A stretch of 64,000 nucleotides of DNA from the NCBI GenBank assembly GCA_965178125.1, contig OZ237767.1, positions 186,001 to 250,000 of the forward strand, given 5' to 3'. Within the stretch, counting starts at the first letter, position 1. Each line of letters starts with the position of its first letter. Under the pieces are notes generated by a model. The model worked only from the letters and a program-made list of their open reading frames with translations. It had not been told where the DNA came from and searched no databases. Below are positions 1 to 64,000 of this stretch, piece after piece. This DNA comes from Bilabrum cf. latius. Its lineage: Eukaryota. The position numbers were made by a program, and so were the translations under genes.

Positions 1-2
1 TG

Positions 3-1957
3 GCTACTCCTTTTTCATATACTGGGAAATTTGACACAAAGCTAAGCGTTTCAGGCGCGCAGAGGGGGTTCACGTACTCGGATGCTGCAGGCGCCCTGGA
101 CCTCATGGACAGTTAGCCTGGCACAGACACAGCTCCCTAGGATAAACCCAGTGAGACAATTTACCATCGCATCTTGAGCGCTCCCGTGAAATTTGTTTGC
201 GGGCCTTGCAAGGTCAGGGTTAGGGTGAGCATTCCTCGATTCGTTCAAACTCGTGCTATGTTGTTCCCATCCCCTTGCCATGAAAGCCTATCATATTGTG
301 CAGTACCTCCCCCCGTTGATGACAACCTCAATGACGACGAAGAAGAGCACGAACAAAGTGGCCACGATTCAAGTGACGCTATAGATGTAGTCAGTTCTAG
401 TAGCGATAGCAGCAGCGTCGGGCTTCAATCAGAAGAACTACAAGAATTGAATGTGAGCGATGGATCGGCTTCTGATCAGCAGGACGGCTCAATTCCAACA
501 ATCCACGAATCCTGGAGTGATCTAGACCGGCCTGCTTAGGTGGAGCACGGCCACCTTTCCAGGGATACCCAAGGCAATGACGCGCACGAAATGTGCGCAA
601 CAGCGACATTGTCGGCTGATACTGGAGGCGGCTTGGCAATGCCGGCTCATATGTCTGTAGATAGGGGGCCTCGACTGGAACCAGTTCAAGAGAGCACCTT
701 TGTTCCGGTTTCGCGGAGGCCGCCGACGTGGGCGCCCGCAACCACAAGGGTGCGCTCTCGTCCCCTGCCCCCACCACCTTCCGTCCTGCCGAGCTTCTCA
801 CTGCTGGAGCTCAAGTCGATCACCCGACAGCTTGACATGACCATGCAGCTGGCTGATCTGGTACCCGTGAGGACCATCGGGGTGGGCACGTTCGGGCGGG
901 TGAGGATGGTGCGGGACAGGAGGACGGGCAAGCTGTACGCTCTCAAGACGCTGCGGAAAGCCACGGTCGTTCGCTTGCGGCAGCAGCGCAACGTCTGCTA
1001 CGAGAAGGCGGTGCTTGCCGCCATCCGTCACCCGTTCCTAATCCAACTGCAGGCCGCTTTCCAAGACGAGGAGTGCATGTACCTGGTGCTGGAGCTGGTG
1101 CAAGGCATCTAGATGTCCAGAGTGATCGGGACAGATGAGTTTCATTCCGAATCCCAGGCTCGATTTCTCGGTGCCCAGATGCTCTGCGGGCTTGCGCACC
1201 TGCACCTCCGCCGGGTCCTATACCGCGGGCTCGAGGTAAGAGAGCAAGACTGAATCCTGTCTGCAATCGTGTGGAAAATGCCTATTATTACGCATCACTC
1301 CCTGCTCCCCCTGCCCATGCCTCCTGCCTCCTCTCCTGCTCGCAGCCAGCAAACGCAGTCATCGGACCCGATGGATATCTGAACATGCGAAACTTCATGC
1401 AGTCGAAGCCGCTTCCGGCAGGGGCAAAGACCTGGACCTTCTGTGGCAATCCGGATCGAATGCCGCCGGAGTGTTTGCTTGGCCTCGGGCACAACGAAGG
1501 CGCCGATTACTGGGCGCTCGGCGTGCTCATCTATGAGATGATCTCCGGAAAGAACCCGTTCGCATCGGACGACAGCGATCCCATGAAAGTCTCCCACAAC
1601 ATCATTTTCGAGGATGTGCTCGCTTCAAGAGGTCCGCTTCCCGCCCCACTTGCGGTATCCTCACCTGCTGCGCTGGACCTGGTGCGCGGACTGCTGCGAA
1701 AGTCCCAGTCAGACCGTCTCGGCTGCCACAGTGAGGGAGCAGTCGAGATCCTGTAGCACGAGTGGTTCTCGGCGATCGACTTCGGCAAGCTGCTCCGCAA
1801 GGAGATAGAGGCGCCCTGGGTGCCTAAGCTAGAGTCCGAGGACGATGGCGCACAAGTTTTCGAAGAGCAAGTCGTATACTCGGATGAAGAGGAGGGGGAC
1901 GAGGTAGAGTAGGAGATGTGTACTGGTGAATCCATGGAGTGGTGCAGACACTTTTGA
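3..1957 (+). CDS. AGC-family (PKA/PKG-like) kinase-domain protein, predicted pseudokinase; possibly 5'-partial; intron 1236-1345
   Basis: The frame is open from the window start (ATG at 105 is an alternative start) when TAG at 114, 138, 537, 1110, 1754 and 1910 is read through. GxGxFGxV and ALK motifs are present. A GTAAG..GCAG intron joins YRGLE|PAN. It has an AGC C-tail (HEWF..IEAPWVPKL) and ends TGA 1955-1957. A further intron near 213-303 is possible but unverified. Confidence 0.75.
1236..1345 (+). other. Spliceosomal intron (110 nt)
   Basis: GAG|GTAAGA donor, pyrimidine tract, CGCAG|CCA acceptor; same position as the intron in the paralog (RDLK|PEN). Confidence 0.85.
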
Positions 1958-2160
1958 GATTGCCTGCCTGAGTGCACTGCAGTTGCACATCGTTGACGTG
2001 GTGCTTGCGTCTTCTTGCGTGGATCTTGCTTGCACTACGATACCATGTGCGCTTCGGCAAGTGACGAGCGGAGCATGTAGTGATGAACTCGCCATGCACG
2101 CAAGGTTGCAACCGCTGTCGCACCGATTCCCATAAATTCCCATTCAATCAAAAAGTCACG

Positions 2161-5100
2161 TCAGAAGTCCTTGCACCATTTCAAATCGGTACCTGGCTGC
2201 AACCTCTCCTCCTCTTCTTCCTCCTCCTCCTCATCCGAGTAGTCATCGAAGAACTGCGTGTCGTCCTCGGACTCGAGCTTGGGCACCCAGGGCGCCTCTA
2301 TCTCCTTGCGGAGCAGCTTGCCGAAGTCGATCGCCGAGAACCACTCGTGCTACAGGATCTCAGACACGCCTGCACGGCGGCAGCCGAGACGGTCCGACAA
2401 TCGTTTCTGCAGCAGCCCGCGGACGAGCCTCACCGCACCTGGCGACTCGTCCTCCACTTCCTCGGGGAACTCCAACGTAGTGTCAGAGTTCAGAATCCGC
2501 TTGAAAATCTTAACCTGGTCTCCATCATCGACCGCGAACGGGCTGTCACCAGACAGCATCTCGTAGATGAGCACGCCGAGGGCCCAGTAATCGGCGCCCT
2601 CGTTGTGGCCCTTGGAGAGCAAGCACTCTGGGGCCAGGAAATCGGGGGTCCCGCACAGCGTCCGCGTCATGGACCCGGCCGGGACATACTTTGAAAATCC
2701 AAAATCGCATATCCGGATGTACCCCTCCTTGTCCAAGAGGAGGTTCTCGGGCTGCGGTGGATGGAAGGATGAAGGGGGAAAGCAAACCAGGGGAGCAGTG
2801 ATTGCTGCTCAGTAGAAACAAGGCAGCACAAAGAGTGAGCGCAGCGCAGAAACAGCATGCGCATAAGCAGCTGCGCAGACATAGTCGTTCATTTCCGGTC
2901 GTTTCCCTTACCTTTAGGTCCCTGTACAGGATCCTCCTCTCGTGCAGATGGGCCAGCCCGCTCAGCACGCAGGCAGCGTAGAAACGAGCGGATGCTTCCG
3001 GCAGAATCTCTTCTGTCTCTAGCAGCCCGAACAACTCACCGCCTTGCACCAGCTCCAGCACCAGGTACATGCACTCCTCGTCCTGAAATGCGGCCTGCAG
3101 CTGGATCAGGAACGGGTGGCGGATGGCGGCAAGCACCGCCTTTTCGTAGCAGACGTTGCGCTGCTGCCGCAAGCGAACGACCGTGGCTTTCCGCAGCGTC
3201 TTGAGAGCGTACAGCTTGCCCGTCCTCCTGTCTCGCACCATCCTCACCCGCCCGAACGTGCCCACCCCGATGGTCCTCACGGGCACCAGGTCAGTTCGCT
3301 TCATTTCGGTGTCTAGCTGTCGGGCGATGGATTTGAGTGCAGGCAAAGAAGAGCCCGCGTCGATGAGGATCGAATCGTCTGCGGGCTTGGACTTGCTGCC
3401 TCCTGCCCCTCCCATGGCCATGTCAAAGTCACCTCGCCTGCCACTGCCCTTGACACCGATCTCCGCCGCTCGCATGCCCCTTCTTCTGGCACTCGTCATG
3501 CCGCTCCTGTGCCTTCCAGAGTCGGGGCCTGCGGAATCCGCCGATGCTCGTTTCAGGTCCAGCTTGGGCATGCCCCCAGGCCGGCGAGATCCACTGCCGC
3601 CTGCATCGGCGCCAGCTGCTCCCGAGCCACGCGCACCTGCGTCATCGCCATCATCATGGGCATCGGAATGCAGGTCTTCTTCTTCGTCCAGCCCAGTGCC
3701 GCCCCAAGATGGACCCACGAGATCTGCGTGGGCCGGTGAGTTGCCTCGCACCGCCGCGGTGGAGTGCACGGCAACCGTGCCCAATCCCAAGGATGTCCCG
3801 CTGATGGCCGTCGCAGCCTCGTGCAGGTCATCCGACCGGGAGCCGGAGCTCACACGGGAGGACCCGGCGGCTACCTCGGTTCTCGCGACTGCATGCCTGC
3901 CTCGGATCGATCCCTGCGAAACCACCTTTGTTCTCTCATAGGGGCCTGACCCGCTCGCGTCACCGCTGACGACACTGCCGTCATTGTCCTCCATGTCACC
4001 GGACACCTCGATCCTGCTACCCCTTCCAGAATCGTCGCCCGATTTGTCGTTCGTTGCTGCCGCCAGGGCCGCAGCAAGCCCGCCCCTCTTGCCACCTTTT
4101 AGGCTCCCCCCGCTTCCCGATGACACGCGAAAGCTGTCCGCGGGGCGCAGGGACCGCGGCAGCCCCATCGCCGCCACGTCGGCTGCGTCCATCCGCCTTA
4201 GGTAGGCAGACACGGACCCCACCACCTCCATGAACTGGCTCCTCTCCAGTGCCAGTACGGTGACCGATTCGGACGCGACCTGGATCGTGTGCTCGCAGGG
4301 CGCCCGGGCGGCAAGCAGCTGCTTGTCGCCGAAATAGTCGGAAGAGGACAGCTGCCCGGCAGGGTTCGATCCCGCGCTGCCGGGATCTGCATGCATCGCG
4401 CTGGCCTCGTCCACTGGCGACAGTCCGATGGAGCTGAGCACCGCAGTGCCGTGCATCTCCATGGCCCCGTCCCTCACGATGCAGAAAGGGCACTCGATTT
4501 CTCCTTTCCTGCAGAGCACGTCTCCCTTAGTGAAGGACCTAGTCTCGACCTTGGCTGCCACTGCCTCTCTCTCCTTCTTGGTCAGGGCGGAGAACAGAGG
4601 CACGGAACGCAGCACGTTCACGGTCATGTTCCGATCCATGACGTCAGCGAGAGGGCCCAGCATCTTGTCCACGTCCTCTCGGCTCAGCCGAAGCAGCACG
4701 GCGTCGGGCTCAGCCCCGGTGCTCGACGCGCCTCCCGCTCGCGCTGCACTGCCACTGCCGCTGCTTGGCTCCACCACCACGTCCGCCGCCCTCCTGTCGT
4801 CAAGCATCAAGGCCCGCTCGCCCACGCACGACCCCGCCTGCAAGACCACGTCGGCGATCTTTCTGGCTCCGGATCCGATGTTGGTGCAGCGCACGCTGCC
4901 CTTCTTGATGAAGTACATGGAGTCTCCGTGGTCGCCCTTCTTGATGACCCGGTCACCTGCCCTGAAGGTGTGCTCGGTCACACTCAGCGCCACTCTGCCC
5001 AGCTGCTCCGCCGTCAGTTTCTGGAGGATGGACACCTGCTTGAGGGCCTCCCTGGTCTCGCCCAAGCTGCGGGCCGAGTGACGGGCGAGCACCCGGCGCA

Positions 5101-6598
5101 GAGTCGCCGCGTCCATCGAGTAGACCTTCACTCCCGACGGCCCGGCCCTGACGGTTTCCCCCCTGGGCCGGTCGTACACCAGCGCCGACTCCCCGAAGCT
5201 GTCACCGGGGCCCAGCTTCCTGGCGATGTCGCCCTCAACGGACTGCATCATCACCGTGCTGTCCACCGTTGCGTCTGCCACAGCCGCCACCGGGGTGTGG
5301 GAACCGTCGCCACCGTCAGACTCCAGCGAATCGGAGCCCGAGGAGCCGCCCGTGGGGTCGGTCAGGTCGCGAGGGGCGGCGGCAGTGCCGACATCGACAC
5401 CCGATGCGGAACGACGGCTCCCACCGGGCGTCACACTCGTCACACCAATGGCGTCTGCATGGGCTGAGGGCGTGGGCCGCATGCCGAGGATTGTGCGAAC
5501 ATCCAGCGAACCTTCGCCGACGACGATGAACCTCCCGGCGAGCGGGCCGCTCGCCTCCAACCCCCCATGCCCTGCACCAGCAGTGGACGAGCGCCGCAGC
5601 CGAGCCGGGGAGGCTGCCTGCACGCTGCCTGCCGTGCTACTTCCTTTGGAGCCCCGCCTCTGCTGCGCGTCTCCGGCTGCACCCGGGGAGGAATCCCTGC
5701 TGCCCCCACCGTGGGGGGGGATTGGCGAGGAGGCACCCCCGTCGCCGTCCCTCGACGACACAGCGCTGGGGTATGGCGTCGTTGCGAGTCCTCGGATAGA
5801 AGCCCCTGGAGACTTCAAAAATGATGGAGCTTCCGTTCCCATGGCGATGCTGCCGAGCACGGAACCGCCGCCCGCTGCTGTCGCGGAGTCCATGCCGCAG
5901 TCTGCGAGCAAAGCGCCGGGCTCGAATTCTGTGGGCTCCAGCGCGGCCACGACGTCGCTAAGTTCAGCAGGCCGAAGCGATTTAAAGAAGAAATGTTTCG
6001 TGAGAGCCGACGTCAGGGCACTTCGCTCGTCGTCCGATTTCGGGTAGTTTGGAACGCCCGCGGCCGCGTCTGGGCCACCGTGCACTCCGCTGCCGTCTCC
6101 GGTACCACCTTCTGTCGTGTCTTCCAGCGACTCATCGCCATAAATAACAACCTCCTTCGCTCGAGACGATGCGTACGATCGACCGCCCCTGGATCGACCA
6201 GAGACGGAAGCTGTGAGCCCACCACCGGACCGCCTCACCGCTCCAGAGCGGGCACCAGCCGGAGAACCCGAAGACTGCGGGCTAGCAAACCCAGACCCTG
6301 ACGGAGATACCATAACATGCCCATGGCTTTGGTGCGGGCTGGGCGCAGTCCTTCCTGGGACAGAATACTCAGGCGACCCAAGCAGCCGAGGGGAAGCCCC
6401 AGCCTATCGAAACGACACGGTTGGGCCAATCCTGCCTCCAGAACGCCTAGGCGAAGCTGCACTCATATCATGGTGAGAGGCAGCAGTGCGTAGTACTGGT
6501 TTTGGCATGCCAGCGCGTGTAGAACTCTCGCCAGTCGTAGGTAGCCGCGGGCCGCCTGGATCATTATCTCGGTTGATCCTACTATGCCGTGTTGACAT
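2161..6598 (-). CDS. cGMP-dependent protein kinase-like protein (about 3 cNMP-binding domains + AGC kinase), ~1425 aa; intron 2752-2911
   Basis: ATG at 6598, with an upstream in-frame TAA at 6617-6619. cNMP motifs (GDSFGESAL..PRGETV; GSCVGERAL..RRAADV; DYFGDKQL). Kinase motifs GVGTFGRV, ALK, YRDLK|PEN, DFG, TLCGTPDFLAPE, DYWALG. In-frame TAG at 6404 and 2350. Ends TGA 2161-2163. Confidence 0.88.
2752..2911 (-). other. Spliceosomal intron (160 nt)
   Basis: AAG|GTAAGG donor and CCGCAG|CCC acceptor restore the YRDLKPENLLL catalytic loop. Confidence 0.9.
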
Positions 6599-7004
6599 CA
6601 CGTCAAAAGGTTCTCTTTAAAGAGCGCCCAGGTCTTCAAGCAATTCCAGTTTCGCAAATTCGAGAGCGCAGCGGCTAGCTGTTGAATGCAGCGAGTATGA
6701 TTTTTAATACTTGTGCACGTTACTATGGTAAGAATGCAAAGGCTCTCAAGTCCCAGTTTACGACTCCTTTGACTCGATTATACTCCAAATTACAGTCTAT
6801 ATTGATAAACGCATATATTGTGTTACCTCTATCGCTGTGAAGGCGGCAGTTTGCTTGCTTGTGTGTTGTTTTGCAACTCAAGAACAAGTCGGCTGAACGA
6901 TGCCCCGAAAGGATGCGTCAGGAGGCTCTGGCGATCAAGATGTAAAGTAGCAGCTAAAAGCGCTAACCCTGGCTGTCCAGGGCATCTCTGAAAAGCTTGA
7001 AAGC

Positions 7005-9014
7005 ATGTCACCTCATGCTGCTAGTACTGCATCACCTGCGCGAGCCGCATCACCAGCGCGATCGGCCACCGCTGAGCACCGAGTCGTGCTTGACTCTGCC
7101 ACTGCAAAGAGCAGGCCCGCCCTGGAAACTACGGCTCTAACTAGAGTTCTATCACAGACGAGCGACTCTGGCCGCTCGATGGACGAGGAGCAGGAGCTCC
7201 TTCGACAGCTGCGACCTCAGTTCTATCCTCACACGCCAAGGGCGAGGAAAGACAAGATAGAATCGATCATCGGAGCGCGGGACGACAAGATCCAATTGGA
7301 AGGCATGGAAGGAATCTTCAATCTCTCCGGACTGCTGCTGGGCTTCGCCTTCTTCTACCTGGTCCTGCGCAACCTCAACCAGTACGGCCTCCGGTTCAAC
7401 TTGGACACGTTCTGGTGCTCTGGAGCTCCCAGGGACTTTGCGCTGGCGGCACTGTCCCTCCTGCCCGCGGGCATTCTGACATGTTGCGTGTTCCTGACGG
7501 AATACGCGTTCGTGCACGGCTACATTGGCGCCAGCGCGATGGTGGCTCTGTACGTGATCTGCAATGCACTGCACCTCGTGGTGCCATGCATCGTCTCCTA
7601 CAACACCCAGATCGCCCCCCTGGCTATGGCACTCGTGCTCCTCGCCGTCCTGATCCTCATGCTCAAAAATCACTCATACGTCGCCACCAACTTCGCCATG
7701 AGGCTGGAGACCCTCGTCCTCAAGCACGAGGAGGAGGAGGCCGAGAGGAAGGCGTCCTCTGGTTCCCTCAAGGAGCTGGCCTGCAAACAAGGGGAGGCGT
7801 CCTCTGGTTCCCTCAAGGAGCTGGCCTGCAAACAAGGGGAGGCGTCCTCTGGTTCCCTCAAGGAGCTGGCCTGCAAACAAGGGGAGGTGCAGAAGCTGGT
7901 GCCGGGAGGGCAGGAGGGGGTCCGGAATCGAAAGGGGGCAGCAAGGACCGGAGACGCTGCTGCAGGCGAGGAACAGGGCGAACAAGAGGAGGAGAGGAAG
8001 GACGGCGATGAAGGCGAAGACGAGGAAGATGGCGGTTTGAGTGGGACCGGACTAGAGTCTGACTCATCCGATAGCTCTCAGCTGGCTCCGAAGCACCTGC
8101 TCAAAGCAGCGGTGCACGCAGCCACTCTGCACACATCCTTGAAGAGGTTGCAGGGAGGCAACAGCAAGGGGCAAAGGAAAGCTCTGCTCTAGTTTCCCAA
8201 CAACGTCCGGTTCTCTCAGTTTCTATACTTTGTATTCGCTCCTACGCTGGTGTACGAGCCACTATATCCCAGGAGCGCAGGTCCGATCAGGTGGATGTAC
8301 GTCCTGCAGAAACTGGCCGAGGGAGGGCTGTGCCTGGCGGGGCAGATCTTCCTAATGGGGCAATTCATCGGGCCAGTACTGTCGAAGCTAGGTGCCGCGG
8401 ATGCAGGCGTGTTGTCTATTGCGATGGCATTCGGGAAGCTGGCCATCCCTGTGTTTGTGACGTGGCTGCTTGGCTTTTACCAGCTCTTCCACGTTCATTT
8501 GAACGTGGTGGCTGAGCTCATGCGGTTCGCGGATCGGGAGTTCTTCGGCCAATGGTGGTCGGCCACCACCCTTCGTGATTTCTGGGCCACGTGGAACCGA
8601 CCCGTGGGAGAGCTGTGCTTGCGTCACTTCTACGTTGAGCTGACTCACTTCACCAGCGCGTCGAAAGAAGCTGCCATGGTCGCGACGTTTAGCGTCAGCG
8701 CTGTGCTGCACGAGGTCATCTTTTCCGTGGCCTTCAAGACAATCCAACCTTTCTTCTTTTTGGGGATGTTGGCTCAAATTCCCCTTATTATCTTGTCGAG
8801 GGGACTCAAGGGCACGAAACGGGGCAATCTTCTCATGTGGCTCCACCTTTTCATTGGTTTCCCCGGACTCATGATCCTGTATTCAATTGACTACCACCGG
8901 GAGAGGGATAGGTTCTTCTGCATGCCTTTGAGAGAAGGGTGGGACGACGGAATCGATGGGGGTGCCGGAGCGGTCGGGGCACTGCAGCTGGCATACGCGT
9001 ACCTGACGGCATGA
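7005..9014 (+). CDS. DGAT1: MBOAT acyltransferase, DGAT1/sterol O-acyltransferase family, ~669 aa
   Basis: ORFs 7005-8192 and 8250-9014 are in the same frame, separated by one TAG (8190-8192) in 'LL*FPNNVRFSQFLYFVFAPTLVYEPLYPRS'. Motifs LKNHSY, RFADREFFGQWW, FWATWNRPV and SAVLHE (catalytic His); many TM segments; ends TGA. Confidence 0.85.
7752..7886 (+). repeat. Coding tandem repeat, 45 bp x3 (ASSGSLKELACKQGE)
   Basis: Three identical copies of GCGTCCTCTGGTTCCCTCAAGGAGCTGGCCTGCAAACAAGGGGAG. Confidence 0.95.
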
Positions 9015-9360
9015 GATACTGAGGGTCTGTGAGAGTTGTGCCTGTTGCTGCAGTTGTAGCTGTAGGAATATATATCTATTCTCCAATCTCCATCTCGGGC
9101 TACTGCCGCTACTAACCCTAACCAGGATGTGCCGAGCCAACGGATCAACAACAGAAATACCCCGCTTCGCCGTTGGGAGAAGAAACCTGCCACCTTGCTC
9201 TGCAGCCCGCCTGCTGCCCTAGTGGACAATGACTCGAGCTCGGGGGAAGGATGTAGTTCCGTGCCTCCAGCGGACCCCAAATCGTAAGGCTGTGGCCCAG
9301 CCTCCAAGGCCTCGTTGAACACAGGGTAGTTGCGGCTGTACGAATGCTCGTGTCGCCGAT

Positions 9361-9632
9361 CGCGAGAGGGACAGGTTCTTCTGCATGCCATTAAGTTAAG
9401 GGAGGGGTGGGACGACGGAAACGACGGAGAGAGTCCTAGGTTTTACTGCATGCCATTGAGGGACGGGTGGGAGGACGGGATCCGATCGATGGGGGTGCTG
9501 GGGCGGCCGGGGCACTAAAGCTGGCCTACGCGTTCCTGACAGCGTAACAGAGGCACTGCGGGCCATCTCTTGTGGATGCGGCAGCGGCACGACTCGCGCC
9601 TGTTGCTTGCAGCTACAGAAATATATTTCTAA
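9361..9632 (+). pseudogene. Two degenerate partial duplicates of the MBOAT gene 3' end and 3' flank
   Basis: 9361-9424 and 9438-9632 resemble 8898-9080 (GAGAGGGA.AGGTTCTTCTGCATGCC..GGGTGGGACGACGGAA; CTGGCCTACGCGTTCCTGACAGCGTAA; AATATAT.TCTA), with indels. Confidence 0.75.
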
Positions 9633-9766
9633 GTTAGCTAATGTTCCTTCAGATAAATAGCCGTTGGTGACGACTAAACAAACAGAATTCCCCGCAAACA
9701 TGAATGGCTCATCCAAGTTTGCGGCTGAGCAGAGTTTTACCAGCCTTGCTCAACCTGATTTAGATC

Positions 9767-12700
9767 TTAGACAGCCTCCCCAAGAGAAGCTGCCTTTGTC
9801 TTAGCTACAAGGTAGTGCGACTCGTCTTGTTCAGCGCTAGCAGCTGCCGATGCCACAGTGGGGTTGTCGGTAAGCCCGGAGCCTCCCTACTTCGTAGGCT
9901 CGCGTATCTCCTTCCCTGTGGCCTCTTCCTCTGACCCCGAGTCCTCGTCATCGGAAGGAGGAGTGATGTGCATGGAATTAATCCTTTGCACCGCCTTCTT
10001 CCGGCTGTTTGTCATGCTTAAGGGGTTCAGCCCTGCCGCTGCGTCCAACCTGCCAGCTCTCGACGCGGCCAGCACGGCTGCTGCCGCTGCCTGCTCGCTC
10101 CGTCCCGTATGTGCCTTTGTGACAGTTGGAGTGCCGTCCTTGCCGAGGGTGTGCCGCAGCTGCTTTGCTGCGTTGGCCGCCTCGTCCTGCTGCGCCTCAG
10201 CTTTCGCCATCTCCTCCATCTCCGCGTCCGTCAGCGGCTCTGCAGTGAACGCCACGTACGCAAACGCCACAACGAATGCAAGCACCACAATGACGATGCA
10301 CGCACCGACCGCGGTGGCAGCAGTACTCGAGTCCTGCCCGTCTTGCTCCGTGATGATGACGGTTCCGGTGAGAATGGTGATGAAGCCGATCAGCATCGCG
10401 ATGTATCCGATCGACTTGTGGAGCACCTCCCACATGATGCGGGCGGTGGTGCGCTCCGCCGTCTTGGATGCTGGCCCAGCTGGCCGCAGCAGTGCGTTAA
10501 TTGGCTGCGCGATCCCGAGAGCAAACGTGATGACACCCATGACTCCGTGCGTGTAGTTGAAATGAGGCCCCTCCACAGCCGCGAAGGCTAAGGAGAGCCC
10601 CACGATGGAGCAGATGACCGCCAGGGCATTCACTGCCCTGTGCAACTGGAACACCATCGCCACCACGCCGCACCTCGCCTCGTCCTTGTCAAAGAAACGG
10701 ATCAGGAACACGCTCATTGGAATGAGGATGCCCCACGACACCCCCATCAATACGCCGTGCACCTTCTTCAGCATCGACACGGGCACGAACTCCACATCAC
10801 CAGAGGACAGGTCGACCTTGACCGATCCCCTATTTGCACCGTGGTACGCCCCAGCGCCCTCAATGTTTTTGTTCCCTGCAGAACCATAGGCCCACGTGAG
10901 GTGCAGCGTTCCCTCGTCCTCGCTGGCCGGGAGGTCGGGGCTGTCTGACGACACCATCCCTGTGCTCGCCGCGCTGGCTGGTGCTGTGGCATTGGATGGC
11001 GCAGTCACGGAGGATGACGGCTTGAGGACCCTGGTGAATTCAAGCACCCATTCGCCCTCTCTGTCCCTCCTCTCCCTCACGTCCACCCCAATGACGTCGC
11101 CCGCAGGGGCCTTGCGCTGCACTCCGCCCTCTTGCACCCCTGACTTGCCGGTGAGTACGTACTCCCGGATCTTTTCGTTCGCGGCCAGCTGGCCGGGCCA
11201 GGCCACGATGGCGTGTGTCCCGATCATTCCTTTCCCTTGGGTGTTGAAGCCCACAGAGAACCAGGGCACTTCGCCCTCGCCGTCCCACACCACCCTTGCA
11301 TGCAGGTATGTCTCTCCCGCGCTCTCTGGCCTCCGCCTCGCAGTCGCAGCGTCATTCGTGTCTGGCTGCAAGGCGTCGCTCAGGAACCAGCGGATTTGCA
11401 GGCCGGGGTTCAGCCTCACCCTGTGCCTGAACTCGTTGTTCTCTAGCGTGGGTAGGCCGGTGGGTGGGATGGGTGCGATGGCTTCCACGATCCTCAGGGA
11501 GGCTGGGTCCACCGCGGCGCCGATGGTTCCGCTGGTGCGCAGCGCCGAGGTCGGGTCAAGCACCTGCCTGTACAGCTCGGTTGCAATGTTCTCGTAGCCA
11601 TCTTGCGTGTCATTTCGGGTTGGCAAGACGGCAAAATCCACAACGACGGACCCACGACTCAGCGATCGCACCAGGATCCGATCCGGAGACAGTCCGAGCG
11701 ATTCCCCGACATCCCGCTGGAAATCCGCCGTGAATCCTTCCTCGTCCAGCAGCATCTGGTCGAAATCAAGCTCGAGCCGCAGGGAGAACACCAAGGTGGC
11801 GATGCCCACGGGAGCCTCGTCGTCGTCCCCGAAATCGACGCCTGACGAAACGTCAGGGAACAGGCACATGACACCCTCGTCGCCCACGGCGTCCACCGTC
11901 TGGAACCCCTACACGCACTCGTCACACCTCGATCCACCATATCCGAGTTCGCAGACGCATGCCAGCCGCTCCGGAAGCTATTCGCCAGTCACGTTGGCCG
12001 CCATCGCAAGGTCGTAGGCGCACTGGCCCCGCCCCGAGCACGTGCTGCTCGCTTCGCATGTCTCCTGTGGGACCAGCTGAACGGACACCCGGCCCTTGCC
12101 CTTGCCTCCGTGGTAGCCCAATGCCCCGGTCCCCTGCTTGCCGTCCGCCTCTCGGCCCATGGCGTAGATGAAGCGAGTCTCAGCTCCGTCGTCCAGCTCG
12201 AGAGGGGCGCCGTCTGCCGACCTGTCAGGCGGCGAGACTGCGAGCTTAAACAGCAGCACCATATTGAAGCCGTCCTCATCGGCGGGGGTCCCTGCAGGAG
12301 GTGGCCCAGTGTACCACTGCCCCGCAGCGAGCGGGCTGGTGGCGGCTGACTGGGACGACGACTGCACAGCCGATTTGCCCATTGTTTCGAGATTGACCAG
12401 GTCGTAGAGCACCGGCACGGTCTGGTTCTGCAGACCAACCACGGCTCGGCCCGTCCCAGCGCTCAGCATGAGTCCCCCGGGTGATACGGCTAGTCCCATC
12501 CAGGTGTTGGTTGGGTGCCTCATCTCCAGCTGAATCCACACGTGCGTCGACTCGACTCCATTGGGAGCCAGCCATCGCATCCTGAGCTCTTCTTGCACCA
12601 GATCAACAACCTGTGCCGCGGGGAAATCGACGATTCCATCGAAAGTCTCGTCCAGCACAGCGTCTCTCGTCACGTTGAGTGCTGTTGCAGCAGCGGACCG

Positions 12701-15700
12701 CGGCACGTTCATGCCGCGGTCGTCCTCGATTGCCGTGTCCGAGGCCAGCCTGATGCGGATGGTCTCTACTCCCGTCGCTCGGTTCTCGAACGTTGGCGTG
12801 ATGACGTACACGGATGACGCTCCTGTTTTGCCACCTTGCTGCGCGGATACCTCCACCGACTCGAGCACGGCGGCAGGCTCGGTCTTTCCCCCTGGGCCGA
12901 ACGCCGCGCTTGCCACCAGGTCGATACTGAACGCCGCACCGTCCACTGCCTCTCCGTTTGAGCGGGATACAGGCCGGCTGAATGTCGCGGTGATGGTGTT
13001 GTCCTCCGAGATCGCAAATTGCACAGTAGATGTGGCTGGCACCTGCAGCACAACAGGCGCGGGCAGCGGAACCACTTCGGCGCCGCGCGCGTCGTAGAGG
13101 GGAGCCAGCGCCCCTGTGAGGCTAGCCGCGATGGTGTCGCCCTTCTAGATCTGACCCGAGTACGTCAGCTAGACCCTGCGCTGAGTCGGCGAAACCACCA
13201 CCAGCTGCTGTCCGGATACGCGGCCCGTCTTGCTGGTTAGCGCCACTTGGTACGCCTCTAGCTCGGGACCAGCCCCCTTGATCCTGGAAGCAGAGGCGCT
13301 CAGGGTGAAAAGCACGTCACCGGATGCCTCCATTTCGATCGACTCGAGCACAGGTGGGGCGATGAGAGTGCCGTTGAACGGTGCAGCTAAGGGACGGACT
13401 GCCAGGCCGGCCGCCGTGCCGATGCAGTTGGCCTTTACGTTTGCTGTCACTTGCTCGACTCCAGTCGGCAGCTGGCTGTCGCTGAAGCTTAGCCTGACGA
13501 CGTAGTTAGACGAGTCGAGCACGCTGTTGCTCACGAGCTTGGTCACCTGGCCCGACTCCGCAGCACCCCCGGCAACGCTCACCTCGAAGCAGTCGTCGCC
13601 GGGCTGCTGACCCCCCGGTATGCCGTACATTGCACCACTGAAGTCGTACAATACCTCGTTGTTGACCGTGAGAGACACCTGTACAGTCGGCTGCCTGCCC
13701 AGGCTTGTGAAGTCCTGCTGTGGGAGCACCGCGATGCCGTTCTCGTCCTCGACTGCGCCGGCCTTCATGCCGATCGTTACCTGCTCCTGTCCCGTTGCGC
13801 TCGCGCCCAGCTGCAAGACAATACGATACACCGAGTCGGACTGCTTGGTGACTACGATGGCTTCCAATGACACGTCCCCGCTTAGGCTGATATCGAAATC
13901 ATCTGCCACCAGCGTGGTCGAGGCAGATGAGCCGCCCGCCGCTGGCCGGCGCCGCACAGGTGCAGAAAACGTCGCTTGAATGCTGTTGTCACCCTGCGTC
14001 TCAAATTCCACGCGTACGGATGGGGTGAGATCCAGCTGCAGCGACTGGCTCTTTGCTGGCACACCAACGCCCCTGGCGTCAGAGATCGTACCCTCGACTA
14101 CGTTGACGAACAGCTGGTCTCCTTGCGCCACCATTGCAGTCAGCGCGGGCGTGACGGCCCACTGTGTTCCCTGCGATCCAGGGACCTCCTCCACGGAGAA
14201 ATGGACGGGAAGCGCTCCGTTGGCCCCACTCGCCGATACTAGGAAGGCTGTGTTGTCGAGATCTTCGCCTCCGCGGATAGAAACGGCGCTGTCGAAGGTG
14301 GCAGTGACGACCCGCGCTGCATCGATGCTGAACGAAACGCCAGTGACAACGTACAGGTTCTAACGGAACGGCGTGGGCAAGGTAGCAGCTTCCAGCGATG
14401 TGGCTTTGGACACCGCGTTGCTGTTCAGCGCCAAGTTGGCGGCCACCACCTCGTCCCCGTCGATGTTTCCGTTCAATTCCAGCACGAGCGTGTACTCCCT
14501 TCCGCCTTCGAAACCGCCGTCTCCGTCAGATACCTCCACGGAGAAATCACTGAGCGTGGCTGTGCCTCCAGACACGGATACGTTGAAGTCTGCCTTGGTG
14601 AGCGCACTGCTAGTCATCTCGTCTATGACCGTCTCCGTGTACCGCAGCACGATCTCATTCCTGAGGTTGAGTGACACCTCGAGCTGGGGCTGGGCCCGCA
14701 TCTGCAGCTGCAGGGGCTCTCTGTCCGGCGTGACTCCGAGCCCGTCGTTGTTCTCGAGTGCGCCATCCGCAATATTGACGACGTAGTACTCGTTTCCCGT
14801 GGCGAAGCCCTGCAGGTCCGGCACCAGGTTTACCCTGTTGAGCGAGGCAGAGAGGTGCTCGACCTCGAAGGGAGGATTCGTGATCAAGAGAGAACCTTCC
14901 GTGATGTTGTGGATCTCCAGCGTGAAGTCGGCGGGAGCCAAGGCCCGGCCGGCGGTAGAACGAACCGAATCTGTGAAGGAAAGCCTGACCTCGTTGTGGC
15001 CGATCACGCTGCCACTGAAGGTCACCTCGCCGTTGAGGACGGGGTCCTGCCTCAGGGGCTCTTGCGGCACATGCACCATCCTGGTGTCCCACACCGTCAT
15101 GTCGGTGACTCGGACCACGAGAATATACTGGGATGTAATTCGCATGTCTGCCGTAAACGACAAGCTCCAGAGCGAACCTTCTTCCGTGTTCTCTCCTGAT
15201 AGCACCGCGACCTGCACATCAGTGACGTTGAACATGTCACTGCTCACCTGGTCTTGGATCTGTACAAAGAAGTTTTCCGCCGTCAGAGGGCCACCATCGG
15301 ATTCGATGCTCCGGACCTTGCGCGTGAATTGCACACGAGCGCTGTTGTCCGGCTGAACCTCTACCGCGAACCGGGTGGGTGCGTACATCCGGGCCTACTT
15401 TGGTTCGGCCGGGGGAACCACGAGCGAGTCGTCGGACACGAGGTACGTAGTGTCCGCCAGCAGAGTAATCATCACTGTTTCCGACCCGTTTGCGTAGCCG
15501 TTGAACGGGATGTCCAGCATGTACACTCCGTCACCCTCGTGTGTCACGATGACTGGGTCTGCGCCCTCTCCCGCTGCAACAGTCAGTGTTCCACCCGTGA
15601 TGCTCACCCGGATTGAATCGCCTGTCAGGGTGCTGGCATTCACAGAATACACAGGTGCAGGGAACTGCAGTCGCACGCTGTTGTCGTTCGCCACCTCAAT

Positions 15701-18700
15701 CGAAAAGACGTCCTCTGCCTCGATATTTAGCTCATAGGCCGCTTCTGGCACGTACACGAAGAACCCGAGAGAGTCCACGATTGCGGCATCGTTCAGAATC
15801 AAGGAAAAAACCTCGTTTCCGTCTGGGATGCCTACGAATCGAGGTGTGATGATGTACGCGGCTTCAGCATCCTCGTCTGTCGACACAAGCTCAACGGAAA
15901 TGTCCCTAAGCGTGGCCTGACCCCCCGCTAGCGTCCCTGTGAACTCACTCGGTGAGAGCACGGAGTAATTCAAATTCCTCACATGCCTGGAGAAAGTGAC
16001 CCTCACCGCTTTGAGGTCCTAGGTGGTTGCGAACTGCACCGTGGCGGGTGCGTTCAAAGTGGCGGTGGCGGCGCTAGGGAGTGGTGGGACTACCTCCCCC
16101 GCAGGGTCAGCCGCGGCATTCTCTTTCAGGTTGACGGAAATCTGCTCTGTGCCATCCAGCTTGGTATCGCCGAAATTCAGCTTTAGGGTCCAGCGCGTGT
16201 TGGGCTGCGCATCCTTGTCAGTCGAGGGTGTGGCTACCACCGAGTCGAGCACGGCTGTGCCGCCCGACACTTCGACCTCGAAGCTATCCCCACTGAGCTC
16301 ACCAGAACTATCACCGACCGGAGTGACGGGGGCGCTGAATACCACATGCACGTCGTTGTTCTCCAGCACCAAGATCGTGAACGAGGTGGGTGCATCCAGC
16401 GGGATCTCGGTCGCCTCTTGCAGCGGCTCAATGTACCCGCCCACTGGGTCCTCTACCGATTCCTCTGCGATATGTACCGAAATGATTTCAGTGCCCACCA
16501 CGGCAGATGCGTATTCGATGGAAACCTCCCACATGTCTGCAGTCCCCGGCGCCCCCACTCGCGGGTTGTGAGCCATCGATGCATTGACCGTGGATCCAGC
16601 GATGGAGTTCGACGTGGTGTTAGTCAGGTCCAGCTGCAGGTCGCTTGCCTCGAGCATGACGGGCCTCGTAAAGTTCATGAGCACCTTGTTCCCAGGAAGC
16701 AACGATGCAACGAGCTTGGTGGGTTTAGGGAAGGTGACATCGACATCTTCGATTGCAGCCGGCACCTGGGCCCCCGTGGAGTCCTGCAGAGCCCCCTGCT
16801 GCACGTTAAACTGAATCAACTCGGAGCCCGTGCGGCTTCCACTCGTCACACTCGCAGAGACAAGGAAGGCGTCTCCCGCCGCGAGGCTGCCGGCACCACC
16901 CGGCGCTACAGAGATCTGGAACTCGAACGCGGCATCCGACCCACTCTGCTCCACAGTCGCTATGAAATCGCTCCAGCTAATGTCGGTCCCAGCTGCGATT
17001 GCGCTCGACACATTGCGATTGAACCGCACGATAAATTGCATCGAGTCGGGGACCGGAACCACGGTAAAGGCAGTGGTAGGTGCTAGGTCTAGCTCGGCTG
17101 CAGCAGTCAGGGCGCGAACCGGGCGGCCCACGCCATCGGTCACAGACGCCAGGACGAGGTTGACCTTCACGGTGTCGGCCTCCAGGATGATGCCGCTGAT
17201 GTCCAGTGCGATCTCGTAGGTGCGGCCCGATGAAATCGTTGTGATCTGCCGGTCAACCAGCGCAGCTGTGCTTCCCGACACGATCTCAACGGACATATCC
17301 CGTGCCCCCACCGTCGAGTCGTCCACGTCGCCGCTGAACGTCATCGTCACCACGTTAGCGTCGTCGATGCTGAACTGAGGCACCACGTCGGCCTTGAGCT
17401 GGGCGTGGATGGGTTGTGGCAGAGGCCGCAGCGGAATGTAGTCCGCTCCGGTGATTGTGCCCGGCGCGATGTTCAAGGTCACGTTCTCCCGTCCACTGGC
17501 CGCCGTCTGCGTCAGCACAGACACGAGGTACACTTTGCTGTTCTGGGGGTCCTGCGTCACGCTGATCCCGGTGATGTTGGCAGGCTGCACGAGCTCCTCG
17601 CCCGTGGCAGGCGCGTGACCCAGCTGCTCGTGCACGAAGGACGCAGCGGAGAGAGAGCCGCCGCTCTCGCTGACGTCATCCGTGAATTCGACTCGGAACC
17701 GATTCCGCTCGTCGAGCGCTGCTGTGAACCCGACCCGAGCCACGGTGGTTCCTTCCGCAGGTTCAGCCATCGCGGCCACAGGCACGCCTGACGTCGCAGA
17801 CATGGCTCCGGGCAGGATGTTTGCTGTGAACGCAACGGAGCCATCGGTGTCGTACACGGCCGGATCGATCGATACCACGTACGTGTTTGACTGCTGCTGG
17901 TCCCTTGTCACGATGACGTTGACCTCAGCATCCTTCCCGTTGGATGTGTCGGTGGCTGTGACGTTGAAGTGGGTCGCGTTGGGCTGCAGAGCACCCCCCG
18001 ACGGCTGTACCGTCCCTGTGAAGGCGAACGAGACCGAGTTTCCGCTGATCTGCGCGCTCTCTATGCCGATTTCTGCTTTGAGCACGCCTGCATTGATGCT
18101 CGAGGCCTAGGCAAGGACCGGGTCGCCTCCGCTCTGACTCACTATGACGTCATCTCCTGCCAGGTTGACCTGCACTGACTCGCTGCCGGAGGGAAGAGAC
18201 CCCGTGCCGAGGTCAATCCTGAAATAGAACGTCTTCGATTCCAAAGAGCTAACCAGCGAGGCAGATGCCGACGTGAAGCCGGGAACGGTGATGGTGAAAT
18301 CGGAGGTAGTCGCCTCTGCCTCCCCTCCCCCGGCCTGGATCACGGCTTCGGAAAACTCCACCTTCACGCGATTGTCGAACTCGACCGATGCAGTGAATGT
18401 GACGGGCACTGGTAGATCCAATGAGACTGCCTTGGAAGGCGCTCGCACGAAGCTGCCGTCCGAGACCGCCTTGATTGCAGTGTCTGACGGCAGCGTGAGA
18501 GAATAGGTCTGCGACTGCGAGTTGGACGCAGTTCCGGTTAGGCTGGGCGTGAGGATCCACTCGGCAGCGCTGGATCCTTGCGCGACCGAGAAGGAGTCCA
18601 GCGTTGCAGGCCCCGATGAGAGCGAGAGCGAGAAGCTCGTCACACCTAGGTCTCCGCCTGCCGCCGCCTCGACGGCTTCCGTGAACGTGACCTTGATCGA

Positions 18701-19261
18701 ACCATCGCTCTGTACATCCGCGCTCATGGATGCACTCGAGTACTCGATGTCTTCTTCTAGCACCAGATCAGTCGTTGGGAAATGGGAGCTGGATGAGGCA
18801 GCGAGGATGGTCCGGATTGTGATGGTGCCCTTTCCCGGAGTGGTTGGCGCATCCCACTCCAGAGCGACAGGATAAGACAGGCCGGAAAGCGAGCTTCGGT
18901 GCGTTACTGAACCATCACATCCCATTTTCTGCTGCATCTTCGTCTCGTCGGTCGGAGACACCTGGCCCACGTCACTGACGGCCGTTGAGCCCTGCGAGTT
19001 TCTGGCCCAAGCGAGCAAGCCCTTGAAATCAGCAGAACCGGAGGCCCTGTCGATACACACGTAGTATGAACTACCAGATTCATACTTTGTGACTCCTTGC
19101 GAACACTGCTGGTCGGAGGCAAGTGTCACGGTCCAGGTTGCTCCCGATGCCTACGTGGCTTTCCTGCTCGGCACAGACGAGTAGGTGCACGAGGGTGCGC
19201 CAGACGATCGGGCATGAGTGTGAGCGACAAGCCAGGCTACTAGAGATACCACCCGGAGCAT
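9767..19261 (-). CDS. Giant secreted/membrane ferric-chelate-reductase-like protein: signal peptide, Reeler, ~20 Ig-like repeats, DOMON, EGF-like, DOMON, cytochrome b561; ~3164 aa
   Basis: One frame from ATG 19261 (MLRVVSLVAWLVAHTHARSSGAPSC) to TAA 9767-9769, with in-frame TAG at 19151, 18107, 16019, 15395, 14360, 13169, 13145, 11978, 11909 and 9887. Reeler-like FKGLLAWAR..VTH..LEWDAP. About 100-aa beta repeats (xxVxFxxxV..LxxxDF). DOMON Met/His motifs (GKGMIGTHA..AYHGANRG). b561 histidines (VHGVLMGVSWG, FQLHR, YTHGVMG, WEVLHKSIG). Confidence 0.85.
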
Positions 19262-19948
19262 GGTTCGCCCGATTCCTGCGAAATGAACAAAAAGCAGGTT
19301 CGGCTTAATGATGTCATGACGACGGACTCGCCACGCGGCAGGGCATTGCAGCCAGATTGAAGTATGAGAACAGGTGCCTTACCAGATTGTTTCAAGAGGA
19401 TATGTATTGGTTGTTCTTGGGAACCGAACCAGACACGAGTCGGTTGCTGGGCACGTCTGCGAGAGCTCACATCCTGCACAGAGGCATCTGGTATACACAT
19501 GGATTGCGTGTACATATGGCGTCAACTGAAACTGCGTGGATATCTAAGCCAATTGCAGATAGATGGCCATGCAAGCATGTCTACTTGATTTAAACAATAT
19601 TTTGGACCTGATCTGTGGAAGGTAGTGTCAATGAAGTCTCTTATGGAGCACTATCACGGAAAATCGATATGGTTCACTAGTGGTGCACACGAATTCCATG
19701 GACACATCGAGCGTTGCCTACTTACTAGCCGCGAGCTACTCGGCAATGTAGTATTTATGCAATTGCTTCTGCGGAATTGGCTTTTGGTGTGTGGATAACC
19801 TGGTGGAGGCCATCGGAGCAAGTGCCTTGTCATAGTTTCATTTCTGAAAGTGCTCGCCCACCGTGCTGGTCGCAATCGGTTTGCCTCACACCGCTCGGCG
19901 TACACACAAAAATACCAGTACCAGCAACTAAGAGGAGCTGCTTGTAGT

Positions 19949-22900
19949 ATGGCAGCTTCTGGTGGCAGAGGTGGCACATCGCAACTAGTGCGTAGAAAGC
20001 AGCAACAGGCGCCGCAGCGGCAGCAAACAAGTGTGTCGCAGAGCAAAGCAATGCAGCAACTCCGTTCGGCTTTGAAGCTCCAGTCGAACCGAAAATTCGT
20101 CTTACGCAATGCGTACGAGTTTATGAACAATATTGCTGACAAGGTTCAGTACATCAAGAGGCGCTGCGAGCGGGCGAGCGTTGCATCAAACGAACTTTTG
20201 GAAACAAGCAAGGCATGCGCAAAACAACTGAAGCTGTCTCGTGATTCCATCGAATCGCATAATCAGATGCTTCTGACCGAGTTTTCGGATGCTGCAGAGG
20301 TGCTCGAAGATGTTGTGGGTGTCTCACGTGGAGCCGTACTTTCGGCAGAGGCGGCCATCGAAGACATCAATACCAAGGCATGGACGACCATTCGCAGTTA
20401 GAAGCTTTTGGACGTTCATGCGATCAGTAGTAGCGCTTTTCAGTCCATGCTTTCCGCCACAGGGCAACCGCACCAAGGAGAAGTGCAGTCAGTTGGCTCG
20501 CCGGAAGCTCAAGCTGCCAACATATCAGGATCAGCTACGTTCGTTCGAGCTGCAACTGACTCAGCCCAGTCCGTGTTGAAGGCTGCCAGCAGGTTGGCTG
20601 CGCTGGCAAGTGCTCATAAGGGCGACCAAGACGACACCGTACTGTCCAGGGCCCATCAGGCCGTCGCAGCACTGAAGGCCAAGGCAGCCGAGCTGACGCA
20701 GCGACACGGCAAGACCATCACGTGGCAGGACATCATCACGATCAGAGCAAACTAGCTGAGCCAGGCGGCAACGCACACCATTCAGAACAGCCGCGACGGA
20801 CGGGCTCCTAGCGCCCTGGTGGGTGCACTCAGCAAGGAGAAGCAGAGGCTGCTGGAGAGTGAGGAGGCAGTCAGACGGCTGCAGGCAAAGCTCGGCAAGC
20901 TGACGGAGGCTGCTGCTCGGACTGGTGCCGCTGCGCATGCCACCCGGCTCCGCCTCAAGAAAAACGCGGAGCTCGCAGCTAAGGCACTGCAGTCCATGGC
21001 AGCGGGCCTGCTGGCTGACCCCTCCCAGGCCGTCGCTGTGGTTGCCTCCTCTGTTGCTCACGCAGCCGGTGCTTCCGCTGAATCTGGATCCAAGGCATCA
21101 GGGGCATCCAATGCTGCTGCAGGACCTGTTGAGCTCGCAGCAGGAGCTGCCAGTCTGCTCCAGGAGTATCGTGCAGCGGCAGCGGCTTCCACCTAGCGCG
21201 TCGTACGGTGGCACAGGGAGCTTGTGAGCGACACTGACCTGAAGCGTAAAGCTACCGAACGAATCAAGCTGGTAGCTGATCTCCGCAGCATGCAGATGCG
21301 CGATCTACGGGGGAAATGGGTTGCAGCACGGCCCATGCTCTCCGCCGCTGTGCAGGCTGCGTCGTACCAGCTCGCCGCAAGCAAGGCCGTAGCGGACCCT
21401 GGCAGCATTTCAATCGCGCCTGATGGAGGCATTCTCAGCGGTGAGGAGCTGCAGACTGCACTGCATGCCTGTATGCAGTGCCTGGCCGTTCAGTCCGAGC
21501 TGAACGATGCGGTGCGGCTTCAGCAGGAGAGAACGAGCAAGGCGAGGCAGCTCATGCAGCAGTGCGCCGAGGCACTCGGTCAGATCAGCGACAGCCGGAG
21601 CTAGAGGAAGGCAGTCGCGGAGGAGGTGCAAGCACTGCAGAGTCGGGTCGAATCGGGCGCCAGCTATGCAGCGCTGCTAGAAGTTGCGGATCCCGGCTCC
21701 GTCGCATCTCATGACCTTGCCAAGCAATACGACGAGGCAGCCGCACAAGACATAGACGCAGGGCTGGCATCGTTCGCCATCCTGTGCAATCCCAGGGGAC
21801 GGGCCACTTTGGACGAGGAGTGGCTCGCTCGCGCGCTCAAGACGCCGACTCGTAGGGTCGGCATGCGGGCAGCGGCCGCTGGTCATGGTATTGACACTGG
21901 CTTCGCGCTCAAGGACGGCCTCGCCTCAACGTCTTCTCTCTTCATCGCCGTGACAGCCTTTGGGAAGCAGGCATTTGACGCCATGGCATCCGAAGAAACC
22001 CTACCATCGATCGTGCCGTCCGAGCTCAAGGCTGCAGCTGAGACCATGCGCGGCATGACCGCCTCGCTCAAATCTCACGTGAGTTAGATGTCCGCACGTA
22101 GCCTCGACCATCCGACCCGCACATCCTTCTTTTTCTCTGCACATTTCACCGCAAGGCCCATTGATTTCCGCGTTTACTTCGATGTTTGCAGATGCCCGCG
22201 GTGCAGCAAAGGCTCAACGCGAAGAGCAGGCCACTGGCCGCTGACGCAGCAGCTCAGGGTGGAGCCGGAGCCGGCCATGACTCAGGAGGCGCAGGCAGTG
22301 CCCTTGCGGACAAGCCAGAGGACAAGAGTGCTAAGGGTGCACTGTCTAGTGCAGCAGCCGAAGCTGCAGTAAAGAACGACCATCCCAAGCACGAAGTAGA
22401 CGCAGATGCTGCAGTCGACGACTGGCTGTTTGGCGGATCCAAGGGCACGGGCTCGTCATCCAAGTCCAGGGCAGCCGAGATATCCAAGGCAAGCTTCAGC
22501 GCTGACCCTGCAGGGACGAGTAGGAAGGTATTGGCCAAGAAGAAGCGGCAGCATCAGCTGAACTTTGACTTGGACAGCAGCTCGTCCGATGAGGAGGAGG
22601 ACAGCGACGAGGAGGAGCAGGAAGTCGCTGTCGGCAGTGCAGGGACATCCGGCAGGCGGACGACTACCAGAGGGCAAGCACCGAAAGCAAGGGCTGCATC
22701 GTCCGCAAATACGAAGAAGGCGCCATGGGCCCCAGCGGAGCAAGCAAAGATGCAGCGGGGCGGCGATGGAAGCGACAGCGACAGCAGCGACGATGGCTTT
22801 AACCTGTTCAGCGAGGAGGGGACAGGAGACTGGCAGCCAAGCTCGTCTGCCGGCATGACCACGCCGAGCTAGCCGAGCAAGTCCGCATCCTCGTCGTCCA

Positions 22901-23637
22901 GCAAGGCGACCGACCGCACTCCGTCCCTGGATGCAACACCGAAGCTGTCGCCTGCAGGTACCGGCACGCCGGCCAAAGCAGCAGCGGCATCTCGAGGCTC
23001 CCTATCAGCCGGCACGCCTGGTTCCAAGGCGAGATCTAGCGTGGCAGCCATGCAGATCTCCTCCATAGGCAAGGCAGGGGCACGCCGTGGTCGCAAGCGC
23101 CCCGCCACTGCCGGCCTAGAAGACTCATTCTTCGCGGAAGAGGGCGGTCCTGAGCAGGCAGAGGAAGCCAAGGGCAACGCAGGCAAGCCGCAGGGTGGGC
23201 CATCCAGAGGAAAGGGGCCCCATCGCCAAGGGGCAGCGAGCCGCTCCCGAAAGCCATCAAGCGGCAGATCAGGCCGCCAAGGCGTCCAGGTATCGAGAAG
23301 CGCAAAGGTCGTTGCCACTGGCGGGGCAGCGTCTGCCTCGTCTGGCAAGCCCCGTCGGGCAGGTTGGTCCCGGCCAGGATACGGGGCCAAAGCCAGGACC
23401 TCGAGCGGTACCATGGCCAAGGACGCGAGGCTGCCAGCAGGGTCCGGGGCGCTGAGGATGGCAGCCAAGCGACGACGGACAGGAGGGCTCGGGACTGGGG
23501 GCAATGGCGGCGGTCGTGCGGGGAGCAAGAAGGGCAAGGCTTCTGCAGGGGCCGCAATGCAGCAAGATGGCGATTCTGATGAGGGTTTCGGGGGATTGTT
23601 CAGTGATGATGGCTTTGGGGTGGGAGATTCGGACTGA
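19949..23637 (+). CDS. Unknown protein: alpha-helical/coiled-coil N-half, low-complexity acidic/basic C-half; intron 22079-22191
   Basis: Consecutive same-frame ORFs broken only by TAG (20399, 20753, 21194, 21602, 22870). A CAC|GTGAGT..TTTGCAG|ATG intron explains the frame change. Ends TGA 23635-23637. Confidence 0.7.
22079..22191 (+). other. Spliceosomal intron (113 nt)
   Basis: GTGAGT donor, T/C-rich interior, TTTGCAG acceptor. Confidence 0.75.
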
Positions 23638-23728
23638 CTGAGGCTCACCCAGTCCGGTGTGCGACGATCATATTGTGTGACCAGTGGCGCACGGCAGCAC
23701 TTGCAGGGATTGCTCATTCCTTCTTCAC

Positions 23729-26700
23729 ATGTCAGAAAACGGGTCAATTCGATAGCGTTTAGTGACATATTTATTCGATCGGTCCTCAAAACTTTCTGAG
23801 CGTGGTCTCGATCAGGTTGCATTGGCATATAGGCGAGCAGCATTGAGCATTCAAAAAGGAGAGACAAAGGATGGTACTTCCATAAGCGATGCTCTGTTTG
23901 GTTCCAGAGTCAACAAAATTAAAAATGTCGGCTAGAAGTTATCGATAGAGATTGCCAAATGGTTGTAGGAGAACTATGCGCCAGCTGTTCTAGTATCGCC
24001 TTCAGCGGCCATCGCTACTGATTTGGAGGAGCTCAACAAGCCCCCAAGCCGAAAGCGGAGGCGGGCAGAAACCAGTAACAGAAATGGTGGAATGCAAGAA
24101 CGCATTCCTGATTCTGGCGTGCCGGTTCAGGCAGATTCCCCAGCGGGTCTAGCTGGGCTGCTCGCTGCCTCGCATCGGCGAAGCCTTTCAAGTCCTACTT
24201 CGCGATTTGGAACGGGGCTGACAAGCCCAATTGCACGATTTGAGGTCAAACAAGCAGCACAGTAGACGATTTAGGCTGTAAGGCCTCACGCAGACTGGTC
24301 TCCCAGAGCTGGTGGCTTACTGGATACTGGGCGAGCACCTGCACGAACCAAGCCGGCAACCCCTCCCGCAGGCAATTCATCATCTGTGCAGCTGCCTTCC
24401 CGACTTATGGACAAGTTTCATGAGGAGGAAGAAATGATTGATCGGGAGGAAAGGAGGCTGCAATCAGAACGAGATAAGAAGGCTAGGATGGGCTACGAAG
24501 GCACCGCCGAGATGCTCGCTCAAGTTGACGCCGTGAAGATAAGGCACATGAGGCAGGTCCTCGAGGAAAAAATAGCAAAGGCTCGAGCTGCAGCATCTCG
24601 CATATCATCCAGTAGCAGCAATCGCGCAGTGTAGCCAGCCAAAGCCAGGCCGGCTCACGGACAGGCCGCAGCCGCCGGTGGAGCGGCTACCACTGGTGGT
24701 ACCGTGAGACCACGACGCAAGGGGTCATCCACAGTGACAATATCGCAACGGTCTCATGTTCCTGGCAGCAGCGCGCAGCACGGTCGGGCCGGTTCACCAC
24801 GAAGTCTCATCGCGATGGGCGCAGCAAGCTCCGCAAACGGCGCCGCGCAATCCAGTTTCCAGGGGAAGGCAAGACGAGCAGGAGATTCGGTGGCGACTCA
24901 TGGCATGGGGACTCACGCTGCAGTCACGCCCGTCCAGCCCTCAATGGGCTAGTCCCGCACCGGAGCTGCAGCAGGAGCAGGAGCAGGGCAGGGCAGCGGC
25001 ACAGGCGGCAAGCGAGGAGGCAGGAAGCGCAAGAGGCCGGCGACCTTTCAGGAGCTGTACAAGCCCATCATGGACTCTGCACTCGATGCAGCGGACGCTG
25101 TCAGGGCACAGCTCGGCATCGGCAAGCACGTGGGTGCTGGCAACAGACGCAAGGGCAGGATCAAGTACGGCTCGGCAGGGTATGCGATCATGCTGGTGCT
25201 GTACAGAGCTAGGATGGGATGGGGGTCCAATGGCTTCTACAGCGTCCCAGAAGAGTCCCTTCTGAAGCCTCGCATCGTAAAGCTCTCAGGGCAGTTCTAT
25301 CTCAGGCCAGAGAGGCTGGATGAAACGGATCGAGCCGCATCGGGTGCTTAGGCCTGGTACACTGGCTGGTCCACAATGAGCACACTCGTCACAGAGCATG
25401 GGTACGTGGAGTCCTACCAGCAGTCTCGGTAGAAACACTTCCGCTTGACTCCCATTGGGGTCGCTGTGGCCGAGGTGCTGTCGAAGGAGCACCCATTGGT
25501 GCAGCGGCTTCACAGCATGCATGAGGCAGGGGCAGAGCTCCCTAGGTCCATCGACGAGGCTCGGACCGAAGTTGCTGGCAGGTGGACTAGTGACGCGAGA
25601 GACGCTATCGGTACTGGATATAGTGCCAGTGCAGGTACGACGGCTGTTCCCAGCTAGGGCGTTGGCGTAGGTGCAGCTGCGGCGGAGCAGGCAAAGGTTA
25701 ATGCCCAACCGCCCGCATCGTCCTCATCCTCCAGCACGTATGCCGTTGCCGCTCCAGCGCCAGTGCTGGCTGGCATCCCGACGATGTCGAGCGACAATAG
25801 CAGCAGCAGCAGCAGCGATGATGATTCTGGGTCCGATTCGGACCTCGAAATCGTGGCTGCTCATCCTCCTCCCGGGCTGGTGCGCTCGTCGGACCTAGCT
25901 GGTCCATCTGCATTGAATCAGCTCAAAGCCTCATCCGGGAACGGAATCCAGTCCAAGACCGCCGCAGGAGGGCTGCAGAACAGCGTCGACCTGGAAGGAA
26001 GCGAGTCCGATGATTCGGATGACCAAAGCGGCGACGAGGACTCGTCCGACGACTGGGCCATTCCTGGAATCGGTCAAGCGAGCCTAAGTGGAGGCGGTAC
26101 AGTGCCGGCCATGCAGAGTGCAGGACAGCCGGCTGCTGGCTTGGCTGGTGCAAAGGGCGTCGGCTTGGCCGCATAGTAGGCTGCTGTTTCGCAGAATGAC
26201 TCTCACGGTGGCATTGGGGCAGGACGTGCCGAAGGATTGGGATAGCTGGCGAGGCGTGCAGCAGCAGGTGGACACGGGGCTGCAATCGGGCCATAGGGAG
26301 TCAACGATACCGTTGAATCATTCCGCTCTCAGCCCACTGGTTCTCCGCCCGTTGCAGAGCATCGCATGTAGAAGAGGCTGAAGTCAGCTGCTCATGGGGA
26401 CGATGATGATCATGAGGACGAGGACAAAAAAGAGGCTGTGGTACGGGTGATCGACCTCTCCAGTGACTCTGAAGGCGATAATGAAGCAAATACAGGACAT
26501 CAAGGAGCCATTGCAGCGAGACATGGATCCAAAGCAGGGGCGATGACTCTGCTGCAGCTAGCTGCACTCAAGAGGACGGAAGCCGCCTCTCGTGGGCCAA
26601 TGGTGTCGAATGCATGGGCCATCAGCAGCACAACCACCGGAATGCACGCCAGGATTGCGCAACTGAAATTGGATGCTGACTAGTCCTTGCCCGGGCCTGT

Positions 26701-26815
26701 TTCCTTAGCTGGATCTTCGAATCATGCATGGCAGCACATTTGGTTTGCTGCGCCACTCGGTCCGTGCCCTGTGCAGCACGCACAAACAGGAGGTGCATCT
26801 CAGGCTGTCGAGACC

Positions 26816-26849
<34 letters not shown>

Positions 26850-27976
26850 TTAAGATGCCTTCGACTTCGACCGACTCCAAACCAGAGGTGCATTTCAGGC
26901 CGGGGGAATGCGTGGACCCTTAGCTGTGGGCAGAGGATACCTGCGTTGGTGTGAAAGCCGGCGCAGCAGCAGTAGAGAGCCACTGCAGTTCCCACGCATC
27001 GGCTGGGTCCGCATCAGCCGCCGCCGTTCAGGGCGCACTCGACACGAGGCCTCGAGTGGTCGTCCTGGTCGCCCACAACGAACCCAAGCGAACGTTCGAT
27101 GCCTTGCTGCGAGCAGGCGTGCCGATCGAGAGCGCGACTATCCCGCCCGGCGGGGGCGACCTCCTGTGGGCGGTGAGGGTGGGCCAGCAGCTCTACATGA
27201 CGGGGCACGCAGCGGAGAGGAAGACTGCAGAGGACCTGACGGGCTCTATCATGTCGGGATCAGGCAAGAGCAGGTACCTGGAGTAGAAGTACTACCTGTG
27301 GAGGAGCGGGCTGAGGAGACTCATGTACATTCTTGAAGGGGACACGGACAAGAGGCAGATAGTCGGTGGGTCGGTGAATACCGCGCTGATGGCGCTGTCG
27401 GCAGATGCCTCCACTGTGTCTGAAGGCTTCGCTGTGTGGAGAACGGAGGACCTCGCGCACACTGGTAGAGTCGTGGCCCGTCTAACGGAAGCCATCCAAG
27501 CGGTGGCTATAGGCAGAGAGGGCCACCTCAGGAAAGAGCAGGAGTGGAGAAGGTATGACCGGACTTTCGAAGCGTGGTGCACTGGTCTGAAGGCAATCAG
27601 ACAGAACCAACACTCACTTGGTATGGTCTCGCGCCGCATGCTGGGCCAGATTGGGGGTCTCATGAGCAGGCAGATCGATACGATCTTGCACTCGTACGGG
27701 ACATACGGGGCACTGGTGCATGCGCTTAGGCGCAGGTTTAACCACCCGCGGGAGGACTCTACTGGAGGATAGGTTGGAACGGATCATGCAATCAGTGGAA
27801 GAGCAGCTGGTGGGCTATCAGCATTCATTTCGAGGGCGGAAAGGATGACGGCTGCGGGACAGCTGCTCATGGTGTTGGTGGTGCCGCCAGGAGGTCAAAA
27901 ACTGACCGATCTTAGCGCGAACAAAGTGGTCACTGCAGTGCTTGGTGTGCACGAATCCAATGAAGGATCTGACTGA
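23729..27976 (+). CDS. MUS81: Crossover-junction endonuclease MUS81-like, ~1415 aa
   Basis: One frame from ATG 23729 to TGA 27974-27976 with ~18 in-frame TAG. N-terminal HhH-like region (LAYRRAALSIQK..KIKNVG*KLS), winged helix (YGSAGYAIMLVLY..WYTGWSTMSTLV..FRLTPIG), ERCC4 nuclease (GDLLW..ERKTAEDL.GSI..RYLE*K..SGLRRLMYILEG), C-terminal MLGQIGGL. Confidence 0.85.
26818..26847 (+). repeat. (CAG/AGC)n microsatellite encoding poly-Ser in MUS81
   Basis: About 10 consecutive CAG units; the MUS81 frame reads AGC. Confidence 0.9.
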
Positions 27977-28038
27977 TTTGAAGCAGCCAGAGAAGCTAAT
28001 GATGACTAGTTGATGCATCCATTGAGTCCGCTTTAATT

Positions 28039-28467
28039 TCACCCATTCCACCCGATTGCTGACTCTAGCAGCTTCACGCACTCGTCGTGTCCTCCCAGCC
28101 TGGCAGCTTCCAGAGGCCCTACCATGCGAACGCTGTGCTTAACACGCCCTTTCATCGAAAGCCCGCCAGCTAGCGTGCCCAGCCTCAGCCTCTTTGACAT
28201 GCCTTTTCCAACAGCAAAGAGCACGTCTGCGTGCACACCGAGTCCTTGTCCCAGGTCCAGTACGCGCAGTGTTCGGTTCGTGCGCAAGGCCTCAGCCACA
28301 GCGAGCTACGACTAGACATGTGACAGCTTCATCACCCTGACGCTACCAGACTAGATTTTCATCGCGCAAAGTGCTACCCGAGCCGCATACTTGTCGGGTG
28401 GTCGACACACATTCTGCCAGAACTCCCTGATAGGAGCCTTAGATTCACTCAACGACTCCAAGAACTT
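28039..28467 (-). CDS. Short ORF or gene remnant with LRR (RNI-like) and ankyrin-like fragments
   Basis: AVAEALRTNRTLRVLDLG (LRR-like) and PLEAARLGGHDECVKLL (ankyrin-like). The frame is open 28467-28039 through TAG at 28351, 28312 and 28306; start unclear (ATG at 28362 or 28332). Confidence 0.4.
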
Positions 28468-28489
28468 TCACATATCTGATACAAACTAA

Positions 28490-31400
28490 TCACTGCAAGA
28501 AGCGAGACGAAAGCACCGCCACCGCACGCTCAAAAGCTACATGCCTAGCCACCCCAGCGCAACCATGCCCATCCGCCTGAAGCCACCAGAAACCACCAGT
28601 CTTTGCCAGAGACTCATAGACCGTGTCAAACCGCATTCCAACAAAGGCCACCCTCTGCCAATGGGTTGTCCGCTTCAGCTGTGCGTGCATCGCTGCCTTC
28701 TGCTGGCGTGGGCGGGTATCGTCTTGGCTACCCCCACCATCTTCGCTATCCCCATCAACTTCACTATCACTTTGCCCAGCCATCCCACCCACCACCGCGT
28801 CGCCGTCCCTCCATCCACCGAGACCACGCACACGGATCCGTTTCGCCAAGCTCCGCAGACTTGTGGCAGCCTCCAGCACTGCATCCTTATCCTTCTCTCG
28901 CTTGGGCAGACCCGCCAGCTCCCTGTCAGCCATCACCACCGCCAATGCCCTCGCCCACTCGATGCACTCCACCCTGGACGTGACCCACTCATCGAAGAGA
29001 ATTTCCTGCTCGGGGGCCGTGTACCCGACGCCGTGGAAAATGCCCTGCATGTGCTCGCGGCACAGCTGCTTGGTGGCATGCAGGAGGTCCACGAGAATGC
29101 CTTTGTGGGCTGCTTTCGCGTCTTTTTCTTGCAGCGGCAACCCCCTCAAGGTATCATAGAGCATCGGTCTAAGCGTCAGAAGTGTGTCCATATATCGATT
29201 GCGCTAGGCAGAAGGCAGCATGTCAAATCGCGAAGCCTAGTCGTTCTGTACACATCGCATACGAACGCGAATGCGGTGCTCAGCATAAGATCGAGCTGTG
29301 ACGGGGCTTGCGATATGCAGTGGCGTAGATCTTCTGGCACCAGTCGCAATACGCCGCTGATCATCGCGCATATGACCAGCACCACGGGATACACATGCGC
29401 CCTCATTCGGCTCTACTGCACCAGTGTGTCCAGTAGTCGCCAGTTTGACTGCCATTTGGAGTCCTATCTCTGAGTGGTAGAAGTAGCCCGCAGCTCCACC
29501 TAGCAAGTACAGCATCAGGTACGTTCCCCACACATGAATTGCGACTGCCCTGCCGTGCATGTAGTATTCCGCAATCGCAACAAAAAACACAGGGACATAT
29601 GGAATGGTAGTGCGGAGAACAACCGACCAACATGATACCGTTAGCACGTACCCTGGTCTCCCACGGTAATCAAAGTGTTCGTGTGATTCGTAGGCACATG
29701 CAACATGCACCTCACAAGTCCCATTCCACCATCCGCTAACAAGTTTCGCAATAGCTAGTACAGCTGGAATGCCGAGAATAGCAAAACTCATGCCGCTGAG
29801 TATGGTCCACGTGAGCCCCAGTACGTTCTTGACGTTTGGTCCTGCACCTGCCAAAACAAAGGCTGCTGCGACAGCATACAGGGGTAGGGCAAACGAGAAC
29901 ACGACACCTGTATGAAAGGTGAGAATGTACACGTTTCCATCGTAATATTGCGCATTAACCCAATTCGGGAATCGACCCGGCAAACCTGCGAGACGGGCAT
30001 CCCGGACTCGCTTGAAGAGAGCATCAGCTGTACTATTCAGTCCAGTTCGCATGCCAACCAGCAAGGGAATCGCCAGCGTGGCTACAACTGACACTGCAAT
30101 ACCAGTACTGCGTAGCATTGGTATCCTACCGTTCGCTTCGTTGTGAAAGACTCTAGTATTTCCGCTCTAGCTAGATCGAATGCCGTGATCGATCGACGCA
30201 AATAGCAGCAACCACATCATGCAAGCGACTGTCAACATGCATCCAGCGTATGTACTTACGAAGGAGATCGTATACAAACCAGGCCGATGCAGTAGTAACG
30301 AAGCGCTCTTGAAAACAAGCCCTCTAGTTGGATCGTCAGCAGCTGTTGGCCTACTTGGGTACACGTCCCCCGAGAACAGATAAAGGCGAAGCCTACGCCA
30401 GCATTTCTGAAATGCCTCGTAGTTTATCCAGCAGCAGCATTCTTCATCATCCAAATCACCATATTCCACAAGGCTGGGACACGTCCAGTAGTATCCATCG
30501 CCACACGACGAAGCCACAAGCTCCTCATCCTAGGTCACTTCTGGCTCATGCGATTCCAGTACTCCCCCTGGAATCCACCATTTTGGCCGAAGCAACAGCC
30601 ACACAGGCAGCGCCAGCCACAAGAACCAGATGGACGAATTCCACCGCCGCAGTACCTCAAACGATCTATCTGCAGCTACTTCCTGCTCACCTGAGGGCGC
30701 GTCCTACCCTGCGAGCACATACGACACCGAGACGCCGCAAGCATTCGCAGCATCCCGCAAAACGCTAGGCCGCGATATAGACCACGTCTCGTTTCGGAAG
30801 TCGCGGACGCCTTCCCCAGCCAGCCTGTGCGCTGTGACTGCCTGCACACAACCATACGGATACACGCCATAGAAAAGTCCCCCAACGAACACTGCCATCA
30901 GCACGAGCGCCCATCCGTACATGCGCATCCTGTACACCTGTAGTGGGACCCACCAGTCAAGGCCGGGAATGGGACCAGGTGTAGTGCTTCTGGCTAGCCT
31001 GACAGACGGATGAGTCATTGCTTCTTCGGATAATCCACCGAAGAACTTTGAGAGATCACGATGAGCTCGCTCCATCGCGGTATGGTGCAGGTAGATGCTG
31101 CCTGCTGCCGCGATGCCTCGTCGGGGCAGGGGCGCAGGTTTGGCTGGATCCAGCCAGCGCTTGGGGTTGTTATCATGGTCTGTCACCTGAATCGAAACTC
31201 TGGATGCACGTCTGGGCTCGATGGGCGCTAATCTGCCTACCTCAGCCGCAGAGTGAGGGTTTGCGGCCAATGTGACAGCCTGACTCAAAGATCTAGCTTC
31301 TGTGATCCCCCTGAAGCGGGCAAGCTCTTCCTGTTCGCGGCGCGCAAGACCATCTTCGCCCTGCAGCATTGATACGCCGGCGCTAGACGTAGTCCCACTG

Positions 31401-33286
31401 TTATTGGCCTCATCATCTTCCACTCTCCTAAGCAGCAGTAATGCCTCTGCCAGACCAGAGGCGGTGGCCCGTGCAGCTGCCCGATCTGCGGGTCGACCAT
31501 TGTGGTACTCTTTGGATTGAATAGGCTCCATTTGCAGCTGGCCCCCGTGCGTAGCTTCTTCAGATCGGCCGTCTGATGCGGGACGTGTAGACGATTTCAT
31601 TAAATGCTGTGCTTTGGGACGGGCAGCTCCTGTGGCCTACATGCCAACATGCCGCGGGCAGGCATCACCCTTCCTAGTACTAGTACTCGGTCTGAACAGC
31701 TGGCCTCGAGCGCGCACAGCATTACGGTGCTGGAACAAGAATGAATCGAAACCACAGCGCGAGTCGGCCTCGTATGGCTCGTCGATCTGGAGTGAGGGGT
31801 TCGTCCGCATCTGCTTGCTGATGAAGAGAATCACGTGCAGCAGCACAGCGTCTGTGATTTCGCTCAGGCTCATCCCCGATAGGGGACCGGCTCCTATAGG
31901 TGTGACCCACTGTGACGAGTGCAATGACATAGCAGTCCCAGTAGCAGTTGGCCTGCTAGCGCCAGGCAATCTAGGTGCTGCTGCGGAGCTTAAGCTTGAG
32001 CTCGCTGCTGCACCTTGCCCGTTGCCTGTGCCCTTACCCTCGTCTTCGTCTTCGTCTTCGTCTTCGTCTTCGTCTTCGTCTTCCCCACCAAATGAGCCCC
32101 TGGCTGGCCAAGTGCGATTGTATTTGCTACAAGCCGCTGCTTCAACAATTTCATCGCTGTCGGTAGGATCCATTGGGCACAGGCAGTGCGTCCAAACTGG
32201 ACCGAATCGATTCCAAGCTGTTGGTCTGCCAGCAGCACCGGCAGCACCAGCAGCACCAGCAGCACCAGCAGCACCAGCAGAAGACCAAATCGATTCCATT
32301 CGATCGGATGCAGCTTCACGATTGGTTGCATCCGACATTTTGCCTCGAGCTCCAGTCAGAACGGACCCGCCTAGGCGGACTGTTCTGGCCAGGTCAGCGA
32401 CTTGCTCGATGCCGCATGGTGTCTCGGCCAGCATCGAAAGCACATGCCTTCTGGCTCTGACCGAGGCGCGGACAGAGGGACGTTGCTACCCTTGCTACGA
32501 CTTGTCACATGCGCTTTTGTCTACGCGTACAAGGGCATTTTCAATGGCTAAAGCTTTGGAAGTGCTAGTAGTGGTGGTGCCTCGCTTCGGGATTGCAGCG
32601 TTGCTCAGCTCCACTTCACTTTGATCTCGACCCCTGCCAGCAGTCGTTCTCCGATCCGCGTGAACTGATGGTACCACCAGCCTGCTAGCCGTTGTGAGTG
32701 CCATTTTGCTGCCCCCATCAGTAACGATTTCAGGACCGGCAGGGTCGCGCTGGCTGCCTTCGCTGGAGCTTGCTGCCGCCTCAGGCTGCCCACACACCTC
32801 GACGATGCAGTCATCGCCATTCACCTCCTGCAACTGCTATGCGTAATTGCTTGTATTTTCTTCCTTCTTCTAAGGAGTGATACATTCAGGGGTTGTCGCA
32901 CTTTCCTGGTCCTACATCTCGCCCAAGTCCGGCTGAGGGTGAGAGGCACCAGGGCTACTCCCTCTGTTTGCCAGGTCCTCTCGAAGAGCGATCAGCACAT
33001 CAACGAGTCGCAAGGCTGCATCAATACCCTGCATATCGCCCATAATGGAGGATTTGGGCTCGTCGGTGACTATGTCGATGGTTGAGCGCGCTCTCCGGAT
33101 GCTATTGGCCCAATATGAGTTGGCCATTGGGCTCTGCAACAAAGCTAGTATCGTAATACTGCATCGCCGTAATCTGCACACATCCGCCGTCGGTAGGTGC
33201 TCAATAATTCCCATGAAACATGCTGTGGACGACGACGGGAATGCACCGTGCGACATTGCGAGTAGAGTTGCAAAACATGGCAGCAT
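28490..33286 (-). CDS. F-box-like N-terminus plus multi-pass membrane protein, paralog B, ~1598 aa
   Basis: ORFs 32912-33286, 32495-32833, 31637-32443, 30704-31600, 30167-30517, 29237-30118 and 28490-29191 share one frame and are separated only by TAG. Ends TGA 28490-28492. Collinear with the paralog at 33879-39326. Confidence 0.75.
32040..32083. repeat. (TCTTCG)n hexamer repeat encoding (ED)n on the minus strand
   Basis: About 7 units seen directly. Confidence 0.9.
32231..32281. repeat. 9-bp tandem repeat (GCACCAGCA)n encoding (AGA)n on the minus strand
   Basis: About 5 units seen directly. Confidence 0.85.
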
Positions 33287-33878
33287 CCAGTCGCACCTTC
33301 GGATCAGTCATCGTATAACTACGTAGGTCACTTACCTGGTTTAGATCGTGCCAACTTCTGGAGCAAATCCGTAGGACGACTGGTCAGACCAGTAGCACTT
33401 TGCATACTTTCCGTTCCGATGGCAATTATGATACAATAAACGGCCAAATGCCGGCAGTGGCAAGTACTGCTGACCTCTCTAATCGGTTAGTAGCAAGCTT
33501 GTGTTACCTGTAACTGAAGTTGTACGTGGATTGAGCATGGGTTCAGCAATCACTCTGCAGCGCACGATCCTGCCGCTTTTTTTCTTGGCGAGGATAGATA
33601 TCATATCCCGGCACAACATACACGAATCGGGAGCGCATTGTCAGCAGTATTCCTTCAGAAGGTCTTGCAATCTCTGCACACTCGGCAGCTTGTAGCTTGG
33701 CACAGCAAGAACACGATCAACCAAAGTGTCGGTCACGTGCACCAAGAACCGGTCTGGACATGTAGGCTAAAGACTGCATATCTTCATTAGCGAGAAGCAA
33801 TCCTCGTGAGAACAGCTGGTAATATGGCATTTTCGTCTGGTTTGTGAGCGGTCGCCGTATCATGTGCTCTGCATCCGG

Positions 33879-36800
33879 ATGCTGCACTACTCTTCTGCCG
33901 CAGGCTGTTTCATGACAATACTGGAATTTCTTCCAACATCAGATGCGTGCAGGCTCAAACGATCCGACCGTGATATAAATGCCTTTCTTTTGAGCCCTAT
34001 GGCAAGCAAGTATTGGAAGATGAGCATCCGAAGAGCGCGATTCGAGCAGGACACGGCCGATGCTCCGCTGGCATACTCAATTGCAAAGGAGCTGGAGGGT
34101 ATTGATGAAGCCATTCATATGGTGGATGTTCTGATTGCACTGCGGGAAGGTCTTAGAAAAACCAGCATCACGAATGCAAAGCCCTCGACCGAAACCTCAT
34201 TAGACTAGGTCGCAAGCCTTGGTCGCATCATAATGGGCCACCACAATTGCAGCTAGCATGAAGTCGCCGCAGTGTCGAACGAGGGTCCGTCTTCCGGAGC
34301 AGGTCGAGATGGCCGCGCCGTGACCATGCGAGACACACACGCAGCAGAAAACGCCTCGCGCGAAGTGGCAGCCGGCAGGGGAGGGAGACATGCCCCTTCT
34401 GCTGCTTCAAGCACCCTGCAGGACACTGAGCTCCAACGGGCCCACAGCTACTGGCAGATCAATGCAAGCGATGATGCTTCCGCTTCCAACAGTGGTACGA
34501 GTCACCAAATCCGTGGGGCCGCTGCAGGGAGCGCCCGCATCCTGGGCGACGACTCTCATGCCATGCTCAATTCTGAAGCCGACGCAGCTGCGAATATGGC
34601 GACCCGTGCGCAAAACCCGGATACGGATGTCACGTTTGGCAATTTTCAGTCATTGGCATCGGGAACGGCAGCGGTCAGCACATTTTCCGAAGGCCAGGTA
34701 TTGAGGACGCTGCGTCGCTGCTGTGCGCAGGCCGAGCTTCTGCCGCACAAGAACAAGCAGCTCAAGCTCACGCACAGGTACCAGGTGCTTAGCACGCTTG
34801 CAGAGACACCGATCTAGGTCCGTTAGATTGCAGCACTGGCCCGGTTGGTACGGCTAGGTGGCGTGACTCTGGGCCAGGTGCACATCGGCAGGTAGATCTC
34901 GATGGGATCTCGCGAGGGTTTGCTGCCGTGGCTATCAAAACCAACTGCGACCGGCATCGCGCTTCGAATGCACGCCATAAGCCCGGAGCATGTTGCTACG
35001 CAAGCCATGGAAGACATGCGAAGGATAAGCATCGAGCACATGAGGCAGCACCCCCCTTCGCACCTGCGTCCGGGGCAGCTAGAGGATGAGCTGGATATGC
35101 TCCGGAGGGCGCAGCGAGGAGTGGCGGCACTAGTAGGAGCAGGCAAACCACTCACTACTCTGCCCAGCGACCACTACACTGCAAAAGAGGTTCTAGAAAG
35201 GGAAAAGGTGGGGAGAACTCCGCTTCACCCCGGCGAGAAGGCGATTTATCCAACGAAGCGGCACAACCGGGAGAGTATGGAGCACTCGTCACAGTGGGTC
35301 ACACCTATAGGAGCCGGTCCCCTCTCGGGGATGAGCCTGAGCGAAATCACAGACGCTGTGCTGCTGCACACGATTCTCTTCATCAGCAAGCATGTGAAGA
35401 TGCTTCGGGGAAGGTGGGGATGGCGGGATACGAACCAAGTCGACTACCTGCCAACCGGCTTCGACTCGTACCTGTTCAAACACCGCGCTCTGGCACGATC
35501 TATGGGGACGACGCCGCCCGCTTGGACGACGTCAAAGCTCAAAATGAGGAGAGAACCAGGCGTGCCAAACAGGGACGGCACTGCAGCCATGAGGGAAAGC
35601 GCAACTCGTGCCCGCCAGCCTCAGTCGCAAGGCAGTGCATCCATTCACAGCCAAGCTCGCCAGACGGCGGTTCAAAGTACCAGTGATGACGCTGCAGGTA
35701 GAACCCGGCCTCCTCTGCCTCCGATTCATGAACTCAATGCTCGGCCTAGAGCCGCATCAATGTCTGCCAGCGTGCCAGAGCCTTTGCCTGCGTAGTAGCC
35801 TGCGTCGGCTATCCCTTCTGCACATGAGTCTGCGAGTCTCCCTGCCGTGCCATCCACTGTGTTGACTGGTTCCACCGACTTGAAGCAGCGCGGGGTTTCC
35901 ATTAGTGGCGGCTGCCGCGCACCGGTACTGGTCTAGGGCATGGGCCCGTTCGTACAAACTACTCACCAGACTGGAGCAAGCAAGGCCACGCCCCATGGTC
36001 TTGGATAGGACAAAACTGGAGCAAGCAAGGCCACGCCCCATGGTCTTGGATAGGACAAAACTGGAGCAAGCAAGGCCACGCCCCATGGTCTTGGATAGGA
36101 CAAAACTGGAGCAAGCAAGGCCACGCCCCATGGTCTTGGATAGGACAAAACTGTCAACAGGGGAATCAGAACCTCTAGAACGCCAAGGCGACTTTCCAGG
36201 ATATCTATTCATGTATCCGACCAACATAATGACCCACAGCGCTGGCTGGATCCAGCCAAACCTGCGCCCCTGCCCCGACGAGGCATCGCGGCAGCGGGCA
36301 GCATCTTCCTGCACCACACCGCGATGGAGACAGCGCTGAAGGGCCTGCCTCGAGAGGAAAGCAATAGCGACGATAGCGATGACGAGTACAGCCGGGGTCC
36401 AATACAAGAGAATCCTGCTTATTTGGCCGGATATGTGCCCAATACCACCCCTGGTCCCATTCCTGGCCTTGACTGGTGGGTCCCTTTGCAGGTGTACAGG
36501 ATGCGCATGTACGGATGGGCACTCGTGCTGATGGCAGTGTTCGTTGGGGGACTTTTCTATGGCGTGTATCCGTATGGCTGTGTGCAGGCAGTCACAGCGC
36601 ATAGGCTGGCTGGAGAAGGCGTCCGCGACTTCCGAAACGAAACTTGGTCTATATCGAGACCTAGCGTTTTGCGGGATGCTGCGAATGCTTGCGGTGTGTC
36701 GGTGTCGTATGTGCTTCCGACCATCGGTGGAGCCGACAAAGAGCAGGCAGCCAATGTCGTGTTCAACATTCTGAGGTGGTGGAACTCATCAGTCTGGTTC

Positions 36801-39326
36801 CTCTGGCTTATTTTCCCGGTTGCTCTTTGGCTTGAAACGAAGTTGGCCATTCCAAACACAGTTCCTGCGTAGGCGGTTCAAGGCTTGGAACATGTGAGTA
36901 GGCAAGGGCCTCCAGGTAACCCTCGATACGAGTGGTAGCTGCCAATGGTGTGCAAGAACTCAAACACGGCCGCATGCGGATTTGAGGTAGACAATATCGG
37001 CATGAACATGTTTTGCAACAGGTTTGCAGGGTGCATGTGGGACACGGACATTTATCCCTCGACAGTCACTAGCACCGTGCCATTGCGGGTAGTATCGACC
37101 GACTTTTACCAAAAACGTGCATCTCTCTTGCTGCACAGGCCAGGGCAGTATGCCCTGTTTTGCGTGTCAGCCACGGCTGGGTTTCTCATCGTTGGGATAT
37201 GCGGCATGCTTTTGCTTATCACTCTGACACTCGACTCGGCCGTAGCGTTGAGCATTCGGGGCAATACCAACGTGTTTCATGATAATGCAGGCAGCGACGG
37301 GCTGCCTGTGCTACGCAACGGTGGTATATCAATCACAGTCATTGGTACCTTTTTGTTGTTGGCACTTTTTTTCTTGTTGGTAGCTCCGTCAAACGTCCTT
37401 AACACCATCATGGCATTCGAAGATGTGTACAAAGAGCGGCGGAAGAGTCTTCGAAAGAGCGGCCTTGACATTCCCCGGTCCGGGTGGTGGTGCTGGGACG
37501 ACCATGTGACGGAAATATCCATCTTCTGTAGCGCCCACATCGGAGTTCTACTTCCAGTTCTTGTATTGGGTGCGATGATTGTTATGGCAAGTGCTAGGCC
37601 TGACAACACGGACGTGCTCGGCACTTCATGGAACGTCATTGGTAGTCTTTGCACGGTGTACTTGGGCCTTTGGATCTCTGGGTACCTCTGTGCGACTGGC
37701 CGCTCGTGCTGTGCGGCCACTAAATTTGAGTTGACATGTTGTGGATACATGGAGAACGTCGGGAACGTCAGCAATCCAGTGTTGCGAGTGCCGGTGCTGC
37801 CAATTCTAATGACTGCTTTCTTTGCGTATTATCCAATTGTGGCCACCGCATTCGCTGCGTTTTACTCGCATGGCAGGGCAGTGGCAATCCACTGCTGGGC
37901 AGTGTACCTGCTTGGGTACTTGCTGGCTGGTGCTGCGGGTTACTTTTACCATTCTGAGATTGGTATCCTCGAGGCAGTCAAACTAGCGACTGGGAGCTAT
38001 TTTCAGGGGTATTAGTTTGGTACAGCAGGCACTAATACTGCAGGAGGTGCCAATGCTGCTGTTGCAGGTGCCAATGCTGCTGTTGCAGGTGCCAATGCTG
38101 CTGTTGCAGGTGCCAATGCTGCTGTTGCAGGTGGCAATGCTGCTGTTGCAGGTGGCAATGCTGCTGTTGCAGGTGGCAATGCTGCTGTTGCAGGTGGCAA
38201 TGCTGCTGTTGCAGGCGGCAATGCTGCTGCAGGCGGCAATGTTCGGGCCCGGGCAAATACACTAGACGATCTAGACGATATCGGGGCAATTTACGTTGAT
38301 GACGAAGAGGATACTTCGCGCCTGACAGTGAAGCAGCTGGCGCTATCCCGCATTCGATAGCGGATGAGGTGCGACGCCCCTGATCTTGAAGCCTAGATCG
38401 GGCCTGTCGAAGACATGGTCAAGGAAGCTAGGGAAATTGTGCTAGGTGCCCACAAGATACGATGGCAAGGGCCCCCAGTCGACGGCTCAGACGTGCATGA
38501 CGCGCTGATGAACCTCCTGATGGACCTCCTGCATGCCACCAAGCAGCTGTGCCGTGAGCACATGCAGGGCATTTTCCACGGCGTCGGGTACACGGCCCCC
38601 GAGCAGGAAAATCTCTTCGATGAGTGGGTCACGTCCAGGGTGGAGTGCATCGAGTGGGCGAGGGCATTGGCGGTGGTGATGGCTGACAAGGAGCTGGCAG
38701 GTCTGCCCGGTGGCACGGAGCGCCAACGCAAGCTCGCTGCTTCCACAAAGAACATGCGTGGATTAGCCACCAGACTCAGGGTACGAGCTCTTGGTATGTG
38801 GACTGACGACGACTCTGGCAAAGCGACAGCTGTTGTGGATAACGAGTGGGCCGATAACGATGAGGAGCCAGTAACTCGCAAAAATGAGGCAGCGAACCAC
38901 CTGCAGCTAGCGACGGCTAGCCATTGGCAGAGGGTAGCATTTGTGGGAATGCGGTGGAGGGAGATTCAGGGCACTATTGCTGACACCGGCAAATTCTGGT
39001 GGCTTCAGTCGGCCAAAGCTAGAGAGGAGGTCGAGTTCAAGGACGGCCTATCGCTAGAGCTACCGCATCCACGGATCGCAAGGCAGGGGTGGAGACGTGC
39101 TAGCATTCTAGAGATACCCTCTGAGGTGCGTGACACCGACCCCCACAGCCGTGTGATTGGCTGGAAAGAAGAGGAAGAAGGCGAATTCTCTGGTGGCCTT
39201 GGGCGAAAACTGGGTGGGAGTTTGTCCACAGCAGCCTGCAGGCCAGTCCACTACGTCCCGTTCCATGTTGCCATGGAACGCATGATGCACGTACTAGGAA
39301 GTTGGTCTGAGTAGTCGAGTACGTGA
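33879..39326 (+). CDS. F-box-like N-terminus plus multi-pass membrane protein, paralog A, ~1815 aa
   Basis: First ATG (33879) after an in-frame TGA at 33807; one frame through many TAG to TGA 39324-39326. N-terminal CFMTILEFLPTSDACRLKRSDRDINAFL resembles an F-box. Several hydrophobic helices at 36500-38000. Confidence 0.75.
35970..36152 (+). repeat. Coding tandem repeat, 45 bp x4 (TGASKATPHGLG*DK)
   Basis: Four identical copies of ACTGGAGCAAGCAAGGCCACGCCCCATGGTCTTGGATAGGACAAA. Confidence 0.95.
38040..38242 (+). repeat. Coding tandem repeat, 21 bp x ~9 (AGANAAV / AGGNAAV)
   Basis: GCAGGTG(C/G)CAATGCTGCTGTT units; GCC variants come first, then GGC variants. Confidence 0.95.
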
Positions 39327-39639
39327 ATTCAATCTATCCGGATTTCAGGGTAGCTACCAGGTTGCAAGTTGCAACTATTAATTTGCTAGTCTCAAAACAA
39401 AACATCGGGGAGAGTAGCTCGTAGCTACGCGTAGGATCCGGATCCGATAGATCCAAAGATGGCATAGCTACTGCGAGACTTTCTCGATTTCCGCCACAAA
39501 TAAAGAGTGCAGAAAGCTCTCTAGTAGGCCTGCTCGTTCGGGCCTACCAGCCTGCCAAGGCGGAGTAGCACCCACGGCGCCGCTGCCGGCAACCGCTTCC
39601 AGGCACTCCGGCGGAGGCAATACCGTCTTACGAGCCGAC

Positions 39640-42600
39640 TCAAGACGGCGAACCTATTTCAAGGGCGTCCTCATCCTCCTCGTCATCCACATGATCGGCC
39701 GCGCTAGACCCAGCGTTGCTCTCCTCTGTTTGCAACCCTGCCTTTTGTGCCATCCCTGCTATGGGGCTGCCAGACTCTACGCCATCACCCCCACGAACGG
39801 CACCACCAGCCCCACTTGCCCCGCGCTTCCCCTGCCCCTCCGCCTGCACCGCATCCAAATACCTCACAGTTGCCCGCTTCACCTCATCGGCCGTGGGCGG
39901 CCTGTCCCTAGCACCAACAAAGGCAGTCCGGTGCAGAGCGAGCAGGGTATCGCGGTCTCCCGACCGACGCAGGAACAGCTCCACCACGTTCTCCATGTCG
40001 TCGGACGGAGAAAAGGACCCGGCGCACAGCCGCAGCAGCTCACGAATCCTGCCTTTGCTGCCCTCACTTGGATTGCCGGTGTGCTGCCGAAGCAGCTGCG
40101 CGTAGATCTCATCCCTTAAGCTTGGGTGCCCGATACCGAGCAACAACACCTCCTACGCAGCCGCCGCCGGGTCATCGTGCAGCAGGGAAGCGTCCCCGCA
40201 ATACCCGAGAATGTTCCTCGATAGTGCCACAGAAAGCCGCACGCCCATGTCCTGCTGCACCGTCAGCGAGGTTGGCACAACTCTGGGACTGAAGGACAGC
40301 CAGGGCTCCTGGCCCGGCCTCGCCGCTGTGGGGGAGCCGAACGTGACACCAGGCTGCTGCCTCACCCTCCGCTGGTACCTGGCGTTGCCCTCCCCCTGCT
40401 AGAAAGCACTCTTGGTTCTGAGAGCCCTGCAGAACCTCAGCTCGTAGGCACGAAGACCCTTCCGGATCGCTGTCCCGCTCTCCGCTTCTTCCCTGTCAGC
40501 CGGTGCCACGCCAGCCTCCACGTCGGAAAAGTGCAGCCGCTTGATTTCCACGGTGGCCTCAGCGACTGCCTGGGCGTCGCCTCGCCGGATGGCGCCATGC
40601 AGCCGCATCTTGAGTAGCTGACGGCCTGGCAGCTTCAGCAGCTGCTCTAGTTTGGGAGTGGTTGGCAGATCGAATCCAGCGCGCTGCGACAGCTCGAGAG
40701 CCTCCCGCAGCCTGTCTCCGTCCATGGACTCAATCGCTGCATCCGACTTGCCGCGGACCATGGTCATGTGCTTTACCACGGCGCGACCTTCCTTGTACTC
40801 GTCACACTTGGCGTCTAATCGGGTGCCCTCCTCAACGGCTACCTCAAGGGCGGGAAGGTCTCGGTCCCGCAGCGCCTTGCTCAGGGCATCCCTGTTCCCA
40901 ACGATGGCCACGAATCTCTCGCGCGTGTCATGTACGGCCGCGCGCGCCTGGGGCTCGCCCGTTTCGTGAAGGCCCATGGCGTATGCAGCCCGCAATGCCG
41001 CCTCCATGCCGGCCTCGTCTGCCTCGCTGGACGCCTGCTCCAGCCTCTCTAGCACCTCCCTCACTTCTCGCCTGTCGGCCAGCAGGCGCCTCACCAGTAG
41101 CAGCTCGCTGGCAGCGGCGGGCGGGCATTGCCTCAGCGCCTCGCGATCCATGGCCTCCTGCTCCTCCCTCGAGGGAACAATATCACCGCCATGCGATGCA
41201 CCCTTACCGCCGGACTCCTTGCTCTCCGAAGCACCTGCACCCCCGCTCGGGCCGCGACGCCCAGAGGACGCACCGTCCTCAACACCGCCGTCGCCCTGCT
41301 GATCCACTCCGACTCCCAGGCCGATCGCCTGCCTCTCGGTCTCGACAGCCCTGGCTGCCGCAGCCTCGGCCTCGTCCCAATCCCCATCCAGCAAGGCGGC
41401 CCGCACCGCGCGGATGCCGCGAGCCACGCGCACCGCGGCGCGCAGCTCCTCGGGTGCAGCGTCAAGCCCGTCAAAGCTGCCGATGGCGTCATCTAGCCCA
41501 GAGACAGTGACGCTTGACGTGTCCAGCACCACGGCCTCTCCCTGCTTGCCACCCACGCGCCGCTCCACGGGCCCGTGCTGCGCCAGCGCCTGCCTCAAGT
41601 CCTCTGAAATGCCCCGCACCACCACGTCCCTCCTCACTAGGTCGAGTTCCTCCTCGGCCTCAGGCGCCATGGGCTGCGCCTCGGCCGCCTCCAAGCCCTG
41701 CTGCACGCTCGTCCAATCGACGTGCTGCTGCGCCCCAAGCCCGTACCGGATCAGCAGGATCGCGCGTGCAGAGTCGAGAAGAACCCTGGCACGATCGGAG
41801 CTAGCACCCACCCTCTGGGCGTACGAGATCGCCTGCTGCAGAGCATCAGTCTGGATCGCCCCCAGCTCCAGGTTACCCGGCTCTCCAGTGGCACGCCCGC
41901 CCGCCAGTGCCTTGCCCAGCTCCGCACACACAGACCTAGAGTCGAACTCCGTCATGAGTGCCTCCAGTTCCCCCTCCGCCGACTCGTGAAGAGGCGCCTC
42001 CTGCGCCTGCCCGAGGATCCGCACCATGGATCCGGAGTCGTTTTCCAGCAGCGCCCGACGGAGACCCAGCAGCACGCGGGCGGTACGGAGCAGCATCTGC
42101 ACCCCGGGTGCGCCTGTTCCCGGATCGCCCGCCTCTGCCGCAGCTTCCGTGGCCTGAACCGCTGTCTCTAGCGAGGTTGTGCTGACGAGTGCGGGATCCA
42201 GCCGCGGTGCAACACCACTGCCACCATCCCCTACAGCCGACCCTGCGCGAACCACCCCTGAACCGTCCCGGATGGCAGCGCTGAGCTACTCTTCGATCCG
42301 CCTGGCTTCCACTTCCGCCCTGAATCTGGCCACCTCGGCGGTTGCAACCGGCGCCACGTCAGTCTTCTCGGCGTCAACGAGGAGCTTCTGCACGCTCGGC
42401 CAGTCGTTTGCCTGTGCTGCGGCCCTCACTCGGCGAATTGCGACCGCCGTGCGGAGCAGTTGCTTTGCCTCGGGTGTGTCGGCACCCACGGCGTTCGCGT
42501 GCCGGATGCCCTTGTCCAACGAAGCCAGGTGAAGTCGCCCTGTCTGCATGGCACCGATGGCCCCGGTCGGTCCACCGGTGGACAGCGCGTGACCCAGGGG

Positions 42601-45600
42601 GCCCTCAAGGATCGCCTTTGCTTTCAGCTCCCCCACAGCGAGCCTTACCTCCGGGAGGGCCTCTCTGCAGATGAGTGCGGCTTGCTGGCCCGAGGTCTCC
42701 ACTGCCTTTTCTACGCCCGGCCAGTCGCTCGACATCAGCGATGATCTGACGGAGCGGACCACGCCAGCTGACGTGGCGAGGACCTGAAGCTCCCGCAGGG
42801 GCAGGCCCCGCTGCGCTGCAAGCACATCGCGACCCGGGTCATCACCGCTGTCGTTGTCACCCTCCTCCTGCTCATCGCCGTCGTACCCGCTATCTTCCTC
42901 TCGAGCCGCCTTGGACAGCAGCCGCTAGCACGACTGGAGACCGTCATCAAGACGCACCACCGAGCAGCCCACCAGCTGAAGAGCGCCGGGAGAACCGCCA
43001 ACACGGTTGCTCGTCATAGCCTGCCGCAGCGCGTCGCATACTTTCCGCCCTTCGGCCCCGCGAGCAATGACTGCCGACAGGAGCGCGCAACTACGGACCA
43101 GCTAGAAGTCTCCGGTGGCCCGCTCGGCCTCCAACTCAGCTGCGCGTGCATTCGCGTGCGACCCTGATCGAGACTTCCGGCTGGCGGCTTCCCGTGCACC
43201 TGCGGCCTCCTGCAGCACACCGAGCACGTGCTCTCTGGATTCTGTCTCAGTTTGCACTAGCCTGTCGCTGTCGAGCTGCGTAAGTGCCTGCAGATGGGCA
43301 AGCAGCTCGCGAGAGACGCGAAGCAGCCTTCCAGTCGCGTGGTTTGACGCGCCCGCACCTGCATCCGCTGCCGCGTCCACGGCAGTCTCGAGCGCATCCA
43401 TCTGCGCCACCACGGCTGCGATCTGCAGGCGAGCCTGCCTCAGCTTCCTCTGGGTCTCGATCGGCGTGGGCTTTCGTGAGCTAGTGGAAGCGGCCACGCC
43501 TGTCGTCGTCGAGTCGGTGCCCCTTGACGTACCATCGCGCTCCAGCAGCTGCTCCAGCGAACAGCCCGCCTGCACGGCTAGCGAGACAGACTGCAGCATA
43601 CGCTCCACTGCCAGGGTTCCAGCACCTCCACTTGAAGACGAAAACGACGTAGAAACGGCAGCATCCTTCTCGCCGGTGCTCTGCGAAAAGGTCAGTGCGG
43701 GGCGTGTGCCCGAGGCAGCTAGGGCTCCAGAGGCGCGCACCATCGTGCCATGCACCTCGGAGCCGTCCTGGGACTCGGCACACGCGCCGCGGAGCGCAGC
43801 TCTCAGCCTGCTTCCGCACTCGTCATCTTCAATGGCGTCACGGTACCTTCTCAGCTCGTCCCCAGAGTGCTCGCTCAACTCGTGCAGGGCCAGCTGCGCC
43901 ACACGGGCGCGGGTGCCCGGATGCGCGGCACCGTCAACCGCTCCTTCCTGCGCCCCTTGCCTATGCTGCTGCAGCTGCTGCTTGGACTCGCACTCAAGTG
44001 CATCCAGCACAGCTGCGGCGGCCTTCCAATCGCTCGCCCTCGCTGCCTCTCTCAGTTCCACGAGAGCCCTGCCAGCCCGGGTGAGCGCAGAGGCTCGGAG
44101 TGACCTCTGGGGCAGGTCTTCAGCTCGTCGAAGCGAGCTGCGGAGGAGCTGGTCGGTTGCATCCCCGCCGCCGCCGGAGTTACCCGCGCCCGCCGCCGCG
44201 CCAAGAGCAGCCGTCGCATCGGAACCGGCAGCAGCAGCGGCACCACCACCGTCAGATGCGGCCCGCCTCAGGTCCTCCACCGCTCTCCTGTCCCGCAGCT
44301 CCAGACGAACCAGCTCAACTTCCTCGCGGGATTCCTGGGGGACAATCGAGTGCAGCCTCGCCGAACGTTCCGCAGAGCTTCGTTGGGAGCGCCCCAGGGT
44401 GTCGGAGAGGGTCCGTCGGTGGGTTCCGTTGCTGCCACTGGCAAGCCCTGTGGCCTTGGCAGCAACGGTGGCAGCGGCCTGCGCACCTTGCCAGTCGTCG
44501 GCCACGACAGCGGCTCGCATTGAAGCGACGGCGGCGGCTGCGGAGGAGAGGAGCTCCAGCTCTGTGGCGTCAGGTGGTGTGACGAGTGAGCTGAGCCGGG
44601 CGGACGTGTCCTGGGTGGAGGCAGGTCGCACCGTTTCCTCTTGCTCCCGCTCTCCCGCGGCATCCTCTCCCGCTGCGCCCGAGGACCTGACCCGCGCCTC
44701 GGTTGCTTCGTGCATCTCCTGCAACCTCTCCTGGAACGAAGCCATCAAAGCTTCACCCTTGCGCACCGCAGCGGCCAGGGAAGCTGAAGACACGGCGTGC
44801 AGTGCCAGCTCCCCCGGCTGGCCCTCGATGCGCCCCTGCCGAAGGGCCTGCCGCAGCGCCTCCGCACGGGCTCTCAACAGGCAGGTGTCCTGCGCTGCCT
44901 TGGCCTCTTTGCCCACGCACAGTGCCACGCCGGACGGTGCAGGCGCCGCGTGAGCGGCGCTGGTTCCGGTTCCGTTGTGCTGCGCGGCGTCGGTTTCGGC
45001 TGCCTCCAGCTCGTCAACGATACCGCCGTCCAGCAGCTGGTTGGCGGCTTCGGCGGCCTTGGGCCAGTCCGCCGCTCTCTATGCTTGCCTTAGCCTCAGT
45101 ACGCAGCGGGCGGCCGCGAGCAGCTGCCTCGATTCGTGGGTCCGAGCTGCGATCGGCACGGCCTGCAAGGGGGTGGCTGGATCCCTCCCCGCCTGCTCCC
45201 CGCTGCTGGTGGCAGACCCACGAGGGGACTGCATCGTTCCGTTTGCACCTGCGATTGCGCCAGGCCCGTTCTCAGCAGAGGGCAGGAAGAGGCCACCCCT
45301 TGCCAGAATGGTGAGCACTCGAGAGCCTCTGCTGGCAGAGCCTCCTTTGTTCCCTGAGGCACCCTTGTTCCCTGGACTCCCTGGGACGGCCCCGAACGGA
45401 AGGTCGTCCTCCTGTTCAGTGGCTCGATGCAGAGCATCCCGTATGTCGCTGTCGCCTGCGTCAACGGCGTCAACTGCGCGCTGCAGCGTGGCAACGTCCA
45501 CGCCGACGTCCCCGCCCCTGTCCGTTGAGCCCAACGGCTGCGAGTGGCTATTGCTTCTTCCGGCGCTGCGGTGCATCCCGCCGTGCCTCAGTGCCGAGCG

Positions 45601-48600
45601 AAGCGTGGATAGAGACCGAACGTTCGCTGATTCCTCCGTGCACAGCGCTACTTCGCGCGCGATGGCAGCGGCCGCCGACTTGCCTGACTCTGCGTCGGCC
45701 AGCTCCAGCCGATGCGCTGCCCAGCCGGCAACTCTGCCGGCGTCCAACACGGCCCTCCAGTCCTTGGCCTGCACCGCCCCGCGCAGCCGCCGCAGTGCCC
45801 TGCACCCGTCCAGCAGCCTCAGGGAGACCAGACTCTTGCACCCCAGCTCGCTTGCGATAGACACTGCCTCTGCAAGTACCTTCTGCGCGTCCTCTGGGAC
45901 AGACAGGTCGCCGGCATGGCCAGTGACGGCTGCCTGCCCGATGGCCTCCTGCAGGACCTGAGCAGCCCTCCTGTCGCTGGCATGCGCCTGCAACACAGCG
46001 ATTTCGTCCTCAGACTCGGGACATGCAGACGCGCCGGCCCGCTCCAGGGGCATGTCGGCCCAGGGTTCCCTCTTGTCCGCAGCAGGAGGTGCAGCGGGGG
46101 CAGAAACCGGGGGCTGGGCGCTTGCAGTTGGCGGTGCACCCGCACTGCCAGACTTGGACGGCTTGCCACTTGTGCCTCCCTTGCCCGCGCCGCTGTCTCC
46201 CCCCACGTCCTTTGCCGCCTCTTGAGCGGCAGCAGTGGAGGCCGCAAGGGCTGACTCAAGGATGCTGCGCCTGCGGCCGCGCCGCCCCTTCTTCTTGGGC
46301 GATTGGTTCTCACCAGAATCCTCACCAGTGGTCAGGCGCTCATCGGACGCTACGGCCTTGCCAGAGCTCGCATCGGCTGCCGTACCACCCTCGTTGTTCC
46401 CTGCCGAAGAACGTTCCTCGGGAATGGCGATCCCCTCGGCGCGGCACACGGCCACTCCCAGCCCGCGGGTCCTCAGCGCAGACGCCAGGGAGTGCACAAG
46501 CCCCCAGTCCTCTGCAACGGCCGCACTCCTGAGCCGCAGGAGCAGCCGCGCCGATAGCACCAGCTGCGCCGTAGCATGAGAGCACACTCCCTCCTCCCTT
46601 GCGAGTCGCAGGGCATCCCTCAGCCCCTAGGTGCTCACGGCACCGAGATCTGCTACGGCCACTGGTCCCGCACCTGCGGTGGCAGCCGCGGCTTGCCCGG
46701 ATGCCTTGCCCAATGCGGAACTCCCCAGCAGAGGGGCGGATGAGCCCGCATCGTGGACTCGTGTATCGCCCTCGTCGCCAGACGCGCCGCCAGAGACGGC
46801 TCGGAGCATGAGGGTCAGCTTCCTGCGCGGAGACACGAAGCCGGGCGCACCTGCAGCCGGAGCTGCCTCCGCCCCACCGGTGATGGACTGCTGCGACCGC
46901 ATCTCGTCTTCGAGCCGAAGCCCCATGGTTCCCCTCGCTGCGGCGGACAGACTGCCGTGAGGCACCGCTCGCCCCTCCCGCAGTGCACGCCTGACCGCCG
47001 CACTGACGAGTGCGTCTGCGGCCTCCTTGCGGGCCGACTCGACCTCTGACCTGCTTATGGGGTGCAACGGCAAGCGGCCCGCAGTGGGATCACTGGCGGG
47101 CGCGCGCGCATCGGTAGACGAAGAAGAGGAAGAAGAAGAAGACAAGGCCGCCCCGCCCTCCAGCAGAAATCCTGCCTCGTGCGCTTTGTCCGCCGCCTCT
47201 CGCACCGCCTCCCAATCCATCGCGGTCAGGGCATGGCGCAGGACTAGAACCGCCCTGCAGGTCCTCAGCAGGCACTGGGTCCTGCGGGACAGACGGGGCG
47301 CGCGCGCGGCAAATGCGATGGCGTTCTCCAGGTCCTCGGTCTGCGCCTCCTGCACCTGCAACGCCCCGACCGGGCCTCTCGCCCTCCCGTTCTACAGAGC
47401 AGACCGCAGCCTGTCGTCCACCGACCGACTGACCATCTCTGTCTCTGCGAGCGCAAACTCGGCGGCAGCTGGGCCAACCGATGCCGTGAAAGCCGCAGGT
47501 TCGCCCGGTGGTGCTCGCTGGAAGGAAATGGCCAGCTCGTCACCTGCCGCGCCGGCCTCGTCCTAGACCTAACCGCTGCCCTGGCTTGCGCCAGCAACTT
47601 CCGTGCCATCGCTTTGCTTCGACTTACGCGACCGCACCGCCTGGATTCGTGCCTGCTCCACGGCAGAGGCCACACCCTGCCAGTCCTGCGCCGCCACTGC
47701 CCTCCTCAGCCTCCTTGCGATGACAGCGGCTCGGCACAGAGCGGCGAGGACGGGCGATCTGGCTGCGATCCGATCCGCGATGGAGATGGCCCGGTCCAGC
47801 GGGGTCACGTCAGCGGTGGGCGCATCGTCGATGGATGCACCCGACAGCCGCACCTGCCCCTGAGTCAGGGCATCGTGCACTGCATGCTCCGCATGCCTCC
47901 GCTCCGCGATCGCGATGAGAGAGGCCGCCTCCCGGCCTGCGAACGGAGGCACCAGCTCGCCCCGCACCGCTGCCTGATTCCGCGGATCCTAACCGGCTTT
48001 GGCCACCTCTCCCCAGTTCCCGGATCGGGCTGCGTCTCGCATGGCGAGCACAGCCCTGGCTGCCGACTCGAGAGCCATCGCCTCTGGCGTGTGAGTGCCC
48101 AGAGCCTCGGTCTGCTGCAAGGCGTCGATGAGCGGCGCGGGGTCTGGCGCGCTGGCGAACACCGGTCTGCTGAGCTTCTCTGACACTGCCGACATGTCTA
48201 GCAGGTCCTCCCCCCCGTCAACCGACCCAGCGGCACCGCCACCCTTGCCATCCTGAGAGGAGGAGCCGCCCGGCCCACTCGCGTCGTCGTCGCCTTCATC
48301 CTCGTTGCTTGCGAGGAGCTTCGCCGCGCCATTCCGGAGACCTGTGACGAGTGCGGCCACGCAGTCGATGTTGTCGATTTCCTCCCTCGACCACCGCAGC
48401 TCGTTTGCGACCGAGATGGGGAGCACTTGCTTCATGAGGGCGACGTGCGGCCCGCTCGGGTCGTGCTTCGTTGACCCAACGGCAGACGCACTGCCACCAG
48501 CAGCACCCCCACCGGTAGAAGCAGCAGAAGTGCCCACCCGTTGCCCAGCCGGAGATGATGGCGGCGAGGCATCCCCATTCTCAACATCCCCATGTCCCCC

Positions 48601-51600
48601 TGCCACCTACGCCCAAGCCAGCAGGCCAGGAACACCTGCCGCTTCGGCGAGCGCGTTCTCTACGCCCTCCTTGGATCCCTTCCAGAGCGAGTCTCTGAGA
48701 GCCAGAAGCAGGCGTGCTGTGCGCAACAGGAGCCTGCTCTGCGCGGTATGGGCGCCCGTCTGCTCCGCTAGCCGAACGGCATCTTTCAGTGCCTCGCGCC
48801 GGAGCAGAGACACGTCAAGCTGTCCAGTCTTCGGGTCCTTGACCGGCCCACCGGTGCTCATGGCCCGGCGCAGAGCCGCAGAGGCCACCCGGTCGTTGAT
48901 TTCTAGGCTCACAGCATACGCCTCTTCCGCCCCTTCCAGGGCTAGAGGCCCGGCGGCGCGCCGCAGCAGGGCGCGCTCTTGCTCCGCCTCGATCACGCGC
49001 ACCCCTTGCTGCGCCTGTGCACCTTCACGTGCCTCTGCTACCGCGCGTCCCGCCGCGACGAGGTCTGACCCCGCCGTGGTGGCAAGCGCGGCCCTGCCCT
49101 GCTCCCAGTCCCGTCCAACGAGACTCGCCCTCAGGGATCGGATCGTCTCCGCAGACGCAACAAGAGCCCTCACCTTCTTGGTCATCACCTTCCAGGACCT
49201 CACCTGCGCCAAAGCTGCATCCAGTGAGCCCAGCTGCACTGTGCCGAGGTCCACCTGCCCTGTCTTGCCCCGCATGGCACCGACAGAAAGAGCGTCTCTC
49301 ATGATTTCCACAGCCTGCCTGTGCCTCACGTGCGCCCTGACCAGAGCGATCTCGGGCAGGGCTTCCTGCGCGATCGCCACGGGCTCATGCGGCTGCTGCT
49401 GATGACGATCCGGGGATGCGACGACTGCGCCTGCACCTGCCCCGGATGCAGCGGCCCCGACCGGCTTGCCCGGAGACGACGCAGAGGCCGACTAGCCCAG
49501 ACTCTCGCTGATAATGGCACTTTCCCGCTCTCCCTGCTCCTGAAGCACGGCGCTCGCCCCCTCCCAATCGCCCGTCTGGACACAGGCCCTCAGGTCCCGG
49601 ACCACCCTAGCCGTGTGCAGGAGGGACTTGACGCGGGCGCTCTTGGCCCCCAGGGCGTTCGCCGTCTTGATCGCACGTTCTATTTCCCGCGTCCGCACGC
49701 CGACAGAGTCCAGCTCGCCCGCATCGCCGCTGGGGCCCCCGGTAGCGATCGAGTTTGTCAGGGCGGTCCGCATGCGGTGGTCTTCCACCTCGTCCACCAG
49801 CATGTTGAGCTCTTCCGTGGCCTCGGGAGACGCGCCCTGCTCTGCGGCTTCCTCGACTGCCTTCTTGAGCGACTCGTATTCGCCGTCACGAAGGGCCTGC
49901 CTTGCCCTCAGCACCAAGCTAGCAGAGTGCACTAGGACCTCTGCTCGAGCAGATCGCGTGCCCAGCTGGCCCGCCAGCACGACCGCTTTGGACAGTGCAC
50001 CGGTCTCGACACCCAACAGGGATAGAGACCCAACGGTCCCTGTAGCAGCACCAGTTGACAGCGCGATTCTGAGGGCAGCAACCAGCGCACGATCCTTTGC
50101 CGCGTCATTGATGAGGTGTAGCTCTCGGCCGCAGACCCGCTGTACCGCACCCGGCAGGTCACCAGCACCAGACGCTGCGGCCCCTGCAGCCTGATCTTCG
50201 TCACCAGTAGAGCTCGACTTGCCTTGCGATTCTTCGTCATCGCCACCATCTCTGACGCTGACGCTGCCCTGCCCTAGCAGCCCGCACCTCCGCAGCGCGA
50301 GCTCCACACGGGCCCAGGACCTGCCGCCATCTGTCTCCTGCTCGGCCTCGTCGGCAGGGGATACCTCCTTGAGCGCACTCGTCACATTGCCATCATTTGC
50401 ACTCGTCACACCTTCCACCCACCGCAGGAGCGCCTCTCTCACCGCCATCACGCGGGAGCTGCCCTCGAGCAGCGCAGCCGCCTGGGACGAAGTAGACGCT
50501 CCAAGCCTGTGGGCAGTTGCGATGGCCCGCTCCAGTGCTGCCACGCCGCCATCAGCGAGTCCCACCAGATCCAAAGCGTCTGGTTGCCCGGTGACCTGGC
50601 CTCGCTCCAGTGCTGCGATAAGACCGGCCCTTACCCTCCAATCGTCCACGTGCCTTGCGGCCAGCGCGCATTCCTCAACGCACAGGGGGTGCGGCACCCA
50701 CGTGCCGGCATCCGTACTAGCCTGCCCGGGTCCGTTCTTCTCGGACTGTGCCTCACGATCCTTGATCTCATCATCGTCATCACCATCGTCGGTTGCTCCT
50801 TTGCTTCCTTCCTCTTGCCCCTCCTCCACTTCGTGCTCCACTGCAGGCGCGTCCGTCCCTGGCAGGATGCAGCTGCCCAGCACCGCCCTCGCCGCCGCCC
50901 AATTGTCGGCGAGGAGAGCGACTCGGAGCCGCAATACCTCGCGGCAGGACCGAGCCAGTTGCTTGGATTCGGAGCCGTCCAGATCCTGGGAGCCCAGCTC
51001 CCCCAGCGCTGACTGCAGCGCCTGCACCCGGATGGCACCAACGTCCAGTGACCCGACTTCCCCCTTGACCGCACCGTCTTGCAGGCCCTCGCCCAGCAAC
51101 CGGAGGGCCCGTCTCCTGCCGCCCTCCTCCACGACCAGCTTGCATTCCTCGAGGATTCCATCGGGCAGTTCTACAGGGATGGCACCGGTGCCTTGCTTGT
51201 CCGGGCTTACTGCGGTTCCGATTGCACCGCTTGCGGCAGTGCCGCTCGCTGGACGAGATTCGTCGCCGCCGCCGGCTCCACTCGGCTGACCGCTTTCCGC
51301 GTTCAACGCATCCCCATCCTCCCGCCCGTCCTTCTGCTCTGTCTCACCAGCTGCAAGTCGGAGGGCACCGTGCGCGCAACGGGCAGCATCCTCCAGCTTA
51401 TCCTCGAGCGCCGCGGTCCGCATGGCAGCCACCTGCCGAGCAACGGCAAGCAGCTGGGATGCCTCGACCGTGCGAGTCCCCAGGTCCTCCGCGGTTGCAA
51501 CCGCGGCGTCGCACGGCCCAGGGTCTGTACTACCTAGATCCAGGGCGCCAATCTCGCCCGCCACCCGCCCGCTCGCAATTCCTTTCTCCAGCTCAACGAG

Positions 51601-54600
51601 AATGGCCCTGTTTTCCGCCTCGTGGATTGCCAGCTGCACCTCCTGCCGGCACTCGGCAGGCAGGTCGTCTTCGTACTAGACGGCGGCCACGGTCTCCGCC
51701 ACCGCGTCCCAGTCGCCCCCCAGGACGGCCATGCGGACGGGCCGCAGCAGCGACACAATCACCTCCAGCAGCTGCTTTGCCTGCTTGGATCGGGCACCTG
51801 ACGCCAGACGGACTGCGTCGTCTAGTGTTCGCACGGACACGCCGCCGGTCTCTACCCCGCCGACCTCTCCCCCCAGAGCGCCGGTCTTCATGCTGTCGCG
51901 CAACGCCATCACGACCCGCTGGGTCTCTAGCTCGTCTTCAGCCGCAGCCAGCTCCACTCGGGCCCACTCGGTGACGTCAGTGGTGACGTCACTCCCACTA
52001 CCCGCCCGACTCAGAAGCCTCGCACTCTCGGCCGCTGGGTCCATGGCCCCGCCGGACCCCCCGGTGCTTGGCCTCTACAGCCCCGCCGTAGCCCGGAGAG
52101 CGTCGTCCTTCACGATCGTATCCACAGCGTCCCAGTCGCCTGCCCGTAGCGCTCGCCGCAGCCGCAGTACCACAGCACCCACGAGGGCGATGGCTGCACC
52201 GGCGGGACCGAACGTTCTGCATTGCGCGGCGGTGTCAGTCACCGGCCCCTCGAGTGCAGTGACGTCAGCGGTGTCAGGGTGATACACACCGTCCTCCCCG
52301 CTGAACCGCGCCGCGCCTGACACGATCCCGCGCGCGATCCCCTGCAGGAGCTCGGCCTATTTGACGGCGTCTTTAGCCGCCTGGACCTCTGCCCTGACAG
52401 CCTCAGGCAGGCTCGGCAGCTCGTCGCACCGCTTCACCGCGGCGCCCACGCGTCCCCAACGAACCCCGCCCGTGTTGGCCGCAGACAGTGCCCCGCGTAG
52501 ATCCACGATGGCATCCGCCATGCCCACCAGGGACTTGCCGTCCGGTGTGACGAGTGCGCGGCCACCACTGCGCATGGCCCGTGCGGGACCCTGCACGTGG
52601 TCCCACTGCACTGCGATCGGCACTGAGCCTCCTAGCGAGCGATCCAGCGAGCGATCGTCAAATACCACCTGCACCTGCACGTTAGCTTGCGCATCATCAT
52701 CAAGCGATTGGGAATCTGCCACCCCGGCACCGGGGGACGCCCCTTTGCCCAGGTCTTGGCCAGCCCCAGAAGCAGCTTGCCCCGCCGATCCTGCGGCAGC
52801 ACCAGCATCGCCGCCTGCTCCAGCACGTGAGGAGCTGGCTTCCTGAAGGGCATTCCCGAGCACCCGCCCAGCCCCGGACGCTGTGAGTGCCCTGAGCCGT
52901 GCCTTGCTGACCGCTCCTTGGCTGACGAGCAACGAGTCCACGAGGCTGAGCGCGTCGGATGGGGCGACTCCACCGGTGGATAGAGCCGTTGAGAGGTCAC
53001 TGAGTGCCTCCTCTTCCTGCTCGATCGTCTGCATGGCGCTGCTGGCTTCTCGCCTGGCAGCAGATTCCAGCACCTCTCCCCACTCCGCCGCCATTTCTGC
53101 GGCGAGCCCCAAGCCCTTCTCTATCTTGGCGCGGTCGTATCCCGCCGTGCCCTCTGCCAGCAGCTTCCTGGCCTCTTTCCTCATTGCAATGGAGTCGTAT
53201 CTCTTCTTGCAAGTCCCGAAGGCGTCCTCCTGTCCCAGCCCCAGCTGCTTGGCCTTGTCCAGCGCCTGCTTCAGCTCGGTCTCCACCTCCATAGGGTCCC
53301 TGTCGACCAGGGCTTCAAGTGCCTCTCTCGCCTGCCTTTCCTCACGAACCCTCCAGAGAACCTTTCTCGCTTCCTGCGCCGTGCGGGGCGTGGGCAGCGG
53401 TCGGTTCCTAGGCCTCAGCATGAGCGTCCTGGAGCGGGACACCAGCCCCAGCGCGATCGCAGACACGCCCGTACCGCGCGCAGCCTTCGCACCGGCGAGA
53501 CTCGCGTTGGACTGGATGGATGCCCTCGCCGCCTCTGCGTAATACGAAGGCAAGCTCGTCTCCTCCCCGTCCTGCACCTCCTCCGCCTCCTTGAGCACAG
53601 CCTCCAGCCTGCCCTCGTCCCGCATGCGGGTGGCGGCACGCAGGCCGCGGTTAAGTGCGCGCAGGCGAAGGTAATCCAGTCGCCCGGCGAATCCTCTGTA
53701 CCAGCGCTGCAGCGGCGGAGCGGCGGCACGCGTGGATCGATCTCTCAGGCGCTGAAGCTTCCTGTTGGGCTCTGCTCTGTACAGCACCATGGTCTTCCCG
53801 AACCGAACGTCGCGCTCGAAGCACGACCTCTGGTCGGAATCAGCCTCGCCCTTGCCTTTTCCCTTGCTCTTGCCTGCTGCGCTACCGCCAGCCGCAGCAG
53901 CACTACCAGCCGAGGACGAGGCAACCTCACCGCCATCTTGCTCGAGCAGCTTCCTCACGATAGCCTCGCTGCAGGTCCTGTAGAAGGACTCCGCCCATGG
54001 CTCTTTGCGTTTGCCTCTCTACGCGACCTGGGCCTCGCCCAGAGCTTGCTTCTCCACCTCGCGTATGTCAACGACCATGTGGTAGCGACCGTAGAAGCGG
54101 CGGTAGGTGAGCCGGAAGGGGAAACCCTGTTGCCTGATCCTGACAGCCTCAAACACGCCGCTGTACTGCAGCTGCTGCAGCACCAAAGACCCTTCGAACA
54201 GACCCGCCTGCTTCTATCCGTTTGGCTTCACGCACCTGACGTAGTGGGGGGAGGCGCTGTTGAGGGTTTTCATGAGCGAATCGAGCTGCCTCCTGAAGTG
54301 ACCCACCTGCGTCCTTAGAGTGCCCTTGCCCTTGCCCCTGCCTCTCGAGCTAGAGGTCCTGCTGATGGCTGGACTGGCCGCACCAGAGCGCTCCGACGAG
54401 GGGGATGCTCTGCCAGACGCACCACCACCGGCAGCGTCGGCGGCGCTGTCGCCAGCGCCCACGCGCCTCTGTCCCTGCACGAACGGGTCAACTGAGGGTT
54501 CGAACAGCCCATGCCGCATGAAATCCGAGCTGGAGCCGCGCATGCAATCGACCAGGTTTGGGTATAGCTCATCTTTGTTCTTTGCATAGAACGAGGTTGC

Positions 54601-56691
54601 GTCGTACGTCACCTGCCCAGCGTAATGCACCACGCCGAAGGGCCGCTTGCCCGCCTTGCTGCTGAGCCTGCTGGATTTCTTCCCTCCTGATTTGGTGCGC
54701 GACACGCCCGGCGTATAGTCGATGAACTCGGCTGTCTCCCCGTGCGCCTTGCAGGTCCTGGACAGGAAGTTATCGTCGCTACCGTTGGGCAAGAGAACCT
54801 CGTCGTCGAGCATCGAGAGGATACCATGCCTCTTGTGTTCAAGGAGGGCGAGCACGCCCACGTTGTCAGGGAAGGTCACGTCCGAATAGTCGATGCCTTC
54901 CTGCTCGTACACCCGCACGTCCTCTTTGAACACGTGGGCATTGAAGTGCTGCTGCAGCTTCTCGTTGCAGAAGTTGATGCACAGCTGCTCGAAGGAGTTG
55001 TGCTCGAAAATCTCAAACCCGAAGATGTCAAGCACCCCGATGGTGCGACCCGGCCCGCCCACGTCAGCCCCGTCCTTGGCCTTGAGCGACGCGTTCACGC
55101 GCCCCACGAGCCAGTCGAACATTCGCCCGTAGAGTGACTTTGCCAGCGCGTTGCGGGCATCGGCCGCGCCCTCGGGCGGCAGTGGTGACCTCGTGGCCTT
55201 GCCGCGCACCACAATCACCTTGGAGCAGACTTCGCGCTCGAGTGTTTCCGAGTCAACGAGGAGGCAAGCTGCGGCGGCTAGCAGGTCCGGCTTGGAGCCG
55301 GGTGCCACTGCAGCGTCGTCCACTTCGCCCTCCCCTTCTTGTGCCCTGCGCACCTCGAACTTGATGTTGCCCAGGTGCAGCACTGCCGCCACCACCCGGA
55401 ACAGTGCCATCTGCTCTTCTTTCACGAAATGCATGCGCTCCATTGCGTCCTGCGCATCGGTGAATTCCTCCTGGTCGTCGATCCTGGGAGCGTCAAAGCA
55501 GTCGGTGGTGGTACTGAGGTAGGCGTAGTCCTGGGGCGCAGTCAGCCTGAGTGCCTGCCTGTCAGCTTCCTGCAGTCCCCTGATGAGCTGGTAGAAAATG
55601 TGGAAAGACCTCTCTGAGGGTGCAGGGGTGGTGACCCGGGATTTCTCAAGTAGGTAGTTTGAGACCTTGCAGCCCCCGATGCGGGAGTGGCCGTCGAACT
55701 GGACTTCCATCCACTTCCCAAACCTGGAAGAATTGTTATTCCGGACGGTTTTGGCGTTTCCGAACGCCTCGAGCACCGGATTTGCGGCCAGGACGCGGTC
55801 CGCGACGCCTTCCGCCGGGGCTCCACCGCTGCCCGCGGAAGAAGAAGAAGGACCGGCACCGGCGCCTGACGCGGGGCCAGGGCGAGGTGCCGGTGCTGCA
55901 GATTTGGACGGCTCTGCCTAACCGGCGACCTCGGCCAGATACTGCAGAATCTTCTTGGTGGCTTCCGTCTTTCCCGCCCCCGATTCGCCCGAGATGATGA
56001 CGGCCTGGGATTCCCTGTCGTTGGCCAGGCCCCTGTAGGCTGCGCTGCCGATGGCGAATAGGTGCGGGGGTGCCTCGTCCCCTGGCCGCAGCGCGTGGTA
56101 CTTGTTAACCTGCGTGATTCCGTACAATCTGTCCATGCCCTCGTAGGTGTACGGATTTAGCGAGACTAGAATCGTGCCTGCGGCGACGAGTTTGAGAAGC
56201 ATCCGTGCGAGGCAGACTAGTAGCGGCGATGGCGTGCACTGTTGGGCCGGTGCGATGGGGCACCAGGCACGAAATTGTACGGTATGGTCACAACGATTTT
56301 GCAACGAACAATTCTCACCGATGTTAGTGTAAATATCTAGTCGAGCGAAGCGGAGCCTCAGGTTGTGCAGAATCATTGGCTGGTTCACCTCCTCCATCTT
56401 GACCATGTCATCATAATCAGTCGTCAGTGATGATGCAGATATAATTTGAGGGCCAAGATTATCTTTGGAGACCTTCAAGACCTCTTCGCGGTCCGTAACT
56501 AGCTCGCAAGGCGACGTATCTGGGTCACTTCGAAGCATGCCAGCGACGTACCCTTCTTTCTTATCAGGGACCCAAAACCAAGGAACTGCGAATGTATCTG
56601 CATCGCGATGCTCTGGTTCTTTCTCAGTAGCCGTAGACGAGGAAGAAGGCGTCTTGTCTAGGATTGCATCGAGCTCGGCTGCCAAGTCCAT
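39640..56691 (-). CDS. Giant myosin: N-terminal SH3-like, motor domain, IQ-like motif, long helical-repeat tail, C-terminal MyTH4; ~5636 aa; intron 56178-56318
   Basis: One 17-kb frame with at least 19 in-frame TAG (55918, 54214, 54019, 52357, 52075, 51676, 49492, 48607, 47989, 47569, 47563, 47392, 46627, 45079, 43102, 42925, 42286, 40399, 40153). Motifs [39 protein letters not shown] and [18 protein letters not shown]. Ends TGA 39640-39642. Confidence 0.88.
56178..56318 (-). other. Spliceosomal intron (141 nt, in-frame, stop-free)
   Basis: ATC G|GTGAGA..CCGCAG|GC ACG restores the myosin motif [15 protein letters not shown]. Confidence 0.85.
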
Positions 56692-56969
56692 CGGTACCTC
56701 GGATAAAGATACGCTCCCTCGCCTTGCGCGCCGCTTCTATCTAGTTCCAGATACGTCAGTGGCCATACCTGAGGGGGTGAAGCCGACCTCAATAGGGTGC
56801 TTGGCGATGCACAAGAGACAACCGCTAGGAGGCGCCGCGCCACTCGTCACATTAGATCTATTAGTATCTGTTTTGCGGAACCTCAGGAGGTGAAACACCA
56901 TTATTGATTGCGAGTTACAGCTGGACCGCCAGGATAATAAGAGCAACGCTACTTCGTTGAATTCATTGA

Positions 56970-59900
56970 ATGAGTCGTGTAGATCCCGCTAGTGGTGGTC
57001 AAGCCCTGAGCTCTGGATAGCTGGCCAAGACGCCCGCGACGGTCACTCCGGGGCGTGCAAGAACCACCCAAGCAGGCCACCCCAGTCCATCAAGAATAGG
57101 GGCAACCTCGGGAACACCCGCCGGAAAGCTTTAGGGTCGTATATTTCGAGATATTCGACAATGGCACGAGGACTATCGGCTGAAGATTCGAGCGGCAAGG
57201 CAAGATCGGAGCCTTGCCATTTCGAAGCTGCGCCCCGGAAATGCCCCACCTCCACCGGTTCGCGATGCAATGCTTGGTATGCAGGGAAAGTCTGCTCCGG
57301 ATGAGCATTGTTTTCAGTTCTTCATTGGGCCCCGCAAATCCAGGTTCTCCGCGCGGTATGCCCCGCGCTATCGTAGCCAATAGTCTGGCCTAATCACGTT
57401 CGTGGCAGAGTCCGAAGAAACGATCGACCTATGCGAGAAACTCAACGAATACATGAAAACCGCTTCACACGCGACGATTACGAAGCTTTGGCGACAGGCT
57501 CTGGATCGCACCGTGGAGACATGGCATCAGATCGAAGATGAGCGAGCAGAGTAGGCAGCCGCGGCAGCCAAATTGGTCTCGAGGGAGAGCTCATTCGAGA
57601 GTCCCGACCATGTCGCATTTGGAGCTGCCGCAGATGAGGAATTCGGGGCTCTGCCCCAGGGCGGCAACATCTTGACCAGACAGTTCTCGAGCGCCGACGG
57701 GGAAGCTGCAACGCACGGTGGTGAACACGCAGCCGATTTCGGATTGGACGGCGGTCGGTCTCTGTCCAACGGGTCTTTGGGCATGATGGATCCCGTTGGA
57801 GGTGCATCGCACGGCGGTGCGGCAGACCCCATGGCACCGGCTCCGCTTCTCCGGGGGCAGTCGTATGACTATAGGGGGGTCGGCGCGGGCGAAGGTGCAT
57901 CGCACGGCGGTGCGGGCGGGACCGGCTTGTTTGGAGACGGCGCGGGTGGCGACGGGGAGGCGCTGTTGAGAGGGCTATCGACGGACACGCACCTGGCGGC
58001 TGCAGGGGGGCGGTCTGCCACTGGTGTGTATCGGGAGATTTGGGGTCGGCTGCCGACGTCCCTGGGTAGGGAACCTTCGTCATCAGAGGTTCCCCGGAAC
58101 AGTTCCCTGGAAAGCGCCGGGTCCTCGGCGACGGCATCGAGCGGTCCCGGCGCGCCCGCGGGTCTAGTCAGCTCCTCCATGTCCAGATTGCAGTACCAGA
58201 CACCGGCTGCACTGGGAGCAGATGATGCTTCGATCGGCAGCCCAGGCCATTCCGCCCCTCTTCCCGACAGCGCCACGTACGATCGATCCAGGCGTGCATG
58301 GAAACGGGCTCAGTCCAAGCAGCTGGCCATCAAGCGCGCCAAGGAGGCCATCAAGAGGGAGCTATCCAGGCTCATGAAGTGCAGGGACGTGGCCGATGAT
58401 GACCACGTCGACGATCAGGACCCGGATGCCGAGGCGGGGGGCGGCAGCAAGCGCAAGAAGAAATCGCGGCAGAGAGCGTACGACCTCATTTCCCTGGAGA
58501 ACCCGTTTGCCTGGGAGGTGCACATGCACTTTGGGGAATCCACAGCCCTCGGCAGGCAGCTGCGAGAGAGGGCCTCTCGGCTCGGCCTGCCTCAAAGCAC
58601 CGACCCCGCCGTGGCCGAGTCAGACCCGATGCGCCCGCACGCATACCTTAGGCTTCTACTCATGTTTCCCGCCGATTTCCCCAAGGAGCCGCCCGTGGTG
58701 AGGCTGGTTGGCCCTCTCCTAGAGGAGGGCACGGGAGGGGTGCAGTTCGGGGCGTTCGTGTCTAAGCTGCTGTACGGCCCCGAGAGGAAATCGACCACCG
58801 TCGAGGACGATGTGGATGCAGAGAACGTTAAAGTCAGGGGCAGCTTCTTGCATGAATCGGGTGCCGACCCCTGGGGGCACGACGGTGGTGCCGGGGCTTC
58901 GGGCACGCCAATGACGCCCGGCGAGGAGCTTTGGGGTACAGGGGCCGGGGCCTCTGTCGCGGCCGCTTCGGCTGCCACTGCGTTTGGGTCTGGCAGGGAC
59001 GGTTCTGGCTCCGGATCCGCAGCAGGGGGTGGTGACGAGGATGGCGACAACTTGGCTGCTTTACTGGGGAGTGCTAGCAAGAAGAAGAAGAAGAAAAAGA
59101 ACAAGAAGAAGAACAGGCGCAGCGGCAGCATCGACGTCACCAAGCCGCCAGGAGGCACTGGCTCCCCCAAGCTGGCAGCATCAGGCGCGGCAGCAGGAGC
59201 TGAGGCGGGCTCCACAGCTGACCCCAAGACTCCCGTCGTGCAGGGAGACGTGAGGTCCGAGCGCCGGCAGAGAGAGAAGCTCGAGTTCGACCAGGCTATG
59301 GAGGCCTACCGCTCGTTGGAGCACGGCAGGCACGATCGGATGCTGGTGGTGCTGCTGCGAGCCCTTCGCAAGCAGCTGCTGACCACCTCTGGCGGCGGGG
59401 TGGAGCTTCCAGCTGCTAGAGTGCGGGTGGACACTGCCGCGGAGTACGACCCAGACGCTTGGGCGGCCGTTCATCGGCGGCTGATGAAGGACTGGGGCGG
59501 GTACGAGCTAAGCACGCGGGGGGACTTCAGAGACACGGTTAGGGCAGTGAGTGGCACACAGGCGAGACTCAGCGGCATGCGGTTCCCTCCCTCGTTCCAG
59601 GGCGGAGACAAGCTGATTACCGGCCCTGGTATACCCATCGAAATGGGAGGAGGAAGCAGGAGCTTGGAGCTGACCCCGCTGTCCTCTACCGGCGCGGTTG
59701 CGATCGGGACATATGCTGGTATCCTCCAGCCGAGCGCCGAGCGCGGGACGATTGTGATTCCGGATCATCTCATGCGGTCGATGCGGATCACCGACGGCGA
59801 CCGGCTGTCGATCCGCACGGTGGAGCTGCACAAAGTGAAGGGTCTCAGGCTGCGACCATCGCGCTGGGATTGGCACAAGCGGATCCCCATCCCGCAGATG

Positions 59901-62051
59901 CCCTTCCTGCGCACTGCCATGCAGGGTTTTTCGTCTCTCACTCGCGGGCAGGTGATCACTCTCCGGGTCACAGAGGCCGATTTCGAGGGAACGCCACGGT
60001 ACCAAGAAGCACTCAGGAAGGTGGGTGGTGTGGCCGAGGAGATCTTCCTGGCCGAGACGCTAGACCCCGACGAGCCCATGGTTAAGCTCTGGGACGGGTT
60101 CTTCACCAACGTCAAGGTTGACTTTCTGCCTGCTGCTGACGCGCAAGAGGCGCTGGATAAGGCCAAGCAGGAATCCTAGGAAAAGGCCGAGGCCGAGGCT
60201 GATGCGAGCGGTGCCGGTCGGGGGTCCAGAGGGCCTGCATCCGGGGCAGGTGCCGATGTGCCTCCCGGTCGTAGATCAAGCAACATGCCATGGGGCGCAG
60301 TCGGGGACGGTGATGGGGCAGGTGCGGTGGAAGTGGCGCCTAGAGCGGTGCTGCCTGTGGACAGGTTCATTGCAGGAGAGAGTGTGTCCGTCGCGGTGCA
60401 ACCAAAGGGAAGCGGGGCCATTGGGTCGCGCGCCGATGCTGCATAGTCGGGGGGTAGTGATGACGAAGATGTCGTTTTGAAGGTGTCCGTGTCTGGTGGG
60501 ATCAGTGGGCACGTGCTGCTTCGGTGCCAGTATGGCGTATCTGTAAGCGACGTGGTTGCGGCTCTTAGCCCTTTTGTGGGCGCGGTGGCAGACTGGCGCG
60601 GGATGGGTGCATCGCATGATAGTGTGCCCGACGAGGTGACTGCAGCGCTGGTGCATCAGGAGATTGGAAGCGAAGGCGCCCGGAGCCTCTGGAAAGGCTA
60701 TTTGGATACCGAGCTGGAGATGCTTTGCGGCGGCGACGGAAATGCGACGCTTCGCTCAGTGCTCGACGGATCGTCCCGCGGGTCATTGAGCTTGGAAATC
60801 GATTGGCCAGCTCCCCAGGAAGATGCAGCGAGCTCCAATGGCGGTAGCATGGTGGCACAAGACGGCGATCTGAAGCCTCTAAGAGAGTACGTGGAGGTTC
60901 TGCTCGTGGGTCTTCACGCAAGGAGGACCCGCTCCGCCGCAGGGACCAGCACGCTTGCCAGGGTGCTGCACGCGCTGAGCAGGGGAAGGGGCGAGACTCC
61001 TGTGGTTGCAGAGGCAAGGAGCGTGGATGCTGGTGCAGTGCGACCTAGCAGTGCAGTGCACGTTCCTGTGCCCCGACCCGCGCCCGTCAAGCGGAACGAC
61101 GCTCTTGAGGACTCGTCACAGTGCAAGCCGCGCGAGCACCCGGACGATGAGGTTGTCCCGAGGACGGCAGTGTACATCCGGTTGCCCACCAATGCGACTG
61201 CCGCTGACCTTTACGCAGCCATGGAGCGTACCATTGAGCCTGCCCCTGTGCCCTCCCAGCTGCGAGTGAGCAGGCACCTGGCAGACCTCCCCGGGTCCGC
61301 ATTCGAGGAGAGGGAATCGGCGGTGGCGGGTGGATCCAAGGTACAGGTGGGCGAGAGGGGCTTCCTTGTGCATGATGACCCGGCCAAACCGCTGGTGTCA
61401 TCCCTCGGTGGGTCTCATACCACTGGCGTGAGCGCAACGCATCAGACGTCTGCTTCTTTGTTCCTCAGGCAGCTGCAAGAGGAAGTGAACAAGCTGCCGG
61501 GTGTCGGATCGACGACTGCTGCAAGGCTACGGGCGGGCAGCAAGGGCATCTATGTGGTGGAGCAAGTGCCCGCGCCACTCACTGCCTCCAAGGCAAAGTC
61601 GCAGGCCATCCAGAAAGAAGAGGACACCAAGAAAGCTGTGGCACAGTGGACGTGTGAGACGTGCACGGGGGTGAACCGCGCATGGAGAGACAGCTGCTAC
61701 ATATGCCACAGCCCAAGACCGTCCCACACCCAGCCAGGTGACACAGCGGATGTCGTGGTCGAACGAATGGCGAGGGTTCGGAGGGAGCACAGCAGACACG
61801 ACCCTTTGAGCATGGTACGCGGGCGCTCATCAAGCAGAAATGGCTCTGCAAGTTCCTCCGCAAGCCAGCAGCAGCAGTAGTAGGACTGTGTCATAACGGT
61901 GGCAGTGGGTGCGGAACGCATGGCACTAGACAGCCACGAGGATGTGCCATGGTTGCGATGGGCACTGGGGGGCGGTCATCTGCTGCCTGAGGAGCTGATG
62001 CAGCTTGAGGCAGCTTGGGTTACCAAGAATGCCAATCTCGCTGCAATTTAA
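56970..62051 (+). CDS. Ubiquitin-system fusion protein: UBE2Q-like UBC fold lacking the catalytic Cys, UFD1 (UT3) domain, RanBP2/NZF zinc finger; ~1693 aa
   Basis: ATG 56970 directly after an in-frame TGA; single frame through TAG to TAA 62049-62051. UBC-like LENPFAWEV..MFPADFPKEPPVVRLVGP. UFD1-like GGDKL..TYAGILQPSAERGTIVIPDHLM..LRTAMQGFSSLTRGQVI. Zinc finger WTCETCTGVNRAWRDSCYICHSPRP. Confidence 0.78.
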
Positions 62052-62469
62052 GAAAAGCTTGCAAGGGTGTCTTTCCACCTAAGTCAGCTAGGTCAAGCTG
62101 TCAGTTGTTATCCTGCAATGAGATTGAGTCAAGGAGGAAAGTAAGTACAATCAAATGTTCATTTGCAAAGTCCTGCCACGGATGCCGTCGCTCAAGATGG
62201 CTGGTCTGGATCGCCTGAATCGAAATGAGCTCAGATGGTTCGCTACGTAGCCTACATAGATCTACCCCTGATGAACGGTTCTGCGTTTCGCTGGCCACGT
62301 CTGGCGAGACTAGAGTCTTGCGAAGGGCACAGTGACCGGTAGTATAGCAAAAGACACGATCAAAAATCAATGGGCAATTTCCTAAAATGTACATGTTGGC
62401 GCAAGCGGATACTGTCCTGTGGACTGTCCTGGAGGTCAGCACAGATGAGCTTCACAGAATGTTCATGAA

Positions 62470-64000
62470 TCATGAGGTCGGCCGCTCCGTTCTCATCTCC
62501 ATCCGGCTTATGTTGATGTACACCACGATGCCATCTTCTCTGACTTTTTCTTCCCACCCTGCTGGCAAGGGATCACCCCCGCTATCGTCCCCAGAAGCGG
62601 AGCCCTGTCTGGCTCCCACTGTCGGCCGATCGTACTGCACACGGCTGTTGGGGCCTTCGTACACGACCCGACCAGGGCCAATAAGACTTGCCGTCCATCC
62701 CTCGGGAAGGTCCTGCGCCTCCGGTAAAATCACATGACCTGCATGCATGGACACTTGCCCAGGAACCCACCTTTGGTCCCGAGGGCCGCTCCACTTCCAT
62801 TCGCGACAGGCACTGGACACTGCGTCCGAGCCGCTTCCCCCCTCAGTCTTGGCCAAAGGTCCGGAACGATGCCCGAAGCAAGCGAGGGTTCTTGCTAGCG
62901 ATGACATGCAGCTGCAAACAGTTTCGATCGCGTCGCCGCCTGAAAGCAGCTCCCGACGCAGGTGCCTATCCCACAGCGAGGCCTCCCCCTCCACCAGCGG
63001 ACGCACGCGGCCAAGCACGCCGTCCACAGCCCAGCCGTACATAGCACGCGTGCCAGCGCTCGGTGGCCGCAGTACGGCCATGGGCCCCGCTTGCACCACA
63101 GCCGCCTCGGCTGCCGCCTTGCCCTGCAGTACTCCTGCACCGATGGCACAATCCAACACACCGCCTGCGAATCCGTGAGTCCCGATAGTCCCAAATGACA
63201 TGCTCTTAGGGCATGCTACTAGCTCGCTGCGGTTCAAAGCTCCGATAGTAGACATGTCCTTATCTGGTTTTTCGGATAGGCTACTTGCTGCCTGCAAAAC
63301 GGCAGACTCCATCATTGAATCGGTAGCACAAGAAGCCGGCAAAGTGCTTGCCTCCGCTGTTGCGATATCGATGCCTGGGGGAACATCGGCACCAGCTCCG
63401 CTTGCTGGACCGCCTTCCGCTTGGGTCTGGCTAGAACCGGTGGTGTCTCCCTCTCCGCGATCCTCAGACTCGGGACCAACGAGAGCAGCTCTCGGTACGG
63501 CCTGCATGGCGTGCTCTGCCCGACTCAGCTGCACTATCTGCTGCTGGACCCACTGCGGCCAGTTTGCCTCCCCACCATCGCGAACGACACGCACAGCAGA
63601 GTGCGAGCCTGGTCCTTCGTGCCTGCTTGACTTTTCTGCAATTCTAGCTGGATCCGTGTCTGCTTCAGATACATGGCCTTCTTCAATGTGCGTGGGAGCA
63701 CCTGCAATGCTGTCCGCCGTGGTACCAGGGAGAGTTAGCGGTCCATAGAGAGCTCCAAGTAGCGCCTGCACCGCTTCTTCAGGAGGAAGCCGGTGCTCGG
63801 GCTTGGGCTGTAGCAGGCCTCGCAGCACTGCCTCAAGAGCGGATGGGCAGCCAGCACTAGCTGGGAGCTTGGGAATCTCCACCCCACTCTGGAGCTCGTG
63901 CTGCGCTTGTGCGTCACCCCCACGTGCCTTGTCCACGTGCTGACTTGGCTTCACCACGGAGTCTGGCAGAGTTACGAGGTTTGCATCTGATGCATTGGCC
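62470..64000 (-). CDS. 5'-partial gene: probable protein-kinase C-lobe end followed by two WW-like domains
   Basis: PSALEAVLRGLLQPKPEHRLPPEEAV resembles kinase subdomain XI; LPEGWTASLIGPGRVVY and LPAGWEEKVREDGIVVYIN are WW-like; ends TGA 62470-62472. Confidence 0.65.
   Translation of the reverse strand, partial: ANASDANLVTLPDSVVKPSQHVDKARGGDAQAQHELQSGVEIPKLPASAGCPSALEAVLRGLLQPKPEHRLPPEEAVQALLGALYGPLTLPGTTADSIAGAPTHIEEGHVSEADTDPARIAEKSSRHEGPGSHSAVRVVRDGGEANWPQWVQQQIVQLSRAEHAMQAVPRAALVGPESEDRGEGDTTGSSQTQAEGGPASGAGADVPPGIDIATAEASTLPASCATDSMMESAVLQAASSLSEKPDKDMSTIGALNRSELVACPKSMSFGTIGTHGFAGGVLDCAIGAGVLQGKAAAEAAVVQAGPMAVLRPPSAGTRAMYGWAVDGVLGRVRPLVEGEASLWDRHLRRELLSGGDAIETVCSCMSSLARTLACFGHRSGPLAKTEGGSGSDAVSSACREWKWSGPRDQRWVPGQVSMHAGHVILPEAQDLPEGWTASLIGPGRVVYEGPNSRVQYDRPTVGARQGSASGDDSGGDPLPAGWEEKVREDGIVVYINISRMEMRTERPTS

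Follow-up and report, generated by a model that had tools for sequence, protein, structure and literature searches.

Is UAG read as an amino acid in the nuclear genome represented by this locus, and if so, as which one? To our knowledge, a change in the meaning of UAG nearly always goes along with one in UAA, and the exceptions in which UAG alone is reassigned are test cases for an eRF1 that tells UAG from UAA and for the capture of stop codons. The original prediction was that UAG is a sense codon for glutamine throughout the 64-kb stretch of DNA analysed here (the window), with UAA and UGA remaining stops. Very probably this is indeed the nuclear code of the organism: UAG specifies Gln, and UAA and UGA are the only stop codons.

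The window is 60% GC and intron-poor, with spliceosomal introns present and large multi-domain genes, as listed below.

3-1957, plus strand: kinB, kinase-like gene (Pfam Pkinase, 8e-23); ends in TGA
2161-6616, minus strand: cGMP-dependent protein kinase (PKG)-like gene (Pfam cNMP_binding, 9.5e-30; Pkinase, 3.4e-29); ends in TGA
6897-9014, plus strand: DGAT1-like MBOAT acyltransferase (Pfam MBOAT, 3e-17; PDB DGAT1, 9e-44); ends in TGA
9767-19381, minus strand: Reeler/cytochrome b561 protein (Pfam Reeler and Cytochrom_B561), 3,164 aa, secreted or membrane
19799-23637, plus strand: g857, family not recognised (from a spliced contig of run X5 and reading frames); ends in TGA
23681-27976, plus strand: MUS81-type ERCC4 nuclease (Pfam ERCC4; PDB human MUS81); ends in TGA, 19 TAGs
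28490-33307, minus strand: parA, multi-pass membrane protein, family not recognised, paralogue of parB; ends in TGA, 11 TAGs
33810-39326, plus strand: parB, paralogue of parA; ends in TGA, 18 TAGs
39640-57042, minus strand: giant myosin (Pfam Myosin_head, 8e-203; MyTH4, 9e-16); ends in TGA
56970-62051, plus strand: 1,693-aa protein (weak matches to UFD1_N1 and to the RanBP2 zinc finger); ends in TAA, 8 TAGs
62470-63999, minus strand: 509-aa open frame leaving the window (stop-to-stop frame); ends in TGA, no TAG

Exon 1 of kinB extends to 1235 and is followed by an intron (GTAAGA..CAG, 1236-1345) and by exon 2 (1346-1957); the coding TAGs lie at 114, 138, 537, 1110, 1754 and 1910. The gene is a diverged paralogue of the kinase end of the PKG-like gene, in which YRGLE replaces YRDLK and DFG is missing, and to judge from its sequence it likely encodes a pseudokinase. 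The PKG-like gene itself runs through exon 1 down to 2912, an intron (GTAAGG..CAG, 2911-2752) and exon 2 (2751-2161), with coding TAGs at 6406 and 2352. The DGAT1-like gene has coding TAGs at 6948 and 8190 and contains a perfect coding repeat of three 45-bp units (7750-7887). The Reeler/b561 gene starts at an ATG at 19261, stops at a TAA (9769-9767) and has an intron in its 5' UTR (19381-19275, GTAAGG..CAG); the protein has a Reeler domain, about 19 internal repeats of ~105 aa each and a cytochrome b561 domain, and TAGs are found at 19153, 18109, 16021, 15397, 14362, 13171, 13147, 11980, 11911 and 9889. The gene termed g857, for which the Pfam search returned no match, consists of exon 1 (to 22078), an intron (GTGAGT..CAG, 22079-22191) and exon 2 (22192-23637), with coding TAGs at 20399, 20753, 21194, 21602 and 22870 and a further TAG, 22085, within the intron. 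In parB, four of the 18 TAGs fall inside identical 45-bp repeat units (35970-36153). The giant myosin is laid out as a motor, ~26 tail repeats of ~105 aa and a MyTH4 domain; its frame holds 21 TAGs, one of which (56991) precedes the first ATG.

When TAG is treated as sense, stop-to-stop frames of 5800, 3203, 1838, 1693, 1605, 1431, 1356, 857 and 705 aa open up, whereas the longest frame in the window under the standard code is 1285 aa. Treating TAA as sense has no effect on the 15 longest frames of the window, and treating TGA as sense yields a longest frame of only 1298 aa. Thus, frames merge into proteins of 5,800 and 3,200 aa only when TAG is a sense codon. The TAG-containing frames match the Pfam families Myosin_head, MyTH4, Reeler, Cytochrom_B561, ERCC4, MBOAT, cNMP_binding and Pkinase, and the TAGs are scattered along whole genes, conserved domains included. 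Ten candidate coding frames together with one TAG-free frame contain 99 in-frame TAGs in 19,424 codons; within these codons there is no internal TAA or TGA, and TAA (3) and TGA (8) occur as last codons only. Out of frame, the same stretches contain 281 TAG, 123 TAA and 742 TGA triplets (sums of per-gene counts). TAG therefore makes up about one quarter of the out-of-frame stops, yet accounts for 99 of 99 internal ones, a bias that is not the product of decay. Refinement of the gene models (introns and second exons) brought the number of coding TAGs to 102, with four added in second exons (2352, 1754, 1910 and 22870). TAG represents ~0.5% of codons and ~12% of all Gln-type codons. The TAG counts given earlier, at least 19 for the myosin, 10 for the b561 protein and ~18 for MUS81, compare with 21, 10 and 19 found here, and the prediction that UAG is sense while UAA and UGA terminate was borne out in the window and in the metagenome contig L001 (below).

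Could the TAGs nevertheless be untranslated, as parts of pseudogenes, through RNA editing or splicing, or as sequencing errors? The stretch was found in four DNA runs, and one of these (X4) shows no difference from the window over 8000-27999. Contigs of another run, X5, are gene-sized and vary in depth by gene (~87, 32, 3 and 35) compared with a flat 46 in X4. They join 19274 to 19382 and 22078 to 22192, both exactly at GT..AG boundaries; a contig of 9,720 nt spans 9626-19274 with no differences and carries the first of these joints. The database record is silent on the type of X5 and an automatic guess reads 'probably DNA'; its splice joints, together with a depth that varies between genes, suggest that X5 is RNA-derived, and, on this reading, that the TAG-bearing genes are expressed and spliced. 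In the X5 pieces listed, all 15 covered coding TAGs (of 35 coding TAGs in 8000-27999) are unchanged, and TAG 8190 of the DGAT1-like gene is likewise unchanged in contigs of both X5 and X6. Since the spliced contigs keep the TAGs that they cover, neither editing nor splicing takes these TAGs out. An untranslated origin gains something from the single intronic TAG among the 99 (22085) and from kinB, which resembles a decaying or pseudo-kinase. The absence of TAA and TGA among the 99 internal stops, the frames intact over up to 5,800 codons and the same pattern in an independent metagenome contig (L001, below) speak against it. The genes are conserved and free of TAA or TGA damage, and are therefore not pseudogenes. 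That the TAGs escape translation can practically be discounted.

UAG might also be a dual codon that specifies Gln within genes and terminates translation towards the 3' end of certain mRNAs. After refinement, nine of the 11 window genes end in TGA and two in TAA, exactly as given in the original prediction, in frames that were defined with TAG as sense and in which any terminating TAG would thus be read through and hidden. A TAG lies four codons ahead of the TGA of parB, and context-dependent codes are known (10.1101/2022.04.12.488043). Examples are Condylostoma, karyorelict ciliates and, with UAA, Blastocrithidia. Against such dual use, all 13 gene ends examined (11 in the window and two of two in L001, both TGA) are TGA or TAA, and MUS81 reaches its C-terminus at matching places, after sense residues, in the window, in L001 and in P0247. 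The distribution of TAGs along whole genes is also at odds with termination near 3' ends, and a context-dependent UAG appears very improbable.

The identity of the inserted residue is addressed by L001, a metagenome contig from a relative that carries orthologues of MUS81 and of the 3' end of the giant myosin, with 10 + 9 = 19 in-frame TAGs in these two genes. The same usage at different positions indicates that the code change predates the split of the two lineages. Aligned positions with TAG in one sequence and a sense codon in the other were accepted when at least eight of 14 flanking residues were identical, which left 12 pairs. The partner is CAG or CAA in five, Arg in two and Val, Ser, Met, His and Gly in one each. 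The rate of Gln partners is thus 0.42 for TAG; Gln itself has a Gln partner at a rate of 0.44, and the remaining residue types in the table at 0-0.06 (binomial tail for 5 of 12, p = 2e-5); in the remaining seven pairs the partner is not Gln. In L001, CAG stands opposite window TAG 27284 in MUS81, and Gln stands opposite window TAGs 40401 and 40155 in the myosin. By these alignments, TAG is now exchanged with CAG/CAA in the way that synonymous codons are.

Distant homologues point the same way. In an exhaustive search, the column of TAG 27284 is Gln in 150 of the 150 best homologues, and in the alignment with human MUS81 from the PDB this position pairs with the Q of REQKF. For Pfam profiles, TAG was read in turn as Q, A, S, L, E, K, Y, W, N and R. 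Gln scored best in ERCC4 (45.6, next 43.2), MyTH4 (67.7, next 66.4) and MBOAT (67.0, next 66.5), whereas Reeler favoured Tyr (54.6 against 51.1 for Gln) and the kinase profile placed Glu and Ser 0.4-0.5 bits above Gln; summed over the five domains, the scores are 318.2 for Gln, 313.2 for Glu, 312.9 for Ser, 310.1 for Ala and 306.6 for Leu. Local HMMs over 17 columns gave Gln +18.0 bits, with the next residue at +7.5, Ser at +6.8, Ala and Glu at +5.6 each and Leu at -8.5; with the two MUS81 columns removed, the sum is +8.2 for Gln against +7.1 for Ser and does not decide. Only four Gln runs occur in 18.9 k residues, and the longest leads directly into TAG TAG: the 1,693-aa protein has CAG CAG CAG TAG TAG at 61869-61883, read QQQQXX.

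Several columns favour a different residue, and a UAG that is sense but specifies Ser, Ala, Glu, Leu or another amino acid, or is ambiguous, has to be considered. The column of myosin TAG 55920 is Ser in 81 of 106 homologues, that of TAG 40401 is Ala in 51 and Ser in 19 of 75 (70 of 75 together), and two tail-repeat columns at TAGs are Asn in 90 of 164 and Leu in 115 of 191. For Ser, Leu and Ala, tRNA recognition by the synthetase does not depend on the anticodon, which counts in favour of such a reading. Nuclear codes with UAG=Ser or UAG=Leu exist in Scotinosphaera, the rhizarian exLh and some ciliates, as described in the text available from PMC11687900. These points are outweighed by the invariant Gln of the MUS81 column, by the L001 partners (Gln 5/12, Ser 1/12; Leu, Ala and Glu 0/12), by the summed HMM and Pfam scores, and by the occurrence of CAG in L001 both at the Ala/Ser column and at the MyTH4 column. 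A residue other than Gln is accordingly quite improbable; TAG is most likely glutamine, as had been predicted, judging from these comparisons.

A plausible route to this code would be a tRNA-Gln(CUA), which a single mutation separates from tRNA-Gln(CUG) and which decodes UAG but not UAA, combined with an eRF1 in which recognition of UAG is lost or weakened and that of UAA and UGA kept. Within the 64-kb window there are no tRNA genes and no eRF1 gene. Alternatively, UAG might be read as Gln with no tRNA(CUA) of its own, by a standard tRNA-Gln(CUG/UUG) whose structure or modification has changed, with eRF1 avoiding UAG. UGA offers a precedent, the tRNA-Trp(CCA) of Blastocrithidia, which has a 4-bp anticodon stem and reads UGA according to the part of PMC13092985 available, and Panek et al., in the portion of PMC5304391 consulted, list the tRNAs as unknown for most variant nuclear codes. 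A near-cognate reader of the UUG type should put UAA at risk too, and UAA never occurs in frame; furthermore, tRNA-Gln(CUA) is a documented solution in Tetrahymena and the hexamitins (PMC5304391, same portion). Decoding by an altered standard tRNA therefore seems unlikely, and a tRNA-Gln(CUA) is the predicted decoder.

Two single-gene signals bear on the lineage. In a tree of myosin motors (57 rows), the window sequence falls into a group with Cafeteria roenbergensis and two environmental sequences (SH-aLRT 99), and among the ranked MUS81 homologues the nearest named entry is a Cafeteria cluster (rank 5 of 150, 37% identity); Cafeteria is thus the nearest named relative in both genes, at 37-43% identity. 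The organism would be a heterotrophic stramenopile related to Cafeteria but far from it. As the nearest named relative is a stramenopile, the change probably arose independently of that in Iotanema, and the earlier proposal of an origin separate from fornicates and ciliates fits this Cafeteria-side placement, which comes from two genes only. The locus probably adds a new lineage, a stramenopile, to the few eukaryotes that separate UAG from UAA. A literature search found no stramenopile case in print. We would give an even chance to the fuller claim that this is the first change of a nuclear code in stramenopiles, an independent UAG=Gln with UAA and UGA as stops, in a GC-rich clade of heterotrophic flagellates distant from Cafeteria and shared by at least two species.

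Most UAG-only cases covered by the accessible parts of PMC5304391 and PMC11687900 come from transcriptomes or ciliates. Here the reassignment is found in the normal genomic sequence of a protist with high GC and few introns, and a diverged relative shows it too, so that one can study how old the change is and how TAG and CAG/CAA replace one another, as well as the tRNA and eRF1. If the stramenopile placement is true, genomic DNA of the clade would allow the predicted tRNA-Gln(CUA) and eRF1 change to be read directly. Annotation of this genome or of related metagenome bins with the standard code would break ~0.5% of codons, lower completeness estimates and leave genes like that of the 5,800-aa myosin in over 20 fragments; code 15 is advised.

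The codon table equals NCBI code 15, the 'Blepharisma' code, and is a known kind of code in a new lineage. Codes in which UAA and UAG both specify Gln (NCBI table 6) occur in many ciliates, Hexamita, ulvophytes, oxymonads and Amoeboaphelidium. They share with the window the reassignment of a stop to Gln, probably through an anticodon-mutated tRNA-Gln, but differ in UAA, which in the window is absent from the interior of 19,424 codons and ends two genes. Rhizarian exLh (UAG=Leu) and Scotinosphaera (UAG=Ser) likewise reassign UAG alone and keep UAA as a stop; the difference is the residue, Leu and Ser reaching -8.5 and +6.8 bits here against +18.0 for Gln. Ciliates tend to be AT-rich or to have gene-sized chromosomes, whereas the window carries many genes on 64 kb, at 60% GC and with introns of the spliceosomal type; its myosin and its MUS81 fall with Cafeteria and environmental sequences, the former in a tree that contains no ciliate rows and the latter among matches without names. 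UAG-only reassignment to Gln is already known from Iotanema, Protocruzia and two phyllopharyngean ciliate lineages. In the parts of McGowan et al. (2024, PMC11687900) available, Protocruzia tuzeti and these two phyllopharyngean lineages are assigned UAG=Gln and, like the window, retain UAA as a stop, and other phyllopharyngeans are assigned UAG=Leu. The closest counterpart is the fornicate Iotanema spirale (Panek et al. 2017, PMC5304391, in the portion available), in which UAG is Gln and UAA and UGA are stops. Its table is the same, with UAA kept, and so are the predicted tRNA-Gln(CUA) and UAG-sparing eRF1, the latter carrying a T32G change in the GTS motif in Iotanema. Iotanema is an anaerobic metamonad represented by a transcriptome, whereas the code described here is written in 60% GC genomic DNA with large multi-domain genes.

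The 64-kb window, with a G+C content of 55-68% along its length, is very probably read with UAG as a sense codon for glutamine and with UAA and UGA as the stop codons. No tRNA genes or Rfam families were found within it. The genes that carry the argument are as follows.

Genes of the window (coordinates, strand, identity and basis of assignment)
3-1957, plus: truncated paralogue of the kinase-like gene (Pfam)
2161-6616, minus: cGMP-dependent kinase-like gene (Pfam)
6897-9014, plus: DGAT1-like MBOAT (Pfam; PDB DGAT1 match, 9e-44)
9767-19261, minus: Reeler and cytochrome b561 protein (Pfam)
19799-23637, plus: g857, of unknown family
23681-27976, plus: MUS81-type ERCC4 nuclease (Pfam)
28490-33307, minus: parA, multi-pass membrane protein
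33810-39326, plus: parB, paralogue of parA
39640-57042, minus: myosin (Pfam Myosin_head, E 8e-203, and MyTH4)
In addition, a protein whose Pfam matches, to UFD1 and the RanBP2 finger, are weak

Under the standard code the longest stop-to-stop frame has 1,285 amino acids; with TAG as sense, frames of 5,800, 3,203, 1,838, 1,693, 1,605, 1,431, 1,356, 857 and 705 amino acids are obtained. Treating TAA as sense left the 15 longest frames unchanged and treating TGA as sense gave a maximum of 1,298 amino acids. Since neither control gives comparable lengthening, the frame fusion is specific to TAG. The candidate coding frames contain 99 in-frame TAGs in 19,424 codons, and TAA (3) and TGA (8) occur solely as last codons. 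For the remaining two frames of this DNA, per-gene counts summed by hand give 281 TAG, 123 TAA and 742 TGA. Gene decay as the source of internal stops would predict that TAG makes up about one quarter of them, and was rejected on the finding of 99 TAGs and no internal TAA or TGA; the same numbers confirm the original prediction that UAG is sense and UAA and UGA are stops. A TAG-as-sense frame of 438 amino acids at 62685-63998 (plus strand) contains nine TAGs and matches no Pfam family. It is antisense to a TAG-free frame (62470-63999, minus strand), is most likely non-coding and was excluded from every count.

Seven public sequencing runs, none of them recorded as RNA, contain part of the MUS81 stretch, and four of them (X4 to X7) were compared with positions 8000-27999. 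X4, a DNA run of even depth (~46), showed no differences across this region. X5 consists of gene-sized contigs whose depth varies by gene (~87, 32, 3 and 35). One of 9,720 nt contains the entire b561 gene (9626-19274) without differences, followed by a 107-nt skip with CT..AC ends, that is, GT..AG on the strand of the gene; this intron lies within the 5' UTR. A second contig has a 113-nt skip with GT..AG ends (22078 to 22192). These two X5 contigs are spliced transcripts, although the run is not recorded as RNA and an automated guess describes it as 'probably DNA'. Of the 35 coding TAGs in the stretch, 15 fall within the X5 pieces listed, all unchanged, and the sole difference among these pieces is a C>T at 22552. 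X6 and X7 cover three and two additional TAG sites, likewise unchanged. Edited or spliced-out TAGs had been named as an observation that would speak against the reassignment; with 15 of 15 coding TAGs retained in X5, editing and splicing out are excluded for these 15 sites only.

Gene models were refined using splice joints in public contigs together with frame analysis. TAG 22085 falls inside a GTGAGT..AG intron, and in the myosin frame TAG 56991 lies upstream of the first ATG. Four more TAGs come from second exons, 2352 in the kinase gene, 1754 and 1910 in its paralogue and 22870 in g857, and the refined models contain 102 coding TAGs. Gene ends are TGA in nine cases and TAA in two, identical to those first claimed, and the per-gene counts obtained here (21 TAGs in the myosin, 10 in the b561 protein and 19 in MUS81) agree with the original prediction as well.

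A related organism bears on the identity of the amino acid. When 1.84 billion representatives were searched exhaustively for MUS81 with HMMER, two much nearer proteins came up, one with 56% and one with 72% identity; JGI metagenomes are the source of both. A metagenome contig scan recovered the contig of the 72% protein (L001, 4,625 nt); the contig of P0247, a protein also compared at the MUS81 C-terminus, was absent among the loci returned. L001 bears two partial genes in convergent orientation, the 3' portion of MUS81 and the myosin orthologue's 3' end. In-frame TAGs number 10 in one frame and 9 in the other, internal TAA and TGA are absent, both frames end in TGA, and reading TAG as sense lengthens them from 371 and 241 amino acids (standard code) to 790 and 701. 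L001 thus represents a second organism with the same code. Ten further MUS81 loci (L002-L011, 41% identity) keep long frames under the standard code and are therefore uninformative on UAG, and an alignment scan of genome contigs and viral contigs with MUS81 gave no matches.

The window and L001 share no TAG position. In the orthologue alignments (284/620 and 458/664 residues identical), sites were kept if at least 8 of 14 flanking residues were identical. At the 12 sites with TAG in one species the partner is CAG or CAA in five, R in two, and V, S, M, H and G in one each. The three best-conserved contexts (10, 12 and 13 of 14) all have Q, including a site with A or S in distant homologues. The rate of Q partners is 0.42 for TAG, 0.44 for Q itself and 0-0.06 for the other residue types tabulated; with a Q frequency of 3.1% as background, the binomial tail is 2e-5. 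Among single columns, that of TAG 27284 in MUS81 is the strongest: it has Q in 150 of the 150 best matches and also in human MUS81. Together with the five Q partners at the 12 sites compared with L001, this column supports the assignment to glutamine that had been proposed.

Other distant homologues gave mixed results. In the myosin motor, 81 of 106 homologues have S opposite TAG 55920, and the column of TAG 54216 is variable. Of the TAG columns in the tail repeats, one has mostly N (90 of 164), one mostly L (115 of 191), and the rest are variable. At one column of the MyTH4 region 51 of 75 homologues have A and 19 have S, while at another Q is present in 37 of 74. Pfam bit scores were compared with TAG translated as each of ten residues.

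Pfam bit scores by residue assigned to TAG
ERCC4: Q 45.6; E 43.2, A 41.6, S 41.5, L 40.6
MyTH4: Q 67.7; next best 66.4
MBOAT: Q 67.0; next best 66.5
Reeler: Q 51.1; Y 54.6
Pkinase: Q 86.8; E 87.3, S 87.2
Sum over the five domains: Q 318.2; E 313.2, K 312.9, S 312.9

An alignment of the Reeler TAG to a conserved Q is unsupported; Y scores best there. With local HMMs built from homologues only, in which each TAG in turn was replaced by every one of the 20 residues, Q is best over 17 columns (+18.0 bits, followed by N at +7.5 and S at +6.8). Without the two MUS81 columns the values are +8.2 for Q versus +7.1 for S, too close to decide between them.

Comparisons within the window add little. The TAGs of parA and parB lie in variable parts and face G, Q, S, I, I, V and L, and the TAG columns of the b561 internal repeats are variable (S, T and D commonest; ~19 rows). 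Positions directly beside TAG show no Q enrichment (8 of 198). Q runs are rare, with only four in 18.9 k residues, and the codons of the longest are CAG CAG CAG TAG TAG, a smaller hint of Gln. Gln-type codons comprise 557 CAG, 164 CAA and 99 TAG (TAG ~12%). TAG is denser in genes of lower GC3 (MUS81, 1.3%) than in strongly biased genes (myosin, 0.36%), and is therefore compatible with a non-preferred synonymous codon.

Several features of the genes themselves may be recorded. In L001, MUS81 is followed directly by the convergent myosin 3' end (L001 2105-2256); in the window parA and parB (~11 kb, 28490-39326) lie in between. Their proteins combine blocks of ~100 identical residues with strongly diverged parts, which suggests a recent insertion or duplication with gene conversion. 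The myosin has ~5,800 amino acids, with ~26 copies of a ~105-residue helical tail repeat ahead of MyTH4; near 56200-56350 its motor N-terminus is interrupted by what looks like an in-frame intron starting GTGAG. The Reeler/b561 protein has ~19 tandem repeats of ~105 residues, a beta-rich domain with no Pfam match. A protein search with the DGAT1-like sequence gave three matches, dominated by low-complexity words. The kinase gene and its partial paralogue are convergent, with an intron at the equivalent place in both; the conserved segment ...EILXHEWF... holds a TAG that is common to the two copies (2352 and 1754). Judged by its motifs (YRGLE instead of YRDLK, no DFG), the paralogue is likely a pseudokinase or decaying copy. 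Perfect 45-bp tandem repeats, 100% identical, occur within coding sequence at 7750-7887 (3.1 copies) and 35970-36153 (4.1 copies), the latter with an in-frame TAG in every unit. Genes are tightly packed: MBOAT and b561 are convergent, with ~115 nt between the ends of their transcript-like contigs (9511-9626), and the g857 stop lies ~90 nt upstream of the MUS81 start codon (23637-23729).

Two myosin searches found no close relative in the protein collection, the best motor identity being 48%. In a maximum-likelihood tree of 57 myosin motor domains, the window motor forms a group (SH-aLRT 99) with Cafeteria roenbergensis and a pair of unnamed sequences, nested in a wider set of the tree's other stramenopile rows, one chytrid row and many unnamed rows. 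The myosin tail repeat recurs in other long myosins, those of C. roenbergensis and Thecamonas trahens and numerous environmental ones without a name. Among the best 150 MUS81 matches, the first nameable one is a cluster with C. roenbergensis MUS81 (rank 5, 37% identity). These two genes point to a stramenopile that may be distantly related to bicosoecids, a placement that depends on which sequences bear names, and the protein clusters looked up yielded few.

As argued by Panek et al. 2017 (PMC5304391), reading UAG while sparing UAA requires anticodon CUA, which is one mutation from tRNA-Gln(CUG); CUA-anticodon tRNAs are documented in Tetrahymena and hexamitins. eRF1 must also lose UAG recognition, and Iotanema has T32G in its GTS motif (PMC5304391). 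By extension from that work, the organism of the window would have a tRNA-Gln with anticodon CUA that decodes UAG and spares UAA, and its eRF1 would lack UAG recognition. The literature searched yielded no nuclear code change in stramenopiles, bicosoecids or heterotrophic flagellates; its coverage is incomplete and the sequencing runs date from 2025, so that a description may exist elsewhere. In the available part of the Incisomonas genome paper (PMC12614181) the terms genetic code, stop codon, TAG and UAG do not occur, and no connection of that paper with the window is claimed. Reassignment of UAG only is recorded to Gln in Iotanema spirale, Protocruzia tuzeti and two phyllopharyngean lineages, to Leu in a rhizarian and other phyllopharyngeans, and to Ser in Scotinosphaera (PMC11687900). 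Since UAG-only reassignment to Gln is among these, the code as such is not new; what is new here is the lineage, the occurrence in two diverged species and the genomic DNA to hand.

What the first reader, a model, noticed from the sequence alone, without database searches (positions are those of the whole stretch)
27260..27340. Best single diagnostic site: MUS81 'RYLE-TAG-K' equals the conserved EQK motif
TAG at 27284-27286 falls inside the ERCC4 nuclease domain at the Gln of the MUS81 'DGR(F/Y)xEQK' motif, and is followed in frame by KYYLWRSGLRRLMYILEG. This identifies the amino acid as Gln rather than Glu, Leu, Trp or Tyr.
Basis: partly seen in the sequence, partly recalled or inferred. Interest (0 to 1): 0.8.

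Follow-up and report, generated by a model that had tools for sequence, protein, structure and literature searches.

The report
Marine flagellate reads UAG as glutamine
This single-celled eukaryote, a distant relative of the flagellate Cafeteria, reads the normal stop signal UAG as the amino acid glutamine across its nuclear genes while UAA and UGA still end proteins, a rare kind of genetic code change that I found no report of in this branch of life.

Summary
Confirmed, and it holds genome-wide. The TAG at 27284-27286 lies in frame in a 1415-codon MUS81 gene with 19 TAGs; its column is Gln in 149 of 152 aligned homolog rows. In ten dynein heavy chains, TAG falls on Gln columns 20 of 34 times, like CAG/CAA (306 of 581); Gln beats Glu by 53 log units. 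Rab switch-II and DEAD Q-motif glutamines are often TAG. All 34 gene ends with a recognisable C-terminus use TGA (26) or TAA (8), none TAG. One tRNA gene with a CUA anticodon was found, and eRF1 has an altered stop-reading domain. Trees and best hits place the organism in Bicosoecida. The code type (UAG=Gln, NCBI table 15) is known from Iotanema and three ciliates; my ten paper searches found no stramenopile case. Two differences: UGA, not UAA, is the main stop, and the tRNA's stems resemble tRNA-Tyr. No protein-level proof.

The parts
27284..27286 (+). In-frame TAG at the conserved Gln of the MUS81 nuclease domain
27104..27484 (+). ERCC4 nuclease domain (PF02732) that holds the TAG
   Evidence: residues 81-207 of P0001
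23729..27976 (+). MUS81 gene read as one ORF, 1415 codons: 19 TAG, 37 CAG, 16 CAA, ends TGA
25172..25477 (+). MUS81-like winged helix (PF21136, weak, below the curated cut-off), with 2 in-frame TAG
25349..26179 (+). Four in-frame TAGs (25349, 25655, 26174, 26177) covered with no differences by contigs of run X1
22079..22191 (+). 113-base GT..AG intron of the upstream gene, skipped by one contig of run X1 (shows that X1 holds spliced RNA)
6897..9014 (+). MBOAT acyltransferase ORF, 2 in-frame TAG, ends TGA
9767..19378 (-). 3203-codon ORF, 10 in-frame TAG, ends TAA
28490..33286 (-). 1598-codon ORF, 11 in-frame TAG, ends TGA
33810..39326 (+). 1838-codon ORF, 18 in-frame TAG, ends TGA
39640..57042 (-). 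5800-codon open frame with a myosin head (PF00063), 21 in-frame TAG, ends TGA
56970..62051 (+). 1693-codon ORF, 8 in-frame TAG, ends TAA

Best explanation
The nuclear genome of this bicosoecid stramenopile uses UAG as a third glutamine codon, while UAA and UGA remain stops (the assignments of NCBI table 15), with UGA the commoner stop. Shown from sequence: in-frame TAG throughout conserved genes, its position at Gln columns, gene ends at TGA/TAA only, and an intact tRNA gene with a CUA anticodon. Inferred: that this tRNA is charged with Gln by GlnRS and decodes UAG but not UAA (C34 cannot pair with A), and that the altered eRF1 N-domain (TAV for TAS before NIKS, Gln at human Leu69, Ser at human Asn129, and, across an inferred splice junction, changes at Gly29 and Asn30) reads UAG poorly.
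For: Focal column Q in 149 of 152 rows. Dynein: 10 genes, 46,227 codons, 135 TAG; at columns at least 70% conserved TAG meets Q 20 of 34, CAG/CAA 306 of 581 (Fisher p 0.60), GAG/GAA 19 of 778; log-likelihood against Gln: Glu -53, Lys -70, Ser -73, Leu -109, Tyr -117, Trp -164; all 61 sense codons return their standard meaning. Paralog columns: DEAD Q 8 of 9, Ras Q 8 of 9. Stops inside 175 Pfam matches in the genome, my count from the tables: 109 TAG, 3 TGA, 1 TAA. Gene ends with a recognisable C-terminus: 34 of 34 at TGA or TAA. tRNA(CUA) at G000:C23:907607-907679, 69.8 bits, second best of 48 tRNA matches. Run X1 skips a GT..AG intron and keeps TAGs unchanged.
Against: No peptide data. One eRF1 TAG lies in a Leu column (83 of 87) and one actin TAG opposite Lys in two paralogs. 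Glu columns are somewhat over-represented at TAG sites (7 of 34 against 53 of 581 for CAG/CAA, p 0.04 uncorrected). The CUA tRNA is no closer to the genome's Gln tRNAs (43-44 of 73) than to Glu (44) and is closest to Tyr (50). None of the eRF1 changes is specific: Gln69 occurs in 4 of 87 homologs, TAVNIKS in Euplotes, which keeps UAG as stop (PMC4695839), and N30A had no effect in yeast (PMC4381064).
Confidence: 0.95

Rival explanations
1. UAG has a dual meaning: Gln inside genes but still a stop at the end of some genes, as in Condylostoma or Blastocrithidia.
For: eRF1 keeps GTS, Glu55, NIKS, Ser70 and YxCxxxF, so it may still see UAG. Three Ras-like tails with a TAG have no prenylation motif to fix their end.
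Against: 0 of 34 recognisable ends use TAG, an upper bound near 9% of genes. TAG occurs 19 codons before the end of one dynein, ahead of its conserved terminal motif, and ahead of a CaaX box in one Rab. The two EEVD-TAG pattern hits are internal or out of frame.
Confidence: 0.08
2. UAG is read as Gln mostly but ambiguously, with some Glu or Tyr put in by a tRNA of mixed identity.
For: Mild Glu excess at TAG columns; the tRNA has a C1-G72 pair and Tyr-like stems, and C38 like this genome's tRNA-Glu.
Against: The tRNA lacks A73 and G34, two of the eukaryotic Tyr determinants in PMC9976931; 0 of 34 conserved TAG columns are Tyr. The Glu excess is weak and could come from GAG-to-TAG substitutions.
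Confidence: 0.06
3. TAG is not read as such: it is edited to CAG in mRNA, spliced out, or is an assembly error or pseudogene mark.
For: No listed RNA contig piece spans 27284-27286; the tool labels X1 'RNA? (probably DNA)', so its MUS81 pieces could be DNA.
Against: Runs X3 and X6 cover the codon with no difference (they may be the source of the assembly) and X1, coded as another study, shows no difference at four other MUS81 TAGs. A dedicated tRNA(CUA) exists. Essential single-copy genes such as eRF1 carry TAG. Errors or decay would give TGA and TAA as well (109 against 3 and 1).
Confidence: 0.02
4. UAG encodes another single amino acid (Glu, Leu, Ser, Tyr or pyrrolysine).
For: The eRF1 Leu69 site; ARAGORN labels any CUA tRNA 'Pyl'.
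Against: Every alternative scores 53 or more log units below Gln; TAG fills the catalytic Gln of Rabs and the Q-motif of DEAD helicases; the tRNA has no long variable arm.
Confidence: 0.01

Closest known systems
Iotanema spirale nuclear code (PMC5304391; passages read)
   Same: UAG=Gln, UAA and UGA stops, no sign of dual meaning.
   Different: Unrelated lineage (Fornicata). UAA is its main stop (104 against 15 UGA); here UGA leads (50 of 59 ends read). Its eRF1 has T32G in GTS; here GTS is intact. Its tRNA(CUA) was predicted, not found.
Hartmannula sinica, Trochilia petrani and Protocruzia tuzeti (PMC11687900; passages and Discussion read)
   Same: UAG=Gln with UAA kept as stop (translation table 15); 58-70% of placed UAG at conserved Gln, against 59% here.
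   Different: Ciliates; 86.9-98.3% of genes end in UAA; no suppressor tRNA gene was detected in H. sinica or T. petrani.
Rhizarian exLh and TARA phyllopharyngean MAGs (UAG=Leu); Scotinosphaera (UAG=Ser) (PMC5304391, PMC11687900)
   Same: UAG alone reassigned; exLh also has a changed eRF1 position 69 (L69A).
   Different: Different amino acid; Leu and Ser are rejected here.
UAR=Gln codes (many ciliates, ulvophytes, hexamitins, Streblomastix, Amoeboaphelidium; listed in PMC11687900)
   Same: UAG read as Gln.
   Different: There UAA is Gln too; here TAA ends genes and 1 TAA lies inside 175 Pfam matches.
Cafeteria roenbergensis/burkhardae (nearest named relative)
   Same: Best named hit for MUS81 (cluster at 36%), eRF1 (69%) and dynein (60%); mitochondrial tRNA with UCA anticodon as in Cafeteria and Cafileria, where UGA=Trp.
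   Different: Its genome paper names a non-standard code only for the mitochondrion (passages); its eRF1 has TASNIKS and Leu69.

Membership tests
UAG=Gln, UAA/UGA=stop nuclear code (table 15 type) | In-frame TAG common in intact conserved genes | tested here: met
   135 TAG in 46,227 dynein codons; 91 in 18,098 window codons; 109 inside 175 Pfam matches
UAG=Gln, UAA/UGA=stop nuclear code (table 15 type) | TAG at conserved Gln positions as often as CAG/CAA | tested here: met
   20 of 34 against 306 of 581, p 0.60; 149 of 152 at the focal site
UAG=Gln, UAA/UGA=stop nuclear code (table 15 type) | TAA and TGA end genes and are not sense | tested here: met
   34 of 34 recognisable ends (26 TGA, 8 TAA); frames above 3000 codons free of both
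UAG=Gln, UAA/UGA=stop nuclear code (table 15 type) | TAG never used as a stop | tested here: inconclusive
   0 of 34 is consistent but leaves up to about 9% of genes
UAG=Gln, UAA/UGA=stop nuclear code (table 15 type) | A nuclear tRNA gene with CUA anticodon | tested here: met
   One gene on contig C23; no second copy by DNA search or by a loose pattern (2 other true tRNAs among its 23 hits were Arg)
UAG=Gln, UAA/UGA=stop nuclear code (table 15 type) | That tRNA is charged with Gln; Gln found in the proteins | not testable with these tools
   Needs aminoacylation assays and proteomics
UAG=Gln, UAA/UGA=stop nuclear code (table 15 type) | tRNA(CUA) derived from tRNA-Gln(CUG), as predicted in PMC5304391 | tested here: inconclusive
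   Acceptor plus anticodon stems match Tyr(GUA) 20 of 24, Gln(CUG) 12 of 24; D-stem and G73 match Gln(UUG); a phage tRNA-Gln matches positions 7-66 at 82%
UAG=Gln, UAA/UGA=stop nuclear code (table 15 type) | eRF1 with reduced UAG recognition | tested here: inconclusive
   Several changes at near-invariant N-domain positions; none specific; function not testable here
UAR=Gln code (table 6) | TAA is also Gln | tested here: not met
   TAA ends eRF1, 2 dyneins, 4 Rabs and 1 actin; 1 TAA inside 175 Pfam matches
Bicosoecida | Groups with Cafeteria and Bicosoecida sp. in protein trees | tested here: met
   eRF1 tree (28 rows, 265 columns): in a clade of 14 with support 96/94 whose named members are Cafeteria, Bicosoecida sp. 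CB-2014 and one record labelled Symbiodinium; place inside the clade unresolved. Single gene only.
MUS81 / ERCC4 nuclease | ERCC4 domain with ERK..D motif, winged helix upstream | tested here: met
   PF02732 over cut-off, PF21136 weak, PDB hits all MUS81

The most novel reading that the evidence does not exclude
This is the first stop-codon reassignment in a stramenopile nuclear genome; it arose in a GC-rich genome where UGA, not UAA, is the main stop; and the tRNA that reads UAG descends from tRNA-Tyr(GUA) by a one-base anticodon change followed by a switch of identity to glutamine (A73 to G, Gln-type D-arm), a natural case of the Tyr-amber-to-Gln drift seen in laboratory suppressors. Lineage novelty alone I put at about 0.7; the Tyr origin at about 0.4.
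Probability: 0.3. Interest if true: 0.88.

Novelty: new member of a known kind. Interest (0 to 1): 0.72.

Why it matters
Nuclear codes that split UAG from UAA are rare: the 2024 survey I read lists Iotanema, one rhizarian, Scotinosphaera and a few ciliates. A case in Bicosoecida would add a major eukaryote group, in a 48.6 Mb assembly that, unlike the other UAG=Gln cases I read about, yields both the tRNA gene and the eRF1 gene, next to a well-studied relative (Cafeteria). That makes testable how eRF1 drops UAG while keeping UAA and UGA, and where the decoding tRNA came from. In practice, standard-code gene calling breaks most long genes of this lineage: the 100%-identical eRF1 record in the protein collection is a 225-residue piece. 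Viruses of this host would also have to cope with the code.

Tried and rejected
Word-index search with the MUS81 domain found nothing; the exhaustive search did. First tRNA pattern missed the gene because it assumed a purine at position 38; its 3 hits were not tRNAs. Scan of metagenome contigs with the eRF1 N-domain gave 79 loci, none above 73% identity, so no DNA of a close relative: whether relatives share the code is untested. No RNA holder on record was listed for the stretch; X1 is an RNA guess. X2 was laid but covers little. The EEVD-stop pattern was noise (9 hits, control 14). A pattern for further tRNA-Tyr genes was too loose (83 hits, control 161) and was not followed up. Horizontal origin of the tRNA: phage and bacterial CUA tRNAs picked by a pattern from it reach 47-52 of 73 identity, partly by construction, and have a different acceptor stem; not supported, not excluded. 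Actin paralog test was uninformative (1 site). Earlier findings of this scan: nothing shown in 4 look-ups. The tRNA set is incomplete (63 of 780 candidates scored; no His, Leu or Trp gene seen), which limits the origin comparison.

Full report
OBSERVATION. With TAG read through, it belongs to one ORF, 23729-27976 (+), 1415 codons, with 19 TAG, 37 CAG, 16 CAA and a final TGA. Pfam gives ERCC4 (38.8 bits, cut-off 24) and a weak MUS81 winged helix. The four distinct PDB sequences hit are all MUS81 and have Gln opposite the TAG. I searched with X at the site, so Gln was not built into the query. Of 165 homologs, the best 150 were returned; 152 aligned stretches have a residue in the column: Q 149, T 1, A 1, L 1. 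The E before it is variable (74 of 151).

IS IT GENERAL? Yes. Nine long ORFs of the window hold 91 TAG, 497 CAG and 141 CAA in 18,098 codons and end in TGA (7) or TAA (2) (two include intron sequence). Across six Pfam searches of the genome (175 matches), stops inside matches number 109 TAG, 3 TGA and 1 TAA, by my count from the tables.

WHICH AMINO ACID? I took 10 dynein heavy chain genes (20 stretches, 46,227 codons, 135 TAG) from 28 AAA_6 matches and aligned them to 63 of 120 external homologs. 92 TAG sites had enough coverage and 34 lay in columns at least 70% conserved: Q 20, E 7, seven others once each. CAG/CAA gave Q in 306 of 581 (Fisher p 0.60 against TAG); GAG/GAA gave Q in 19 of 778 (p 1e-20). 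All 61 sense codons returned their standard meaning. Log-likelihood relative to Gln: Glu -53, Lys -70, Ser -73, Leu -109, Tyr -117, Trp -164. In paralog alignments TAG met Gln columns 8 of 9 times in DEAD helicases (27 of 30 loci used), three of them at the invariant Q-motif Gln, and 8 of 9 times in Ras-family GTPases. The switch-II Gln is TAG in 9 motifs, 5 of them with no intron nearby, against CAG 7 (one gene counted twice) and CAA 6. Against: Glu columns are mildly enriched at TAG (7 of 34 against 53 of 581, p 0.04 uncorrected), one actin TAG faces Lys, and one of the two eRF1 TAGs faces Leu in 83 of 87 homologs while the other faces Gln in 83 of 86. The eRF1 case shows that one conserved site can mislead; Gln does occur there in 4 of 87.

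STOPS. Reading through TAG, 59 gene ends (26 Ras, 8 actin-like, 14 proteasome, 10 dynein, eRF1) fall on TGA 50 times and TAA 9 times. For 34 the C-terminus is recognisable (20 prenylation motifs, 3 actins, 10 dyneins, eRF1; the motifs are recalled knowledge): 26 TGA, 8 TAA, no TAG. One Rab needs readthrough of TAG to reach its CaaX box. A dual role for UAG is bounded at about 9% of genes, not excluded.

RNA AND ASSEMBLY. Runs X3 and X6 match the window over the codon but may be its source. Run X1, coded as a different study, has one contig that skips a GT..AG intron at 22079-22191, so it holds spliced RNA although the tool guessed DNA. Its listed pieces cover MUS81 TAGs at 25349, 25655, 26174 and 26177 with no differences. 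No listed X1 piece spans 27284. All 22 in-frame GT..AG pairs around the codon would delete conserved residues.

MACHINERY. One tRNA gene with anticodon CUA lies at G000:C23:907607-907679 (-), 69.8 bits, a full cloverleaf, about 10 kb from a Rab gene with an in-frame TAG. No second copy was found; intron-bearing tRNAs would be missed. Its ancestry is odd. Overall it is closest to the genome's tRNA-Tyr(GUA) (50 of 73) rather than Gln(CUG) 44, Glu(CUC) 44 or Gln(UUG) 43, though 14 of 503 unrelated pairs reach 50. Acceptor plus anticodon stems match Tyr at 20 of 24, the highest of 417 different-isotype pairs (mean 8.2, SD 3.1), and both have C1-G72 and a 5-base variable loop; D-stem (8 of 8) and G73 match Gln(UUG). 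I chose the stems after seeing the match, paired bases are not independent, and the tRNA set is incomplete. A phage tRNA-Gln also matches positions 7-66 at 82%. PMC9976931 (passages) lists A73, C1-G72, G34, U35 for eukaryotic Tyr, of which this tRNA has lost A73 and G34; it gives no eukaryotic Gln set, and lists G73, G2-C71, G10, U35, A37 among bacterial Gln elements, all present here. PMC1483225 (passages) shows that yeast amber tRNA-Tyr variants can be weakly charged with Gln by E. coli GlnRS. A Tyr origin is therefore a live lead, not a result.

eRF1 (one gene found, G000:C35; the other PF03463 hits look like pelota, my reading) keeps GTS, NIKS, Ser70 and YxCxxxF but has Val at human position 60 (1 of 87 homologs), Gln at 69, Ser at 129 (2 of 87) and, if my splice junction is right, Ala29 and Asp30 where Gly29 is invariant. 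L69A raises readthrough, slightly more at UAG, and N30A has no effect (PMC4381064, passages). Yeast N126S, the equivalent of N129S, was enriched in a screen for UAG readthrough (PMC12440015, passages). TAVNIKS also occurs in Euplotes (PMC4695839, passages). Environmental relatives of unknown code share Gln69 and Ser129. The mechanism at eRF1 is inferred only.

ORGANISM. 48.6 Mb, 111 contigs. Best named hits are Cafeteria roenbergensis for MUS81, eRF1 and dynein, at 36%, 69% and 60%. An eRF1 tree puts it in a clade (96/94) with Cafeteria and Bicosoecida sp. CB-2014. The 38.4 kb mitochondrial contig has a tRNA with UCA anticodon, as in bicosoecids with mitochondrial UGA=Trp. So: Bicosoecida, Bigyra, Stramenopiles (lineage), not Cafeteria itself, genus not determined. 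A second 18S gene on small contig C95 shows another eukaryote in the assembly; the window's contig C33 is 808 kb and carries three dynein genes with in-frame TAG, so the window does not look like part of that minor component.

WHAT IS KNOWN. UAG=Gln with UAA as stop is reported for Iotanema spirale (PMC5304391, passages), Hartmannula sinica, Trochilia petrani and Protocruzia tuzeti (PMC11687900, passages and Discussion); it does not extend to Iotanema's free-living relatives (PMC9161772, passages). In those where counts are given UAA is the main stop; here UGA is. Neither paper mentions stramenopiles. Searches for a bicosoecid or stramenopile case listed none. Term searches found no nuclear code change in papers on Symbiomonas, Halocafeteria, Cafeteria, Cafileria, a stramenopile overview, or a 2025 paper on nuclear codes. 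The library lacks most subscription journals, I read no supplements, and a database record may already carry table 15, so absence from print is not shown.

VERDICT. The code type is known; the lineage appears new (about 0.7), with UGA-dominated stops and a tRNA of possibly Tyr origin as added points. Novelty: new member of a known kind. Interest 0.72.

Noticed in passing
G000:C95:6099-7900 (L222): A second 18S rRNA gene, 83% and 77% identical over two blocks to the tandem 18S on C12: another eukaryote is in the assembly. It looks dinoflagellate-like to me from memory; untested.
   Followed up: partly
G000:C111 (L083-L086): 38,401-base mitochondrial genome, 21-27% GC; ARAGORN found only 10 tRNAs, one with UCA anticodon; all 19 long ORFs whose end was seen stop at TAA under table 4.
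   Followed up: partly
G000:C16:642463-642535 (L217): tRNA-like gene with good A and B boxes but no U33 and a mismatched anticodon stem; called Asn(GTT) only at a relaxed threshold.
   Followed up: partly
L031, L043, L045 and others: Nuclear tRNAs are unusually divergent: Ile has anticodon GAT rather than AAT, the two Gln tRNAs share only 41 positions, several T-loops read ATC.
   Followed up: no
window genes and dynein loci: TAG share of Gln codons varies widely: 26% in MUS81 and the 1838-codon ORF (GC3 0.59), 4-13% in genes with GC3 near 0.7, 6% in dyneins, none inside the two best actin matches. May reflect avoidance in highly expressed genes.
   Followed up: partly
window 28490-33286 (-) and 33810-39326 (+): Two divergently oriented paralogous ORFs (1598 and 1838 codons) with shared blocks and hydrophobic segments; the 1838-codon one has no Pfam family over cut-off and holds a tandem repeat whose units each carry an in-frame TAG.
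   Followed up: no
window 39640-57042 (-): A 5800-codon open frame starting with a myosin head; the long tail was not examined.
   Followed up: no
window 9767-19378 (-): 3203-codon ORF of repeated beta-rich units with a C-terminal membrane region; probably a large surface protein; not scanned.
   Followed up: no
window 3-1957 (+) and 2546-6616 (-): Two converging kinase genes share a nearly identical N-lobe stretch, suggesting a recent partial duplication or conversion.
   Followed up: no
window about 28060-28200: A short dispersed repeat just downstream of MUS81: many contigs of all four runs align here.
   Followed up: no
P0248: An unnamed eRF1 (60% identical) has both Val60 and Gln69, like this organism's; its source and code are unknown.
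   Followed up: partly
P0166: An eRF1 labelled Symbiodinium groups with bicosoecid sequences in the tree, perhaps a contaminant in that record.
   Followed up: no
L312-L335: Large phage contigs and three bacterial MAG contigs matched the pattern; many carry CUA tRNAs with a similar D-arm and anticodon loop.
   Followed up: partly
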